Source of the DNA: an uncultured archaeon
Lineage (GTDB): Archaea > Thermoproteota > Nitrososphaeria > Nitrososphaerales > Gagatemarchaeaceae
Length of the DNA stretch: 64,000 nucleotides
Direction: 5' to 3'
Assembly: GCA_963799775.1 (NCBI GenBank)
Contig: CAWCYD010000003.1
Span: forward strand, 1,024,001 to 1,088,000
Both the position numbers and the translations under genes were made by a program. The notes below the pieces were generated by a model. That model made no database searches and was not told the DNA's origin. It was given only the letters and a program-made list of their open reading frames with translations. Below, one piece after another: positions 1 to 64,000 of this stretch (position 1 is its first letter; the number at the start of each line of letters is the position of its first letter).

Positions 1-622
1 CTCGAAGAGGACCGAGTGCCCCTCCTCGTTCGTCTTCATGATCTCCTCGCCGACGTCTCCCACGAGGCCCTTCAACGAGGCCTTTGCGGACTGGGTCCAG
101 CCCTCCATGGGGGGCGTCTTCTTCATGAACGAGCGGTAGAACGCGAGCGCGGACCTTAGGTCGAATGCGCCCCCTCTCGAGGTCTCCGGCCCTGGGCGTG
201 AGGCGGAGCGCGCGCATCGCGTAGGACGGGCCGATCCCTCTCTTGGTCGTCCCGATCGCCCTGTCTCCCCGCAGCTCCTCGATGAAGGCGTCCATCTCCT
301 TCTCCAGAGGGGTAACTATGGTGCACCTCCCGTCGACCATGAGGTTCGGCTTGTGGCCCTCGCGCTTTATCATCTCGACCTCCTCCGTGAGCGTCTGGGG
401 GTCCACTGCCACGCCGGGACCGATGAGGAGCCTCTTCCCCTTTAGGAGGCCGGATGGGAGCAGGTGGAAGACGTAGCTCTTCTTCCCGATCACTATGGTG
501 TGGCCGGCGTTGCTCCCTCCGTTGTAGCGGACGACGGAATGGAACCTGTCAGCGTAGTAGTCTACAATCTTCCCTTTGCCTTCGTCTCCCCACTGGAGAC
601 CGACGATGCAAAGGTTACGCAA
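1..622 (-). CDS. purA: Adenylosuccinate synthetase, 3' end outside window; apparent frameshift near 170
   Basis: Manual translation from TTG at 622 gives GLQWGDEGKGKIVD, YNGGSNAGHT and IGTTKRGIGPSY. The frame changes at a C homopolymer near 170. Confidence 0.93.
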   Translation of the reverse strand, partial: MRNLCIVGLQWGDEGKGKIVDYYADRFHSVVRYNGGSNAGHTIVIGKKSYVFHLLPSGLLKGKRLLIGPGVAVDPQTLTEEVEMIKREGHKPNLMVDGRCTIVTPLEKEMDAFIEELRGDRAIGTTKRGIGPSYAMRALRLTPRAGDLERGRIRPKVRARVLPLVHEEDAPHGGLDPVRKGLVEGPRGRRRRGDHEDERGGALGPLR

Positions 623-709
623 ACCGCGCCACCTACGTCGAGCGGAATTTAACTGTATACGGGGAAAAAGTCAGAAAGGCCCTTGCATCTTGCAGTCGGG
701 GTCGCCCGC

Positions 710-1835
710 CTATCCCGCCTGTCCGTCCTCTTGGGTCGAGGCTCCTGGTCCGCTCTCCTTCGTCTCGTTCGAATGCTCGACGATCCTCGAGATCTCTCCC
801 TTGGAGAGGGTGTGGCTGGGCTTCTCTGGAAGTATCCCCTGAGGCCTCAGGAGCAGCACGACGATCAGGAGAGACCCGAAGAGAAGGTACTCGAGCCAGG
901 TAACGTCGAACGGGAGGACGTCCTGCAGGTAGAACTTCGTCGCGTCGATATACTGGAGGAGGAAGATGAAGACGAAGTGCCCGATGGCGACTCCGGAGTT
1001 GCTGGCCACGCCTCCCAAGATAACTATGAGCCAGGGCCAGAATGTCCAGGTGACCCTGTCGTAGGTTGCCGCGTTGGTGTCCCCCGTGTAGATTGTGTAC
1101 AGTGCTCCTGCGACCCCGGTAATGATTGAGGCGATTATCAAGACGTTCCTCCTGAGCACGACGGTGTCCTTCCCCAATGCCTCAGCCGCAGCTTCGTTGT
1201 CCCTCAGGGCCCTCAGAGTCCTTCCGAGAGGTGCACCTGACCATCCTCTCCGCGTAGATGTAGACGACCAGCGCGAAGGCCGCGATGAGGAGGGTCGCTC
1301 CGATGGTGGCATTTGAGCCCATCCACGCGAAGAAGTTAGGTATCCCAATCCCCAGATATCCGTTGATTATCGGAGTGTAGTTGCCGAGGAAGACCTGGAA
1401 GAACGCGGCCGACCCTAGGAGGAGCATCGCCAGATAGTCTTCGCGGAGCCTTATGGCCGGGAATATGGAGATGTACCCCAGGACGCCGCCGACCAACCCT
1501 CCGATGGCCATCGTGATGGCGATCAGGACCAGCGAGGCAGGGATGTCCGAACGGAGCATCGTGGTGAGTTTTCCAGCGATCAGGAAGTTGTCGAAGCCGA
1601 CGACGTTCCCCGGGACGTGCATTATCCACGCTGCAGCCCGGATGGCGACGCTGCCCGAGAACGCAGCCCCTCCCATGAAGTAGAGGACTTTGCCGAAGTT
1701 CGGGATGCCGGCGTATCCCATCTCGAGGTTCAGGCTTATGCTGATAATGAGGTAGAGGGCGAAGAAGGCGAGGAGCCCGCTGAGGAACGAGGTCCAGTCC
1801 GTTATCCCGAGGAACGCGAACTGGGACAGCATCAT
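710..1835 (-). CDS. livM: Branched-chain amino acid ABC permease (LivM-like), frameshift near 1240
   Basis: Joined ORFs 1182..1952 and 710..1348; motifs SLNLEMGYAGIPNFG, RLREDYLAM, GRTLRALRDNEAAAEALG, LRPQGI. Confidence 0.85.
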
Positions 1836-2763
1836 TTCCTCCACCTTGAGAGCGGCCGCCTCCAGTGAAGCGACGTTATCCCTCCTGGCAGGACTAGCAA
1901 CGTGACGACCATTACGAGCAGCGGGATGCCGGGCTGATAGGCCGTCACCCACGACCCGATGTACTGAGCCCCCAACGTCGTGACCACGATCTCGCTTCCG
2001 CCCACGACGAGCCCTCCGACCACCGCCCCGTAGATGCTCTTGAGGCCCCCGAGGATGCTGCCTGCGAACATCGATATCAGGAGGATCGACCCGATGTCAG
2101 GCTCCCCTCCGAGCCAGAAGGAGTAGAAGACGCCCGCGATGGCCGCGACGCCCCCCGCGATGAACCACGATGTGACATAGATCGCCTCGGTGTTCACCCC
2201 GACCACTTTTGCGAGGTTTGAGTTCTCCACAGTTGCCCTCATCGCAAGCCCGAAACGAGTCCGCGTCATCACAAGGTACAAGATGACCGTTGTGAGCGCA
2301 AGTGCCGTGGGGGCGACGTACACGACTCCGTTCACCCCGAAGAGGGTGAAGTCGGCCCCCGTGAGCGCATAGAAGAGCTTCGCATCATAGACCTCCTTCG
2401 CCTGATAGAGGTAGTCCGAGTAGATTCCGAAGATCCCGACGAATACGATGTCGACCGCCAGGGTGGCGATCATGAGGGAGATAATCGAGGCGCCCCTCTT
2501 GGAGAGCGGCCTTAGAACGATTAGATAGATGGCGACCGCTACGAACCCGCCGACCAGGAAAGAGATTGGAAGGGTCGCGTAGGGGTTGATCCTGTTGATG
2601 CGGAAAAGCGCGAAACCGGTATAGAGGCCCACCGTGACGAGGGCCCCCTGGGCGAAGTTCGGCACTTTGGTGGTGATGTAGGTGAGCGTGAGACTGACGC
2701 TCATCAGGCCAAAGAGGCACCGTATACAATCGCGCTGATGACGTACGGCGGTAGAGCGAAGAT
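1832..2763 (-). CDS. livH: Branched-chain amino acid ABC permease (LivH-like); start uncertain, frameshift near 2720
   Basis: Motifs LTLTYITTKVPNFAQG, RTRFGLAMRATVEN, ILGGLKSIYGA; stop overlaps the livM start. Confidence 0.82.
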
Positions 2764-2830
2764 CGCCTACACCCTTCGAAGTCAAAACCCCGCTCAAGTC
2801 TTAAATAGTTTCCTAAGCTATCGGGCCCGC

Positions 2831-4174
2831 ATGAGACTATTGAGAAGGGGGGCGGCCTCCACCGCTATGATGGCAGCTTTGCTTGTAGTAGGACTGCTCG
2901 TGGGGGCGGGACTCACATACGCCGTATCCTCTGGCTCAAAGTCGACCGTGACCTCGACAGAGACAATTACCGGGACGGGAGCTGCGAGCGGACTCTCCGG
3001 GACCATCAACATTGGGCTGCTGACAGACCTCTCGGGGAGCCTCTCGGCCATAGGCACCCAGATCAAGACAGCCCAGGGTCTCGCCATTAGCGATATCAAC
3101 GCCTATCTTCCGACGGTAGGGGTGACCAACGTCAAGTTTGCGAGCATCTCTGAAGACACGGGTTCGAACCCAGCGACCGCTCTGACCGACCTGCAGACCC
3201 TCCATTCCGACGGAGTCACAGTCGTAGTTGGGCCGATAACGAGCAGTGAGGCAAGCAACATCCTCTCGTATTCACAATCCAACCAGATCGTTTTGATCAG
3301 TCCGTCCTCGACCGCAATCAGCTTGGCAGGCGCGAGCCCGTACCTGTTCAGGCTGGTCCCCAACGACGCGGCTCAGAGCTTTGCGATCGCCCGCGCTCTG
3401 GTGACCCAGAACATCACGGACATCGTTCCGATCAACCAGCAGAGCGTGTACGGCACTGGGCTCGCCAACGCCACGATGAACAGGTTCGCGACGCTAGGAG
3501 GGCACTCTGAGGCGGAGATCCAGTACGCCACGACGGCGACAGACTTCACGCCGACGTTGACAACAGCCCAGAGCGAGTACCAGTCCGCGGTAGCCAAGTA
3601 CGGGGCGAGCCACGTGGCCGTCGTCGCGATAGGGTTCCAAGAGGTGGGACAGATGCTCGTCCAAGCAAAGAGCAGCTTCTCCGGCCTTCTCGCCACGACC
3701 TGGTTCGGCTCGGACGGCGAGTCACAGAACACCGATTTCACGAACTCCACCAGCGCAGCGGCCCCCGTAGCGGCCCAGGTGAAGCTCCTCAGCACCATCG
3801 GCCAGTCGCCGTCGCCCTCGGCCAAGACAGAGGCCTTCTACGCGGAGTTCAACGCCACGGCTCACACGACCCCTGTGTCGTATGCGACCAACGCGTACGA
3901 CGCGACCTGGGTTGCCGCGTTGTCAATCCTGGCGGCGGGCAGCAACACCGGTCAGGCGATCGCAAAAGCGTTCCCTGGCGTCGCCAACAACTTCTACGGA
4001 GCCTCAGGTTGGACTGAGCTGCAGCCAACGGGCCAGCTCGGAGCAGGCCATGACGAAGCGCCGGTCGGGTACGACGTCTACGGCGTGCAGACGGTGAGCG
4101 GGACCACGCAATGGGTCTTGGAAGCGACCTACTCCTCGGGCACCGACACCATAGCCTGGCAGCCAGGAATGTAA
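2831..4174 (+). CDS. ABC substrate-binding protein, LivJ/K (type I periplasmic binding) family, N-terminal membrane anchor
   Basis: TM segment, Ser/Thr linker, IGLLTDLSG, VVGPITS, LISPSSTA, FRLVPND, AYDA. Confidence 0.88.
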   Translation: MRLLRRGAASTAMMAALLVVGLLVGAGLTYAVSSGSKSTVTSTETITGTGAASGLSGTINIGLLTDLSGSLSAIGTQIKTAQGLAISDINAYLPTVGVTNVKFASISEDTGSNPATALTDLQTLHSDGVTVVVGPITSSEASNILSYSQSNQIVLISPSSTAISLAGASPYLFRLVPNDAAQSFAIARALVTQNITDIVPINQQSVYGTGLANATMNRFATLGGHSEAEIQYATTATDFTPTLTTAQSEYQSAVAKYGASHVAVVAIGFQEVGQMLVQAKSSFSGLLATTWFGSDGESQNTDFTNSTSAAAPVAAQVKLLSTIGQSPSPSAKTEAFYAEFNATAHTTPVSYATNAYDATWVAALSILAAGSNTGQAIAKAFPGVANNFYGASGWTELQPTGQLGAGHDEAPVGYDVYGVQTVSGTTQWVLEATYSSGTDTIAWQPGM

Positions 4175-4218
4175 GTCCCTGGAACGCCTTAAAGACGAGT
4201 TCCATCCCTGCTTTTTCA

Positions 4219-4986
4219 ATGCCCGCGGCAAAGGACATCCTGCAGGTCAAAGACCTCGCCAAGTCCTTCGGCAAGCTCCAGGCAGTCGACGGAATCTCGT
4301 TCGACCTACAGGCGAAGAAGATAACGATCCTGATAGGGCCGAACGGGTCGGGGAAGACGACGTTGGTCAACCTCATCTCGGGGTTCTACAAGCCCGACCG
4401 GGGCGACGTCTTCTACAAGTCGAAGCGGATAACGGGCTGGGCCCCGCACAGGGTGTACCGAGCCGGCATCGCGAGGACGTTTCAGATCCCGGCGCTGTTC
4501 TCGAGGCTGAGCGTCCTCGAGAACGTCCTCGTCGCGGAGAAGCATAACCCCGGCGAGGGGTTCCTCCGGGCCCCGCTCGAGACGCTCTGGAAGGGTGCAG
4601 AGGAGCGCTCGACGGAGCGCGCGGCAAAGATCCTCGAGCTCTTGGGGCTCTCCAAGCTCTGGGAGAGGCAGGCGAACGCGCTGAGCGGCGGCCAGATGAA
4701 GCTGCTCGAGATTGGGCGCGCGCTCATGAGCGGGGCGGACCTCCTGCTCCTCGACGAGCCTATCTCCGGCGTCAACCCGACCCTTGCCCACGAGATATTC
4801 AACACGATCGTCCGGCTAAGAGAGGAGCTGGGCGTCACCTTCCTGATAATTGAGCACAGGCTCGACATCGCCCTGGGATATGTGGACAGCGTGATAGCGA
4901 TGGCGTATGGGAAGCTCATCGCCTCCGGGTCGCCGGACTCGGTGATCGGCGACCCCCACGTAATCGAAGCCTACCTCGGTGCCTAG
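4219..4986 (+). CDS. livG: ABC ATP-binding protein LivG-like
   Basis: GPNGSGKTT, GIARTFQ, LSGGQ, LLLLDEP, C-terminal VIEAYLG. Confidence 0.9.
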   Translation: MPAAKDILQVKDLAKSFGKLQAVDGISFDLQAKKITILIGPNGSGKTTLVNLISGFYKPDRGDVFYKSKRITGWAPHRVYRAGIARTFQIPALFSRLSVLENVLVAEKHNPGEGFLRAPLETLWKGAEERSTERAAKILELLGLSKLWERQANALSGGQMKLLEIGRALMSGADLLLLDEPISGVNPTLAHEIFNTIVRLREELGVTFLIIEHRLDIALGYVDSVIAMAYGKLIASGSPDSVIGDPHVIEAYLGA

Positions 4987-5701
4987 TTTGCTGGACGTCG
5001 AAGGCCTCTACGCCGGCTATGGGAAGCTCCAGATCCTCAACGGCGTCACCCTGGAGGCCTCGCCCGGGAAGGTCACGGTGATAGTCGGCCCGAACGGCTC
5101 GGGCAAGAGCACCCTCCTCAAATCGATCTCGGGGATAGCCTCGATCTTCCAGGGTAGCATCGAACTCGACGGGGTCGCCCTCGTGGGCAAGTCTCCGACG
5201 GAGATCGCCAGGCGGGGGGTGGCCTACCTGCCCCAGACCGACAACATCTTCACCGTTCTGACGGTGAAGGAGAACCTTCGTCTTGCCGGGTACACGGTGA
5301 GCGAGAGCGACTACGCCGCGAGGTTCCAGGCTGCCCTCGCGCTCTTCCCGCAGCTCTCAAGGTACCTCGAGACGAAGTCTTCCAACCTCAGCGGAGGGGA
5401 GAGACAGATGGTTGCCATGGCGATGGCGATGATGAGGAAACCCAGCGTCGTCATGTTCGACGAGCCCACTGCGAACCTCGCGCCGAAGATAGCCACCCAG
5501 GTGCTGGAGACCGTGGCCACGATAACGAGGAGCATGAACCTCACGACCGTGCTCGTCGAGCAGAACGCCAAGCGCGCGCTGGAGATGGGGGACGAGGCGT
5601 TCCTTCTGGTCAGCGGCAAGACGGTGTTCAGCGGGACCTGCAAGGAGCTGCTCGAGCACAAGGAGCTGGGAAGGCTGTACCTGGGTCTGCAACGGGCCTA
5701 G
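4979..5701 (+). CDS. livF: ABC ATP-binding protein LivF-like
   Basis: GPNGSGKST, LSGGERQM, LVEQNA, LYLG. Confidence 0.9.
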   Translation: MPSLLDVEGLYAGYGKLQILNGVTLEASPGKVTVIVGPNGSGKSTLLKSISGIASIFQGSIELDGVALVGKSPTEIARRGVAYLPQTDNIFTVLTVKENLRLAGYTVSESDYAARFQAALALFPQLSRYLETKSSNLSGGERQMVAMAMAMMRKPSVVMFDEPTANLAPKIATQVLETVATITRSMNLTTVLVEQNAKRALEMGDEAFLLVSGKTVFSGTCKELLEHKELGRLYLGLQRA

Positions 5702-5813
5702 AGTCATGAAACGCCTAGCCATCAGGCTGCTCGCACTGGGAAGCGCCGACCCCTGCCCGTCTTCGCCCCTTGTTGTCTCAAAACGTTAATTGGAGGGTAC
5801 GGTAAGGGTTGCC

Positions 5814-6203
5814 ATGGACGCGTCCAAGCTCATCGACAAGCGAATCGCAGAGCTCGACGACTGGCGCGGGCAGACGTTTACCGGGCTCCGGAAAGTCATC
5901 CACGAAGCGGACCCCGAGGCAGTCGAGGAAGTAAAGTGGATCAAGTCTGACAAGCCGCTGGGCACCGCGGTCTGGTCCCACAACGGAGGGGTCGTGCTTG
6001 TGAACGCGTTCAAGGACAAGGTCAACCTGACCTTCTACGAGGGCGCGCGGCTTGCGGATCCGAAGAAGCTCTTCAACTCACGCCTCGAGGGCCACCGGTG
6101 GCGGGCGATAGACTTCAGCGAGGGGGACAAGATCAACGAGCCTGCCCTGAAGGCTTTGATACGCGCCGCGGTCGCTTACAACACTTCCAAGCCGAGAAAG
6201 TGA
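5814..6203 (+). CDS. DUF1801 (YdhG-like) protein
   Basis: DWRG..LRKVIHEADP..EEVKW, GARLADPKKLFN, RAIDF. Confidence 0.8.
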   Translation: MDASKLIDKRIAELDDWRGQTFTGLRKVIHEADPEAVEEVKWIKSDKPLGTAVWSHNGGVVLVNAFKDKVNLTFYEGARLADPKKLFNSRLEGHRWRAIDFSEGDKINEPALKALIRAAVAYNTSKPRK

Positions 6204-6237
6204 AGGGGATCGAGTGGGAGCGCCAGCAGAGGAGAAG

Positions 6238-6325
6238 TGGCGCCGGCGACGAGATTTGAACTCGCAAGCCCTTTCGAGCGGCAGCTTTCCAGGCTGCTGG
6301 GTTACCAGGTTACCCATACGCCGGC
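6238..6325 (-). tRNA. tRNA-Ser(GGA), long variable arm, encoded CCA
   Basis: Acceptor GCCGGCG/CGCCGGC, anticodon stem GCAGC-CT GGA AA-GCTGC, variable hairpin GCTC-GAAA-GGGC, T-loop TTCAAAT, ends GCCA. Confidence 0.93.
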
Positions 6326-6404
6326 TTGAGGGCAGCCGTCTTTCATGAGTTAGAAATAGGTTGCCCGCTCAGCACAATAACCTCCGTCGCCGGGACGCTG
6401 GAAG

Positions 6405-7601
6405 ATGAACGCGCGGCAGCTCGTAGCGGTCTTCGCTGTCCTCCTGCCGGCCTTCATGTACGGCTTCTATCGCTTCTCAGTGGGCGTCCTGGTCCCCACG
6501 CTCGAGAAGGTCTACTCCGTCGGCGACCCTACGGCCGGTGCGATAGTCTCCGGGTCGGTGGGGCTCGTAGGAATCGGCGTGATCGCCTCGGGGTTCCTCT
6601 CGCAGCGCTACGGCGACCTGAAGGTGATCCTCGGAGGGCTGGTCCTCTTTTCAGTGGCGATGGCCGCAGTCACCATCTCCGCCGGCATAGCGGCCTTCTC
6701 AGCCCTCTTCCTGGTCGCGTCGCTCGGCAGCGGGCTGGTCATCACCCCTTCGTATAGCATCGCCGCAGCGCTCTTCCCCAAGCGCAAGGGGTTCGCCGCC
6801 AGCTACGTCTCGGCTGGATACAACTTCGCAGGTTTCATAGGGCCCGCCGCGACCTCCTACCTTCTGGCAGGCTACGGGTGGAACGCGCCGTTCTTGATGT
6901 TCACAGGGGTGGGCCTCCTGATCTTCCTCGTTGTGATCGCGGTCCTCGGGAGGGGGGCACCCCCGTCGTCGGGCAGCGGACTGAGGTCGTTCGCGAGCCT
7001 CTTGAAGATCAGGGTCGTGCGGGTCTTGTCCCTAGCCGTCTTCTTCGCGGACCTCGGCTTCCTCGTCTATCTCTCGTGGGCCCCGAAGTTCCTCGCCCTG
7101 AACTTTGGCGCGACGGCGAGCGACGCGACGACCCTGGACTCCGTCTTCGGGATAGGGCTCGGACTTGGAGGACTGGGAACGCTCGCCGGAGGCAACCTCT
7201 ACGACCGGATAGGAGGGAGGAAGAGCATAGTCGTCGCCGGATTACTCCCCGCCGGGGCGCTGGTCGGCACATATCTGGCGCCCTCGTTCCTGGTGGTGGT
7301 CGTCTTCGTCCTCTTGACTGGGATCCTGGGGAACATCTTCTGGCCCTTGATCACGGCGATGTGCCAGGAGAACGTCTCGCAGCAGGACAGGACTGCCGCC
7401 ACGAGCGTGGTCCAGACCGCCGGGTTCGTGGGGGCCTTCATCGGGCCTGGACTCGCCGGGGCGGCTGGCGGGCCGATCGCACCCGTGCTCCTGCTGACCT
7501 CCGCAGCGCCGTACCTCGTCCTCACGTTCATAGGCGGCGTGTTCTACGTCGACCCCAAGCGTCAGGCCGCGCCAAGGACTATAACCGGCGAGACTGGGTG
7601 A
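6405..7601 (+). CDS. MFS transporter
   Basis: About 12 hydrophobic segments; motif A-like GFLSQRYG and GNLYDRIGGRK. Confidence 0.88.
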   Translation: MNARQLVAVFAVLLPAFMYGFYRFSVGVLVPTLEKVYSVGDPTAGAIVSGSVGLVGIGVIASGFLSQRYGDLKVILGGLVLFSVAMAAVTISAGIAAFSALFLVASLGSGLVITPSYSIAAALFPKRKGFAASYVSAGYNFAGFIGPAATSYLLAGYGWNAPFLMFTGVGLLIFLVVIAVLGRGAPPSSGSGLRSFASLLKIRVVRVLSLAVFFADLGFLVYLSWAPKFLALNFGATASDATTLDSVFGIGLGLGGLGTLAGGNLYDRIGGRKSIVVAGLLPAGALVGTYLAPSFLVVVVFVLLTGILGNIFWPLITAMCQENVSQQDRTAATSVVQTAGFVGAFIGPGLAGAAGGPIAPVLLLTSAAPYLVLTFIGGVFYVDPKRQAAPRTITGETG

Positions 7602-7610
7602 GGAGCGTCC

Positions 7611-8435
7611 TTGGTCCGGATCATCGACGCCCACGTCCATTCTTCTGACAAGCTCAGGGACGACAGGCTGAGGCCGTACGCCGAGCTCAACGGGTTGAGG
7701 TACGACCTGGCGGAGCTCCTCGACCTCATGGAGAGGAACGACGTCGAGAAGGGCCTCCTGCTCAGCCCCCCGATGGGGAGCGGGGCGCCCTTGCCCAACC
7801 CGCAGGTGGTGAAGCTCTGCGGGAAGAGCAGGGGCAGGCTGTCGCCTGTCTTCACGGTCGAGCCGGAGCAGAAGGCGGTGACTGAGGCCCTGAGGGAGGC
7901 GAGGCGCTCCGGCGAGGTGAAGGCCTTCAAGATATGGTTGGGCTATCGCAAGGTGTACGCGACCGACCCCGTCTTCGGTCCTCTCTACGACTACGCGGAG
8001 GAGAGAGGGCTTCCGGTCCTCTTCCACACGGGGGACACGGCGAGCAGCGACGGCAGCCTGGTCCACGCGCACCCCCTGACCCTTGACGAGCTGGCCAACG
8101 AGCGCGAGGACTTGAAGGTCGTCATATGCCATCTCGGGAACCCATGGATCCTGGACACCGCAGAGTTGCTCTACAAGCATAAGAGCGTCTACGCCGACAT
8201 CTCGGGGCTCGTCGTCGGCGGGGGCGGATACTCGAAGGAATACGTCGAGCTCCTCGCACAGAGGATCAGCGAGGCCGTCTTCTACGCCGGAGGGGCGGAC
8301 AAGTTCATCTTCGGGACCGACTATCCGGTCGAGACATACGCCAACGGCCTCAGTCTCGTCTCGAGGCTGAAGATCACTCCTGCGGACAAGGAGAAGATCC
8401 TCTGGCGGAACGCCGCGAAGGTCTACTCGCTGTGA
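7611..8435 (+). CDS. Amidohydrolase_2 family metal-dependent hydrolase
   Basis: IIDAHVH, PVLFHTG, ICHLGNP, FGTDYP, NAAKVY. Confidence 0.88.
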   Translation: MVRIIDAHVHSSDKLRDDRLRPYAELNGLRYDLAELLDLMERNDVEKGLLLSPPMGSGAPLPNPQVVKLCGKSRGRLSPVFTVEPEQKAVTEALREARRSGEVKAFKIWLGYRKVYATDPVFGPLYDYAEERGLPVLFHTGDTASSDGSLVHAHPLTLDELANEREDLKVVICHLGNPWILDTAELLYKHKSVYADISGLVVGGGGYSKEYVELLAQRISEAVFYAGGADKFIFGTDYPVETYANGLSLVSRLKITPADKEKILWRNAAKVYSL

Positions 8436-8941
8436 CGGACCAGCCAGTGGAGGTCTCGGACGTGCCAAGGGCCGAGAGGGCGAAGCTCTTCCCCATACTC
8501 GAACAGAGCTTCGAGGGCATCTACCTCTGGCACGCGCGGCGCACGCTCCGGAGCATAGAGACCGTGCGGGTGGCCAGGACCGCCGAAGGCGACGACGCAG
8601 GGCTGATAATGCTGAAGCAGGTAACGGAAGGGGCCGGGTACGTCTACTACGTGGCCGTCCACCCGAGGTTCAGGGGGATGGGCATAGGCGGGAGGCTCCT
8701 CGACGGGGCCCTGGAGGATTTCGCGAAGAGGGGATTCGAGGACGTCTACGCGAGCGTGGAGGAGGACAACCTAGGGTCGAAGAGGCTGTTCGAGTCTAGG
8801 GGGTTCGCGAGGCTGGAGGGATCTGAGATGTCCGAGAGGTACGGACGGCTGCGCTCTTTCGTCATGTATCGCGAGATGATGGTGGTCCGCGGCGAGGTGC
8901 TCCTGGGCAAGCGCCTGGGCGGCCCCAATAGGGAAGCCTAG
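8432..8941 (+). CDS. GNAT acetyltransferase
   Basis: VAVHPRFRGMGIG motif A and N...F...GF; GTGA overlap with upstream gene. Confidence 0.85.
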   Translation: MTDQPVEVSDVPRAERAKLFPILEQSFEGIYLWHARRTLRSIETVRVARTAEGDDAGLIMLKQVTEGAGYVYYVAVHPRFRGMGIGGRLLDGALEDFAKRGFEDVYASVEEDNLGSKRLFESRGFARLEGSEMSERYGRLRSFVMYREMMVVRGEVLLGKRLGGPNREA

Positions 8942-9974
8942 TCACCCGGCGCTCGCGGTCGCTTCCGGCTCGTCCGGCTTGTCCTGCTTCTTCCACATCT
9001 TGGGGTAGGTTCCTTGGTCCATGATCACGCGCCTGACGGGGAAGGCGATCCCCTTCGGGGATGCCTGGACCTCTTCCGTGGTCATCGAGGCCTCCGCGAT
9101 GCCTATGAGCTCTCCCTTGGCAGTGAGGAGGACGACGGTCTCGCCCTTCGCGATGCCCTGCGAGAGCGAGATCACGCCCGGGATGGCGAGCATCGCTCCG
9201 TGGCAGACCGCGTCCACCGCGGAGTCCTTGACGACAACCTTCTTGATCCCCTCGAGACAGGACTCGATGGGCCAGACCGCCTTGCGGAGCCTGGTCTCCA
9301 GCCCGTCCTTCTTCCACTCTTGCATCGCGATGTCAAGCTCGTGGAGCGTCACGATCCCCTTGTTCTCGTCGAGTGGACCGACCTCGGTCCTACGGAGCTC
9401 CACCATCGTGGCGCCGACGACGAGCACCTCGCCGATGTCGTAGAAGAGCTTCCTGATGTAGGTGCCTGCCTGGCAGACGCACCTGAGCAGGTAGAGGTTC
9501 CCCTTCTGCTCTATGACCTCGAGCTCGTAGATCCTGCGCGTCCTCGTCTCCCTCTTGACGGATGAACGTTTGCGGAGGTCGCTGGTAGATCTCGTCTGTG
9601 AACTCGGCCAGCACCCTGTCGACCTCCTCGCGGGGGACGGAAGAGTGCAGCCGCATTATCCCGACGTACTCCTTCGGGAAGAGGAGCAGGAGGCCAAGCG
9701 CCTTCGTCGCCCTCCCCAAGCCGATCGGGAGCATCCCTGAGACCCCGGGGTCGAGTGTGCCGCTGTGGCCTGCCTTGTCCACGCCGGTCAGCCGCCTCAC
9801 CCAGGAGACCTCCTCGTGGCTGGTGGGGCCTTGCGTCTTGTCCAGTGGGATCAGGCCGTAGTCGAGCAGCTTCTTGACCGGCCGCTTCGAAGGCTCCCAC
9901 CCGTAGTTCGGGTCGGTGGGCTCGTCGCTGATGGTGACCATCCTGCCGGTCACCTGGCCCTTCAGGACGCTCAA
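8942..9974 (-). CDS. cbf5: H/ACA pseudouridine synthase Cbf5, frameshift near 9570
   Basis: DKTQGPTSH, GHSGTLDP, IYQRPP, MVELRRT, PUA domain, YPKMW. Confidence 0.93.
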
Positions 9975-10585
9975 GCCGCTTTCTTCTTCTTTCTGCTTGC
10001 AGGCCTCTTGGGGGCTGGCTTCTTCTTGCCGGTGTGGTCGGGGAGCTGCTGGAAGACCGCGTCCGCAACCTTCTCCGCCGGGACGCCGTCGGTCCCGACT
10101 ATGATGTTGAAGGGCGAGAGGTCCATTCCCGAAGCGGATCCCGTAGAGCTTCTTGTAGAGGAGGTAGTTCTCAGTGTCCCTGGCCTCTATGACCTTCGTG
10201 CACTCCTCCGGCGAGGTAGAGTCGCGCTTCGCCATCCTCTCCGCCCGGCTCCTCTTAGTCCCCGAGAGCCAGACCTTCACGCCGTCCTTCGCGAGCCAGG
10301 GCAGCGTGTAACTCGTTATCACGACGTCGCCCTTCTCCGCCCTCTTGAGCAGCCTCTTGTCGACCTCCTTGTCGAACTCGGGGCCCCTGCGCGCTCTTCC
10401 ATGAACCTCATCCCCTCCTCTGTGTCCCACCAGTCGTCCCCCACGGCGTTGTACCCCTCCTCGAGGGCGATCTCCTTGAGTATGTCCCCGCCGCCGATGA
10501 CCTTCAGCTTCAGGCGAGAGGCTAGGAGCTTCGCTACAGTGGTCTTGCCTACCGCTGGCATCCCGCAGAGAATAATGGCCTTCAA
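9971..10585 (-). CDS. cmk: Cytidylate kinase (archaeal type), several apparent frameshifts
   Basis: GMPAVGKTT, GGGDILK, FDKEVDK, RAERMAKRD, YKKLYGI; syntenic position before cbf5. Confidence 0.8.
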
Positions 10586-10601
10586 GGTCTATGCAGTCGG
10601 G

Positions 10602-11093
10602 TCACATCGTCTGGGAGGTCCCTAGTAGCTTGGTCATGATCGTTGAGAATGAGAGCGATGAGAGGAAGTACCACCACAGGAGCACCATGCCCCCGGTAGG
10701 CGCCACTATGAACGGGATGGGTATCGGCGAGTAGGCGACGACCCCTGAGACGCATATCGATGGGAAGTGGCACCCGCTGACAAAGTCGCCCATGAGGTAG
10801 TAGACGATGATGAACGGCAGCCAGGTGACGAGCACGACCTTGAAACGTCCCGAGGAGGCCTTCAGGCGCATCTGGTCCATCTGCGGCTTCTTCTTCTTGA
10901 GCTTCTCCTCCTTGTCCTTGTCCTTGTCAGCTACGGCCGCCTTCAGCTCCTTGTCGAAGGCCGCGACCTCCGCCTTCATCCGCCTCTCCCTCTTCAAGTC
11001 GACCAGCAGCCTTGTCGCCATGTTCGACATGAAGCCCAGGAAGATGGCGGTGCACGTGATGATCAGGGTCGACTCTGGGATTCCGAGGCTCAG
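10602..11093 (-). CDS. DUF106/EMC3-TMCO1 (Oxa1 superfamily) membrane protein; probable CTG start
   Basis: TM1, coiled coil, then WYFLSS; conserved position between adk and cmk; frame open upstream to CTG overlapping the adk stop. Confidence 0.82.
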   Translation of the reverse strand: MSLGIPESTLIITCTAIFLGFMSNMATRLLVDLKRERRMKAEVAAFDKELKAAVADKDKDKEEKLKKKKPQMDQMRLKASSGRFKVVLVTWLPFIIVYYLMGDFVSGCHFPSICVSGVVAYSPIPIPFIVAPTGGMVLLWWYFLSSLSFSTIMTKLLGTSQTM

Positions 11094-11663
11094 ACTCTGG
11101 CACCTCTTACGAGGGCGGCTATCTGGGCTGCGGCCTTATCTGACTTGCCCTCCTCGTTCTTGAGGAAGAGCATCGGCGCACCGCTCACCAGGGACGCCGT
11201 CGTGAGGAAGCTCCTCGCGAGGTCGAGCTCTTCGTTGACCTCCTCCTCCGTTATCTCGTCCCTGTACCTTGTGGTGTCGTTCTTCCTGCGCGCCACGATC
11301 TCCGCGGGCGAGGCCTCCACGAGGAGGAGGTGCGTCGGCTTCATCGGCTGGATCACTCTCAGGGGCAGCCCGGGCCAGAAGCCTTCGGGCGTCCGGATGA
11401 AGAGGTGGGTGTCGATGAAGACGACCTTGCCCTTGCCCCTGCTGATCCTCGAAGCCGCAGCCTCTTGGAGCTTCTTCTGCTTCTCGACTGGGAGCTTGCG
11501 CATCTCGTCCCTGTGCTTGACCCACTTCAGCCTGAGCGCCTCCTCGAACATCGCCGTGCCGAAGACCTGGACCGTGGAGCCCTTTACCGCGGCCTGGGCC
11601 TTCGCCACGACGGTGCTCTTCCCCACTCCGGGGGACCCCCACTATGACTATGCGTAGACCCAC
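11090..11663 (-). CDS. adkA: Adenylate kinase (archaeal), frameshift near 11632
   Basis: IVGVP/GVGKST, FGTAM, RDEMRKL, IDTH, GFWPGLP. Confidence 0.9.
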
Positions 11664-11681
11664 TCTGTCCTCATGCCCTCC

Positions 11682-13103
11682 TTAGGCCTGTCCCAGGACT
11701 CCAGCGAGCCTCGGGGAGAACTCCTCAAGCTGCTCCTTGACGAGCATCTGGTAGTATTGAAGCACGATATCGACGCCGAGCAACAGGCCAATGCCGGTCC
11801 CGAAGACGCCGAAGACATCCGAGATGGCTGCTACCAAGCCGATGATTATCCCGCCTATGACCGTGATCGGGGGGATGTACCTGTTGAGGGACCTGCTCGA
11901 TGGAGAGGCCGGCCCTCCTGAAGCCTGGGGACCTGCACGTCCGCGTTCATCAGGTTCTTCGCGACGCTCCTCGAGGAGAGCCCGCCTATCTCCACCCAGA
12001 TCCTGGCGAACATGACCGCTAGGACCATGAGGAACACGCAGTAGATGACGGCGTGGAGCGGGTCGCCGGCGGTCTGTTGGATCCCGTTCGGGGGCGTGAT
12101 GTAGTAGACGAGCCCTCCCGTGGGGTTGAAGTTCGTGTCGTACTTTACGAGGTAGTGCATCCACGAGGGAGGATGGCTACCCACGTAGTTCGAGAGGATG
12201 CGCGTGAAGAAGGAGATGTTGGCCGTGAGCGCGGAGACGAGGATGACGGGGATGTTGGAGACGTAGAGGAGCTTGATCGGGTAGACGCCCTGGAAGCCCC
12301 TGTACTTCACCGACGTGATGGTGGCACTCGACCCTTATCCCCTCTATGTAGGTGATGAACAGTATCACCGCGACCGTCATGACGAAGGTGAACATGCTCG
12401 GGAACTGGTTCGCTCTGATGAAGACAGAGGCCACCCCTCCGCCTCCGGGGAAGAGCGACCCGAGCAAGGCAGGGATGAAGCCGTAGACGACCGCGGGGGC
12501 GCCCTGAGTCGCGGTTACCGGGAACGGCGAGAAAGTGTCCCACCAGAGCGTCTGGGCGACCCCTCCGAGGATGAAGAGACTGATGCCGCTCCCTATCCCC
12601 CACCCCTTTTGGATCAGCTCGTCGAGCAAGAGGATTATGACGCTCGCTCCGAACAGCTGGAAGAAGATGATGATGGCCTGGCTGGACGCGAGAGTGCCCA
12701 ACGCCCCGCCGAGGATGTACGCGCCCGCCTCGATGGCGATCACTAGGAATGTGAGGAGCTTCGTCGCCGTCCCGAAGAGCGCCCTGTCCTCCGTCTCCCC
12801 GAGGTCCAGCTTCAGTATGTCGCTGCCTTGGAGTAGCTGCAGGATGAGGCCGGCCGTGACTATGGGGCCGATGCCCAGCTCGGTGAGCGTCCCTTGGGAA
12901 GATGCGAATATGATCCTGAGATAGGCGAACTGGTCCGCCTCGTTTCCAAAGTGGAAGAGGGGCGTGATGCCCATCAGCATGTAGATGACGAGGGCGCCGC
13001 CCGTCCAGATGAACTTCTCAGTGAGGCTAGGTTTTCTTATTGGTTTCGGGATCTCAGGGAGAATCGTCGCGACGCTCTTGACAAAATTGCGCATCGAGGC
13101 CAA
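11682..13103 (-). CDS. secY: Protein translocase SecY, frameshifts near 12320 and 11930
   Basis: ELGIGPIVTAG, KGWGIGSGISLFI, YPIKLLYVSNIP, RYIP, GTGIGLLL. Confidence 0.95.
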
Positions 13104-13124
13104 GGCTAGTCGCGGACTCCTCTC

Positions 13125-13550
13125 TCACTCTGTAAGGATCCTACCACCAGCTTCCTCAAGCTTCTTCTTGGCTCTCTCGGTGTACGACGAGACCTTCACG
13201 CTGAACGCCCTCGTGACCCGGCCTCCTCCGAGAAGCTTCTCGACGCCCTTTGATGCGAGGTCGATGGAAATCGGCGCGTCCTTTGAGCCCTTGGCGGCTC
13301 CGACAGCGAAGGAGTCTAGGTCGCCGACATTGGCCCACCTTGACGCCTGGCGGTAGTAGCTCGGGGGCCTGAACGGGTCGCGCCCGAAGTGGTTTGGGTC
13401 GTTGATGATGAGCCACGACCACTTGTGCTTGTGGAGCCCCGCGTTCCCGTGGCCGCCCTGCTTGCCAGAGTGCCGGTGCTGGCCGACCTGGCCGTAACCG
13501 TGGGTCCTGGAGCCCCTCTGCTTCCTTACCTTCCTGAGCCTGGTCGGCAT
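13125..13550 (-). CDS. rpl15: Ribosomal protein uL15
   Basis: RKQRGSRTHGYG, GNAGLHKHKW, KLLGGG. Confidence 0.95.
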   Translation of the reverse strand: MPTRLRKVRKQRGSRTHGYGQVGQHRHSGKQGGHGNAGLHKHKWSWLIINDPNHFGRDPFRPPSYYRQASRWANVGDLDSFAVGAAKGSKDAPISIDLASKGVEKLLGGGRVTRAFSVKVSSYTERAKKKLEEAGGRILTE

Positions 13551-13551
13551 C

Positions 13552-14022
13552 TCAGATCATCCTCCTCACGATGTCTGGGAGTCGCGGGTTCTCACCGAGT
13601 ATCCCTCCCTGCTTGAACTGTCTCCGCGATGAGCGCTTGAACCCGCCCTTGGGCGGCGAGAGGCCGAAGAATGGCTTCATCCCCCTTACAGCCGAGAGCG
13701 TGTCCGTCTCCTTCCCGCTCATTATGGCCTTCGCCAACTCGGCGTGGGTCTTGAAACCCATGGCTTTCAATGCTTCATCGTCCAGCGGCCTGGAGTTGCT
13801 AACCTTTCCCTTTGACTTTAGGATCGCCGTGAGGAGCTCCTCGTCGATAGGGGACCACGCCACGTAGTCCTTGCAGAGGTGGACCGAGCCCTTGGAGACG
13901 GGGTCGTCGCCCACCACGACGGCAGAGAAACGCTTCCCGAGCCCGAGCTGGACGAGCGTCTCCCTCGTCGCGTGGGGGACGTTGATCTGACCGTGCAAGT
14001 TGACGACGAGTAGTTTACCCAT
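13552..14022 (-). CDS. rpl30: Ribosomal protein uL30
   Basis: KPFFGLSPPKGGFK; operon position. Confidence 0.92.
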   Translation of the reverse strand: MGKLLVVNLHGQINVPHATRETLVQLGLGKRFSAVVVGDDPVSKGSVHLCKDYVAWSPIDEELLTAILKSKGKVSNSRPLDDEALKAMGFKTHAELAKAIMSGKETDTLSAVRGMKPFFGLSPPKGGFKRSSRRQFKQGGILGENPRLPDIVRRMI

Positions 14023-14036
14023 TTTTCCACCAGCTC

Positions 14037-14673
14037 CTATACGTTGAGTCCGTGCGACTTTGAGAACGCGTCATAGACGGCGTTCGCCAGTGAGGAGAGA
14101 GTGTTGGTGGAGCCGAAGGCCCTCACCCAGACGTCCTTCACACCGGCAAGCGCCAAGAGGTTGGTCAGCGCGGGGCCCTGCTACCCTGCCCAGAGAGCGG
14201 GGCCCTGGGAGGAGCTCGACCCTCACGCTCCCCGCCTTGCCCGTGATCCTGTAGGGGACAGAGTGCATGGTCCCGCACTTGCACTCCCAGCTGCCGCAGC
14301 CGAGCTTGACCGGTATGATGTTGAGCAGCGCGTCGTTGGTCGCTTTGTCTATGGCCGATTTCATCTGGGCGGCCTTGCCCTTCCCGACCCCGAACCAGCC
14401 GCTCCCGTTCCCCACGGCGACAACGGCGCCGAACCTTGTGAGCTCGCCGGCGTCGGTCTGCTTCTGGACTATGCCCACGCTCACGACCTCCGAGTTGAGG
14501 TCGGGGACGAGCTTCTTGACCATCTCAGGCTCGCGTATCTTCCAACCCTGCTGGAATATCTCCTCGAGAGAGGTGATCTTCCCCTCCGCGACCATGGTGC
14601 CCAGCTTCGTGCGCGGCACCCAGGGGATCTGCTTCTCTTCTTCTCTGCGCCTGTAACCTCGACCTTGAGACAT
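14037..14673 (-). CDS. rps5: Ribosomal protein uS5, frameshift near 14180
   Basis: WVPRTKLG, VQKQTDAGE, GCGSWEC; the alternate frame continues LAGVKDVW to TAG at 14037. Confidence 0.93.
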
Positions 14674-14683
14674 TTCTATCTGA

Positions 14684-15277
14684 TCACTTGGCTCCCTTCA
14701 ATATCACTTGCTTCAGAGCTGTGGTGTTCTCGGCGTACTCCTCCGGCTTGAAGCCTGCCTTTAGCATCCCCGAGAAGACCTTCGAGTACTTCTCCTTGTT
14801 CTCCGCGAGGAGGGACTTTGCGTACTCGGCCGTGGCCTTGCCGCTGAGCCTCTCCTGCGAGGGTGCGACGTCCTCCGCCATGGGGACGTCCACTCCGGCG
14901 TCCTGGACCCCCTTTACGAGCGCAGAGATCCTAGAGCCGTTCACGAACTGGGAGAGGCCGTTGTAGAGGTGGGCCTTCTCGATGCCCTTCTCCTTCGCGC
15001 GCTTGCCCGCGAGGAGGCCTAGTAGATAGCACGCGGGGACGGACTTGCTCGAGCCCTTCCAGCCCAGCTTCATCAGGTTCCTGGAGTGCGCGGATGAGAC
15101 CACCTTGTCCCCCTCCACCTTCGGCTCGATGAACTGCGCCGAGACGTTCTTCGTCGATATCCTCACCGCCAAGAGCGGGGAGTCTGACGTGATTATCTTC
15201 CTTCGGGCGTGGTAGTTGGTCGCCCCTATCCTTCGTCGCCGATAGATTGGGACGTACTTCTTCTTGGTGCTTACCAT
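14684..15277 (-). CDS. rpl18: Ribosomal protein uL18
   Basis: RRRRIGATNYHAR, SAHSRNL, ACYLLGLLAG. Confidence 0.93.
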   Translation of the reverse strand: MVSTKKKYVPIYRRRRIGATNYHARRKIITSDSPLLAVRISTKNVSAQFIEPKVEGDKVVSSAHSRNLMKLGWKGSSKSVPACYLLGLLAGKRAKEKGIEKAHLYNGLSQFVNGSRISALVKGVQDAGVDVPMAEDVAPSQERLSGKATAEYAKSLLAENKEKYSKVFSGMLKAGFKPEEYAENTTALKQVILKGAK

Positions 15278-15291
15278 CTTCGATATCTCTC

Positions 15292-15723
15292 CTACTTCTT
15301 CGACTCCTTGACCATCTCTAGGAGCCTCTTGACGTCTCTGACCTGCCCGCCCTTGATCTGCCTGTAGAGCTTCTTGTAGTTCTCTTGGGTGACCTCGTTC
15401 CTCTCCCGCGCGACTTTCAGCCTCCACCTGAGGGCGCGGACCTTGTGGACCCACGCCGCCTTCTTCGGGCTGCGCGAGGTCTTCTTGCCCTTCAGCGAGC
15501 CCTGGTGCCTTATCTTGCCCTTCGCGCGCCTCGTGCGGAGCCTGCCCCTGGAGACGCCCTTCTCCGGCGCGACCTTGATCGCCCCCAGCCCGACGAGACC
15601 TCGGATGGTGCTCCTCGTGATCGCATCCTGGACGAAGTCCTCTGACCCTGGGTCGAACCTGATGCGGTCCCCGCCAACGCCGAGGACGTCCGCAGCCAGG
15701 CGGCGCTTATTTCTTAGATTCAA
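15292..15723 (-). CDS. rpl19e: Ribosomal protein eL19
   Basis: KRRLAADVLGVG, AITR, GVSRGR, LYRQIKGG. Confidence 0.94.
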   Translation of the reverse strand: MNLRNKRRLAADVLGVGGDRIRFDPGSEDFVQDAITRSTIRGLVGLGAIKVAPEKGVSRGRLRTRRAKGKIRHQGSLKGKKTSRSPKKAAWVHKVRALRWRLKVARERNEVTQENYKKLYRQIKGGQVRDVKRLLEMVKESKK

Positions 15724-16162
15724 TTGTCCTCAACCTCGTCGGATTCAAGACTCGCAGCCCCAGCTCGGTGGCCCGCCTGAGTATCTCGGCCCTCTTCCTG
15801 GCCCCCACTCGCCTTCCTATCCGGACGGCGTCCTTCTCCGGGATCAGTCCCTCGAGCTGGGCAGGGTTGTGCACGAGGACGTCGACGTGGCCGCTGGGGT
15901 GGTAGTCGCGCGCCTTGACCGGGCCACGGTAGCCCACCTTCACCCTCTTCGGGTAGCCCTTGAACGACTTGCGAATCTTGTTATCGAGACCTTTCGGCTT
16001 TCGCCATTCGGGATGGATCCGGACGTATCTCCAGCTCTCTGGGCGGAGGAACCTGGGCCTATGCTCCGCTATGCTCCTCCTCAACTTTAGGAGCTCGATG
16101 AGCTCTTTTCGCTCCGAATCCGCCTTTACGCCCTCTTTCTCTTTTTGCTTTGCTTTCGACAT
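15707..16162 (-). CDS. rpl32e: Ribosomal protein eL32
   Basis: FLRPESWRY, WRKPKGLDNK, HPSG, RVLNP. Confidence 0.95.
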   Translation of the reverse strand: MSKAKQKEKEGVKADSERKELIELLKLRRSIAEHRPRFLRPESWRYVRIHPEWRKPKGLDNKIRKSFKGYPKRVKVGYRGPVKARDYHPSGHVDVLVHNPAQLEGLIPEKDAVRIGRRVGARKRAEILRRATELGLRVLNPTRLRTIESKK

Positions 16163-16164
16163 GC

Positions 16165-16728
16165 TCAGTTCCTCTTCTTCTCGTATACGTAGACCCCGTC
16201 CAGGAAAATGCGCTGGTCCTTGCGCTTGATCTTCGTCGCCTGCTCGACGTTGGCGGCGGTCTGTCCTATCTGCTCCAGGGAGGTCCCCTTTATTATTATG
16301 TCATCGCCTTCGGTCGTCACCTTACAGCCCGCGAGTATCTTCGCGACCCTCGGCGACCTCTCCCCCATGAAGTTCTCCACCAAGACGGTGTCGTCCTTGA
16401 TCTTGACGGTGACAGGGAAGTGGGCGAAGACCACCTTCATCCTGTACTCGTACCCCTTTGTCACCCCGTGGGCTAGGGCTCTCACGATCGAGGAGACCGT
16501 GTTGGCCGAGATCCTGTCCTTCTTCTTCATTGTGAAGGGCGTTATCTTGACGTTGGCGCCTTGGACCTCGATGTCCACGGGGATCCTCTGGAAGACCTTG
16601 GTCGCCGTGCCGTTGGGCCCCTTCACCACGAGCGACCTGCCGTCGACCTTGGCGCTGACCCCCTGCGGCAGCTCGACAGTCTTCGCGCCGTCCCCCTTTT
16701 GGACGGACTTGCTGGGGCTAGTAGACAT
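16165..16728 (-). CDS. rpl6: Ribosomal protein uL6
   Basis: AHFP, NFMGE, KDQRIFLDGVY. Confidence 0.95.
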   Translation of the reverse strand: MSTSPSKSVQKGDGAKTVELPQGVSAKVDGRSLVVKGPNGTATKVFQRIPVDIEVQGANVKITPFTMKKKDRISANTVSSIVRALAHGVTKGYEYRMKVVFAHFPVTVKIKDDTVLVENFMGERSPRVAKILAGCKVTTEGDDIIIKGTSLEQIGQTAANVEQATKIKRKDQRIFLDGVYVYEKKRN

Positions 16729-17110
16729 ATCCTAGGAGCCTCCCGCCCAAGTTCTGCTCCTGGGCCTCGGTCTGCGTAAGAATCCCCTTGGATGTGGAGA
16801 CGACAAGCATCCCGACGCCCACCGCCGGCAGATACCGCGACTCCCACTTTTGGAACTCCTTCGCCTTGATCGGGAAACGAGGCGAGACCGCGCCGCACTT
16901 GTTTATCCTGCCGAGGAGCTGGACGCGGAGCTTCCCTGTCACGCCGTCGTCTATGAACTCGAACTCGCCGATGTACCTCCTCTTCTGGAGCACCCTCATA
17001 ACCTCCTTCGCGAGGTTCGACGCCGGGATGATGACGCACTCCTTCTTGTGCCTCATCTCGGAGTTCTGGAGGGAGATGAACAGGTTCGCGAGGATGTTGG
17101 TCACTGGCAT
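16718..17110 (-). CDS. rps8: Ribosomal protein uS8
   Basis: YIGEFEFIDDG, LLGRINKCG, GGRLLGYVY. Confidence 0.96.
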   Translation of the reverse strand: MPVTNILANLFISLQNSEMRHKKECVIIPASNLAKEVMRVLQKRRYIGEFEFIDDGVTGKLRVQLLGRINKCGAVSPRFPIKAKEFQKWESRYLPAVGVGMLVVSTSKGILTQTEAQEQNLGGRLLGYVY

Positions 17111-17124
17111 TCTCTCTCTATCTC

Positions 17125-17286
17125 CTAGTCGTACTTCCTGAAACCGAGCTTCTCAGCGACTTCTCTAAAACACTGCCGGCAGAGGAAGAGGTCGTAGCTT
17201 CTGATCACTGCCCCGTACTGCCCGCACCTGCGGCAGTAGCGCGTGGACTTGCCGTACTTGCGGGGCTTTGGATGTCTTTCCTTCAC
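17125..17286 (-). CDS. rps14: Ribosomal protein uS14 (53 aa, below ORF-track cutoff)
   Basis: Manual translation [53 protein letters not shown]. Confidence 0.95.
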
Positions 17287-17822
17287 TCTATGGCGACCTC
17301 GAATTCGCGCTTGAAGTACTCCATTGCCTCCTCCTTGCTCACGACGTGACCCTTGCCCAGGCTAGCGGTCCTCCGGAGCCGCCTGGAGACCCTGTATCCG
17401 GGACGCTCGAGCAGGACGGAGACGTTCATCCCCCAGATGCCGATCTCCGGGTCGTAGCGTATCCCCGGGATCTCGATGTGCTCCTTGAGCCCGAAGGAGA
17501 CGCTGCCCCTGTCGTCGAAGCTGGAGGATTTCAGCTTCTTCTCCCTTGCGACTAGCAGCCGGCCGATGAGCTCCTTGCAGCGCTCCTGGCCCCTCGTCGT
17601 CACGACGAGCCCTATGGGCTCGCCCTGGTGCGTGCCAAAGTCCCTGATGGACTTCTTCGCCTTGCGCTGGCTGGGCTTTTGCGAGGTTATCTGCTCTAGA
17701 ACCTTCCTCGCCCTCTCCACTGCCTCTCCAGACTTGCCGACCCCTATGTTGATCACGACCTTCCCGATGGAGATCTTCCGCATGTCCCCGCCGTTCCCTT
17801 CGCGGGTCTGTGGGCTGGCCAT
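17283..17822 (-). CDS. rpl5: Ribosomal protein uL5
   Basis: [33 protein letters not shown]. Confidence 0.95.
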
Positions 17823-18547
17823 CAACTCTTGACCTGGACCTCTATCGCCGGCTTGTCAGTCCCGACCGCGAAGACGAGCCTCTCAGGCAGCTCCGTCTCT
17901 CCGGACGGGAGCGAGAGCTCGACCATCTTCTCTCGCGTGCTCGTCCCCTTCTTGACGTTGATTATCCTGCCGACCTGCCCGGCCCTCTCGCCCGAGACGA
18001 CCAGGCCCATTGCCCCCTTTGCGAGCTTGACGCTCTCGACCACGTCCTGCGCCGGGGCCCTGAGCAAGACAGAGTCGCCGCAGGTGGCGGCGAGCTTGTC
18101 GTCGAGCATCGAACGACCGTCGTGGAAGCCGAACTGGATGTGCCCTCCGGTGACCCTGACCTTTGACCTGACTCTGCAGAGCTTCACGCCTGCCTCCGTG
18201 GAGACGATGTCGGTGGCGACCAGGCCGTCGGGTGACGGGACGAGCCTGAAGGACTTGTTCTCCGCGGGTATGCTAACGACGTCGAATAGGCCTACCGGGA
18301 AGCCCGGGTCGCGCCTGGGCACCCCGTCGACGAGCACGTCCCCTCTTGTGAGGACCTGTGTGACCTCCTTCTGCGTCTCGACCATCCCTAGGAGGTCTCT
18401 GAGCACGACAGCGAGGGAGTATGACCGATCGATGGGGTGTGTACCGGGGCTCGGTTTCGTGACGAAGCGCGCTGCCTTGCGCGCGATGTCCCAGGACTTG
18501 GGGGCCGAGATCCGCTTCATTCCCCTGCTCCCGCCCTTCTTGCCCAT
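17822..18547 (-). CDS. rps4e: Ribosomal protein eS4
   Basis: KRISAPKSW, PSPGTH, VDG, FPVGLFDV, HDGR. Confidence 0.94.
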   Translation of the reverse strand: MGKKGGSRGMKRISAPKSWDIARKAARFVTKPSPGTHPIDRSYSLAVVLRDLLGMVETQKEVTQVLTRGDVLVDGVPRRDPGFPVGLFDVVSIPAENKSFRLVPSPDGLVATDIVSTEAGVKLCRVRSKVRVTGGHIQFGFHDGRSMLDDKLAATCGDSVLLRAPAQDVVESVKLAKGAMGLVVSGERAGQVGRIINVKKGTSTREKMVELSLPSGETELPERLVFAVGTDKPAIEVQVKS

Positions 18548-18550
18548 TCC

Positions 18551-18868
18551 CTAGCTCGCCTCCTCCGCGGAGTTCCCGCGCCGCTCTATCCGAGACCTCC
18601 TCACCTTGTCTTCCAGGTTGAGGCTGGTGACGATGACCTTCGAAGAGTCGACGGGGAAGGGGCTCGTCTTGCCGCCGGCGATCTTCTCGCGCGTGACGCC
18701 CTCCACGAAGAGCTTGCCCAGCCTCGTGTCGACTCCCGTGACCTTCCCCTCTATGCCCTTGAACCCGCCGCGGACTATCCTGACCCCGTCGCCCTTGACT
18801 GGTCTGACGCTCTTGACCGAGTGCTTCTCTTTCAGCTCCTTCGAAAGGGACGCGCCGAATTTCTTCAT
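18551..18868 (-). CDS. rpl24: Ribosomal protein uL24 (short N-terminus)
   Basis: LSKELK, KOW-like KGDGVRIVRGGFKG, VEGVTREK. Confidence 0.92.
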   Translation of the reverse strand: MKKFGASLSKELKEKHSVKSVRPVKGDGVRIVRGGFKGIEGKVTGVDTRLGKLFVEGVTREKIAGGKTSPFPVDSSKVIVTSLNLEDKVRRSRIERRGNSAEEAS

Positions 18869-18886
18869 TCTTCTTGCATCAATCTC

Positions 18887-19320
18887 CTATACGACTACCG
18901 AGGCGAGGTTGGCTATCCTCGGCCACTTCTCCGCTGCCTCGCTCGCGACGGGGCCCTTGATGTCGGTTCCCTTCATCTCTCCCTCTGGGGTGACCAGGAC
19001 AGCCGCGTTGTCCTCGAAGCAGATCCTCTGACCGCTGACCCTCCTCACCGCGTACTTTTGCCTGATGACGACCGCTCCCCAGACCTGGTTCCTCAGGTCC
19101 GGAGGACCCTCTTGACCGTGCACTGGATGTGGTCGCCCACCGAGGCTGCCGGGTACCTTGCTAGCCTCGTCTTCGCCCTTGTGACCATTATGACCTTGAG
19201 AGTCTTCGCGCCTGTGTTGTCTGCGCAGGTGATGACCGCGTTGAGAGGGATGGAGCGAGTGATGTATGTCTTGAACTCCTCTACTCCCTTTGCGGAGACG
19301 GCTCTGGACTTTGTGGACAT
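18887..19320 (-). CDS. rpl14: Ribosomal protein uL14, frameshift near 19110
   Basis: CADNTGAK, FEDNAAVL, KGPVASEA. Confidence 0.94.
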
Positions 19321-19323
19321 TCT

Positions 19324-19650
19324 CTAGGCGCCTCCTCTTGTCTGGACTACGACGAACGAGACCGTCTTCGCCAAGGGCCTGCACTCCGCTATCGTGGCGA
19401 TGTCGCCTTCCTTCGCCTCCACGCACGGTGGGAGGTGGGCGTGTACCTTGCTCCGCCTCCTCTCGTATCGATTGTACTTGGGTACGCGTTGGAGCAGCTC
19501 CCTCTGGATTACGACGGTCTGCTTGTTGGAGACCGAGACTATTGTCCCCACCAGCATCTTGCCTCTGACCTTCAGGTGTCCGTGGAACGGGCAGCGGACG
19601 TCCTCGCACCCGCGCTTCGGCGGGGCCATGTCGAGGCCTGCGGAGTTCAT
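19324..19650 (-). CDS. rps17: Ribosomal protein uS17
   Basis: [21 protein letters not shown]. Confidence 0.95.
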
Positions 19651-19904
19651 CTCGTGCGTCTCTCCTTTCTTCCGAGAAGCGCGATCCTGTCCTCGAGCCT
19701 TCCCTCAAGGTCGTCGCCGATGAGTATCTTCCCGCTGGCGAGCTCGAGGGCGCTTCCGGACTTGGGCAGGATGAGCTTCCTGTTGTCAATTGTCTTGAGC
19801 GTCAGGGTGTGCATCGTCTCGAGCACGACCTTTCCCTTTAGGCCCAGCAGCACCGAGTTCTTGGCGGCCGCGACCCTGACATCCTCGCCGATGATGAAGG
19901 TCAT
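19647..19904 (-). CDS. rnp1: RNase P protein component 1 (Rpp29)
   Basis: IG..V.V, GKVVLET, ILPK, GRLEDR; syntenic between uL29 and uS17. Confidence 0.85.
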
Positions 19905-20107
19905 TCTACTACTCCCTTCTCCTTCATCACCGTCAGCAGTCGCGCGATGTCGCGCTTTACGCGAGCCACCGAGCCGCTCTGCTTCTGGATCATCCCTCTC
20001 GCGGTCAGGCTTGCGAGCCGGGCCTTCTCTCCGCGGAGCTCGAAGAGCCTGTCCTTGAGCTGGTCTGCGTCCTGGTCTCTGAGCGCTTTAGCTTTCACTC
20101 TTGGCAA
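19901..20107 (-). CDS. rpl29: Ribosomal protein uL29
   Basis: KRDIARLLT; operon position. Confidence 0.92.
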   Translation of the reverse strand: MPRVKAKALRDQDADQLKDRLFELRGEKARLASLTARGMIQKQSGSVARVKRDIARLLTVMKEKGVVE

Positions 20108-21024
20108 TCTCTTCCACTCCTGTCTCTTCCTTCTTCTCAGCGTCTGCTGCCTTCTTCTTTGTTGATCTCTTGCGCGTACCCGTCGTTGTCGTCGTCGACT
20201 TGCGCTTGGCCCGAGTCGCCTTCTTTGGCTTCGCTGCCTGCGCCGCGTCCGGTGCTGCCTCCCCTGCCGGGGCAGTTGGGCCCGCTGGAGCTGGCGTCAT
20301 TGCGGCGACCGCTGGTGCGCTCGGGGCGGCAGGTGTCGCGGCCATGGGTTGGGGCGCAGGGGCTGGTTGGGCCTGTGCTGCCCCTGGGACGGCCTGCTGC
20401 TGTTGCTCCTCCGGCTTTTGGTCGATGAACTCGACAGGCGGCGGGAGCGCGTCTGGTATCGCTATCTTCACCTTGATTCCGAACAGACCGAGCTTGAGCA
20501 GAACGTCCGTGGTCGCCGATCTCACGATCTGGTCGGCTGTCTCCCCGCTCTTCGGGACGACGCCCATCCTGTACTTCTCCTTGTGGGCCCTGTCGCTTCG
20601 CAGCTTCCCCGCGACGCCAATCTCGCAGCCCATTGCACCCGCCTCCATTATGGTTGTCATGGTCCAGTTCGCCGCCCTTCTGAAGGCCGTCCCCCTCGCG
20701 ACTATCTGGGCGGCTCTCTGCGCCATTATCCTCGGGTTGAGCTCGGGCCTCTCGACCTCGGAGACCGCGATCTGGGGATTTGGTAAGTTGAACTTTTGCG
20801 CGACCCTGTCCGTGAGCTCCTTGATCCCTGTGCCGCGCCTCCCGATCGCCAAGCCGGGCCTCGTCACGTAGACCGTGATCCTCGTGCCGACGGGGTTCCT
20901 CTGGATCTCGACGCCTGCGTACCCGGCCTCCTTCAGCTGGCTCTCTAGGAACTCGTCGAGGTCGGCGTAGGTCCATGTGCATCGAGAGCAGGCTTTTGAC
21001 GGCGCTCTTTTCGACCTGCGACAT
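20088..21024 (-). CDS. rps3: Ribosomal protein uS3 with long low-complexity C-tail, frameshift near 20970
   Basis: KH domain RPGLAIGRRG, AFRRAA, GAMGCEI, GKLRSDRA; N-terminus MSQVEKSA in the adjacent frame. Confidence 0.94.
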
Positions 21025-21033
21025 GCCCCTCTG

Positions 21034-21495
21034 CTATGCCTCCCTCGCCACGAACTCGACGTGCACAAGCACGTGGAAGTTCGGGCTGCTTCGACCGTGC
21101 GCCCTAGGAACGTAGTCCTTTATCGTCCGGCCCGCTTTCGCCGAGGCGTGGACCAGTCGCACTCTCTCTGGGTCGAGGCCCTTGAACTCACAGTTGCCCC
21201 TGAGGTTCTGGAGGACTTCAAGAATTCTTCCAGCCGCCTTCACCGGGTACGAACCCGATGGGAAGCCAACTAGCTCGCTCCTGTGTCCAACCTTCAGTTT
21301 GTGCCGCCTGAACGCGATAGGTGCCTTTTGCGCCTGCACGGTCTCTGCTAGCTCGATTGCCTTCGACAAGGTCATCCCTTTCAGAGTGTTGCATATCTCG
21401 CGCGCCGCCTTTGGCGAGATGTTCAGCTCTCTCCCGCTAGCCCTGACGTGAATCGCTGGGTCGTAACCCTGCATCGTGTATCCATATGTAGGCAT
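21034..21495 (-). CDS. rpl22: Ribosomal protein uL22
   Basis: ISPKAAREIC, YPVKAA, PRAHGR. Confidence 0.95.
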   Translation of the reverse strand: MPTYGYTMQGYDPAIHVRASGRELNISPKAAREICNTLKGMTLSKAIELAETVQAQKAPIAFRRHKLKVGHRSELVGFPSGSYPVKAAGRILEVLQNLRGNCEFKGLDPERVRLVHASAKAGRTIKDYVPRAHGRSSPNFHVLVHVEFVAREA

Positions 21496-21532
21496 AGCGA
21501 GTTCGGTTCCTTCCGACCGGCCGGCGGAGTGG

Positions 21533-21540
21533 ATATAAAG
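21533..21540 (-). promoter_or_regulatory. Putative TATA box of the ribosomal operon
   Basis: CTTTATAT on the minus strand, about 38 nt upstream of the rpl22 ATG. Confidence 0.55.
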
Positions 21541-21666
21541 CTAACTCAATGAGAGGGTGTCAGTAACCATTTTCTTAGCGGATGCCATGAAAGTTTCGCG
21601 GCCGTTTTTTCGAGACGCCAAGGTTAAACGCAGTCCGGACTTCTTGCGTGCGGAAGGGTTGAGCCT

Positions 21667-23382
21667 CTGGATCGTACGACTCACGACGTGATCATCGTCG
21701 GCTCGGGGATCGCCGGCCTGCGCGCCGCGATCGAGGCGGCGAGGGTGAGCGGGGGCAACATCGACGTCGCGGTCGTCACGAAGCTCCAAGCGATGAGGTC
21801 TCACTCGGTGAGCGCAGAAGGAGGGACCGCCGCCGTGCTCTACCCCGAGCTAGGAGACTCGCTCGAGTCCCACGTCTTCGACACGGTGAAGGGGTCTGAC
21901 TATCTTGGCGACCAGGACGCGATCGAGAGGTTCGTGAGAGCGATGCCCGCCGAGATCTATCAGCTGGACCACTGGGGGATGCCCTGGTCAAGGCGCGAGG
22001 ACGGGAGGATCGCGCAGCGCTGGTTCGGGGGCTACAGCTACCCAAGGGCGACCTTCGCCGAGGACAAGGTCGGGTTCCATGAGATGCAGACCCTCTACGA
22101 CACGTGCACGAGGCACGAGTGCATCACCTTCTACCAAGAGTGCTTCGCCACGTCGCTGGTTGTGGAGCAGGGGGAGTTCAGGGGCATCACCGCGATCGAG
22201 TTGAAGACGGGAGAGCTAATCGCCCTCTCCGCGAAGGCAGGGATTATCGCCACGGGAGGCGCCGGGAGGCTCTACAGCTTCGCCACGTACGGGCACGGGT
22301 CGACGCCGGACGGGATCGTGATGGGCTATCGCGCTGGCATCCCCCTCAAGGACATGGAGTTCGTCCAGTTCCACCCCTCGGGACTGATCCCATCGGGGAT
22401 ACTCATCACGGAAGGGGCGCGGGCGGATGGGGGCGTTCTCCTCAACAAGGAAGGGAAGAGGTTCATGGGAAGGTACGCGCCTGAGAAGCTCGAGCTGGCA
22501 TCCCGGGACGTCGTCTCCCGCGCGATCATGACCGAGATAGAGGAGGGGAGGGGGTTCAGGGACGAAAACAGCGGATACGAGTACGTCGAGCTGGACCTCA
22601 CGAAGATAGGTGCGGAGAAGGTGAAGGCCCGTCTCGCGGGGATAAGGGAGATCTCAATGAAGTTCAGAGGGATCGACCCGATCGAGGAGCCTCTCCCCGT
22701 GCGCCCGGTGTGCCACTACATGATGGGCGGGCTCGACGTGGACATCGACGGGGCGACACGGATCAAGGGTCTCTGGGCTGCGGGCGAGGCCGCGTGCGTC
22801 AGCATCAACGGCGCGAACAGGCTGGGCGCGAACTCGACAGCCGAGTGCTTGGTCTGGGGGACGATAACGGGCGCCCAGGCCGCCAGATACGCTGGGGACA
22901 AGCCTGAGCAGGGTCTCCCCAAGGAGAGAGTCGCTCAAGAGGAGAAGCGGATCTTCGACGGGATACTCCACGGTCGGGGAGGGACGAACCCCTACGACGT
23001 CATGGATTCGATCCAGAAGACCATGGACAAGGGAGCGTTCGTCTACAGGACGGGAGAAGGGATGGCGGAGTCGATCCAGGAGGTCAGGAGGCTGAGGGAG
23101 GAGGACTTCCTACATTGCGACGACCAGAGCAGGCGCTACAATACGAACCTCACGAACGTGCTCGAGGTCGAGGCCATGCTCCTAGCAGCCGAGGCAGTGC
23201 TCGCCTGCGCGTATGCGAGGCGCGAGAGCCGGGGCGCGCACGCGAGGAGGGACTATCCAAAGAGAGACGACGTGAGCTGGCTGAAGCACAGCCTTGCCAC
23301 GTTCAGGCCGGAGGGAGGGCTGGAGCTGGGCTACAGCCCGGTCAAGATAACGGGATACCAGCCAGCGGAGAGACACTACTAA
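21667..23382 (+). CDS. sdhA: Succinate dehydrogenase/fumarate reductase flavoprotein (start CTG 21667 or GTG 21688)
   Basis: GSGIAG, RSHSVSAEGG (covalent FAD His), QFHP, ELASRD, HYMMGG, GANRLGANS. Confidence 0.95.
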   Translation: MDRTTHDVIIVGSGIAGLRAAIEAARVSGGNIDVAVVTKLQAMRSHSVSAEGGTAAVLYPELGDSLESHVFDTVKGSDYLGDQDAIERFVRAMPAEIYQLDHWGMPWSRREDGRIAQRWFGGYSYPRATFAEDKVGFHEMQTLYDTCTRHECITFYQECFATSLVVEQGEFRGITAIELKTGELIALSAKAGIIATGGAGRLYSFATYGHGSTPDGIVMGYRAGIPLKDMEFVQFHPSGLIPSGILITEGARADGGVLLNKEGKRFMGRYAPEKLELASRDVVSRAIMTEIEEGRGFRDENSGYEYVELDLTKIGAEKVKARLAGIREISMKFRGIDPIEEPLPVRPVCHYMMGGLDVDIDGATRIKGLWAAGEAACVSINGANRLGANSTAECLVWGTITGAQAARYAGDKPEQGLPKERVAQEEKRIFDGILHGRGGTNPYDVMDSIQKTMDKGAFVYRTGEGMAESIQEVRRLREEDFLHCDDQSRRYNTNLTNVLEVEAMLLAAEAVLACAYARRESRGAHARRDYPKRDDVSWLKHSLATFRPEGGLELGYSPVKITGYQPAERHY

Positions 23383-23414
23383 AGTAGAAAAACCGCGAGT
23401 GAAATGAGAGGCTC

Positions 23415-23906
23415 GTGAGCGGCGAGCTGGAGGAGGCGAAGAAGGCCGACCCCGGGGCGAAGGCGGCTGCCAACAAGAGGGGCGTGCTCGGATGGCTCGA
23501 CCCTCGCCACCTGAACATGGAGAGGTGGGCCTACGTCTTCCAGAGGGTGACCGGCCTTGCCGTGCTCGCCTATGTCGTCGCCCACATCGGGGACACGAGC
23601 TTCTTCGTGGGAGGGCCTTTCGGTGAGGGCCCGAGCGCCGCGTCGTGGTCGTCAGACCTCAGCGTGACGGAGAACGTCTTCGGCCACGTGGTCCTGGTGA
23701 TGGTCGTGCTCGTGGTGGTCTACCACGGGATAAACGGGATGAGGCTGGTCCTCGCCGAGTACGGGCTCATCTTCGGGAGGCCGACCAGGCCGGACTACCC
23801 GTACAAGGCGAGGTCCCTCCACAATGTCCAGAGGCACCTGATCTGGGTGGCGATAGTCGGCGCGATCCTGGCAGCCCTCTACTCCGGAGGAATCCTGTTT
23901 GGGTGA
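23415..23906 (+). CDS. sdhC: Succinate dehydrogenase cytochrome b subunit
   Basis: QRVTG, AH, YHGINGMR; 3 TM. Confidence 0.85.
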   Translation: MSGELEEAKKADPGAKAAANKRGVLGWLDPRHLNMERWAYVFQRVTGLAVLAYVVAHIGDTSFFVGGPFGEGPSAASWSSDLSVTENVFGHVVLVMVVLVVVYHGINGMRLVLAEYGLIFGRPTRPDYPYKARSLHNVQRHLIWVAIVGAILAALYSGGILFG

Positions 23907-23912
23907 CCCCAG

Positions 23913-24263
23913 ATGAGGGAGTCGAGGATCATGCAGATCCAGTATGTCACCGCGGTCCTCGCACTAGGGCTCGTCACGCTGCACCTGCTCATGCAAGGCG
24001 TGCTCGTCCCATACGGGGAGGCGGTCTCGTTCCAGAGGGTGCTCTCCATCTACAGGAACGCAGTCGACGGCGCGCTGCTCGAGATACTCTTGATTGTCGT
24101 CTTGGCGCACGGCTTCAACGGCCTCAGGGTCATACTGCTGGAGTGGCGCCAGGGAGAGAGCTGGAGCCGTAGCGTGAACTGGGTGCTCCTGGCCGTGACC
24201 CTGTTGACGATCGCCTATGGCACCAGGACCGTAATACTAGCGGCGACCGGCCAGGTGAGCTAG
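23913..24263 (+). CDS. sdhD: Succinate dehydrogenase membrane anchor subunit
   Basis: Q..TA, LH, HGFNGLRVIL; 3 TM. Confidence 0.85.
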   Translation: MRESRIMQIQYVTAVLALGLVTLHLLMQGVLVPYGEAVSFQRVLSIYRNAVDGALLEILLIVVLAHGFNGLRVILLEWRQGESWSRSVNWVLLAVTLLTIAYGTRTVILAATGQVS

Positions 24264-24264
24264 A

Positions 24265-25039
24265 TTGGGCGACATCACACTCAGGATCCAGAGGTTCGAC
24301 CCGTCGGTCGAGAGGGAGCCGCATATGGAGAGCTACTCTGTCCCCTTCACGGACGGGATGACGGTCCTCGACGCTCTCCTCTACGCGAAGAGGAGGCTCG
24401 ACCATGGGATCTCGATCCGCTTCTCGTGCAGGATGGCGTCTTGCGGCTCCTGCGGGATGAAGGTAGACGGCAGGCCGCGCCTCGCATGCGAGACCCAGAT
24501 CTCGGAGCTGGGAGGTTCCTCTGTCAAGGTCCAGCCCATGGACAACTTCCCGATCGTGAGGGACCTGGTGGTCGACCTGGAGGGCTTCTTCGCCAAGCAC
24601 GCCGAGCTCGCCCCTGGGATGACGAGGAAGGGAGACCCAGAGCAAGAGTCCCCGACAGGAGAGTACCTGATGACGCCCGAGGAGCTCGACTCGATCGTCC
24701 AGTTCACCTACTGCATAAAGTGCGGTCTTTGCAGCTCGGCCTGCCCGACGAGCTCTACGGACTCGCTCTTCCCGGGGCCGCAGGCGCTGGCGCAGGCCTA
24801 CAGGTACCTCAGCGACCCGAGGGACGAGGCAGGCGCAGAGAGGGTGGAGAAGGTCGACGCGGAGCACGGCGTCTGGAGGTGCCACTTTGCCGGGACGTGC
24901 TCCGCGGTCTGTCCGAAGGGGGTAGACCCGGCGCTGGGAATACAGCTGCTGAAGCGACACGTGATGGCCGGAAGGTCAGCCAAGAAGAGGGCGGTTCTGT
25001 TCCCGAACCCGAACAAGGGACCTCGTCGGAAGGCGGTAG
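24265..25039 (+). CDS. sdhB: Succinate dehydrogenase Fe-S subunit; true stop probably TAG at 25037-25039 after a frameshift
   Basis: CRMASCGSC..LAC, CIKCGLCSSACP, CHFAGTCSAVCP. Confidence 0.92.
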
Positions 25040-25047
25040 GGCAGGGC

Positions 25048-25455
25048 TCACTCTGTCGGCTCTGTGTAGTGGTCGCCCATGTACCCGTACACCCCCGTCT
25101 TGAGCACCTTGACGGAGAGCATTGCGCACTTTATCCTCGCGGGACCGAGGTCAGAGGTGCCCAGCATCTCTTGGATGTCGTTCCTCGAGAGGCCTCTCAC
25201 CCACTCCAGTTCCTTCCCCTTCGCCATCTCTGTCAGCATCGAAGCGGAGGCCTGGCTGATCGCGCATCCCTTGCCCACGAACTTTACCTCCTCTATGGTT
25301 TTCTTGTCCCCCGAGAGCCGGACCTGCATCTCGACCTCGTCTCCGCACAGGGGGTTCGTGTCCCTGGCGTCGATGTCGTGGGGGTCGAGCTTGCCAAAGT
25401 TCCTGGGGTTGCGATAGTAGTCTAGGATCAGCTCCCGGTAAAAGTCGCTGCTCAA
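25048..25455 (-). CDS. sufU: SufU/IscU-type Fe-S protein
   Basis: NPLCGD, GCAISQAS, RIKCA. Confidence 0.9.
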   Translation of the reverse strand: MSSDFYRELILDYYRNPRNFGKLDPHDIDARDTNPLCGDEVEMQVRLSGDKKTIEEVKFVGKGCAISQASASMLTEMAKGKELEWVRGLSRNDIQEMLGTSDLGPARIKCAMLSVKVLKTGVYGYMGDHYTEPTE

Positions 25456-26696
25456 ACGCAGAACACGCTCTTTGCCTTTAGGAGGGCTCCTATGAACGCA
25501 TCGATGTCCGCGATGGAGTTGTAGACGTAGAAGCTCGCGCGGCTCGTCCCCGGGACGTCGAGGAGCTCCATGAGGGGCTGGGCGCAGTGATGTCCCGACC
25601 TTATCGCCACGCCTTCCTCGTCGAGGATCGAAGCCATGTCGTGCGGATGGATGTCGGCCAGGTTGAACGAGATCACTCCCCCGCGCGCCTCAGGGTCCAT
25701 CGGGCCGTAGATCTTGAGGTTGAGGATGTGCGACATCTTCTCGAACGCGTATCTCAAGAGCTCTACCTCGTGCCTCCTGACCTTGTCCATCCCGAGAGAG
25801 GTGAGGTAGTCGATCGCGACCCCCAGCCCGATCGCGTCGGCGATGTTCGTGGTCCCGGCCTCGAACTTGTATGGCACGTCGTTCCACCTCGCGCCGTCGA
25901 GGTGCACTTCTTTGATCATGTCGCCGCCGGACTGGAAAGGCTCCATCGAGTCGAGGAGCGCCTTCCTTCCGTAGAGAGCGCCTATCCCCGTCGGGCCTAG
26001 CATCTTGTGCCCGGAGAACGCGAAGAAGTCGCACCCGAGGCTCTGGACGTCCACCGGCATGTGGGGGATGGACTGGGCCGCGTCGACGAGGGTCGTCGCG
26101 CCCGCGCCCTTGGCCATCGCGCACATCTTCGCCACGTCGTTTATGGTGCCCAGGACGTTGGAGCACTGGGTGAAGGCTACCATCTTTGGCGAGTCCCCCA
26201 GCATCCTCTCGAACTCACCCATCTCGATCCTCCCGTCGCGCGTGAGCGGGGCATACGCGATCCGCGCGCCCTTCTCCTTGGCGAGGAGCTGCCACGGGAC
26301 GATGTTGCTGTGGTGCTCCATCATTGTGAGCAGTATGACGTCCCCCTGCTTGATGGACTGCGAGCCCCACGCGAACTTTACGAGGTTGATCGATTCCGTC
26401 GTCCCGCGCGTGAAGACGATCTCCTGAGAGGCCGAGGCGTTGATGAACTTCGCCACCTTCTTCCTGGAGTTCTCGTAGGTCTCCGTCGCCTCGATGCTCA
26501 GTTGGTGGACGCCGCGGTGCACGTTCGCGTTGTATCTGGAGTAGTAGTCGACGAGGGCGTCGATGACGACCTTCGGCTTTTGGGTCGTGGCTGCGTTGTC
26601 GAGGTAGACCAGTCGCTTCCCGTTGACCTTCCTGTTCAAGATGGGGAAGTCGTTCCTGACCTTTTCCACATCTACGACCTTCGTGGATTCTAGCAT
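25452..26696 (-). CDS. sufS: Cysteine desulfurase, group II
   Basis: YLDNAATTQKP, EHHSNIVPW, FSGHKM, RSGHHCAQP. Confidence 0.95.
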   Translation of the reverse strand: MLESTKVVDVEKVRNDFPILNRKVNGKRLVYLDNAATTQKPKVVIDALVDYYSRYNANVHRGVHQLSIEATETYENSRKKVAKFINASASQEIVFTRGTTESINLVKFAWGSQSIKQGDVILLTMMEHHSNIVPWQLLAKEKGARIAYAPLTRDGRIEMGEFERMLGDSPKMVAFTQCSNVLGTINDVAKMCAMAKGAGATTLVDAAQSIPHMPVDVQSLGCDFFAFSGHKMLGPTGIGALYGRKALLDSMEPFQSGGDMIKEVHLDGARWNDVPYKFEAGTTNIADAIGLGVAIDYLTSLGMDKVRRHEVELLRYAFEKMSHILNLKIYGPMDPEARGGVISFNLADIHPHDMASILDEEGVAIRSGHHCAQPLMELLDVPGTSRASFYVYNSIADIDAFIGALLKAKSVFCV

Positions 26697-26716
26697 CTCT
26701 ATTCTCACGCGACCAG

Positions 26717-27025
26717 TTAGATCTCTACGAAAATGGCTCCTTCCTCTATTTTAACATTGTAACGGCGCAGAGGCTCAGTCGCAGGCGGGTTGTAGACCTC
26801 GCCGGTCCGGAGGTCGAACTGCGAGAGGTGGAGCTGACAGACCACCCTCTCCTCGACCATGAACCCTTGGGAGAGCAGGGCCTCCTCGTGCGTGCAGACC
26901 CCGTCGACGCAGTAGACCTCTCCGCCCAGGTTGGAGAGGAGCAGCTGCCTTCCCTCGAGCTCGACTCCGGCCATCGTTCCCGGAGGGAGCTTCGAGAGGT
27001 CCATCGCTCTTACGAACCGCGGCAC
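26717..27025 (-). CDS. Rieske [2Fe-2S] ferredoxin
   Basis: CTH and CQLH ligand motifs, FDLRTG. Confidence 0.9.
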   Translation of the reverse strand: MPRFVRAMDLSKLPPGTMAGVELEGRQLLLSNLGGEVYCVDGVCTHEEALLSQGFMVEERVVCQLHLSQFDLRTGEVYNPPATEPLRRYNVKIEEGAIFVEI

Positions 27026-27033
27026 CCTCTGCT

Positions 27034-28454
27034 TCAGCCCCGGTACTTGTAATGCCGCTCGAAGATGTCGCCGCCGGTGTGCCTCTCCTCGTCAGGCACC
27101 TCGCCGGTGAGGGCCATCAGCGTCTCCTTGTCGACCAGTCGCCTGCGCTCGCCGGCCCATTTGCCCTCGATGGTGAACTTCGCCCCTTCGCGCGCGTACT
27201 CTATCGGGATCCTCGAGAGGACCGGCTCGAAGAAGCCTATGACGATGATCTTCTTCGCCTCGTCCTGGGGCAGGCCTCTGGCCATCAGGTAGAAGATCTG
27301 CTCCTCGTCGATCTGCGCGACGGAGGCGGAGTGGGTGGCCTTGACCTCGTTCGTGTCGATGTCCAGACCGGGGATGGCGTCCGACCTAGTCCTCTTGTCG
27401 AGGAGCATCGCGTGATGGGCGAGGTAGGAGTGGGAGTTCTTCGCCCCTTTCTTGATCTTTACCATTCCCTTGAAGATCGACTGGGACTCGCCCTTCAGGG
27501 ACCCCCCTCGCGGTAAACGAGCCCGCCGAGTCGGGGGAGTTGTGGATGAGGTTCGCGTCGAGGTCGTATCGCTGCTTGCCGTCGCAGAAGAAGACCTGGT
27601 AGCCCTCGAACGACGAGCCCCTGCCGTTGAGCCCCAGGCTGAACCTCGACCGGGTGATTTGGCTGCCAAGGAGGATCGTGGCGAGCGAGGCCTTTGCGTT
27701 CGCCGCCACCGAGACGCCCTCGTTCGCGAGGTAGACCGCGTTGTCGTCGAGGAGCTGGAGGGTGCTCACGTCGACCTGGGCGCCGTCTTCGGCGAAGACG
27801 TCAAGCGTAGAGCTGGTAAGATAGGGAGCGGCGCTCTCGCCGCTGTAGAACTCCTGCAGGAAGCTGAAGCCCGAGGACTCCTCGGCGTAGATGACCGTCA
27901 TCTCCACGATGCTCGAAGACGGGGAGCGTGCGACGACCATCCTCCGTAGGGAGGAGGGCGCCTTGACCCCCTTCGGGACCCGGATGAAGATGCCAGAGTT
28001 GAAGAATGCGGAGTTGAACGCGGCATACTTCTCCTTGGCCGGGTCGGCGAGCCGCCGGGCCAGGAGCCCTCGAAGCAGGTCACCGTGCTTCGCCACCGCG
28101 TCGCGGATCCCCAGGCACCTCCACCCCGCTCTTCGCGTATTCCAGGTCGAGGTCTACGTGGACGGTGGTCGAGTTTCCCTGGAGGACTATGTTGGACTCT
28201 CTTCCAGTGAGGAAGCCCTTGAAGTGGTCCCGCATGTCGATCGACTGCTCGGCGGGGCCTACAGGGAACTGCTCCGGGTCGAACGCCGAGACGCCTTGGT
28301 ATTTCGTGTATAGCGGCGAGGTCTCGAGAGGGAGAGAGGAGAAGCTCTTGAGGGCCTCCAGCCTGTACTCCCTGAGCCAGTCCGGTTCTTCTAGGCTCTT
28401 GGATAGAGACTGCACCTGTTCGGCCGTGAAGCGAGAGACGGTTCTCTGGGCCAT
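27034..28454 (-). CDS. sufD: SufD, frameshifts near 28115 and 27505
   Basis: Three joined ORFs; EPDWL..R, GIFIRVPKG, DAIPGLDI, KATHSASV, FYLMARG. Confidence 0.88.
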
Positions 28455-28484
28455 CCCATTGCGCGCTCCTCTTCGAGTGCCTGT

Positions 28485-29891
28485 CTAGCCGACCGCGCCC
28501 GTCATCTCTAGAGCCATGAGCCTGTTGATCTCGATCGCGTAGGTCATTGGCAGCTCCTTGGTGAAGGGCTCGACGAAACCGTTTACGATCATGCTCAGCG
28601 CGTCCCTCTCGCTTATCCCCCTCGCCATGAGGTAGAAGATCTGCTCCTCGCCCACCTTCCCAACGCTCGCCTCGTGGGTGACCGTGGCGTCGTCTGCCAT
28701 CACCTCGACGTATGGGATCGTGGACGTCTTGGACCTCTCGTCCAAGAGGAGCGCGTCGCACCTGACGGTGGCCTTTACGTTGTGAGCGCCCTTTGCGATG
28801 TGGAGGAGCCCCCGGTAGACCGCCTCTCCTCCGTCCTTTGAGACGGACTTTGATATTATCTTCGAGGAGGTGTCGGAGGCGAGGTGGATTATCTTGCCCC
28901 CCGTGTCCTGTATCTGGTTGGCTCCGGCGTAGGCCATCGACATGATCTCCGCCGAGGCGCCCTTGCCGAGAAGGTAGACCGAGGGGTACTTCATGTTCCT
29001 GCCCGAGCCGACCTCCCCGTTGAGCCAGGTCACGCTGGCGTTCTCGTAGGCGTGCGCCCTCTTCGTAACGAGGTTGTAGACGTTCTTGCTCCAGTTCTGT
29101 ATAGTGATGTACCGGATCTTCGCGCCCTTCATAGCGACGAGCTCGACGATGGCGGCGTGTAGCATTGACTTTTGGTACATCGCCGCGGTGCATCCTTCGA
29201 TGTAGTGGACCTCGCTGTTGGGCTCGGCGACGATGAGCGTCCTCTCGAATTGTCCCATGCCCTGCGCGTTTATCCTAAAGTACGACTGGAGGGGCATCGT
29301 AATCTTGACGCCCTCCGGGATGTAGATGAACGGCCCGTCGCTCCAGACTGCGCTGTTTAGCGCGGCGAACTTGTTGTCGTTCGAGGGGATAATCGTCCCC
29401 ATGTACTTCTTGATGAGCTCGGGGTAGTCCCGGACCGCGTTGCCCACGCTCGTGAAGATGACGCCCTGCGCCTGCAGGTCCTTCTGGAGGCTGTTGTAGA
29501 CCTCCTGGCTCTCGTAGATCGCGCCTACTCCGGCGAGGAACTTCCTCTCCGCCTCGGGGATGCCCAGCTTCTCGAAGGTATTACGGATCTCAACGGGGAC
29601 ATCCTCCCACTTCTTCGCGGTCTCCTTCGCGGGGTGCGCGTAGTAGTAAAAGTCCTGGAACTTTATCGGCGAGAGGTCGACCCCCCATGTCGGGACGGGC
29701 CTCTCGTTGAAGTGCTTCAGCGCCTTAAGCCTGAACTCCTCCATCCAGATGGGCTCGTTCCGCAGCCTCGAAATCTCCTTGACAACGTCCTCGTTGATGC
29801 CCTTATGGCTCTGGTCGAGGTAGCCGGTCGAGTCCGCGAAACCGTACTTTGTCTTGTAATCGTCAGTTACGATGTCTGCGGCGGCTGTCAT
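28485..29891 (-). CDS. sufB: SufB
   Basis: GQFERTL, YIEGCTA, QNWS, KYPS, CDALL, HEA. Confidence 0.96.
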   Translation of the reverse strand: MTAAADIVTDDYKTKYGFADSTGYLDQSHKGINEDVVKEISRLRNEPIWMEEFRLKALKHFNERPVPTWGVDLSPIKFQDFYYYAHPAKETAKKWEDVPVEIRNTFEKLGIPEAERKFLAGVGAIYESQEVYNSLQKDLQAQGVIFTSVGNAVRDYPELIKKYMGTIIPSNDNKFAALNSAVWSDGPFIYIPEGVKITMPLQSYFRINAQGMGQFERTLIVAEPNSEVHYIEGCTAAMYQKSMLHAAIVELVAMKGAKIRYITIQNWSKNVYNLVTKRAHAYENASVTWLNGEVGSGRNMKYPSVYLLGKGASAEIMSMAYAGANQIQDTGGKIIHLASDTSSKIISKSVSKDGGEAVYRGLLHIAKGAHNVKATVRCDALLLDERSKTSTIPYVEVMADDATVTHEASVGKVGEEQIFYLMARGISERDALSMIVNGFVEPFTKELPMTYAIEINRLMALEMTGAVG

Positions 29892-29903
29892 GTTAGATGG
29901 ATT

Positions 29904-29927
29904 CTATTACATATGTTATTATAAAAA
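29904..29927 (-). promoter_or_regulatory. sufB TATA box plus imperfect palindrome CTATTAC-N4-GTTATTA
   Basis: TTTTTATAAT on the minus strand; palindrome resembles the one upstream of sufC. Confidence 0.5.
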
Positions 29928-29983
29928 CGATTCGGGGTCATGTTAGGGGCGCTCGAGAGACATCTTCTGGAGCCCAGCCCTGA

Positions 29984-30358
29984 TCAGCTCTCTGGTCGCT
30001 TCAATCTCTTGAGGAACTCGACGAGCTCGATGAAGGTGGGGTTGTTGTCTGCCTTGCGCATCCTCAAAGGAAACGGCTGGCCGCCGATCCTGACCTCGAT
30101 CTCGTCCTTGAACTCCGTCCTGGTGAAGACCACCGCGGCGTAGTGGATCTTCCCGTTCAGGTTCTCTTTCACGATGTCTTCCGTCGGAGCCATGGGATGC
30201 GTGATGAAAGCGATCCCGTCTACCCAGTTGACGCTCGGGACCATGTAGCCTTGGGGGCCGATCGACTGTCGCACCACGTCTTGGAAGAACACGTCCGAAT
30301 CCTGAGGAAGGATCTCGTGGATGGTGAGCTCGTGGTAGGGCACGTAGTTAATCTTCAA
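29984..30358 (-). CDS. Hypothetical protein
   Basis: 124-aa ORF with genome-typical codon use and an AT-rich upstream region. Confidence 0.7.
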   Translation of the reverse strand: MKINYVPYHELTIHEILPQDSDVFFQDVVRQSIGPQGYMVPSVNWVDGIAFITHPMAPTEDIVKENLNGKIHYAAVVFTRTEFKDEIEVRIGGQPFPLRMRKADNNPTFIELVEFLKRLKRPES

Positions 30359-30530
30359 TTCTTGGCGGAAGGCGAAGCTGATATTGAATTAAGGTTATCC
30401 CATCACTCATGAGCGACTTTCACGTCATCGTCGAAGCAGCTTAGCTTCGTCAAGCAAAGTAGTCATAGACCTAGAGTTCGCAACGGTTATATGAGCTGAG
30501 CTAGCTGAACTAGCTGGGGCAGCAGACGAG

Positions 30531-30836
30531 ATGTCTCCAGCTGAGCTCGCCGAGTTCCCGTGCAGGTACTGCGGCAAGACTTTCAGCGATGGTAGACGAC
30601 TGGGGGGCCACGTCCGCCAATCCCATCCTGTTATGAAACCGGGCGCGTCACAGAGCGCCCCCAGGCCGTTCTCAGAAGGCGAGTGCGCTGCAAGGGTGCT
30701 AGAGCTTTGGAGGACGGGAGAAGATCCCTTGACTGTAATCGCGACGCTCAGGGTGCACCCGCGCTTCGTCAAGGATGCTGCCCTCAAGGAATACGACGAG
30801 CTAATCACCGAGTGGAAGAAGTTCAAGGAAGCCTGA
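30531..30836 (+). CDS. C2H2 zinc-finger protein with possible HTH
   Basis: CRYCGKTFSDGRRLGGHVRQSH. Confidence 0.7.
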   Translation: MSPAELAEFPCRYCGKTFSDGRRLGGHVRQSHPVMKPGASQSAPRPFSEGECAARVLELWRTGEDPLTVIATLRVHPRFVKDAALKEYDELITEWKKFKEA

Positions 30837-30920
30837 CGAGAGCAGACGCGCGCCTCTCTCTGACGGACCTCCCTGGTATCCATGAGATGGTTTATCTCCG
30901 GCGATCAGGGGCCCAAACCA

Positions 30921-31160
30921 ATGGCGGGGGCCAAAGGCAACAGCCGCGCGAGAGCCATCTTCCTGATGCTACTCGGACTCATCCTCATCGGCCTCGGTGC
31001 ATCTCTCTACACCGGCTCGCTCGACTTGGGTAGCCTGACGAAGACCGCCAGCGGCTCGCAGCAGACTGGGAGCCCCTGGGCCTACGTTCCCGTGGGGTTC
31101 GGCGCCTTGATAATTGTTGTCGGGGCGGTGCTCGCGGTGCGCGATCGTCGACGCAGTTAG
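30921..31160 (+). CDS. Small 2-TM membrane protein
   Basis: Two hydrophobic segments and a basic C-terminus. Confidence 0.6.
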   Translation: MAGAKGNSRARAIFLMLLGLILIGLGASLYTGSLDLGSLTKTASGSQQTGSPWAYVPVGFGALIIVVGAVLAVRDRRRS

Positions 31161-31206
31161 TCGAAGGCGCCCTCAGCGCTGGATATTATCGGAAAAATTA
31201 CCGGGG

Positions 31207-31235
31207 GAGGGGCGGCGGAACTCGCCGGACCCCTC
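31207..31235. terminator. GC-rich hairpin between convergent genes
   Basis: GAGGGG-CGGCG-loop-CGCCG-GA-CCCCTC. Confidence 0.35.
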
Positions 31236-31252
31236 TTACTTCTGGTGGTTCG

Positions 31253-33655
31253 CTATTCGTTGAGGAGGTATGCCTGGTAGTATGCGTCGCCTGGCTGGTT
31301 GTAGACGCCGGTGTACTGGTCTTGACTCGGGCCGTGGTCGGATTGTCCGTGGCCGCCCGTCGCGCTTCCGATGAAGTTGGTCACGAAGTTCTCAGGTGTG
31401 CCTGCGTTGTCGTTGTTTAGGTATGTGCTGCCCGTGGCTGCGTCGATTGGCTTTACTTCTAGGGCAGTGTAGAAGGCGCTGCTGCCGAAGGTCGAGGTGC
31501 CGAGGGTCGAGTAGACACCCGCGGCCCACTGCCACTGGAGAGTGAACGAGACCGTGGTCCCGCTAAAGACTCCCTCCCAGTCGGCCTTGGCTCCGGCGAG
31601 GCTAACGCTTGTCGGCGCCTGGTAGGCAACTCCGCCAATGAAGACATTGCCCGTGAACCCGACAGGGACTGTGGTTGTCCAGCCTGCGAACGCACAGGGC
31701 GGTGTCGAGGTCTTAGAAGCGGGTGCGCAGTAGGTCGTGGTCGCAGATTTCGCGCTCGAGCTGAAGACTACCTCGGAGTTGGGGGCTGGGATGGTCAGCG
31801 GTATGCCGTTCCCGCCTACGAGTTGCAGGTTTATCGACTGTCCCGTGAAGTAGACTGTGGTTGGTGTCGAGGACTCTCTCGTTGTGATGTCGGCGGAGGC
31901 GCTGAACCAGACGTCGCTGCCGGCGGATATCGGGCCGCCGTTGAGGTCGTTCTCGGTCGCGCAGACGTCCGGGTTGGTGTCGACGTCCGTGCAGGTCGAT
32001 GTCGTGCTCAGGTCAGGAGTGCCTGCTGCCCCCTTGGGGTCGAAGTTTCGGCCAAAGTCGTTGCCCTGAACGACCTCGCCTGTGGCTGGATTCATCAGGA
32101 CCCTGCCGTCGTTGTCCTGAGGGTGAGAGAAGTCGAACATGTTCGTGATGCTCCCTGCGAGGTGGTCGTAGGAGGCGGGGCCGAGATTACCGAGGTTCCA
32201 GTTGTACTCGATGAAGCTGACTATGGCGGTCTGGCTGGCGAGTGTGTTGTCCACATAGTTGGACTTGGCGTATGGGGATACGACGAGGATTGGGATCCTT
32301 GGGCCGTAGCCGCACCTGTTGTCGACTCCCAGCGGCGAGGTTCCTGCGCCGCAGACGCCCGCTCCGTTGAGTACGTCGTTGGGGCCGCTCGAGGGGCTCA
32401 CGATCGGTGGCATGACGCTGTCGTACCATCCGTCAGAGTCGTCCCAGTTGATGATCACCGCGGTGCTGCTCCATGACGGAAGGCTCATGAGCTGGTTGAT
32501 TGTGTTCACCAACCAAGTCTGTTCGTCGAGTGGGTCGGAGTTGCCTGGATGGCCATCCTGGAATCTTGGAGCTTTCAGGTAGCTGACGGCCGGCAGGTTG
32601 CCCGAGTCGGCGGCTGTCCAGAAGGATGAGAGGTCGTATTGGTGGTTCGCCTGATCGGTGTAGCCAATCATGGAGGCCGAGCTCGGAGGCAGGTGATGTG
32701 GGTTGGAGGTCGAGGCGAAGTACTGGAATGGTTCGTGGTGTGGGCTGTACGCGCCTTCTATGGTCCCTCCCACTTGTGCCTCGGAGGAGCCGCAGACGGC
32801 CGCTCCGCTGGAGGTGTAACTCGTGGGGGTGAATCCGCCTTCGAACCAGCCCCAGGTCACGCCAGCGCTGTTGAGAAGGTTGCCTACGTTCTGGGGCGCT
32901 CCCGCTCCTGTCGTCATGCCGAGGGTCGTCGTGGAGCCGTCGCTAGTGTAGGAGCAGTCGTCGTAGACGGGGTCGCCGTCGCCGATGATCTGTCCGTTCG
33001 CGAGTGTCCCTGGGACGTTGGAGGCGGTCGTCGTCGTGCCCTCGGGCCCGAGATAGGCTAGCGCCGGGCCTCCTAGTCCAGAGACTACGTTGAGCGCGCC
33101 TGGCGTCGATGGGCCGAAGGTGGTCCCGAATGCGTTGTCGTTGAGAGCGAAGTTCTGGGCGTAGTTCCAGACTGCTGTGACCGTGTTGCCGTCGTAGTAG
33201 TCCATCACTATGCCACCAGAGCAGCTCGTCTGCTCTGGGAACATGTTCATGAGGCCCCCGTTCATTGCTGCCTGCTCTGCCGTGTAGTCGTGGTCGTTGT
33301 CGCAGGTAACAGGCTGGGTCCTGTCGAGACGCGCCGGGTTGTCGGATGGGTTCCCGGTCACGAGCTCGTTGGGGTTGCTCGTCAACATCGGCCCTGTGAG
33401 CCCGTCAGCGGTCGAGGTGTCCGGGGCTGCGTTGAACTGAGGTTCGTTAGGCAGGTTAGCTGCGTTGGGGTAGGTCGCGAAGTAGTGGTCGGTTGAGACG
33501 TTTTCCTGGAAGATGACGACGACGTGCTTTATCGGCGTCGCCGTGTTCGATCCAGGAGGTGCTGGAGGTACTGCATTGGCGGCGATGTTGGCTGTCAACA
33601 TCACCGCTAACATTAACAGAGGAATAGCGATTGATAGTTTCGTCCTTGTTTTCAT
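31253..33655 (-). CDS. Secreted phosphoesterase (acid phosphatase AcpA/phospholipase C family) with extra C-terminal domain
   Basis: Signal peptide, IKHVVVIFQEN, GPSTPG, HHEPFQY, DGHPG, WDDSDGWYD, GYGPRIP. Confidence 0.9.
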   Translation of the reverse strand: MKTRTKLSIAIPLLMLAVMLTANIAANAVPPAPPGSNTATPIKHVVVIFQENVSTDHYFATYPNAANLPNEPQFNAAPDTSTADGLTGPMLTSNPNELVTGNPSDNPARLDRTQPVTCDNDHDYTAEQAAMNGGLMNMFPEQTSCSGGIVMDYYDGNTVTAVWNYAQNFALNDNAFGTTFGPSTPGALNVVSGLGGPALAYLGPEGTTTTASNVPGTLANGQIIGDGDPVYDDCSYTSDGSTTTLGMTTGAGAPQNVGNLLNSAGVTWGWFEGGFTPTSYTSSGAAVCGSSEAQVGGTIEGAYSPHHEPFQYFASTSNPHHLPPSSASMIGYTDQANHQYDLSSFWTAADSGNLPAVSYLKAPRFQDGHPGNSDPLDEQTWLVNTINQLMSLPSWSSTAVIINWDDSDGWYDSVMPPIVSPSSGPNDVLNGAGVCGAGTSPLGVDNRCGYGPRIPILVVSPYAKSNYVDNTLASQTAIVSFIEYNWNLGNLGPASYDHLAGSITNMFDFSHPQDNDGRVLMNPATGEVVQGNDFGRNFDPKGAAGTPDLSTTSTCTDVDTNPDVCATENDLNGGPISAGSDVWFSASADITTRESSTPTTVYFTGQSINLQLVGGNGIPLTIPAPNSEVVFSSSAKSATTTYCAPASKTSTPPCAFAGWTTTVPVGFTGNVFIGGVAYQAPTSVSLAGAKADWEGVFSGTTVSFTLQWQWAAGVYSTLGTSTFGSSAFYTALEVKPIDAATGSTYLNNDNAGTPENFVTNFIGSATGGHGQSDHGPSQDQYTGVYNQPGDAYYQAYLLNE

Positions 33656-33843
33656 GAGCGGTTAGGGGCTGGGAAAATTATTTCTTCGTTGTCGATGGAC
33701 AACGCGTCGACACCATCAAATTTGGGTCTCCACGTGGCCTCACGGAGCCTGTAATACGGCCATAGAGCCCCAATAGAGTCGTTCGCAGAGCTTCAAAAGT
33801 CTAATCTACTCTCACGATGGCGTAGCTTCTTCACGATTACGTC

Positions 33844-34836
33844 ATGCCAGCGAAGCAGAACGTCCTAGTGACCGGACTGCCGGTCAAGGGACACTTGAAG
33901 AAAGTCCTGAGGTACGCGAACGTCTTTTGGCTCTCTGGCATCGGCGAAGGAGAGCTGGACAGGCTCCTGCCGACGATCGACTGCATCCTCGTCCAGACTT
34001 GGTGGCCAGACTCCCTCACTCCAGAGAGGGTAGCCCGGATGAGGCGTCTCCGATTCGTCCAGTCTGGGATGGCGGGCGTCAACCACATTCCGTTCCACAG
34101 CTTGGGGAGGGATGTCGTCGTGAGCAGCAACGCTGGAGGGTTCTCGACCGGCGTTGCGGAGTTCGCGCTCGCGTTGATGCTCGCATCGGCAAAGAAGGTG
34201 GTAATGCTCGACCACTCGCTCAGGACTGGGGAGTTCGACAAGGCCCGCGTGGGAGAGCTGTTCCGGCTGGTCTCCCCCATGAAGGGGATGAGCCTGGGCA
34301 TCCTCGGGTATGGAGGGATAGGGAAGGCGGTGGGCTCGATGGGGCGGAACCTGGGGATGAGGGTCATCGCCTTCTCCAGGCGACCGGAGACGCGCCAAGG
34401 AGTCTCGGTCTACTCAGGCAGCAAAGGCCTGTCGAGGGTGCTGAGCCAGTGCGACTTCGCGGTAATCGCCCTCCCGCTCTCGAAGCTGACCACGGGCCTC
34501 ATCGGGGCGAAGGAGTTGGCGAAGATGAAAAGCGATGCTACGCTCGTGAACGTCGCTCGGGCAGAGATAGTCGACGAGGCGGCCATGTATCGGCACCTCG
34601 TTAGAAACCCACGATTCACCTATGCGACCGACGTGTGGCGGATAGAGGGCGGGAAGGAGACGTACTCCTCTAGGTTTCCATTCTTGAAACTCCCGAATTT
34701 CATCGGGACCCCTCATGTTGCGGGAGGGAGCGCGGCCGTCACAGGCGCGCCAGGGGCGGCCGCTGTCGAGAACCTCTTGCGCTACCTAAAGGAAAGTCAG
34801 CCCCTGAACGTGGTCGACCCGTCTGAGTATGCGTGA
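33844..34836 (+). CDS. D-isomer-specific 2-hydroxyacid dehydrogenase
   Basis: GYGGIG, LVNVAR, DVW, TPHVAG. Confidence 0.9.
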   Translation: MPAKQNVLVTGLPVKGHLKKVLRYANVFWLSGIGEGELDRLLPTIDCILVQTWWPDSLTPERVARMRRLRFVQSGMAGVNHIPFHSLGRDVVVSSNAGGFSTGVAEFALALMLASAKKVVMLDHSLRTGEFDKARVGELFRLVSPMKGMSLGILGYGGIGKAVGSMGRNLGMRVIAFSRRPETRQGVSVYSGSKGLSRVLSQCDFAVIALPLSKLTTGLIGAKELAKMKSDATLVNVARAEIVDEAAMYRHLVRNPRFTYATDVWRIEGGKETYSSRFPFLKLPNFIGTPHVAGGSAAVTGAPGAAAVENLLRYLKESQPLNVVDPSEYA

Positions 34837-34839
34837 TGC

Positions 34840-35604
34840 TCAGGCGACGACTCCGGCTTGCTCCTTGAGCCAGCCGTAGCCCTTCTCTTCGAGCTTGAGC
34901 GAGAGCTCCTGCCCGCCGGACGCTGTTATCCTGCCCTCGTACATCACGTGGACGAATGTCGGCATGATGTACTTCAGGATCCTCTGGTAGTGGGTGATCA
35001 CGAGGATGCCCAAGTCGTTGCTCGCGATCTTGCTTACGCCTTCCGCGACGACCCGGAGCGCGTCTATGTCCAGGCCCGAGTCGGTCTCGTCGAGCACCGC
35101 GAACTTCGGCTTCAGCATCGCCAGCTGCAAGATTTCAGCGCGCTTCTTCTCTCCGCCGGAGAACCCCTCGTTGAGGTAGCGGTTCATGAACGACTCGTCC
35201 ATCCCCAGGAGCTTCATCCTCTCAGCCAGGGTCTCCTTGAACTCGAAGATGGTCGGCGCCTGGTTCTTCTCGTCGGAGTGGACCGCGTTGTACGCGGCAC
35301 GCAAGAAGGAGAACATCGTCACGCCTGGGACGGCCACCGGGTATTGGAACGCGAGGAAGAGGCCCATCTTGGCCCTCTTGTCGGGAGTGAGGTCGACAAG
35401 GCTCTTACCGTCGATCAGGATGTCCCCTTGGGTCACCTTGTACTTGGGATGCCCGAGCATGGTGTTCGCGAGCGTGCTCTTGCCGGAGCCGTTCGGCCCC
35501 ATCAGGGCGTGAATCTCGCCCTGGTTGATAGTGAGGTTAACTCCCTTTAGAATCTCGGTCCCCTCCACTGTGGCGTGAAGGTCTCGAATCTCCAGCTTCG
35601 CCAT
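34840..35604 (-). CDS. sufC: SufC ATPase
   Basis: GPNGSGKST, LAFQYP, FSGGEKKR, LDETDSGLD, ITHY. Confidence 0.96.
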   Translation of the reverse strand: MAKLEIRDLHATVEGTEILKGVNLTINQGEIHALMGPNGSGKSTLANTMLGHPKYKVTQGDILIDGKSLVDLTPDKRAKMGLFLAFQYPVAVPGVTMFSFLRAAYNAVHSDEKNQAPTIFEFKETLAERMKLLGMDESFMNRYLNEGFSGGEKKRAEILQLAMLKPKFAVLDETDSGLDIDALRVVAEGVSKIASNDLGILVITHYQRILKYIMPTFVHVMYEGRITASGGQELSLKLEEKGYGWLKEQAGVVA

Positions 35605-35633
35605 CGCTAAGACTGGACCGGCGAACGGGTTTC

Positions 35634-35662
35634 GTTATATAAATCTATAACCTAAGTTATAG
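35634..35662 (-). promoter_or_regulatory. sufC TATA box plus perfect palindrome CTATAAC-N4-GTTATAG
   Basis: TTTATATAAC on the minus strand at 35634-35643; 7-4-7 inverted repeat at 35645-35662. Confidence 0.6.
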
Positions 35663-35762
35663 CCCGAAAAGATGAGTTATCGAATATAGATGGCGAGCCA
35701 CGAGTCCTTACGGAATAATTTAGCATGCCTTCCTAAATAACACCCAAGCGACAGCGGACCTA

Positions 35763-36122
35763 ATGACCGGCCAATACAAGGCGCCCGACATCCCGAAGGA
35801 CAAGGTCACGCCGACGCTCGTGAGGGACGAGCTCCTGAAGTGCTTCGAGAGCGCGAACAAGGAGTTCATGGACGTTCTTAACCAGCCGACGAACGACGCG
35901 CAGCTGAAGGCCCAGGTGAGGCAGTTCGTGACCGGGTCCTTCCAGAGCTGCGGGGCGAGCTTCGACCAGCCGACCAAGGATGGCATCGTCACGGCAATCG
36001 GCCAGTGCAAGGCCAACGCAGAGGCAATGATGGGTCAGAAGGGGGCGAGCATAATCCAGCACCACTACAACGAGATGATGAAGCTCGTTAACAAGCTCCC
36101 CGAGGCCAAGTCGCGCAGCTGA
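35763..36122 (+). CDS. Hypothetical helical protein (3 Cys, HH)
   Basis: 119-aa ORF, TAAATA about 25 nt upstream, strong codon bias. Confidence 0.75.
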   Translation: MTGQYKAPDIPKDKVTPTLVRDELLKCFESANKEFMDVLNQPTNDAQLKAQVRQFVTGSFQSCGASFDQPTKDGIVTAIGQCKANAEAMMGQKGASIIQHHYNEMMKLVNKLPEAKSRS

Positions 36123-36196
36123 ATGGTCGGACCGCCTCCGGCCAAGAACCCTTATTATTCGACAGAAGTCGTTGAGGTCGTGCAAAGAGGCGGTTC

Positions 36197-37616
36197 CTGA
36201 GCACGTCATCACCACAGACTAGCGGTAGTGGTGGGCCAGCCGTCACGAAAGCGGGCGCCAAGATAGCCGCACCCAGGCGTCCGCGCAGGCCCCCTAGCGT
36301 TCTCAAGATCTTCGGCCCCGTCGGAGCGATGGCCATCCTGACGTACATGGCAGAGTACGCGTCCTTCCAGGTTCTGCTCGTGTTCATCTCCAACAAGTTC
36401 ACCGTGACCTTCGCGTTGGGAAACTTCGGCTACTTCTTCGTAGGTTTGGTCTCGAGCGGCTTCCTAGTGGTGTCAGGGGTGGTCGCTATCGCGATGGGCC
36501 ACCTTAGCGACAAATACGGAAGGAGAAAGATAACCATCCTGGGCTGCCTGTTAGGGGCCGTCGCGCTCATCTCGTTGATTCTAGGAAGCGCGGCGACCCA
36601 ACTCGCGCCATTCGCACTAGCGACTGCAATATCGCTCATCGCCCTAGGGCTCGCGCACGGGACGTACACGTCGAGCACCCTGGCATACGGAAGGGCACTT
36701 TGCCGAGCGGCACAAGATGATGGGTAAGGCCTACGGGATCGTCGACGGCGCGGAGTTCGCAGGGTTTGCATTTGGCCCCGCCCTTGGATCAACGGTCGAG
36801 TTCCTCACGAAGAGCAGCACCAACGTGTTCGAGCTCTCGGCGTTAATGATGCTGATTGCCGCCGTTGTGGCGGTGATGGCCATGCCTGAGATAAGGGAGA
36901 GACACTCTAAGTCCAGCCAGGTCGGCCCGCCCGTCCCCGGCGAGGCCGTGGTGGAGAAGGAGATAGAGACGGTGCACGACGTTCCATTGGAAGAGCACGG
37001 GCACAACCACAGCGCGAGCTGGGGGGACTTCATCAACGCCTTCAGGATCCCCATCGTCGGTGTGGCGCTGCTCACAACTCTCGTCGGGGCGGTCGGCTTC
37101 GCGGGCTTCTTCTACTACGTGCCTCTGTACGCTCATTCTCTCGACATCCAGGTGCCCATATTCAGCTGGTTATGGGGCTACTTCGCCTCGATAATGGCGG
37201 TGACCGGCGTGCTCTTCATGGTGCCCTTCGGTCACTACGAGGACAAGACAACAGTCCGCATGCCCTACCTAGTCGCCGGCCTCATAGGAGCCGCTGGGGC
37301 GCTTGCGCTTGTATTCTTCACTGCCAGCGTGGCGACCTTCCTCGTAGCAGCGGTTGCCTTTGGGTTGGCCATCGGCATGGTGAGGGTCAGCCAGCTCGTC
37401 ATCCTGGCGGAGGCGAGTCACGTCTCGAATCGCGCAACGATAATGGGTACGAACCATGCGATGGAACATGTCGGCTATGGCGTGGCTTCCCTTGTGACGG
37501 GGTCGCTGATAGCCTTCTTGGGAGGCTTCGCTCCGGCGTTTCGCGTACTCGCTGTCATCTTGATAATCTCAGGCGTCCTTTTCCTGCTCTACGCCCGCAG
37601 GGCCAAAGTCAAGTGA
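36197..37616 (+). CDS. MFS transporter, frameshift near 36700, probable CTG start
   Basis: GHLSDKYGRRK motif A; joined ORFs give about 12 TM. Confidence 0.82.
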
Positions 37617-37623
37617 AGAGCTC

Positions 37624-38100
37624 TCAGACGCAGAACTTCGAGATTTTTCCCGCGAGGGCCTCGAGAAACTCTCTGTCGACAGAAGAGTAAGCGTTCAGGA
37701 TGTCGCCGTCGATGTCGATCTCCGCGACGACCTTGCCATCGTGAAGGACCGGGACGACGATCTCAGACTTTGTGTTGGCGAAGCACTGGAGGTAGCGGGG
37801 GTCCTTGGAGACGTCGGAGACTATCTCGGTCCGTCCAGACTTGGCTGCGAACCCACAGATACCCTTGCCGGCAGCGATTGTCGTGTGAGTCGTCGGGGCA
37901 GGTCCGTTCCAAGCGTCTAGCCTGAGCTCACCGGCCCGCAGGAGATAGAGGCCCACCCAGCTGTAGGTCGACTCGCCGGCGAGGAGCTGGACAACGCTCT
38001 TTCGCAGTGCCGCAGGGGCCTGGGCCTTGGAGACCAGAATGTCGACCTCGCTGAGGAGCTCCTTTGCCCTCTCACGGTTGAGTCTTGGTTGAGGTTTCAT
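37624..38100 (-). CDS. GAF domain protein, free methionine-R-sulfoxide reductase-like
   Basis: WVGLY, GKGICG, YLQC, SEIVVP, EIDID. Confidence 0.8.
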   Translation of the reverse strand: MKPQPRLNRERAKELLSEVDILVSKAQAPAALRKSVVQLLAGESTYSWVGLYLLRAGELRLDAWNGPAPTTHTTIAAGKGICGFAAKSGRTEIVSDVSKDPRYLQCFANTKSEIVVPVLHDGKVVAEIDIDGDILNAYSSVDREFLEALAGKISKFCV

Positions 38101-38214
38101 CGAGCTACACTGTTTTCTGGCAGAGGGGGTTACGAGGTTGCGAGAGGGCTAGTCTGGCGTCCATCTCGCTTTCGATTCTCCGAGGCGATTCTCGTGACTT
38201 AAGGCCTTTGAGCA

Positions 38215-38484
38215 TCATGGTAGCGCCTCTCCCTGCTCGCCGGTCTCGGGCTTGCCCCATCGTCCCACCTTTGGCAGGTTCTTTTCCCTGAAGAGATGCA
38301 GCCCTCTTTGATATCGCTCGAGCTCCACTTCGACGAAACCTATCTCGGAGACCAGGGCGTCGATCTTCTTCTTGTGGTCGCCCTTCGCTGCCCTGAGCGT
38401 CTCGAGCTGCTGCCTCTTCCCGCTGAGCATCTCCGAGAGGAGCTGCTCGTATTCGGTCACCAAGCTAGCGTCGCCTCGCCGCAT
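38215..38484 (-). CDS. Hypothetical coiled-coil protein
   Basis: 89-aa charged helical ORF with typical codon use. Confidence 0.6.
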   Translation of the reverse strand: MRRGDASLVTEYEQLLSEMLSGKRQQLETLRAAKGDHKKKIDALVSEIGFVEVELERYQRGLHLFREKNLPKVGRWGKPETGEQGEALP

Positions 38485-38650
38485 TCAAAATCTGTGGCAA
38501 CCTCCCACGAACAGAAAACTGTGGGTTTTCAGCGCCTGTTTCAGCGCGTTTAGTTCCTGCCTCATCGATAGAGCTTGCCCCTACAGTGACCTGTAAGGGT
38601 AGAGGCATATCTCCTCAGGCTTGAGTTGGGGCGTGCCCCGCCCTACCTTT
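38475..38650 (-). ncRNA. Predicted omega/reRNA (scaffold plus flank-derived guide)
   Basis: Overlaps the tnpB 3' end and IS right end, as in characterised TnpB systems; boundaries are estimates. Confidence 0.5.
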
Positions 38651-39836
38651 GAGATGGTCAAGCCGGCTATGGCCAGACCGCGTCTTAGCACAACTTGCGC
38701 TGAATTCTGGTCACGCTTGATGGGATAGGCGCAATTCACGCAAGAAAACTCCCTGATCCCCAGGTCGATCTTGTTATGCGTCCCGCAGTGGTAGCACTCC
38801 TGCGTGGAGTACGCAGAGGGAACTCTCACTATTCTCGTGCCTGCCCGCGAACCTTTGCTCTCGACGAGCCTTACGAGTTGTCCCCAAGAGGCATCTCCAA
38901 TCGACTTGGCGAGCCTGTGATTCCTGACCATATTGTTGATTCTCAGGTTCATCGAATGCGATGAAATCATGGCTTTTCACTAGTCGAGCGGATAGCTTGT
39001 TGTTAAAATCAAGGCGCTGTCGCCCGACCCTAGCGTACTGCGACGCGACCCGAGTTCTTGCCTTGAATCGATTTTTCGATCCCTTCTTTTTCCTAGAAAA
39101 GACACGCTTCAGATGCTTCAAACGCCTCTCTCTCTTTCGGAGGAAGCGAGGATGCTCGATTTCCTCGCCATCAGACGTTGTAATCAACGAGAGCAGCCCG
39201 AGGTCAATGCCAATTGCCTTCACGGGCATCACTCTAGCGACTGCGCTCTGAATGGGCAAGACCTCCTCGAAGACGAGGCATGCGAACCACTTGCCATCAG
39301 CCTCTCTCACAATGGTGCATGTCTTGAATAGAGTGTCCTTTGGAAGAGGCCTATGGAAGACGGCCCTGACATTCCCTATCTTCGAGAGGAAGATTCTCTT
39401 TCTCAGGATGTCTGGTCTTACAGAGCCATTGTACGCCTGAGGGTAAGTAAATGAGCCCGCACAACCTTGCCTCTTGAATCGTGGATAATTGGCGCGGTGT
39501 GCGAAAAAAGCACTGAAAGCCTTATCGAGGCGCCTTAACACATCCTGGCAAACCTGGGAATGAAGCTCACGCAGACCTGTTTCTGAGTTACGTTCAGAAG
39601 TCAGAATTGCAGCTTGCATGTTGTAGGAGGTCGACAACCCTTGTGTCTCCCATCTCATTTTTCTGTGAGCAAGTGCATCGTTCCAGAGTCTCCTCGATGC
39701 CTCTAGAGCTTGACACATTCTCGCTTCTTGCTTTTTGGACGGATAGAGGCGAAACTGGAAGCTCTTCATCAGACTTACCAACAGTTCAACTCGTATTAAA
39801 ATCCCCATCTAGGACCGGGGTTTTGCGAGCCTTTTT
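38494..39836 (-). mobile_element. IS200/IS605-family tnpB-only (IS1341-like) element; left boundary approximate
   Basis: Lower GC; hairpins at 39798-39824 and 38504-38525; right end ...GTGGGAGGTTGCCAC; no tnpA. Confidence 0.8.
38581..39769 (-). CDS. tnpB: RNA-guided endonuclease TnpB, 1-nt insertion at 38951
   Basis: FRLYP HTH, GIDLG RuvC-I, restored FENL RuvC-II, CYHC/CVNC zinc finger, RDQNSA RuvC-III. Confidence 0.92.
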
Positions 39837-39888
39837 CCGGCTTACCGCTGGGAAATCTATAAACGCATCGACGAGGTCGGGAGGTTTC

Positions 39889-40176
39889 ATGAGGTCTAGC
39901 CTGGTCACGGCCGGTGGCCTGATCGCCCTCACTGGGGTGGCATTGTTCGTGGCCCTCGGAGGGCTCGCTTGGCTGGCCTTCATCGCCGGCGGGGTCGTGG
40001 TCTTGGCCTGCGGGTTCGTCCTAGACGAGATGACCCAGCACCTCGAAGCTCCTCCTGGTCACCACTTCTGTCCCTTCTGCTCGACGGTCGTGGCGGACGG
40101 GACCGAGAGGTGCGCGCACTGCAACGGCCTTCAGGAGCTTCAGGCTCAGACCAGGACCGCTCCCCAGTCGCAGTAG
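39889..40176 (+). CDS. 2-TM protein with C-terminal zinc ribbon
   Basis: CPFC...CAHC after two hydrophobic segments. Confidence 0.75.
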   Translation: MRSSLVTAGGLIALTGVALFVALGGLAWLAFIAGGVVVLACGFVLDEMTQHLEAPPGHHFCPFCSTVVADGTERCAHCNGLQELQAQTRTAPQSQ

Positions 40177-40199
40177 CGGAGAGGTTGGTCTGATACCCG

Positions 40200-40643
40200 A
40201 TGGAGATCGCCGAGCAAGCCTGCTTGTCGGAAGAGATCGCGTTCGCAGGTCACCATATGGTCAGCGCCCTTCACGAACGGACGATAGAGATAACGACGGA
40301 AGCTCACCTCACCCCCAGAGGAGACTGCATAGTGGGTGTGAGCGCGGAGAAGGGCCTTTCGCAGCTCTCTCCGGCGATGAAGCACGCCCTGAGATCGGAC
40401 GACGCCAAGGTGAGGCTCACGATCCTCACGCCGGGAGGCGATTTCTCGTTCGAGGCGAAGGGGAGCAAGGACCTTACCTTCGAGAGCGCGACGGACATCG
40501 TCATAAGGAAGAGCGGGTTCGTCTGCGGCAGGACGCTGGCGGTCCATGCCGACTCCTCGGCGAGAGAGATACCACGCCCGCTGGTGCGAACTTTGAAATC
40601 CCCTGACGCGATAGGCATACTCAGGATCGAGGTCCGCGCTTGA
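40200..40643 (+). CDS. DUF371 family protein
   Basis: GH..V.A.H..TIEIT, LTPRGDCI, IVIRKS, RTL. Confidence 0.85.
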   Translation: MEIAEQACLSEEIAFAGHHMVSALHERTIEITTEAHLTPRGDCIVGVSAEKGLSQLSPAMKHALRSDDAKVRLTILTPGGDFSFEAKGSKDLTFESATDIVIRKSGFVCGRTLAVHADSSAREIPRPLVRTLKSPDAIGILRIEVRA

Positions 40644-41621
40644 CTCTCTTCAAGTCCACAGCAAACACGATGCAGGCCCTCGTCAAGTACCACGGGCTGA
40701 AGGACTGGAAGCTACGCTTGCCTTACCACGACAGCATCTCGGTGAACACGACCTCTCTTGGAAGCGAGGTGATAGTCAGAGAAAGCGAGAAAAGTCAGAG
40801 CGAGTTGATGGTGGAGGGGAGGAAGAACGAGGACGCGCTCAGACGGCTCCAGAGCGTCTCCGAGAGGCTCACCGGCAAACCGTTCGAGGAGCTGGGCCTT
40901 CGGCTCGACTCTCGCAACTTCCCAGGGGTGAACGCCAAGGGACTCGGGTTCTCTTCGTCGGCGGGCGCGGCGCTGACGCTAGCGCTCTTCCACGCCACAA
41001 GCAAGGAGAAGCCGGACTACAAGGAGCTCTCCAAGGTCGCCCGCCTGTTCGCAGGGTCGGCATCTCGCACGGTCGTCGGCGGATTCTCCAGGCTCTACGC
41101 CGGAAAGGGGTACGACGACACCTACGCCGAGAAGTTCGCCGACGAGAGGGCACCTTCCCCTGAGGATGGTCATCGTCCCCTTGACCTCGGGCGTCAGGAC
41201 GGAGGACGCCCACAAGGAGGTCGAGAGCTCCCCTTTCTTCAAGTCGAGGATAGAGTCTGCGTCGAAGAGGTGCGAGGAGATGGAGAAGGCGATCAGGGGC
41301 GGAGACCTCCGTAAGATGGGCGAGCTCGTCGAGCAGGACACGCTGGAGCTCCACAGCATCACGATGACCGGGACCAACAGGCTCGTGATCATGAGCCCCG
41401 ACACGATTAGGGTGATCACCAAGGTGAAGGAGATGAGGTCGAACAGCATCGAGGCCTACTTCTCCATGCAGACCGGGCCGTCCGTCTTCATCAACACGAA
41501 CGAGGAGGACCAGGAGAAGGTCAGAAGGGCGATCTCCCACATGGGGTACAAGACCGTCGTCTCGGGCGTGGGCAAGGAGGCGAGGATAGGCCGGGTCGGG
41601 ACGCGAGAGGCGGTTATTTAG
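40640..41621 (+). CDS. GHMP-family (di)phosphomevalonate decarboxylase homolog, frameshift near 41160
   Basis: ALVKYHG, LPYHDSISV, GLGFSSSAG, ARLFAGSASR, YFSMQTGPSVFINT. Confidence 0.85.
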
Positions 41622-41653
41622 TCCCTCAGGGTTATCCTGTCGGAAACCCTCTC

Positions 41654-41869
41654 ATGCCAGGCAGAGCGAAGATGGTCGTCAGGGAGTACATCGACCAGCT
41701 CAAACAGACCAAGAAGGGCAAACCAGCCCAGATCAAGGACGCGTTGGACATCTACATCGAGCTGTGGGAGAGCTCGATCAAGAACGGGACCGTGTCAGGT
41801 GAGGACTCGATCGAGGACGCGCTGGCCAAGCTGGACGAGGCGGGCGGCCTCTACAGCGCGGCAGAGTGA
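41654..41869 (+). CDS. Small hypothetical protein
   Basis: 71-aa ORF with typical codon use and a TTATTTA upstream. Confidence 0.65.
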   Translation: MPGRAKMVVREYIDQLKQTKKGKPAQIKDALDIYIELWESSIKNGTVSGEDSIEDALAKLDEAGGLYSAAE

Positions 41870-41873
41870 GGGC

Positions 41874-42623
41874 TCAATCTGAGACCTCGCCCCCGTCCAG
41901 AACGATCCCCTGGCCGGTCATGAAGCTGGACTCGTCGCTCGCCAGGTAGAGCGCAAGGTTCGCGACGTCCTCCGGCTCGCCGAACCGTTTCAGGGGTATC
42001 GATGAGCGCAGCTCGTTCACGGCCTTCTGGTCGAACCACTGGAGCCAACCCGTCTTGATTGAGCCGAGGATCATGCAGTTCACTCTTACGGAGGGCGCCA
42101 GGCTCCTCGCCAGCATCCTAGTCATCGTGAGGACGGCCCCCTTTCCGCAGCCGTAGACGAGGCCTTGGACATCCCCTGCGAGGGCCGGGGTCGAGGAGAC
42201 GTTCACTATCGCGCTGCCCTTGCGCATCATCGGCAGGGCGTTCTGGACGCAGTCGAAGGCACCGAAGACGTCAACTGCGAAGACCCTGAGCCACATCTCT
42301 CTGTCGATCTCCTCGATCTTGGCGTTCCATATCCCCCCGTCCGCCAGCCCCGCGTTGTTGACCAAGACGTCGACCCGACCGAACCTCTTCTTGACCTGAG
42401 CGAACATCGCCTTGCTCTCTTCGGGTATGGAGATGTCCGCTTTCACGGCGACAGACTCGCGCCCCATCTTCTTGATGGAAGAGACGACTTCGTTCGCCTC
42501 GGCGTCCGACTTCCTGTAGTGGACTACGACGTCCGCACCCTCCTTGGCGAAGGCGCGAGCGATTGCGGCTCCGTTTCCTGTGCTCGAACCTGTCACGACC
42601 GCGACCTTGCCCTTGAGCTTCAA
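41874..42623 (-). CDS. SDR family oxidoreductase
   Basis: TGSSTGNG, NNAG, YGCGK, TGQ...DGG. Confidence 0.92.
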   Translation of the reverse strand: MKLKGKVAVVTGSSTGNGAAIARAFAKEGADVVVHYRKSDAEANEVVSSIKKMGRESVAVKADISIPEESKAMFAQVKKRFGRVDVLVNNAGLADGGIWNAKIEEIDREMWLRVFAVDVFGAFDCVQNALPMMRKGSAIVNVSSTPALAGDVQGLVYGCGKGAVLTMTRMLARSLAPSVRVNCMILGSIKTGWLQWFDQKAVNELRSSIPLKRFGEPEDVANLALYLASDESSFMTGQGIVLDGGEVSD

Positions 42624-42692
42624 AGCTTCGAGAGAGACAAGACCGATAGGGACTTAAGTATTTGACCGCCTTGTCCTGCTCTCGCCGCGGCG

Positions 42693-43223
42693 ATGCGGCA
42701 CTCTATGTGGGACGCTTTCCGACGCTGGCGCAGATCTCCGGAGTCGCTCCTCGCTGAGATAGGGCTCAAGAAGGGAATGAAGGTAGCCGATGTCGGGGCC
42801 GGGTTCGGCTATTTCGCGTTCCCCGCCTCTGAGATCATCGGGAGCGAGGGGGTCGTCTATGCCGTGGAACCAAGCCCCAAAAGGGCGGAGGAGATCTCAT
42901 CGAGGGCCAAGGACCGTGAGGTCAAGAACATCCAGGTCTTGGTGACCGGTGCGGAGGACATGGGCGCGGTCGCTCCTGGGGAGGTCGACGTGGCCATGTC
43001 GATCTCATCCTTCCACCACTTCGACGATCCGAAGAAGGGCCTTGCAGAGATGCGGAGGATAGTCAGGCCTGGAGGCCTGGTCTACGTCAGGGACATGAAG
43101 GCGGGAAGAATATTGAAGCACGGAAGCGTCCCCGATGAATTTCGCAGGATTGTGACAGGCGAGTTCCCCGATGCCGAAGTGACAGAAGAGAGGGGGTTCG
43201 TCGTCGCAAGGGCGAGAGTCTGA
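42693..43223 (+). CDS. Class I SAM-dependent methyltransferase
   Basis: VADVGAGFG, FHH, RIVRPGG. Confidence 0.88.
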   Translation: MRHSMWDAFRRWRRSPESLLAEIGLKKGMKVADVGAGFGYFAFPASEIIGSEGVVYAVEPSPKRAEEISSRAKDREVKNIQVLVTGAEDMGAVAPGEVDVAMSISSFHHFDDPKKGLAEMRRIVRPGGLVYVRDMKAGRILKHGSVPDEFRRIVTGEFPDAEVTEERGFVVARARV

Positions 43224-43234
43224 GCCGGCGGCCG

Positions 43235-43747
43235 TCAGGGCCTTGGCGCTCTGTCCCTTGCGGTGCCCCCTATGGCGAACGTCTCCAAGAACTCGAGGTT
43301 GAAGAGTGATGCTGCGGCAGAGTTCCTCACGAGCTCATCGGGGTCCTTGAGGGCCTTTTGGAGCGAGCCCTTCGCGGTCTGGCTCCCTATCGAGCCGAGC
43401 GCAGCGGCCGACTCGTGGCGGACGATGGGGTCCTTGTCGTTCAGGGTCGCCTCCTCCAGCCCTCGGACACCGGACGTGAGCCCTATCTGGCCCATCGTGA
43501 ACGCGGCCTCGTGCCGCACGAGCGGGTCGGGATCGTGGAGGAGCACGTCGGTGAGGGTGGGTATCGCTGCCTCGCTCCCCAAGTCCGCGAGGATCGTGAC
43601 CGCATGAACCCTCAGGACGAGGCTGGGTTCCTCCTGCATGACCTTGATGAAGAAGCGTTCGTCGCCGGTCTTGAACTCCTCCTCCATCCTCCTCATGACG
43701 TCAAGGCAGTGCTCCTTGTCATCGACGACCACGGTCGTGTAATTCAT
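43235..43747 (-). CDS. HEAT/PBS-lyase repeat protein with two HE motifs
   Basis: VRHEAAFTMGQIG, VRHESAAALGSIG, VRNSAA. Confidence 0.85.
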   Translation of the reverse strand: MNYTTVVVDDKEHCLDVMRRMEEEFKTGDERFFIKVMQEEPSLVLRVHAVTILADLGSEAAIPTLTDVLLHDPDPLVRHEAAFTMGQIGLTSGVRGLEEATLNDKDPIVRHESAAALGSIGSQTAKGSLQKALKDPDELVRNSAAASLFNLEFLETFAIGGTARDRAPRP

Positions 43748-43800
43748 TGTCCGCCTCGACCCCCTGCAGACGAATGTAATAACAGGGACGAGACGAACAA

Positions 43801-44415
43801 CTAGAGCAGGGTAAGGGCGGCAGCCAGGGTTGCTAGTTCCGCGGCCCCCTTGGAATCGGCCCCCACGACTATCACGGCGTCTCCCTCCTTGGGGCCGGCC
43901 GACCTAACGGCTGTCCAAAGTCCTCGTGGTCCCCCCTTTTCGCAGTCGGTGCCTTCCCCTGGAAGCGTGAACCGCCCTCCCGCGAAGAGCGCTGTGAGCG
44001 CACCGTTGGCACCTGCCCTCACAGCGGCGTCGCGCTGCTCCAACCCTTTCTTGACCCTCTTGGCGGCCCCCCTTACCAGGACGCCGGCGCACTCGTCTCC
44101 TATCCCGAGGGAGCTGGCGCGCACCCGAGAAGACCACGGGACCTTCTCCTTCAGCATCTGAAACTCCCTCTCCCCACGCTTGCTCAGCTTGCACCCCTCT
44201 GGTCGAATCGAAATCAGGTCGCTCTCCTTCATCCGCTTGATGAGGGTCCGCACCTCCCCCTGCCCCAGGCCTAGGATTGTGCCGAGCCTGCCCCTTCCCA
44301 CCGAGCCGTTCTCACCGAGGGTCAGGATCGCCCGAAGGACGTGGACCTCCGAGAAGACGGCGCGCGGCCCGCGATAGTCCGATGACAAGACCTCGCGGAG
44401 GGATGAGATCGTCAC
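43801..44415 (-). CDS. Winged-HTH protein, DUF4443-like
   Basis: GRGRLGTILGLGQGEVRTL, GLEQRDAAVRAGANGA. Confidence 0.75.
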   Translation of the reverse strand: MTISSLREVLSSDYRGPRAVFSEVHVLRAILTLGENGSVGRGRLGTILGLGQGEVRTLIKRMKESDLISIRPEGCKLSKRGEREFQMLKEKVPWSSRVRASSLGIGDECAGVLVRGAAKRVKKGLEQRDAAVRAGANGALTALFAGGRFTLPGEGTDCEKGGPRGLWTAVRSAGPKEGDAVIVVGADSKGAAELATLAAALTLL

Positions 44416-44571
44416 AGAGCAACGAACGAAGGTCCGTCATATTTCTGTTTTCTCGGGGCGAGCTGGACTTTAATCGGGACTGCGTGGGAGAGCAACCACA
44501 ATGGCAAATCCTATGTTTAGCTTTATATAATCGTTTCAAATGTCCTAACCGTTGCCTCTACCTGGGAAGTC

Positions 44572-45435
44572 GTGGAGTCACGCAAAGAGTTGACACCGTC
44601 AGAGTTCTTCGTCGTTGTGTTGGCCGCATCCGTCATAGCAGGTACGCTAGGCTCTCTCCTGGGCCTGGGCGGAGGCGTGGTGGTCGTCCCCTTGCTGACG
44701 ATATTCCTCGGCGTCCCGCCCTTGTTCGCGATCGGCGCGAGCATCATCTCCGTGATAGCGACCTCGAGCGGTGCGGCCTCCACCTATGTCAAGGACGGGA
44801 TGACCAACCTGAGGATAGGGATGTTCCTAGAGCTCGCGACAACGACGGGGGCGATCTTGGGCGCCGTGCTGACGATAACGCTTGCGCGGGCAAACCTCGA
44901 GGACGTTGTCTACGTGACATTCGGAGTGGTGCTTCTACTGTCCGTGATCCCCCTCTTGAGAAGGATTGGCGAAGAGCTGCCCGCGGGGGTCGCGCCAGAT
45001 GCGGTGAGCAGGAGGCTCGAGTTGAGCGGGGAGTACTTCGACGGGGCTCTCGGGACCACCGTGGACTACAGAGCCACGAGGTCATTCTTGGGGCTCGCCA
45101 TCATGTGGGTCGCCGGACTCATCTCCGGTCTGCTGGGGATAGGGAGCGGGTCGTCAAGGTCCATCGCACTGGATGTGGGCATGAAGCTGCCGATGAAGGT
45201 CTCGTCGACAACGAGCAACTTCATGATCGGCGTGACAGCCGCTTCGAGCACCGGGATATTCTATCTGGGAGGATACATCGACCCGTTCGTCGCCGCGCCT
45301 GTGATGCTCGGGGTCGTGCTCGGGTCCCTGGCGGGCACGCGCATCCTAGTGAGGACCAAGAACTCGTCGATCCGGAAGGTGTTCGTCGCGATAATCGTGG
45401 TCCTGGCTGTAGAGATGCTGCTGCACGGGGTGTGA
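44572..45435 (+). CDS. TauE/SafE (TSUP) family transporter
   Basis: GSLLGLGGG..VP, SGLLGIGSG, STTSNFMIGVT. Confidence 0.9.
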   Translation: MESRKELTPSEFFVVVLAASVIAGTLGSLLGLGGGVVVVPLLTIFLGVPPLFAIGASIISVIATSSGAASTYVKDGMTNLRIGMFLELATTTGAILGAVLTITLARANLEDVVYVTFGVVLLLSVIPLLRRIGEELPAGVAPDAVSRRLELSGEYFDGALGTTVDYRATRSFLGLAIMWVAGLISGLLGIGSGSSRSIALDVGMKLPMKVSSTTSNFMIGVTAASSTGIFYLGGYIDPFVAAPVMLGVVLGSLAGTRILVRTKNSSIRKVFVAIIVVLAVEMLLHGV

Positions 45436-45441
45436 GATGGC

Positions 45442-45840
45442 ATGGAGAAAGAGGCGACAGACCTCAAGAGCGCCATCGGCCTGGTCCTGCGCTATGGCGT
45501 CGTCATCTCGTTCGCCATCGTCGCCTTCGGCTCGATCCTCCTCTTCGTTGAAGGGCAGACAGGCTATGGGCCGATTCAGAGCACGCAAAGCCTCGTCGGG
45601 GCGCGCGACACATCACTGGTTGGATTAGCCCCACTCCTTCAGGGAGTTCTCAGCGCCAGACCGTATGCGATCATAGACCTTGGTCTGCTCGTCCTCCTCG
45701 CGACCCCGGTGGCGCGGGTGGCGATCTCGATCCCGCTCTTCGCTGTGGAGAGGAGGTTCGCGTTCGTGGCTATAACGGCGGCCGTGCTCGGAATCCTACT
45801 CTTCAGCATCTTCGTCGTCGCCCCGCTGGTCGTCGGGTAA
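45442..45840 (+). CDS. DUF1634 membrane protein
   Basis: VLRYGV, GLLVLLATPVARV; usual TSUP partner. Confidence 0.85.
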   Translation: MEKEATDLKSAIGLVLRYGVVISFAIVAFGSILLFVEGQTGYGPIQSTQSLVGARDTSLVGLAPLLQGVLSARPYAIIDLGLLVLLATPVARVAISIPLFAVERRFAFVAITAAVLGILLFSIFVVAPLVVG

Positions 45841-45897
45841 CGGCCCTGAAGCGCTGAGCGATTATTATTATACGCCACACCGGAGGAGCGGTCATCG

Positions 45898-46579
45898 ATG
45901 AACAAGGCGGTCACAATCACGGGCGCCCTTGTGTGTGCGTCCGGTGTGACGATGTTCTTCTTGGTCGGCCTTCTGCGTTCGGAGACGTATCGGGCCGCGA
46001 TAATGATCTACGAGTACTCCGCCCTCGTGGTGGGAGTGATAGGCGCAGGCGCGTTTGTCTTCGGCCTGGTGGCACGGGACTCGCCTCTCGGCATGATCGA
46101 CACGGAAGGGGTCGCGCGGTTCTACTTCCGCCTGGCGCTCATCAACACGATCTCGGCGGCTCTCTTCGCTGCGCCGGTGCTCGACCCCAGGTTCGAGTTC
46201 CCCATCCTGATAACCCGTTGGCCCGGCGTGTACATGGTAATCGCCTACACTTTCTTCGTGGTAGTCGGCATCATAGGGGCCCTATGCTGGGGCATCTTCT
46301 TCCATCTCCTCCCAAGCATGTTCGATAGGGCCTCCGTGAGGCGGTTCTGGCTCCTCACGCAGGTGGGGGTCACGGAAGTAGGGATCTATCTCTTGGCGAT
46401 CTTCATGTTCTTGGGCGGGTACATAGGGGCGTCCTTGAATTACGTGGGAGACGGGGACTTCATCGTGGGGGCGGCGATGGAGGTTGCGGTCATCCCTGCG
46501 GCACTGGGCATATTCCTGGTCGTCCTCGGGGCACCTCATCGGTGTGGTCAACGTCCTGCTCGCAAGGACCGGGAACTGA
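45898..46579 (+). CDS. 6-TM membrane protein, paralog of 63288..63812; frameshift near 46533
   Basis: PVL.P, WPG..M, F..VG..G, GY.G; shifted frame ends LIGVVNVLLARTGN. Confidence 0.75.
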
Positions 46580-46648
46580 CGGGATTCTCTCGCCACCTTG
46601 CGGTCGGCTAGCCCTTAATAATCACCTAGGCGAGTTATCCAGGCGGCA

Positions 46649-47038
46649 ATGGCTTCAAGGACCGTCAAGATCGAGGTTGCCGGCTTGGCCTTGGTGTTGG
46701 CCTTGGGGATCGGGTATTTCGTCTACTCAAACGCGTCTTCCAACACGAAGGAGATTGACGTCACTCTGGGGGAAGGGAACAGCTACTTCACGCCGACGAA
46801 CGCGACCGCCAAGCTGGGAGACCACGTGACCTTCGTCGTGTTCAACGACGACAGCAATCCTCATGCCTTCGCGATCCAAGCATTCAACGCGACGACCGGC
46901 GTAATCCAGCCGAGCTATTCAGCCAGGATGAGCTTCGTCGCTAACGCGACAGGCAGCTTTCCTTTCTACTCCCCGTTGTCAGCAGACGACGCTTCAGGCA
47001 TGGACAACATCAACGGGACGTTCACGGTGACACAATGA
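46649..47038 (+). CDS. Membrane-anchored cupredoxin-fold protein lacking the type-1 Cys
   Basis: FTP....GD.V, NDD..PH.F.I, F.A...GSFPFYS, GM, GTFTV. Confidence 0.75.
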   Translation: MASRTVKIEVAGLALVLALGIGYFVYSNASSNTKEIDVTLGEGNSYFTPTNATAKLGDHVTFVVFNDDSNPHAFAIQAFNATTGVIQPSYSARMSFVANATGSFPFYSPLSADDASGMDNINGTFTVTQ

Positions 47039-47943
47039 CAGAGCCGAGCAGGACGGGGAAGAGAGTAGAGTCGTACTGGTACCTCGCCCTCGTCCCGATC
47101 TTCGCGATCCTCGCCGTGGTCGAGTTCTATCCAGTTCTCTACTCCTTGTACCTTAGCGTGACGGGTCCGAGCGGCAACTTCACCTTAGGCTACTACTGGC
47201 AGATGTTGACGGACACGGACTTTTGGAGCGCACTGGCTTCATCCCTCACCTACTCGACCATGAGCACGCTCGTCGCGGTAGCGATAGGGCTCTTCCTCAC
47301 CTACCTGGTCACACAGGATTTCCGCGGCAGGAGCATCTACGAAGGCATCTTCATACTCCCGTTGGCCGCGGCCCCGATTGCCGTGGGGATATTCTGGGGC
47401 CCATCAGCTTTCTGGGACGACCTGCAGTCTCTGCTGCACTATCCCATCTCCAGCCTAATCCACTATCAGATACCATATTTCACGGAGACCGGCGTGCTGT
47501 TCTACTTCCCCGTGATGGCCCTATCGGATGCCTGGGAGTGGGCGCCGCTAATCATGCTGGTGGCCTTGAGCATCATCAACTCTAACCCGAAGGAGATCTT
47601 CGAGGCAGCGAAACTGCACGGCGCCTCAAGCTGGCAGGTATTCACGAGGATCGTCGTTCCCACTGTGATGAGGTCTCCAGTCATGCAGTTCGTGATAGTC
47701 CTGAGGTTCATGGACGCCATGCGAGCCTTCGAGATACCTTTGGCCTGGTCAACCTGGGTCGCTCTGTCCACCTCGGTCGGCTCGCCCGTCGATACCCTGA
47801 GCCTCTACCTCTACAAGCTACTCTTCATACCCACGTTCGGCTTCCCGATCGCTCTAGTCTCGACCATCGCCGTCGCCCTATTGGTCGTGACCTTGACAGC
47901 GGTCACCCTGCTGATGCGTCTGCTGGGGACGATTGGAAGGTAG
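47035..47943 (+). CDS. Carbohydrate ABC permease (MalF-like)
   Basis: EAA motif IFEAAKLHGASSWQVF. Confidence 0.88.
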   Translation: MTEPSRTGKRVESYWYLALVPIFAILAVVEFYPVLYSLYLSVTGPSGNFTLGYYWQMLTDTDFWSALASSLTYSTMSTLVAVAIGLFLTYLVTQDFRGRSIYEGIFILPLAAAPIAVGIFWGPSAFWDDLQSLLHYPISSLIHYQIPYFTETGVLFYFPVMALSDAWEWAPLIMLVALSIINSNPKEIFEAAKLHGASSWQVFTRIVVPTVMRSPVMQFVIVLRFMDAMRAFEIPLAWSTWVALSTSVGSPVDTLSLYLYKLLFIPTFGFPIALVSTIAVALLVVTLTAVTLLMRLLGTIGR

Positions 47944-47949
47944 ACGAGA

Positions 47950-48867
47950 TTGACCCGACCAGACAACATCCAGACCGGGGCGAAGGCTGCAGTCGCTCCC
48001 CGCCGCCGTTCGAGGAAGGTCGCGAGGAGGCTGCTCTTCTATCTGGCCTTGCTACTGTTCTCCTTGTATAGCCTGTACCCGTTCATCGCCGTTGGGATGG
48101 ACGGCTTCGACGCGAACATAGCGGCGCTGTTCGTGGGCAACAACATCATCGAGATAGCTGGGTCTCCCTTCCACCAGGGGATCTTCACATTCAATCTGAC
48201 GCACTATCTGGACGCCCTCAGCCTGGGGTCATTCCCGGCAAGGGTGGTCAACAGTCTCCTCATAGGTGGCATCAGTGTCGCCGTCGCGCTCGGAGCCGGC
48301 ATCCCAGTCTCGTACGTCCTCGCGAGAATCGACATCAAGGGAAGGAACGCTATCTCTTACCTGCTTCTCGCCCTAAGGACCGTCTCTCCCTTTGCGGTTG
48401 TCCTCCCACTCTACATCCTGTTCACGAGGATAGGTCTGTGGGACACGTTCCAGGGCGTCGCTCTTGCCGAGCTCCTCCTCATACTCACCGTGGTCGTGTG
48501 GATGGTGAAAGGGTTCTTCGAGGATATCCCCAGGCAGATCTACGACGCCGCCTCTGTGTTCGGCGCTTCAGAGGCGCAGATCCTTCTCCGGGTCGCCATC
48601 CCGATAATATTCACCGGGATCGTGATTACCGCGATATTTGGATTCATCTTGGTCTGGAACGAGTATCTTATAGCGGTGATAATCTCCGGCCCCGTCACAA
48701 AGCCTGTCTCGGTTGGCGTCTTCAACGGTCTCGGGCCCCTCAACCGTTCGCCGGACTTCGTTGACATAGAGGCGGGGGCGACTTTGGCGTTCATCCCCGC
48801 GGCAATCGTGATGCTGGCGATAAGGAAGTACCTGGCGAAGGGATTCAGTCTGGCAACCGCCCGCTGA
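47950..48867 (+). CDS. Carbohydrate ABC permease (MalG-like)
   Basis: NSL, FFEDIP..YDAA..FGAS, WNEY. Confidence 0.88.
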   Translation: MTRPDNIQTGAKAAVAPRRRSRKVARRLLFYLALLLFSLYSLYPFIAVGMDGFDANIAALFVGNNIIEIAGSPFHQGIFTFNLTHYLDALSLGSFPARVVNSLLIGGISVAVALGAGIPVSYVLARIDIKGRNAISYLLLALRTVSPFAVVLPLYILFTRIGLWDTFQGVALAELLLILTVVVWMVKGFFEDIPRQIYDAASVFGASEAQILLRVAIPIIFTGIVITAIFGFILVWNEYLIAVIISGPVTKPVSVGVFNGLGPLNRSPDFVDIEAGATLAFIPAAIVMLAIRKYLAKGFSLATAR

Positions 48868-48978
48868 TCCGAGCCCTCACCCAGACAAGTTGGGGCGGAG
48901 TCCTCGACCTAACGCGGTAAGGACTAGCCTATCGCCGATTCAGGGCCAGAACGGAGTGCAAGTCCTGGCGAAGCCCCG

Positions 48979-49815
48979 TTAGACCAAGTCGACGAACTTG
49001 AAGAGGATTATCATGAGCCCCATGGAGAGGATGCCCCAGAGCAACAGCCCTAGGCTCATGATGTAGACCCCGTTGGCAGCCCCAAAGGAGTTCTCGATGA
49101 TCTCACCGGTCCCAATTAGCTCGGCCCCGTATGCGTTCAGGTGGATCTCGGAGATTAGGCCGGCGCTCTCTATCGGGTTCAGAAGGGCCGCAACGAGCGC
49201 CACCTTCGTCCCGTTTGCGATGGTGAGGATGACTCCGAACGAACCTCCAAAGTCCGAGACGAGGACCAGAAGGAACCAGAGGAAGATGGCGACGCTCAGG
49301 GCCGTGACCTTCCTCCTGCTCATCGTCGAGATTATTATCGCGACCGAGAGCATGATGATGTTTAACCCCAGCGACAGCAAGACTATGAAAGCCAGCCCGT
49401 TCAGGACGCTAGCTCTCACGTTCGCCGCGACGAGGACCGATATCAGGTATCCTGCCGCCAGGACCATGGATGTGGATATCGTCAGGCCGATGAATCTTCC
49501 AGCGAGGAACTGCATCCTCGAGAGGGGATTCGAGAGCAGGTACTGCAGGGTGCCTGACTCCTTCTCCTCCACTATTGTGAGCGCCCCCAGCGGGAGAGAC
49601 AACAAAGGCAGGTATGGGAAGGAGGTGGTCCCGAGATAGACCAGGTAGCTGTTGAGCGTGCTCGGAGGCAGGAGTCTTTCGAAGATGAGTATCAGGAAGG
49701 GGACGTTGATCGTCACGAGGAAATAGACAATCGTGAACATGATCAGCCACTTCGCTCGGATGGACTCCCAGAACGTCTGGGAGACTATCGCGCCGACGAT
49801 CCTTGGGCTGTTCAT
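48979..49815 (-). CDS. ABC-2 type permease, NosY-like
   Basis: 6 TM; EKESGTLQYLLSNPLSR, LLNPI. Confidence 0.78.
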   Translation of the reverse strand: MNSPRIVGAIVSQTFWESIRAKWLIMFTIVYFLVTINVPFLILIFERLLPPSTLNSYLVYLGTTSFPYLPLLSLPLGALTIVEEKESGTLQYLLSNPLSRMQFLAGRFIGLTISTSMVLAAGYLISVLVAANVRASVLNGLAFIVLLSLGLNIIMLSVAIIISTMSRRKVTALSVAIFLWFLLVLVSDFGGSFGVILTIANGTKVALVAALLNPIESAGLISEIHLNAYGAELIGTGEIIENSFGAANGVYIMSLGLLLWGILSMGLMIILFKFVDLV

Positions 49816-50717
49816 GCTGCCGGCTTCTCCTCCAGGAACTTTGTGTAAGCAGCCTCTATCTTCGACGGCTCGATCGCGATGTCGTCCAAGATTCCGCCGT
49901 TCGAGAAGAGGTTGTTGAGCAGAGCGAACTTCCTGCTGTTCGGGATCGAGATGACCATAGTGAGGCTCTTGTCGTTGATTATCTTCGCGTTGTTCTTCGC
50001 TAGGATCTCGGTGACCTCCTTCTCGTGGCCCGCCTTGGGTCTCACGTACAGGATCTGGTCCGCGTCCAGCTGTGCAAGGAGAACGTCCGGGTTGCCTTCC
50101 GCTATCTTCCTTCCTCTGTTCAGCACGATTACCTGGTCAGCGAACTCGCTCAGACCGGTGAGGTGCGTCGCGATCAGGAGCGTGTGGCCCCCGAGAGCGA
50201 GGTTCCTGACCAGCCCAAGGAAGTCGAGCTGTCCTTTGAGGTCGATGTTTGCCAGCGGCTCGTCGAAGATGAGCATCGGCGGGTTCGTCAAAAGCGCCAT
50301 GCCCAAGGCGAAGCGCTGCCTCATACCGCCCGAGAGGGCCTTCATCGTCTTCTTTGTAGCATCTGTCAGCCCGACGATCGCAAGCTTCTCTTGGATCGCG
50401 TCCTTGGATGCCCCCTTGATCTTGGCGATGAAGCGGGCCTCTTGGTCGAGCGTCAGATTTTCGTAGAACGCGCTATATTGAGGGACGTAGCCGATACGGC
50501 CTCGGGCTTGCACTCCCTTCTTCTGGACGTCGATTCCGTCCACGAGGATCGTGCCTGAAAAGCGATGCACGCCCATCGTGGCTTTGATCATTGTGCTCTT
50601 CCCGGCGCCGTTGGGGCCTAGCAATAACGCTCGGCCGTTTTTCGGGACTGTGAACGATACATCCTTGAGCGCTTGGAACTTTCCGAATCTCTTACTTACA
50701 TTCTTGACTTCTAGCAA
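49812..50717 (-). CDS. ABC ATP-binding protein, NosF/CcmA-like
   Basis: GPNGAGKST, LSGGMRQR, FDEP; ATGA overlap with the permease. Confidence 0.88.
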   Translation of the reverse strand: MLEVKNVSKRFGKFQALKDVSFTVPKNGRALLLGPNGAGKSTMIKATMGVHRFSGTILVDGIDVQKKGVQARGRIGYVPQYSAFYENLTLDQEARFIAKIKGASKDAIQEKLAIVGLTDATKKTMKALSGGMRQRFALGMALLTNPPMLIFDEPLANIDLKGQLDFLGLVRNLALGGHTLLIATHLTGLSEFADQVIVLNRGRKIAEGNPDVLLAQLDADQILYVRPKAGHEKEVTEILAKNNAKIINDKSLTMVISIPNSRKFALLNNLFSNGGILDDIAIEPSKIEAAYTKFLEEKPAA

Positions 50718-50837
50718 GAATAGACCAGCAGTTCAAGATGGTGACCATATAACCTTTGTTTCCAGATGGAGATTTTCTCTTTTTCGACAATGCGCGACTT
50801 TCTTCTCGGCGGACTTCGCGCCGACTCACGCCGGCTT

Positions 50838-51560
50838 TCAGACCGCACCGGGGGCCTTGTCGCTCGTCGTCGACGTGGGGGTCTTCTTCGGGCGCATCAC
50901 GATAGCGACCCCGACGACGATGATTCCTAGGCCCAAGACGCCGAACCCGACGTAGTTGGGCGAAGCACCGGGCGGTACCCCGTTCTGCACGAGCATGTAG
51001 CCGATGTTCGTCTGGTTGTCCTCAGGCCTGTAGAAGTTCACGGGCGGGTTGAGGTAGATTTGCGCGTCGACTCTAAGAGTGATGTTCGCAAGCGCCTCCT
51101 GCCCCTGGCCGAGGCCTGTGTTCGCCGGCGTGAGAGGCAGCGTGATGTTGACCGGCCCCCAGGCCTGGCCAGAGCGTAGCTGCAAGGCCCCAAGGTTCTC
51201 GGCCGCTTCGTTGCCGCTCACTCCGACCGTCCCCGAGAGGCTCTTCCCGTTGCTCAGAGAGAAGAGCAAGGTAATGTTGTAGCTGTCCAGGAAGTTCATC
51301 AGTCCCGTGAAGCTGTTGACGCTCATCTTGACTGGAATGGTGAGGTTTTCGTCCACCTGGGTTGTCTGTGGGACTCCGTAGAACACGGTGAAGGTCCCCG
51401 TCCCCTGGCCGTAAGGGTCGACCAAGCTGATGTTGACTTCTCGGTTCAAAGGGATGTCGGCTCTCGCCTGGCTCATCGTCCCAAGCAGGAGGAGGCACAA
51501 TAGGGAACCGACGGAAACGAGTCTTGCAACCTCTCTTCGGCGTCTTGCCTTCTCGTTCAT
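50838..51560 (-). CDS. Exported beta-rich protein with C-terminal TM anchor
   Basis: Signal peptide MNEKARRRR..ARA, N-glycosylation sequons, C-terminal hydrophobic helix plus RPKK. Confidence 0.7.
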   Translation of the reverse strand: MNEKARRRREVARLVSVGSLLCLLLLGTMSQARADIPLNREVNISLVDPYGQGTGTFTVFYGVPQTTQVDENLTIPVKMSVNSFTGLMNFLDSYNITLLFSLSNGKSLSGTVGVSGNEAAENLGALQLRSGQAWGPVNITLPLTPANTGLGQGQEALANITLRVDAQIYLNPPVNFYRPEDNQTNIGYMLVQNGVPPGASPNYVGFGVLGLGIIVVGVAIVMRPKKTPTSTTSDKAPGAV

Positions 51561-51580
51561 TCTAGAGCAACTCGGGCCGG

Positions 51581-53147
51581 CTAGAGGCTCGCTGCCTCTG
51601 TGAAGGTGAGGTTGGGAAAGTCCTGGTTGATCTGGTTCTGGGCGTTGGTCAGGGCCTCCTGGGGCGTCTCCGAGCCGGTCCAAGCGTTGTTCAGATGCAC
51701 CGAGAGAGGGACCAAGACATTCAGCCATTGAGGAAAGGGCGTAAGCGCGGTGGTGCCGGTAGACCACGCCTGCTTCGCGACATTGAACGCGGATAGAGCG
51801 CCCGTGCTGATCTCGTTCTGAACCTCCTGCACACTGAGGACCGAGGTCAGTGGTGGGGAAGATGTGGTATTGACCGAGGAGCATCTGCTCCTGCACGCCC
51901 ATGCACGTCGCCCATTGGATCCAGAGATACGCGGCTTCTGGACGATTGGAGAACGCCGAGACCCCGAGCCCAGCCCCTCCGTAGGTCGAGAACGACCCGT
52001 TGGGGCCTGCTGGGTTGAGAGTTGGCACGAACTGCCCTGCCGCGAGCGGCGAGCGCTGGGGGTCGTTGAGCCAGTTGTAGTAGTCGTGCCAGAGGACCGC
52101 CGTCGCCGATGTGCCTTGGGCAAGGGATGTGAACTGGTCGGTCCATGTGAAGCTGTGCGAGCCCGGGTCCGCGTATTGCGCGAACCTCACGTAGTTTTCG
52201 AGGGCCGCAAGGCACTCGCTGCTCTCAAAGTTGGGGGAGATGTTGTTCCCATCGATTGTCCACAAGCTTCCCCCGAAGCTGGCAAGGTGGTTGAGGAACT
52301 CGTAGACTATCGAGACGTCCGCGTTCGCCATGCTGACCGAGGCGAAGGCAGTCCCGTTCCCTCCCAGCTTCTGGCACTGCTGGTAATACTCGTCCCAAGT
52401 CGTTGGCGCGGAGAATCCGAGCTTGTCGTAGATGTCCTTCCTGTAGAACAGGACCATCACGGGCGCATCGAGTGGGAACAGATTGAAGTTGGTGCGTGAG
52501 GCAATCGTGGTGCTGGTCGCGGTTCCTGTCGCCGCGATGGGCGGTGGATATGAGGCCACGTAGTCCCACACCGTGTTCGAGAAGTCGCTTGTATTGTATT
52601 TCGGGTAGGTCAGCTCGGGATACGTCTGGGCCAATTTCACCGGAGAGATGATCCCGTTCTCGAATGAGGCGATGTTCTGGTTGTCGATGCTGAAGACGTC
52701 GTAGGAGGGGCTCTTGGTGCTCACGGCAAGGGTGACCTCCTCCAGTTGGACCAGGTAGGGGACGGGGTTGTAGCCTGCAGAGATGCCGCTGTATTGGAAG
52801 AAGGTCGGGTCGAGAGCCTCGAGAGCATATGGGGCGAACTCTGCCTCCAAGGAAGTAACAACAGTCTTGGAAGGCACCTTGTCTACGACGCTCTGCATCC
52901 ACTCCAAGAAGTCAAGGTAGTCCGGCAGGAGGTTCGAGGCGGAAGAAATCGTCGTTGTTGTGGAAAGAATCTTGTTGATGCCCGCATTTGGGTTGACCTG
53001 TAGCCCGTATATGCCAAGGTCTGCCGCGCCCGCTGCAATCAGCGCGCCGCCTGCCGCGCCGAGCGCCAATCGCAGGAAGTTCCTGCGCGAAGTCCTCCTG
53101 ACTGCCGGTTTCTTAGGAGGGGTCTGGGCCTCGGTTGGACTAGACAT
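51581..53147 (-). CDS. Tat-exported carbohydrate ABC substrate-binding protein, frameshift near 51850
   Basis: SRRNFL, LFYRKDI, PTTWDE, GLGVS, EAAY.WIQW; shifted frame ends TPQEAL. Confidence 0.85.
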
Positions 53148-53284
53148 CGGCTAAAATCAGCGACTGAGACGCGTCAACCGCGGCGTAATAATGTTTGTCC
53201 ACGTTTGAGGATTGACACTGTCAAGGGTCCAGGCGGATGCACCTGCTTACAGGTTGGCTCGATACTGGATGGCCCTGGAGGTGG

Positions 53285-53833
53285 CTAGTGGGTCGACGTC
53301 TTCGTCGTTGTTGTAGAGGACTGGAACTGGAACCCGCCTCCCTTGCAGGCGAGTTTCGGAGCAGAATAGGAGTGTCCGCCGTTGCGCAGGGTGTTGACAG
53401 TGACGGTGGTGTTCTGGCCTACCTTGTAGGGCGCGGGCCAGCAACCAATGAACGCGCTGAAGGTGCCATAGGACGTCGAGATGGTGAGTCGGGCATTGGG
53501 GCTGGCAGAATTTGACTGAGTGGTCAATTGTACGGAGGCGTTGTTGATGCCCGTAATGATGCCGGTTGTGGTGCTCGTCGAGACCACGGCGGTCGCATAT
53601 GGCGAATCCTCGATGTAGTAGTAGGTCGAGCCGACCACCAACAGGACAACAATAACGGAGGTCACGATCAGGATCTTCCTGCGCCTCGCCTTTCGCTCCT
53701 TCGCCTTGCGGATTCTCTCGGCCGCTTCGTCCTTCGGGGGAGGAGGCGGAGGGGCATTGGTACCCGCTCCATACTGCCCTGGGAGTCCCGCCCGGAGAAG
53801 ATCCATTCGGTGCGTGGAGCGCCGGAGTGACAC
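53285..53833 (-). CDS. Single-pass membrane protein with small beta domain (2 Cys)
   Basis: Pro run, basic stretch, one TM, Thr-rich ectodomain. Confidence 0.65.
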   Translation of the reverse strand: MSLRRSTHRMDLLRAGLPGQYGAGTNAPPPPPPKDEAAERIRKAKERKARRRKILIVTSVIVVLLVVGSTYYYIEDSPYATAVVSTSTTTGIITGINNASVQLTTQSNSASPNARLTISTSYGTFSAFIGCWPAPYKVGQNTTVTVNTLRNGGHSYSAPKLACKGGGFQFQSSTTTTKTSTH

Positions 53834-53907
53834 TTAAAATCGTTTCTTTCGGCGCTTGCAGAACTCATATATCACCCACGCAGGCTCCCACATAGGCAGC
53901 TCCCTCA

Positions 53908-55048
53908 ATGGTCGAGATCAGGGTCGAGGGCGTCCGGAAGAGCTACGGAAAGACGGAGGTTCTTGACGGCATCACGTTCACTGTCGGCGACGGCGAGTTC
54001 GCCGTGCTCCTCGGTCCATCCGGATGCGGGAAGACAACACTGCTTCGGTGCGTCGCTGGGCTGGAGAAGGTGGACAAGGGCGAGATCTACATCGGCGGCG
54101 AGCTTGCGAACGACCTTCTGCCCAGGGAGAGGGACCTTGCGATGGTCTTCCAGAGTTTTTCTCTCTTCCCGACCATGAACGTGCGCGAGAACATCGCCTT
54201 CCCCCTCAAGGTCAGGGGCGTGTCACAGCAGGCAGCCGATGAGAAGGTCAGAGAGGTCGCGAAGATCCTAGGAATCGAGCCCCTGCTTGACAAGCCCCCC
54301 AGACAGATCAGCGGCGGAGAACAGCAAAGGGTCGCCATCGGCAGGGCCATCGCGCGCGAGCCGAAGGCCTTTCTCATGGACGAGCCTCTCAGCAGCTTGG
54401 ACGCCCCTCTGAGGGCCCAGCTCAGGTCAGAGCTGAAGCGCATCCAGAGAGAGATCGGCGTGACGACGCTCTACGTGACCCACGACCAGGCAGAGGCCCT
54501 GGCCCTGGCGGACAAGATAGGCGTGCTCAATAAGGGGTCGCTCCTCCAGTACGGGCCCCCTCTGAGCGTCTTCGGGAGCCCGTCGTCGGCCTTCGTCGCG
54601 AGGTTCGTGGGCGACCCGCAGGCGAACATCCTCAATGTCTCGCTCGTGTCTGGAAGCTCCCCCGGAGAGTATGTCCTTCAGGCCGAGGGGTTCCGCCTCC
54701 CTGTGTCTGCTGGGATGGGGAGCACCATCAGTCAAAGCGCAAAGTCGCCGGGGAAGTCTAGCGAAGAACAGGCGCACATGCAGGTCGCGATCAGGCCAGA
54801 GGACATCCAGCTCGTCCCGACCCGCGACTCGGACGAGCTAGTCGAGGCTAAGGTGCTCCTCGACGAGCCCCTTACGCTCTACAGGATCGTCACTGTCAAA
54901 GTAGGAGACGGGGAGGTGAGCCTCGGCGAACATGAAGGTCCTTGTGGGGAAAGACGTGAAAGTGACCCAGGGGCAGCAAGTCTGGCTCAGGTTCAACCCA
55001 AGCAAATTCCACCTCTTCGACCGCGCGACGGGAAACCTAAGAGCCTAG
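53908..55048 (+). CDS. Carbohydrate ABC ATP-binding protein (MalK-like), frameshift near 54925
   Basis: GPSGCGKTT, SGGEQQRVA, YVTHDQ; shifted frame ends FHLFDRATGNLRA. Confidence 0.9.
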
Positions 55049-55098
55049 TCGTGGTTCGACGGGTCTGAGCCCGCGCTGTGGACTCTTCCAGACCTTGC

Positions 55099-57750
55099 TC
55101 AGGTAGGCGCCACGCCAGGCCCGACTCGCTTGCGAGTGAGCACCATCGCTCCCGCGATCACTGCGAGTATGACGACCGCGCCCACGAGGGCATAGAAGGC
55201 GTCGCTGTAGACGCCTATTCCAGACACGGTGGTCGTCTGGGGCCCCGTGCTGCTGCTGCTAGACCCTGATCCCAGTGAGAGCGAAATCACATCTCCCGGC
55301 ACGATGTACCCATGGCCGAGCGGCCCGTGGAGGCCTACCTCGCCTAGCACGGCGTGCTGAGTGCCTCCGAAGGTCAGGAGCAGGTGCATGTTCCCTGCGC
55401 CGTCGGGTGCGATGCTCATGGGTGCGAGCAGAGGCAGCCCGAAGTTGATGTCGCGTATCACTTGGCCGTTGCTGGCGTCCAAGAAGATCAGCTGGCCGTC
55501 AGGCCATTGGGTGATGAGCATCCCGCCGGTGGCTAGGACACCGCCTCTGTAGTAGATCCCTCTCGTGTAGTTCCAGACTACCTGACCGGTGGCCGGGTTG
55601 AGGGCGAGCACGGTCGCGTTCGTCGGCATTGTCCCTGCGAAGTAGAGGTCCGTATCGAACGTCAGGCCGGAGGTGCCCTTGTAGTTGACGTCGCTGATGA
55701 AGTCGTGCTCCATGGGGCCGTCCTGAACGACGACGTAGAAGTACTTGCCATCGTAGGCGTTCTCAGACTCCATCAGATACCTCGCCTCGGTGAATCCCTT
55801 CTTCGAGGCTTCCAGTGATGGGCAGGAAGGCACCGAGGAAGAGATGCTCGTCGAGAACTCCGGGCATCCCAGATTCGTCCCCACTCCCGCCAAGGCTTGG
55901 CACTGGGCAGTCGTACCTATCGGACACGTGAACTGCATCATCTCAGTGTTGTTTAGTGGGTTGAAGTCGACGCTGCCCCTGTATGGGCTGGGGGACACAT
56001 AGCCGTGTGGATGCGGGTTGGTCCCCTGCATCTTCAGAGTCCCGGTGTCATACGCATGGTAGATCTTGTCCCAAGCCGCTCCATAGTTGCAGCTCGTGAC
56101 ATTGGTCGCGCTGCATTCGAAGGGCTGAGATAAAGCGGAAGTCCCTGACGAGGAGCCTACGGTGCTCTGGTTCGGCATCGTAGTGTCGAGGATCCAGACG
56201 GGTGCGCCGGTTATCTCGTTTATCCCGTACACGACGCCGCCCTTGCAAGCCTTCAACACCATCGGGTTGTTGTTGACGTTAGCCATCGTCACGTTGAGGT
56301 TGCAGTCTTGGTCGTTGATGTCCTTCGCGACGGTCTTGTCGACCCAGATGATGCTGCCGTTCGTCAAGCTCAATGACACGATCGAGTCGGCCAACAGGTT
56401 CGGGCCTGTGCGGAAGGTAGAGTTCCAGTCGGGAGCTGCCTGTGAGGTTCCCATGATGAAAGTGCCGTGGGCGTCATCTAGCGCGAAATTACCCCAGCTG
56501 TTGCTCATTCCGCTGCTAGGGCCTATGGTCGTGTTCCATGCAGCCTGGTTGGCCGGGAACTGCCAGTCGTTCTGAATTAGGCTCTGCGTTAGGTCCGAGC
56601 AAGGTACCCCAGCAATCCAGACGTGAGGATTCTTGCAGATATTTACTGAAAAGTTGGGCGTGCTGCCGTCGAGTGCGGGGAACTCGAATGTTCTCCATAG
56701 AAGGCTGCTGCCCGAGGAACAAACTCCTCCGGCCGACGTTGTGCACGGACCCCCGTTGACGCCGTCTAGGCTAGTCGACATGTTTGCGGTGCAGTTGTCC
56801 CCTGGATTGGTGTACTTGCCGGTGGTTGCGTTCAGGTTCAAGGCGTCCGATAGACTGCATCCTTCGACGAACGCTCTGCCTTGACCCGTGCCCTCCGCCG
56901 ATCCACCGCCATACTCTAGAATGACGTTGTGCGCGGCGTCCACTTGGATCTCTGCGTCGCCGTACGGGTAGTACTGCCCGGTACCTGTCGTCGGCCTGAC
57001 GTTTCCAGGGATGTTGTCACAGAGCCCTGTTAGGTTCGCCCTGAGCTGGTAAGTGTTCGCGTCCCAGCCCTGAAGCTGGCAACCGAATCCTGGGACCCAG
57101 ATGATCCCGTCGACTAGATTGACACCATGAAGATGTCCTGGACCGTATCCTGGCGCTATCGGTTCCTTGGCGAAATACGCCCAGTCCATGCTTGGGAAGT
57201 CAGAGCCGAGGAGCTTGCCAGTCGCGAGATCGATGGCATAAACAGAGAGACCATTTGTGACCACGTATCCCACTCCACCAGAGGTTACAACAGGTGCCTG
57301 GGTTCCTTCCAGGCCTGTGCTGTAGACGAGCCCTGGGAAACGGCACTGCGATGTCCCGTTGACGTAGTTGCAGGGACCCCATGCGGGCGTGCTGCTCCAG
57401 ATGCTAGGTATCGGGAAGATGTATGAAGTCTGAAGGTTCCCTACGTTACTCGATGTGATCTGCGTCTGTGGCGAGTAGTTCCAGCCATTAGTCCCATAGG
57501 TGCCGGGACCCGTGTCCTCTGTCCAATCTAGGCTGCCCCCCGAGGAGCTAGAAGAGCTGGAGTTGGTCGTGGTTGTCGCGAGAGGCGAAGTCCCAAGGGG
57601 GACGGAAGCCTGCGCCAACGCGTTAGTGCTGCCTTGGGTGGATCCGGCTGCGCTCTGAACGAGCGGGACGCCGACCACGGAAGCCATCAGAAGCAATCCA
57701 GTGATTGCGAAGCAAGAAAACGCAGAGATTCGAGTAGACTGTGAACCCAT
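55099..57750 (-). CDS. Membrane-anchored PQQ-dehydrogenase-fold beta-propeller protein, His/Cys-rich
   Basis: YSP..QI...NV..L, YAIDLATGK, SWG..ALD, APDW...R.GPNL..DSIV, KDINDQD, ALNPATGQVVW, GGVLAT.G; signal peptide and C-terminal TM. Confidence 0.82.
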   Translation of the reverse strand: MGSQSTRISAFSCFAITGLLLMASVVGVPLVQSAAGSTQGSTNALAQASVPLGTSPLATTTTNSSSSSSSGGSLDWTEDTGPGTYGTNGWNYSPQTQITSSNVGNLQTSYIFPIPSIWSSTPAWGPCNYVNGTSQCRFPGLVYSTGLEGTQAPVVTSGGVGYVVTNGLSVYAIDLATGKLLGSDFPSMDWAYFAKEPIAPGYGPGHLHGVNLVDGIIWVPGFGCQLQGWDANTYQLRANLTGLCDNIPGNVRPTTGTGQYYPYGDAEIQVDAAHNVILEYGGGSAEGTGQGRAFVEGCSLSDALNLNATTGKYTNPGDNCTANMSTSLDGVNGGPCTTSAGGVCSSGSSLLWRTFEFPALDGSTPNFSVNICKNPHVWIAGVPCSDLTQSLIQNDWQFPANQAAWNTTIGPSSGMSNSWGNFALDDAHGTFIMGTSQAAPDWNSTFRTGPNLLADSIVSLSLTNGSIIWVDKTVAKDINDQDCNLNVTMANVNNNPMVLKACKGGVVYGINEITGAPVWILDTTMPNQSTVGSSSGTSALSQPFECSATNVTSCNYGAAWDKIYHAYDTGTLKMQGTNPHPHGYVSPSPYRGSVDFNPLNNTEMMQFTCPIGTTAQCQALAGVGTNLGCPEFSTSISSSVPSCPSLEASKKGFTEARYLMESENAYDGKYFYVVVQDGPMEHDFISDVNYKGTSGLTFDTDLYFAGTMPTNATVLALNPATGQVVWNYTRGIYYRGGVLATGGMLITQWPDGQLIFLDASNGQVIRDINFGLPLLAPMSIAPDGAGNMHLLLTFGGTQHAVLGEVGLHGPLGHGYIVPGDVISLSLGSGSSSSSTGPQTTTVSGIGVYSDAFYALVGAVVILAVIAGAMVLTRKRVGPGVAPT

Positions 57751-57988
57751 GCTGTGCTACGTGAACCGAGAATTTCTGTATTTAAATTTGCCTAAATTCT
57801 CCGAAGCGTATCTGAACTCCGGGGCGCCGCAGAAAACCGAGCCAATCAGTCCCCGATTTGCGCTGCTTCTGGGATGGGGGGCGAAATAGAACTCCCGCTA
57901 GAACCTTGGGTGAGCGGCTTGTTGCAGAAAAGAGCAAGCGTTCGAGCTTTGCTATCGGTACGGGACTGGAGGATGACTTGGGATAGGC

Positions 57989-58003
57989 AAGAAAAAAGGA
58001 AGG
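57989..58003 (-). terminator. Oligo-T terminator
   Basis: CCTTCCTTTTTTCTT immediately after the stop of 58004..61078. Confidence 0.55.
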
Positions 58004-61000
58004 TTAGGCGCTTGGTCTCCTGCGGAGAACGACCAGAGCGCCTGCGACGATAGCGAGGATAGCTGCGACGCCTACTGCCCCGTAGAATGCGAGGTTGGAG
58101 ACGCCAGATGTGCCGATGCTAGTTGTCACGATAGAGGTAGCGGTCACCGTTGCAGAACCACTGACCACTGAGGTCGTGGTGAATGTCGAAGTGGTGACTG
58201 AGCCGCCTGAACCAGTGATTGTTGTTACACCAGTGCTAGTGACTGTTTGAGTTGTTGTTGTTACGACCGTTGATGCTGCTGTTGCTGGACCTAGGACGTA
58301 CGAGATGATGCCGCCGGTGGTCACTTGTCCGCGACCAAGAGCGCCATGGATGCTCGGGTTGCCCAGGTTGCCGTGGTTAGCTCCGCCGTAGCTGACGAGT
58401 ATGTGCATTACGCCATTCGCGTCAGGTGCGATGCTGTTCGGCGCCAAGAGTGGGATACCCACGTTGATGTCTCTCAGAAGGGCGCCCGTCTGTTCATTAA
58501 TGAAGTCGAGGTGCCCGTCTGGGTACGCGGCCATTACCATTCCACCGAACGTGAGGACTGAGCCTCTGTAGTAGATTGGCCTCTGGAAGTACCAGAGAAG
58601 TTGGCCGGTTGAGATTTGGATTGCCCACACTGTGGAGTTGGATTGCTGGAGACCTGCGAAGTACAGAGAGATGCCCGAGACGTTGCCGGACTGGCCTTGC
58701 TTCGCCACATCACCGATCCAGTCGTGTTCGGCTGGACCTGTCATGGCTGAAGTGACCCAGATTCCGGTTGACGGGTCGATCGAAGTCTCTGTCTCACCTA
58801 TGTACCTCTCCTCGTAGTATCCATTGCCCTTGCCCTGGACGTCCGCAGCAATGCATGCTGCATGGGAGCCTGTTGGGCAGGTGAACCCTGGGTTGCACGA
58901 GTTGTTGGTTGTTCCAACGCCTGTACACGTGCCTACCTCAGTGTTGTTCAATGGGTCGAGGTTGGGTGAGCCTCTCATGAGGCCTCCGTTGATGAATCCG
59001 TGCGGATGCGGGTTGGTACCCTGCATCTTGATGGCGTTCGCGCCGCCCAACCAGTTGTTGGGGTAGCTCGAGTTTTCGTTGATTCTGTGAGCGATCGCAT
59101 CCCAGATCTTGCCTGAGTCGCAAGCAGTCGCGTTAGTCGCGCTGCAGAGCAACGGGCGTGACATTTGAGATGTCGTTGCGGAGTTGATTGTCGTGTAGTC
59201 TGGCATAGATGGATCGATCCACCACAGGGGTTGCCCTGTAATGGCGTTCATTGCGTATCCAACTCCCGACTTGCACTGCTTGATGAAGACGCCGCCGCCG
59301 TTGGGCATCAGTCCGCCACTAGGCAGGGGCAAGTTCATCGGTATGTCGTTGATCGGTGTTGCACTGTATTGGGATCCTTGGTTGTTCGTACCTACGCCGG
59401 ATATGGTTTCGACCGAGCCTGTATTGACGGTCGAGCCGCCGCCGGTGACGTACGCTGTTGGGTTGTTAGCGCTTCCCGCGGGACCAAGCGACGTGAAGAC
59501 TGTGTTAAGGTTACAGTCTTGGTCGTTGATGTCCTTGGTGAAGCTCTTGTTGCTCCATAGGATTGCACCGTTGCTCAAGTTGAACGCGACGTCAGCATTA
59601 CAGAATATGCTGAAGCCCATACGGAGGGTGTCGTTCCAGTCGGGTCCGGTGTCACCGGTGCCCTCTGCAATGATGTTATCCTTCGGGTCGATTGCCAGCT
59701 GTCCCCAGACGTTGCTGCAACCAGTGCTCGGGAAGACTGCGTCTCCCTGATCCTGTGATACAGCTAGGTCGGGCCTCTGGCCGTCGGCCGCGATGATGTT
59801 GGCGTTAACCGCCATAATTGCAGAACATGGAACGCCTGCGATCCATATGATGTTCGGGGTATGTGTGCAGTACGGAACTGCAAAGTTGGGGTTGGCTCCT
59901 GAATATGCCGGCATGGTGAATGTTCTCCAGAGCATGGTGCTACCGGACGAGCAAACGCCTCCTGAGACGGTGTTGCACGCACCGCCGGAACTACTATCAG
60001 TGTAGTTCGGCGCGCAGGTAGAGCCAGTTCCTGGCACATACTGCGAGAGTGCGAGCGATAGGCTGCACGCGTAGGTAAAGGCGGGGAATCCGCCGCTGCC
60101 TTCGCTAGAGCCAGACGCCCAGAAGACGATCTCGTTGTCCCACGGAACGACCTGGACGGGTCCATTGCCGTTGCTGGTCATCTTTCCAGAGCCTGCAACC
60201 GGGTGGATGCTTCCAGGTACCGGGTTCGCTGCGCTTCCGCACATGCCGGTCAGGTTAGCAACGAGTGCTCCCGTCGCTACTTGCCAGCCGAGGATGCTGC
60301 AGCCGAATCCGCCTACCCACGCGACGTCACCGACTGAACCACCGACGTTAACGATGTTCCAGGAGTGGTCGTGGGTAGGTCCGCCAGACGCCATCGGGTT
60401 CTTTAGCCATGCTGTGAAGTCATTTGCATTGAACATCTCGCTCACCGAGCCGATACATGGAGTCGGAGAACCAGCAGGCAGCGCCTTCGCTGCAGCTGCG
60501 ATTACCGAGCCCAATGATTGACCAGTGCCAACTGTGCAGCTAGTAGGTGTCGGCTGAGACAGTGTTGCCCCAGCGGCGGCGCCCGTAGCCAAGTTGAACG
60601 CGAAGATGTCCAGATAGTTGGTGAGTGTGTATCCTATTCCGTTAGACGTGAGCGTTGCTACCTGCGTTCCCTCGGAATTGCCTGAGTATGTTAGCCCAGG
60701 AACTCTTGTTGCGAACGGAGTAGAGGAGCTCAGCGTGCTAGGGATTGGGAAGATGTACGAGACTTGCAGCTGTCCAATGTTCGCCGAAGTAATTTGCGTC
60801 TCCGGTGAGTAGTTGGATGTGCAGCTTAGAGTCTGTGTATTGCACCCTCGTGTACCTCCAGTTCCCTCAGTCCAGTCGAGCGACGAGTTGTACGCAGTCG
60901 CACCCGGCAAGATTGTCGGGGCTACTGGTGCTAACGGCGCCGTTGCGATTGAAGAGGGGGTAGAGGCGGTCGCGGCCTTGCTGTTGGCAATGCCGAAAAC

Positions 61001-61078
61001 GGGGGAGTTGACCATTGAAGAGCATAGAAGGATTGTTGATATTGCTATCGAAGTTAGTAGAGTTGCCTTTGTTTTCAT
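58004..61078 (-). CDS. Membrane-anchored PQQ-dehydrogenase-fold beta-propeller protein, paralog of 55099..57750
   Basis: Shared blocks SYIFPIPS, WRTF, WIAGVPCS, KDINDQDCNLN, KMQGTNPHPHG, IYYRG, PLLAP; Ser/Thr stalk and C-terminal TM. Confidence 0.82.
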   Translation of the reverse strand: MKTKATLLTSIAISTILLCSSMVNSPVFGIANSKAATASTPSSIATAPLAPVAPTILPGATAYNSSLDWTEGTGGTRGCNTQTLSCTSNYSPETQITSANIGQLQVSYIFPIPSTLSSSTPFATRVPGLTYSGNSEGTQVATLTSNGIGYTLTNYLDIFAFNLATGAAAGATLSQPTPTSCTVGTGQSLGSVIAAAAKALPAGSPTPCIGSVSEMFNANDFTAWLKNPMASGGPTHDHSWNIVNVGGSVGDVAWVGGFGCSILGWQVATGALVANLTGMCGSAANPVPGSIHPVAGSGKMTSNGNGPVQVVPWDNEIVFWASGSSEGSGGFPAFTYACSLSLALSQYVPGTGSTCAPNYTDSSSGGACNTVSGGVCSSGSTMLWRTFTMPAYSGANPNFAVPYCTHTPNIIWIAGVPCSAIMAVNANIIAADGQRPDLAVSQDQGDAVFPSTGCSNVWGQLAIDPKDNIIAEGTGDTGPDWNDTLRMGFSIFCNADVAFNLSNGAILWSNKSFTKDINDQDCNLNTVFTSLGPAGSANNPTAYVTGGGSTVNTGSVETISGVGTNNQGSQYSATPINDIPMNLPLPSGGLMPNGGGVFIKQCKSGVGYAMNAITGQPLWWIDPSMPDYTTINSATTSQMSRPLLCSATNATACDSGKIWDAIAHRINENSSYPNNWLGGANAIKMQGTNPHPHGFINGGLMRGSPNLDPLNNTEVGTCTGVGTTNNSCNPGFTCPTGSHAACIAADVQGKGNGYYEERYIGETETSIDPSTGIWVTSAMTGPAEHDWIGDVAKQGQSGNVSGISLYFAGLQQSNSTVWAIQISTGQLLWYFQRPIYYRGSVLTFGGMVMAAYPDGHLDFINEQTGALLRDINVGIPLLAPNSIAPDANGVMHILVSYGGANHGNLGNPSIHGALGRGQVTTGGIISYVLGPATAASTVVTTTTQTVTSTGVTTITGSGGSVTTSTFTTTSVVSGSATVTATSIVTTSIGTSGVSNLAFYGAVGVAAILAIVAGALVVLRRRPSA

Positions 61079-61123
61079 CCTTGTTCTACAGTAAACGAAT
61101 ATTGTCTATTTAACTCTAGCGAC

Positions 61124-61167
61124 AAATCTGCAAATTTATTGAATCCTTAACAGGAGGATGCAGATTT
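61124..61167. repeat. Intergenic inverted repeat
   Basis: AAATCTGCA (61124-61132) and TGCAGATTT (61159-61167). Confidence 0.5.
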
Positions 61168-61181
61168 TTTATTAAAATCGC

Positions 61182-63074
61182 TCAGCCGAAGGTCGGAACG
61201 CCGCTGCCAGCTATGCCCACGCCCCCAGGCGTGAAGAGCTCGGTCTCCACGACCTCCTTGCTTATCTCACTACGTCCGGCGACGACGAGGCCGCTCTGAC
61301 CGTGCTCGCCCGCCATGACAAGTATGCTAGTTATCGTCTGGACCGCGTGGATGTCCGCCAATTGGGACCCGGTGACGGTGCTTGCGACGTAGATCTCGCC
61401 CTGGATCGTACCCATGTAGGCGATTCCGCTGGCGACCATTATGAAGCTGAATTGCTGGTTCGCGACGGGGGCCTGCCAAGCGAAGGTGAGCTTTGACAGG
61501 TCGAAGGCGAAGGCAGTGCTGTTCCAATTGTTGCCAAGAGGGGTCTGACTTCCGAGGGAGCTTGAACGAGGGTCGAGCGCTCCGATGAGCAGCTTGTTGT
61601 TCGAATCGTAGGAGATGTTCGCGTTGTTGACCTCCACCGGTCTGGTAGAGTTCGAGGCCCCCGTGATGGATGCGAGTGTCTCCTTCATCTGCGTCTGGTT
61701 CATGATGTTAGGGATAGTCGCGCCCGAGACCCTTGAGACGCCGGGCATCTGACCCGAGTATAGCAATGCTCCGGTGGTCGGGTTGAGAAGGAAGAGGTAA
61801 CCGTTCTCGCACTGCTTGGCGATGACCTGTTGACTGGTCCCGCCGATGGTGGCCTGGACGAGTGCGATGTTTCCCTTGCAACCCCAGCCCCAGACGTCGT
61901 GTGGTGTGAGCTGGAAGGTCCACAGGATGTTCCCTGTCGTCGTTTGGAGGGCGATTATCGAGCTGCTGAACAGGGCCGGCCCGTTGAAAGCGCTGTTCAT
62001 CGAGACAGTCTGAGGAGGGCTGGTGACGATATAGGTCGTGTCCGTCGCTGTGTCCGAGACCCAGCTCGAGTTCGAGTCAGGCCCTGAGCTGTATACGGCG
62101 TTCCCTGACTGCGCTGTCCAGTCGTTGGACAAGAGGGATTGCACCGTGCTTGTTGGAAGGGTCCTCAGGTCGACGGCCGAGGGCCCGTTGAACTCCCAGA
62201 CGTGAGGAATCGAGTTGACCTGCGCCAGCTCCCAGCCAGGGTTGCTCCCGTCCTGAGGAGGCGAGAGATACGTCAGCCATTGCTGGGTGGCACTCTCCAC
62301 CTTGAACGATGTTGAGGCGAAGGAGAGCGTCACGTTCTTCGTCCCCAGCTTCCAGCCTTCGATGAGCCCCCGTCCGGGAATTCCGGTGGTGTTGACGCTC
62401 GGGCCTGTCACCAAGATCGACCTAGGTTCGTCGATTGCAAGGTTGGGCGCCGCCCATGAGTACGTCCCCACGTTGCCGTCTTGCCCCTTGGCGGGGACCG
62501 TCTCGTTGAATCCGTAGTTGGCGTTGACTGCTCCTACTGACAAGAACCCGTAGACGCCGTCCCACGGAGTTGTCGCCCAGACCTCAGGCTGGCCGCCGAT
62601 CGTCCTAGTGGCTTCCACATGGAAGTAGGGGGCGACCGATGGTATCTGGTTGCTTGGTGCGTTGGGCATCGGCGCACTGTAGACTTCGAGCTGAGTCTCG
62701 ATGTTCACCGCGTACATCTCGAAGTTGCCGACGTTGCCGAGGTAAGCAATCCCTCCCAGACCCACCTGTCTGCTTATGCCTCCGGCCACGAAGGGTGTGG
62801 CTTGGTAAGGATAGGAATTGTAGGCGCTCTCAGCAAGCAGAGAGGCGTTGGCAGGCGGTAGCCCCGGGTCCGAACTACAGCCGCAACCGAAGACGTCTCC
62901 GTACTCTGTGAGGGAGTCGTATGACGGCGGCCCCGTTGACGTCGTACTCGTCTTTGTCAATACGGCAGGTGCCTCAACGTAAATCACGGCGATTACGATC
63001 AGGGCCGCGATCCCGAGCGCGATGAACATGTTCCGATCTCTGGATTTGGAACGCGGCCTTGACTTGACGGCCAA
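61182..63074 (-). CDS. Divergent PQQ-fold protein with N-terminal TM anchor, catalytic acids missing
   Basis: GRGLIEG, GPALFSSSIIAL...TG..LW.FQ.TPHDVWGWGC, CENG..F.L...TG. Confidence 0.75.
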   Translation of the reverse strand: MAVKSRPRSKSRDRNMFIALGIAALIVIAVIYVEAPAVLTKTSTTSTGPPSYDSLTEYGDVFGCGCSSDPGLPPANASLLAESAYNSYPYQATPFVAGGISRQVGLGGIAYLGNVGNFEMYAVNIETQLEVYSAPMPNAPSNQIPSVAPYFHVEATRTIGGQPEVWATTPWDGVYGFLSVGAVNANYGFNETVPAKGQDGNVGTYSWAAPNLAIDEPRSILVTGPSVNTTGIPGRGLIEGWKLGTKNVTLSFASTSFKVESATQQWLTYLSPPQDGSNPGWELAQVNSIPHVWEFNGPSAVDLRTLPTSTVQSLLSNDWTAQSGNAVYSSGPDSNSSWVSDTATDTTYIVTSPPQTVSMNSAFNGPALFSSSIIALQTTTGNILWTFQLTPHDVWGWGCKGNIALVQATIGGTSQQVIAKQCENGYLFLLNPTTGALLYSGQMPGVSRVSGATIPNIMNQTQMKETLASITGASNSTRPVEVNNANISYDSNNKLLIGALDPRSSSLGSQTPLGNNWNSTAFAFDLSKLTFAWQAPVANQQFSFIMVASGIAYMGTIQGEIYVASTVTGSQLADIHAVQTITSILVMAGEHGQSGLVVAGRSEISKEVVETELFTPGGVGIAGSGVPTFG

Positions 63075-63178
63075 AGGAAAACTAGCCCGAACCCGCCCTT
63101 TGATTTATTAAAGTCTTTTGCACAAATGCCGAACTCTTGCAATATCTCGGAAAAACGGCGATATCCGAAACGTGCGCT

Positions 63179-63280
63179 CTAGTAGTGTCCGAAGACCAGG
63201 TAGATCTCGATGCCCACGATGACAGCCATGACGGCAAGGATTCCTATGAGCACGAGGGACCTCTTCAGTCGCCGGCTCAC
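63179..63280 (-). CDS. 33-aa single-TM peptide (not in ORF track)
   Basis: GTG start 7 nt after the upstream stop; MSRRLKRSLVLIGILAVMAVIVGIEIYLVFGHY. Confidence 0.65.
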   Translation of the reverse strand: MSRRLKRSLVLIGILAVMAVIVGIEIYLVFGHY

Positions 63281-63287
63281 TCCGATC

Positions 63288-63812
63288 TCAACCTTCGCTT
63301 GTTGCAGTGATGACATTGATGATCCCCGTTATCGTCGAGAGCAGCGCGATCACGATTAGAGTGCCTATGGGAATGACAGCCCAAGCTATGATCTGGGTGA
63401 TGACGGCCTGGCCGAATCCGTTGTGATACAAGTGCCCCCCATAGTAGCCTGCGTCTATGCCCATGAATGCGCAGATTCCGAATACGGCCCCCTCGAACGT
63501 GGTCAACTGGGCCAGAGCTAGAAAGTCGCTGACCGTGTTCCTGTCGTAGACCCTCGGCAGCATGTAGTAGATGAAACACCACAGGAAGCAGCCCACGACG
63601 CCGACTATCACAAAGACGAACCAGGAGATGAACATCCACGTGCCCGGCCAGACCTCCATCTTGAGAGGAAGGCCAAGTTGCGGCACTAGGACAGGGAGAG
63701 TAGCGGCGACGGCCACCACGATGTTGAACAGGCCCATCTTGAAGAAGTACCTTGAGGCCTGCTCAGAACGGACCGGCCCGAAGAGCGGCTGCTGACCCAT
63801 GTTCTTCACCAT
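63288..63812 (-). CDS. 4-TM membrane protein, paralog of 45898..46579
   Basis: GGAGG ribosome-binding site; PVL.P, WPGTWM, VGVVG, GYYGG, AVIP. Confidence 0.78.
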   Translation of the reverse strand: MVKNMGQQPLFGPVRSEQASRYFFKMGLFNIVVAVAATLPVLVPQLGLPLKMEVWPGTWMFISWFVFVIVGVVGCFLWCFIYYMLPRVYDRNTVSDFLALAQLTTFEGAVFGICAFMGIDAGYYGGHLYHNGFGQAVITQIIAWAVIPIGTLIVIALLSTITGIINVITATSEG

Positions 63813-63877
63813 TCAACCTCCTAAAGCACTTGCAAATGAGGGTTTGGGAGTCTCAGGCGTCTCTTCGAGGCCCGGCT

Positions 63878-64000
63878 CTACTGTAGAGTTCGCTCGCTGG
63901 ACCTGTTCGTGCTACGCTTCCTCTTGATGTAGACCACGAGCGGAAGCGAGGCCAGGTAGCACGCCACGGCGATCGCAGCGGCAGCCCCTCCGTAGAAGTA
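63878..64000 (-). CDS. C-terminal end of a membrane-anchored protein (5' part outside window)
   Basis: YFYGGAAAAIAVACYLASLPLVVYIKRKRSTNRSSERTLQ-stop. Confidence 0.6.
   Translation of the reverse strand, partial: YFYGGAAAAIAVACYLASLPLVVYIKRKRSTNRSSERTLQ

Follow-up and report, generated by a model that had tools for sequence, protein, structure and literature searches.

The last part of the window (the window being the whole 64,000-nt stretch analysed), from position 45898 to 64000, encodes exclusively exported, membrane or ABC proteins according to the ORF listing and the Pfam and NCBIfam scans. The question is what such a concentration of envelope genes does. The host is a soil-type, non-ammonia-oxidising member of the Nitrososphaerota, close to Ca. 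Gagatemarchaeaceae. The original prediction was a single extracellular redox module, in which propellers oxidise a substrate, a cupredoxin-like protein carries the electrons, 4-TM proteins pass them inward, a NosFY-type pair matures the enzymes and a sugar importer takes up the product. The gene content on which it was based was recovered in our scans: three quinoprotein-fold propellers, the cupredoxin-like protein, a NosF/NosY-like pair, a four-part sugar importer, two paralogous membrane proteins, a conserved 33-aa peptide and several anchored unknowns. The predicted cell-envelope block around divergent quinoprotein-fold propellers is likewise supported. We consider it somewhat probable that the locus is a collinear block of envelope genes whose core is a trio of surface-tethered, disulfide-rich quinoprotein-type propellers, two of them most likely active dehydrogenases.

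Quinoprotein-type propellers

55099..57750, minus strand: PQQ883, 883 aa (PF01011, E 3.5e-23)
58004..61078, minus strand: PQQ1024, 1024 aa (PF01011, E 4.9e-13)
61079..61122, minus strand: probable promoter and leader, covering the 44 nt before the start codon of PQQ1024, with a TATA-like TTAAATA
61182..63074, minus strand: PQQ630, N-terminally anchored propeller, 630 aa (PF01011, E 2.6e-15)

All three propellers score above the PF01011 gathering score, and all carry hydrophobic N-terminal segments and hydrophobic anchors at the C- or N-terminus. PQQ883 comprises a signal peptide, a Cys-rich, glycosylatable quinoprotein-type propeller, a Ser-rich stalk and a C-terminal TM anchor; PQQ1024 is its paralogue (35% identity), with the same set of conserved residues and the same anchoring. 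The two long propellers contain 19–23 Cys and 13–17 N-x-S/T sites. Close homologues number ~30 and ~20, the named ones from Thaumarchaeota MAGs. A FastTree phylogeny resolves the propellers into three clades, and in each of them one window gene is joined by one gene of locus L001 from the Gagatemarchaeaceae MAG palsa_1368; OK455_06470, OK455_06475 and OK455_06480 are 883-, 1024- and 630-like, respectively.

PQQ883 and PQQ1024 retain the catalytic and metal residues of quinoproteins, namely Glu, Trp, Asp-x-Asp and Lys. E286, W419, D441, D480, D482 and K503, all present in PQQ883, are, like P440 and D477, invariant across all 24 members of the 883/1024 family. Profile-profile alignment of this family with 22 bacterial PQQ dehydrogenases gave a probability of 100 and an E-value of 1.9e-43 over 600 columns. 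In the solved quinoprotein ethanol dehydrogenase 6zcw, the W-D-F-D motif aligns with D480 and D482, and a Trp of the enzyme with W419. The propeller is homologous to that of bacterial quinoprotein alcohol dehydrogenases (6zcw, ADH-IIG 22vi, ADH IIB 1kv9 and XoxF 4mae), which share the Glu, the Trp floor, the catalytic Asp, the second Asp and the Lys/Arg position. The archaeal proteins share ~22% identity with these enzymes and differ from them in several respects. They lack a vicinal Cys-Cys pair in the aligned region and have neither a cytochrome c domain nor such a partner; they contain large Cys-rich insertions and are tethered to the membrane at the C-terminus. The Trp of the W-D motif is Asn479, and in PQQ883 Gln also replaces the Asn metal ligand.

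From their sequences, both PQQ883 and PQQ1024 are best read as active dehydrogenases that depend on PQQ and a metal, and the Asp-x-Asp motif makes a lanthanide-type site possible. Judged by residue conservation, the centre would consist of Glu286, Asp/Gln437 or Asp441, Asp480 and Asp482; Trp419 would form its floor, and Lys503 would lie close by. Both proteins would oxidise alcohols or sugars outside the membrane, to which their C-terminal anchors tie them. Extracellular oxidation, as originally proposed, is plausible because neither of these two propellers has lost its catalytic and metal residues.

The proposal that all three propellers are enzymes did not hold for PQQ630 (615 aa in its database version, which starts at 63029). 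It belongs to the same archaeal lineage as PQQ883 and PQQ1024, and its family aligns with the 22 bacterial dehydrogenases at a probability of 99.9 (E 1.2e-30), but its catalytic residues are replaced (HDVWGWG; K to E). Gly381 and Gly383 take the place of the two Asp in 20 of 20 family sequences, and at least 90% of these carry Glu instead of the Lys. PQQ630 is apparently a catalytically dead paralogue, and would probably act as a partner or scaffold. Its best NCBIfam match is TIGR04528, 'acido-empty-quinoprotein group A' (E 1.6e-18), a name we take to denote a quinoprotein fold whose cofactor site has apparently been lost. The score of 66.8 lies far below the cut-off of 650, and PQQ630 groups instead with PQQ883 and PQQ1024.

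These features also bear on another reading, in which the propellers retain no more than the quinoprotein fold and work as surface glycoproteins with a structural, adhesive or glycan-binding role, within an envelope island of unrelated transporters. The loss of catalytic residues in PQQ630 and its TIGR04528 match fit that reading, as do the many Cys and N-x-S/T sites and the stalk-plus-anchor layout typical of archaeal surface proteins. Scores also remain below the curated cut-offs for full-length enzymes (67.7 bits for PQQ883 against the NCBIfam PQQ alcohol dehydrogenase model, cut-off 480), and the absence of pqq genes noted at the outset was confirmed for the window, where none of the 16 + 54 ORFs scanned gave a pqq-family Pfam match. 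However, eight residues aligned with the active site are invariant in all 24 sequences of two paralogous clades that are only 35–41% identical, a pattern that would be difficult to account for if no ligand site were conserved, and we regard a purely structural role as unlikely. The window lacks pqq genes, and pqqC is the sole pqq gene reported for the Gagatemarchaeum clade in the consulted part of PMC10640624; as regards cofactor supply, this is a point against the active dehydrogenases that we favour.

Cupredoxin-like and 4-TM proteins

45898..46611, plus strand: TM4_A, long member (~6-TM), resembling heme-copper oxidase subunit I helices X–XI, with no heme His
46649..47038, plus strand: cupredoxin-like protein, N-terminally anchored, 129 aa (Cupredoxin_1, E 7.7e-8)
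63179..63280, minus strand: single-TM peptide of 33 aa (45 aa from the ATG at 63316), encoded between the TM4_B and PQQ630 genes and conserved in L001
63288..63812, minus strand: TM4_B, short member (4-TM) of the same family as TM4_A

Among solved structures, the 129-aa protein is closest to nitrosocyanin (E 1.1e-7) and the NosZ CuA domain (E 1e-4), a kinship that speaks for the predicted copper electron carrier. In contrast to both, the type-1/CuA Cys ligand is absent from 19 of 20 family members, with Ser at that position, and the C-terminal loop lacks a His. His72, which aligns with a ligand position, is the only invariant residue; the Met is retained in 15 of 20 and several Asp are conserved. 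On sequence grounds the protein is not recognisable as a copper electron carrier.

TM4_A and TM4_B share 32% identity across 142 aa (E 7e-26), TM4_A having two additional N-terminal hydrophobic segments, and TM4_B is 80% identical to its L001 orthologue. The family distantly resembles heme-copper oxidase subunit I: PF00115 profile positions 309–418 are matched by 8 of 38 members (best E 3.8e-8), the cbb3 subunit I model by 7 of 38, and COX1 chains are matched by the TM4 family profile at E 0.004–0.02, all under curated cut-offs. Unlike subunit I, TM4 proteins have four or six helices only, and the H-F-H heme-ligand motif reads Y-f-s, so that both heme His are replaced. No His, Cys or Met ligand is conserved among the 38 sequences, where a single column holds at most 12 His and 4 Cys. 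Because such ligands are lacking and the heme His are replaced, the suggestion that these proteins form a membrane electron exit has no sequence basis.

The absence of CxxCH proteins was noted correctly, the motif being missing in every frame among ORFs of at least 60 aa. No electron carrier or membrane exit is readable from the locus. Reduced PQQ would have to pass its electrons to an acceptor not recognisable in the window. The likely candidates, already proposed for marine relatives, are the quinone pool or a true blue copper protein whose gene lies elsewhere.

Transporters and a NosDFY-like arrangement

47035..47943, plus strand: CUT1-type permease 1, GlcT/UgpA/MalF-like (Pfam/NCBIfam)
47950..48867, plus strand: CUT1-type permease 2, GlcU/MalG-like (Pfam/NCBIfam)
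48979..49815, minus strand: ABC-2 permease, NosY-like (PF12679)
49812..50717, minus strand: ABC-2 ATPase, NosF-like
50838..51560, minus strand: X240, with a signal peptide, a ~170-aa ectodomain that fits no known family, and a C-terminal TM anchor
51581..53147, minus strand: Tat-signal sugar-binding protein (SBP_bac_1), in two frames, with a 1-nt indel near 51852-51856 (run CCCCACCAC)
53285..53833, minus strand: anch182, an unknown protein anchored at its N-terminus, with an ectodomain rich in Ser/Thr; no L001 counterpart
53908..55048, plus strand: MalK/UgpC-type ABC ATPase, with a frameshift near 54905-54930 and a TOBE-like C-terminus in the next frame

The sugar importer has the parts of CUT1 systems (MalEFGK2; trehalose/maltose-binding protein 1eu8), namely an SBP_bac_1 protein, two BPD_transp_1 permeases and a MalK/UgpC-type ATPase with a TOBE-like tail, but its genes are split over three transcription directions and two are frameshifted in the assembly. 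The L001 orthologue of the binding protein is intact (520 aa). A 769-aa ORF at 50838-53147 was rejected as one gene; it is the frameshifted binding protein read through into the next gene. The start of permease 1 is overlapped by 4 nt by the end of the cupredoxin-like gene.

The ABC-2 pair was correctly recognised as NosF/NosY-like. NosY (7o0y_D, E 3.1e-9) is the only PDB match of the permease at E ≤ 1, and the ATPase aligns along its full length with NosF (residues 2–297 with NosF 4–297 of 308; E 1.2e-29), a match ranking below eukaryotic ABCA transporters (best 1.3e-38). The ATPase shares only 45% identity between the window and L001. X240, 56% identical to its L001 orthologue, occupies the place of nosD.

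Together, X240 and the pair could form a NosDFY-style, ATP-driven loader of metal or cofactor onto the propellers, acting from the outer side of the membrane, with the cupredoxin-like protein as metal chaperone rather than electron carrier. The gene order mirrors nosD-nosF-nosY, X240 and the ATPase recur in this order in L001, and the conserved His72 and Asp residues of the cupredoxin-like family agree with a chaperone. In contrast to the NosDFY locus (7o0y), however, Pfam and NCBIfam scans found no NosD, NosL or NosZ relative beside the pair, which goes against its assignment to dedicated cofactor maturation; X240 is membrane-anchored, half as large as NosD, and shows no detectable sequence similarity to NosD or any other protein. 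A separate TATA-like box precedes the ATPase gene. ABC-2 permeases of the PF12679 type are widespread and mostly unrelated to nos, a further point against a loader, which we judge very improbable. NosDFY itself is described in the consulted part of PMC13685413 as a Cu(I)-transfer system rather than a pump, which would suit such a function.

Gene order, transcription units and known relatives

63878..64000, minus strand: end of an anchored protein, comprising a TM anchor and basic tail; a 271-aa homologue precedes TM4 in L001

The last 111 nt of the window match the C-terminus of this 271-aa protein of L001, confirming that the cluster extends past the window end. Conservation of the neighbourhood, expected if the genes belong together, was found in the one related locus with flanks, from the same family: L001 retains 10 of 11 coverable features in the same order and orientation (TM4, peptide, trio, MalK, sugar-binding protein, X240, ATPase). 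Because this is a single related locus from the same family, the conserved order may reflect common descent rather than selection. Of 19 start positions checked, 10 have an AT-rich box 25–50 nt upstream, and these boxes recur in L001; the probable promoter and leader of PQQ1024 are identical to L001 at 43 of 44 nt. Since most genes have a TATA-like box in front of them, the block seems to comprise several transcription units, which argues against a single operon and against one integrated module.

Three frameshifts occur in the cluster, in the binding protein, in MalK and in TM4_A (near 46530, with a family-like C-terminus in another frame and a stop at 46579). They are probably assembly errors, because other genes of the window, including essential ones, are split as well (SecY, SufD and a LivH-like gene).

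The single redox module accounts for the adjacency of its parts, all of them envelope proteins, for the order shared with L001, for X240 in the nosD position, for the kinships of the ABC-2 and cupredoxin-like proteins and for the remote kinship of the TM4 family. Set against it are the missing copper and heme ligands, the lack of similarity between X240 and NosD, the separate promoters and the position of the cupredoxin, permease and TM4_A part outside the stretch covered by L001; we consider it distinctly unlikely. In the envelope-gene block that we prefer, the sugar importer, NosFY-like pair, cupredoxin-like protein, TM4 proteins and peptide lie in several transcription units, and they may be functionally coupled to the propellers.

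The module had been put forward as undescribed, which is only partly the case. Sheridan et al. (2023; PMC10640624) report Gagatemarchaeum PQQ dehydrogenases 'in adjacent pairs or trios', with eight such genes in palsa-1368, including _01924, _01926 and _01927, and Aylward and Santoro (2020; PMC7300363) discuss relatives in marine heterotrophic Thaumarchaeota (HMT) with DYD/DXD motifs, missing Cys-Cys and quinone or blue-copper acceptors. As far as the consulted parts of these papers go, their enzymes come from non-ammonia-oxidising Thaumarchaeota, organisms of the same phylum and probably the same taxonomic family, and are divergent eight-bladed quinoprotein homologues with signal peptides, TM segments, D-x-D or D-Y-D and no Cys-Cys. 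Co-located pairs and trios are thus known. A trio member without catalytic residues, an oxidase-like 4-TM protein, a 33-aa peptide and transporter neighbours go unmentioned in the same parts, and to that extent the accessory components of the present locus are undescribed.

Gene content and conservation of the locus

The G+C content of the window is ~60%, and its first 44 kb carry archaeal ribosomal protein genes, SecY, succinate dehydrogenase and Suf genes. All genes from 45898 to the window end code for membrane proteins, exported proteins or ABC proteins. Gene calls and Pfam/NCBIfam searches bore out the predicted content of this stretch (45898-64000: envelope and ABC proteins only, three propellers among them). 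The predicted absences were confirmed as well: CxxCH proteins were found in no frame, and no pqq-family domain occurred in the 70 window ORFs scanned. Rfam returned no match in 44-64 kb, and repeats in the window reflect only the paralogy of PQQ883 and PQQ1024.

Features of the locus (coordinates, strand, description)
45898-46611, +: TM4_A, one of two paralogous membrane proteins of the 4-TM type, with about six helices
46649-47038, +: cupredoxin-like protein, N-terminally anchored
47035-47943 and 47950-48867, +: two CUT1-type permeases
48979-49815, - (converging on the + strand genes): NosY-like ABC-2 permease
49812-50717, -: NosF-like ATPase
50838-51560, -: X240, anchored unknown
51581-53147, -: Tat-signal sugar-binding protein
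53285-53833, -: anch182, 182-aa anchored unknown
53908-55048, orientation opposite to its - strand neighbours: MalK/UgpC-type ATPase (MalK)
55099-57750, -: PQQ883, 883-aa propeller
58004-61078, -: PQQ1024, 1024-aa propeller
61182-63074, -: PQQ630, 630-aa propeller
63179-63280, -: 33-aa one-helix peptide
63288-63812, -: TM4_B, four-helix paralogue of TM4_A
63878-64000, -: tail of an anchored protein

Directly upstream of TM4_A and on the same strand, genes for a TauE/SafE-type anion exporter and a DUF1634 protein (44572-45840) lie outside the locus as delimited, with a TATA-like box before the TauE gene. Elsewhere in the window, an IS605 OrfB (TnpB-like) ORF at 38774-39808 marks the lowest G+C stretch (0.54 vs ~0.60), and an 800-aa ORF of the phosphoesterase family was found at 31253-33655 (PF04185, E 1.2e-76).

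Several genes are interrupted by changes of frame. An intact 520-aa orthologue places a frame change of the binding-protein gene at 51852-51856, within the run CCCCACCAC; a 769-aa ORF called here as a single gene was rejected as an artefact, in which the wrong frame of the binding protein runs open into X240. A second frameshift interrupts MalK near 54905-54930, leaving its TOBE-like end in the next frame, and a third lies near 46530 in TM4_A, whose family-typical end (LIGVVNVLLARTGN) is in another frame. Pseudogenisation of the importer was considered and dropped, because essential genes are split as well: those for SecY, a SufB/D-type protein (SufD) and a LivH-like permease are each divided into two ORFs (11682-13103, 27034-28096 and 710-1952). 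The frameshifts are accordingly attributed to the assembly and not to gene decay, probably as uncorrected indel errors at roughly one per 5-10 kb.

A scan of species-representative genomes gave 14 pattern matches, of which two were confirmed, both in one locus. This locus (L001; PLCG01000088.1, 14.5 kb, isolate palsa_1368) was the only related one found in those genomes, and Sheridan et al. 2023 (PMC10640624) place its source genome in the topsoil genus of Ca. Gagatemarchaeaceae. L001 spans window positions ~50300 to 64000, so that the NosY-like permease, the importer permeases, the cupredoxin-like protein and TM4_A fall outside it. Ten of the 11 covered features recur in the same order and orientation, which upholds the expected neighbourhood conservation for one related locus. 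Identities are 80% for TM4, 74% for MalK, 71% for the binding protein, 66% for PQQ883, 58% for both PQQ1024 and PQQ630, 56% for X240, 58% over 41 aa for the 33-aa peptide (E 1.6e-10) and 45% over the first 143 aa of the ABC-2 ATPase, where the contig ends; the tail of the 271-aa anchored protein is also kept. The sole feature missing is anch182. Since both genomes come from one family, common descent may explain the shared order without selection.

Beyond the point matching the window's end, L001 encodes a DUF929 protein (2-793) and a 160-aa anchored protein with nine Cys (967-1449); the envelope block therefore extends further, as had been predicted. Indirect hints of further trios elsewhere come from the consecutive locus tags OK455_06470, 06475 and 06480, which are 883-, 1024- and 630-like, and from two further 883-type/630-type cluster pairs whose longest contigs are of equal size (41401; 119036).

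Of 19 start positions checked, 10 have an AT-rich hexamer 25-50 nt upstream. Such boxes precede all three propeller genes as well as those for MalK, the binding protein, the ABC-2 ATPase, TM4_A and the cupredoxin-like protein. In L001 they are found again in front of the orthologues of PQQ630, PQQ1024, MalK, the binding protein and the ATPase. Over the 44 nt that precede the PQQ1024 start (61079-61122, - strand; L001 5094-5137), the two genomes agree at 43 positions, while the DNA upstream has diverged and the PQQ1024 proteins are only 58% identical. This stretch, unique in the window and holding the TATA-like TTAAATA, is probably a constrained promoter and leader. Together, these observations suggest that transcription starts separately for several units, of which one is tightly constrained in sequence; bacterial promoter and terminator scans stayed at chance level.

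Two predicted catalytic sites and one lost site among the propellers

All three propellers exceed the gathering score of PF01011, and reach 67.7, 47.3 and 60.2 bits against TIGR03075/TIGR03074, where the full-length cut-off is 480 bits. An alignment of PQQ883 with 23 relatives (24 sequences, PQQ1024 among them) was compared as a profile with 22 bacterial PQQ dehydrogenases from the same search, giving an hhalign probability of 100 (E 1.9e-43, 600 aligned columns). In the best-aligned stretch, the bacterial H-D-x-W-D-x-D corresponds to K-D477-I-N479-D480-Q-D482 of PQQ883, the K-x-G motif to C502-K503, G-G-x-x-x-W to G414...W419 and the metal-site Glu to E286. A profile search of solved structures returned the same register, with H-D-G-W-D-F-D of 6zcw (quinoprotein ethanol dehydrogenase) opposite K-D-I-N-D-Q-D. 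D477, N479, D480, D482, C502, K503, G414, W419 and E286 are invariant in 24/24 sequences. The catalytic Asp, metal-ligand Glu, stacking Trp and Lys/Arg are thus kept in PQQ883 and PQQ1024 (E286, W419, D441, D480, D482 and K503; 24/24), and both proteins are probably active dehydrogenases, as judged from these residues.

The column of the Asn metal ligand (437) holds Asp in 14 sequences, Gln in eight, and Asn and Glu in one each; within D-x-D, the x is Gln in 12 sequences, Tyr in seven and Glu in five. D-Y-D is described as a mark of lanthanide enzymes in passages of PMC7300363 on these motifs; a lanthanide site in PQQ883 and PQQ1024 is at most possible. The aligned region contains no C-C pair of the kind formed by the vicinal Cys-Cys of methanol/ethanol dehydrogenase types; another conserved Cys pair, C483 and C502, flanks the site.

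Both proteins carry a hydrophobic N-terminal segment and, after a Ser/Thr-rich stretch, a C-terminal hydrophobic anchor, with 19-23 Cys and 13-17 N-x-S/T sites. The C-terminal anchors encoded at 55099-57750, 58004-61078, 50838-51560 and 63878-64000 are alike, each with aromatics, a Gly/Ala-rich helix and a basic tail (RKR, RRR, KRKR). These anchors resemble sorting signals; no NCBIfam C-terminal sorting model matched.

PQQ630, which has an N-terminal anchor only, belongs to a family (20 sequences aligned) that is likewise related to bacterial PQQ dehydrogenases (hhalign probability 99.9, E 1.2e-30). At the catalytic motif it reads H-D-V-W-G381-W-G383, both Gly being invariant in 20/20 sequences; the Lys position is Glu408, and the Trp-floor and P-D positions are changed too. 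PQQ630 thus lacks the catalytic and metal residues (G381 and G383 in 20/20; E408), and its best NCBIfam match, below cut-off, is 'acido-empty-quinoprotein group A'. The description of the trio as divergent quinoprotein-fold enzymes probably holds for PQQ883 and PQQ1024, which keep the catalytic residues, and fails for PQQ630, which has lost them.

The three families share lineage-specific traits, namely a Cys after D-x-D, a Cys before the Lys position and an insertion. A FastTree phylogeny of 58 sequences joins the 883-type to the 1024-type clade as its sister (support 100) and puts the 630-type on a long branch within the same archaeal group, each of the three clades containing one window gene and one L001 gene. 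This distribution and the shared traits indicate that the trio is old and that one member appears to have lost catalysis. Among close propeller homologues, those with a name are MAG proteins of 'Thaumarchaeota archaeon'.

Neighbouring proteins and the proposed electron route

The original prediction described an integrated extracellular redox module, in which the propellers oxidise, the cupredoxin and 4-TM proteins carry electrons, the NosFY-like pair serves maturation and the importer provides a link to uptake. Its electron-chain part fails at the copper ligands of the cupredoxin-like protein and at the heme His of the 4-TM proteins; its maturation and uptake parts would be analogies.

The cupredoxin fold itself is supported (PF13473, E 7.7e-8), the nearest solved relatives being nitrosocyanin (E 1.1e-7) and the CuA domain of NosZ (E 1e-4). 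In an alignment of 20 family members, all of ~129 aa, the only His kept is the invariant His72; the copper-binding Cys position is Ser in 19/20, the C-terminal loop contains no His, and the Met position holds Met in 15, Glu in three and Leu in two. With the ligand set of type-1 or CuA copper (His, Cys, His, Met/other) incomplete, Cys replaced and the loop His absent, the protein is not recognisable as a copper electron carrier. 'Plastocyanin' labels on relatives, all from one source, have no copper-site backing because these ligand residues are missing.

The TM4 family is small, with 56 of 1.84 billion cluster representatives at E ≤1e-3, and occurs in a four-helix and a six-helix form. Eight of 38 members match Pfam COX1 at profile positions 309-418 of 436, the best (E 3.8e-8, 33.0 bits) just below the cut-off of 34.8 and short of the twelve-helix core, and seven of the 38 match the cbb3 subunit I model. 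Against the PDB, the family profile found only oxidase subunit I chains (E 0.004-0.02). It resembles one four-helix unit of heme-copper oxidase subunit I (helices X-XI region), and weak matches to other repeats of cbb3 CcoN were also seen. Both heme-ligand His are gone, because helix X of 7rh6_R (cytochrome c oxidase subunit 1), V-I-A-H-F-H-Y, reads v-i-a-Y-f-s-F in the TM4 profile. His occurs in at most 12/38 and Cys in at most 4/38 sequences in any column. A membrane electron exit through the 4-TM proteins thus finds neither the heme-ligand pair nor a column with conserved His or Cys across 38 sequences, and the resemblance to oxidase subunit I is an interesting evolutionary lead and no basis for electron transfer. 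A degenerate COX1/COX2 pair formed by TM4_A and the cupredoxin-like protein was also rejected, as no COX2 chain appeared among the 52 PDB matches of the latter at E ≤1.

The 33-aa single-helix peptide, encoded between TM4_B and PQQ630, ends in IVGIEIYLV(F/I)G(H/K)Y and is conserved at L001 2986-3108; a start at ATG 63316 would overlap the end of the 4-TM gene. A PqqA-like precursor was discounted: the peptide is a hydrophobic TM helix, and its E-I-Y differs from the E-x3-Y spacing of PqqA.

The NosF/NosY-like pair is supported by matches among solved structures. The permease (PF12679, E 8.1e-17) has NosY as its sole PDB match at E ≤1 (E 3.1e-9; residues 14-222 vs 11-225 of 276), and NosF aligns with the entire ATPase (E 1.2e-29), ranking below eukaryotic ABCA transporters (best E 1.3e-38). 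NosDFY is described, in part of PMC13685413, as an ATP-driven machine for Cu(I) hand-over with NosD as its periplasmic component. Neither a NosD beta-helix partner nor NosL or NosZ gave a Pfam or NCBIfam match in 16 proteins. X240 occupies the position where nosD would stand; it has no match at E ≤10, its L001 orthologue being its sole detectable relative. Paralogy of the anchored unknowns with one another or with the cupredoxin was set aside, no similarity having been found.

The CUT1 importer set is complete, comprising an SBP_bac_1 binding protein, two BPD_transp_1 permeases and the MalK-type ATPase. The nearest solved relatives of the binding protein are sugar binders, including trehalose/maltose-binding protein, and both it and MalK have intact orthologues in L001.

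Relation to known thaumarchaeal quinoprotein clusters

Contrary to its designation as undescribed, a module of this kind has precedents in print (PMC10640624, PMC7300363, in the passages concerned). Sheridan et al. 2023 list palsa-1368_01924, _01926 and _01927 and a gain of pqqC in the clade, pqqC alone being reported for it in those passages, which do not mention ABC transporter, blue copper/cupredoxin, complex IV or sugar transport neighbours (PMC10640624). The 21 divergent families that Aylward and Santoro report from marine relatives have signal peptides and TM segments, lack the Cys-Cys motif and carry D-Y-D or D-x-D; electron transfer to quinone or blue copper proteins is suggested for them (PMC7300363). 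An excerpt of a 2026 paper again places such quinoprotein genes among the most expressed. Our literature search for empty quinoproteins or pseudoenzymes with PQQ found none, and the 630-type may already stand apart in published subfamily data. The locus is a further example of these surface quinoprotein clusters, with two members predicted to be active and one dead paralogue. As far as our searches reached, its accessory genes appear undescribed: the oxidase-like 4-TM protein, the 33-aa peptide, and X240 with the NosFY-like pair.

A far more ambitious reading, which we consider improbable, is that the anchored protein, TM4, the 33-aa peptide and the dead propeller would form a new membrane dock, TM4 being a heme-less four-helix module derived from oxidase subunit I. 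The dock would hold two active, possibly lanthanide-type dehydrogenases at the membrane and feed their electrons into the quinone pool; their metal or cofactor would be loaded from outside by X240 and the NosFY-like machine.

Acid soils, peat and the deep ocean harbour abundant non-ammonia-oxidising Thaumarchaeota, whose many surface quinoproteins are presumed to deliver electrons from external organic matter directly to respiration. To our knowledge, no such thaumarchaeal protein has been characterised. The locus supplies two paralogues with an intact Asp-x-Asp metal site, and the dead third paralogue could be used as a natural internal control. Its conserved neighbours offer candidate partners, namely the His-less oxidase-like 4-TM protein, the 33-aa peptide, and the NosFY-like pair with its anchored unknown, and these accessory genes are the part worth following.
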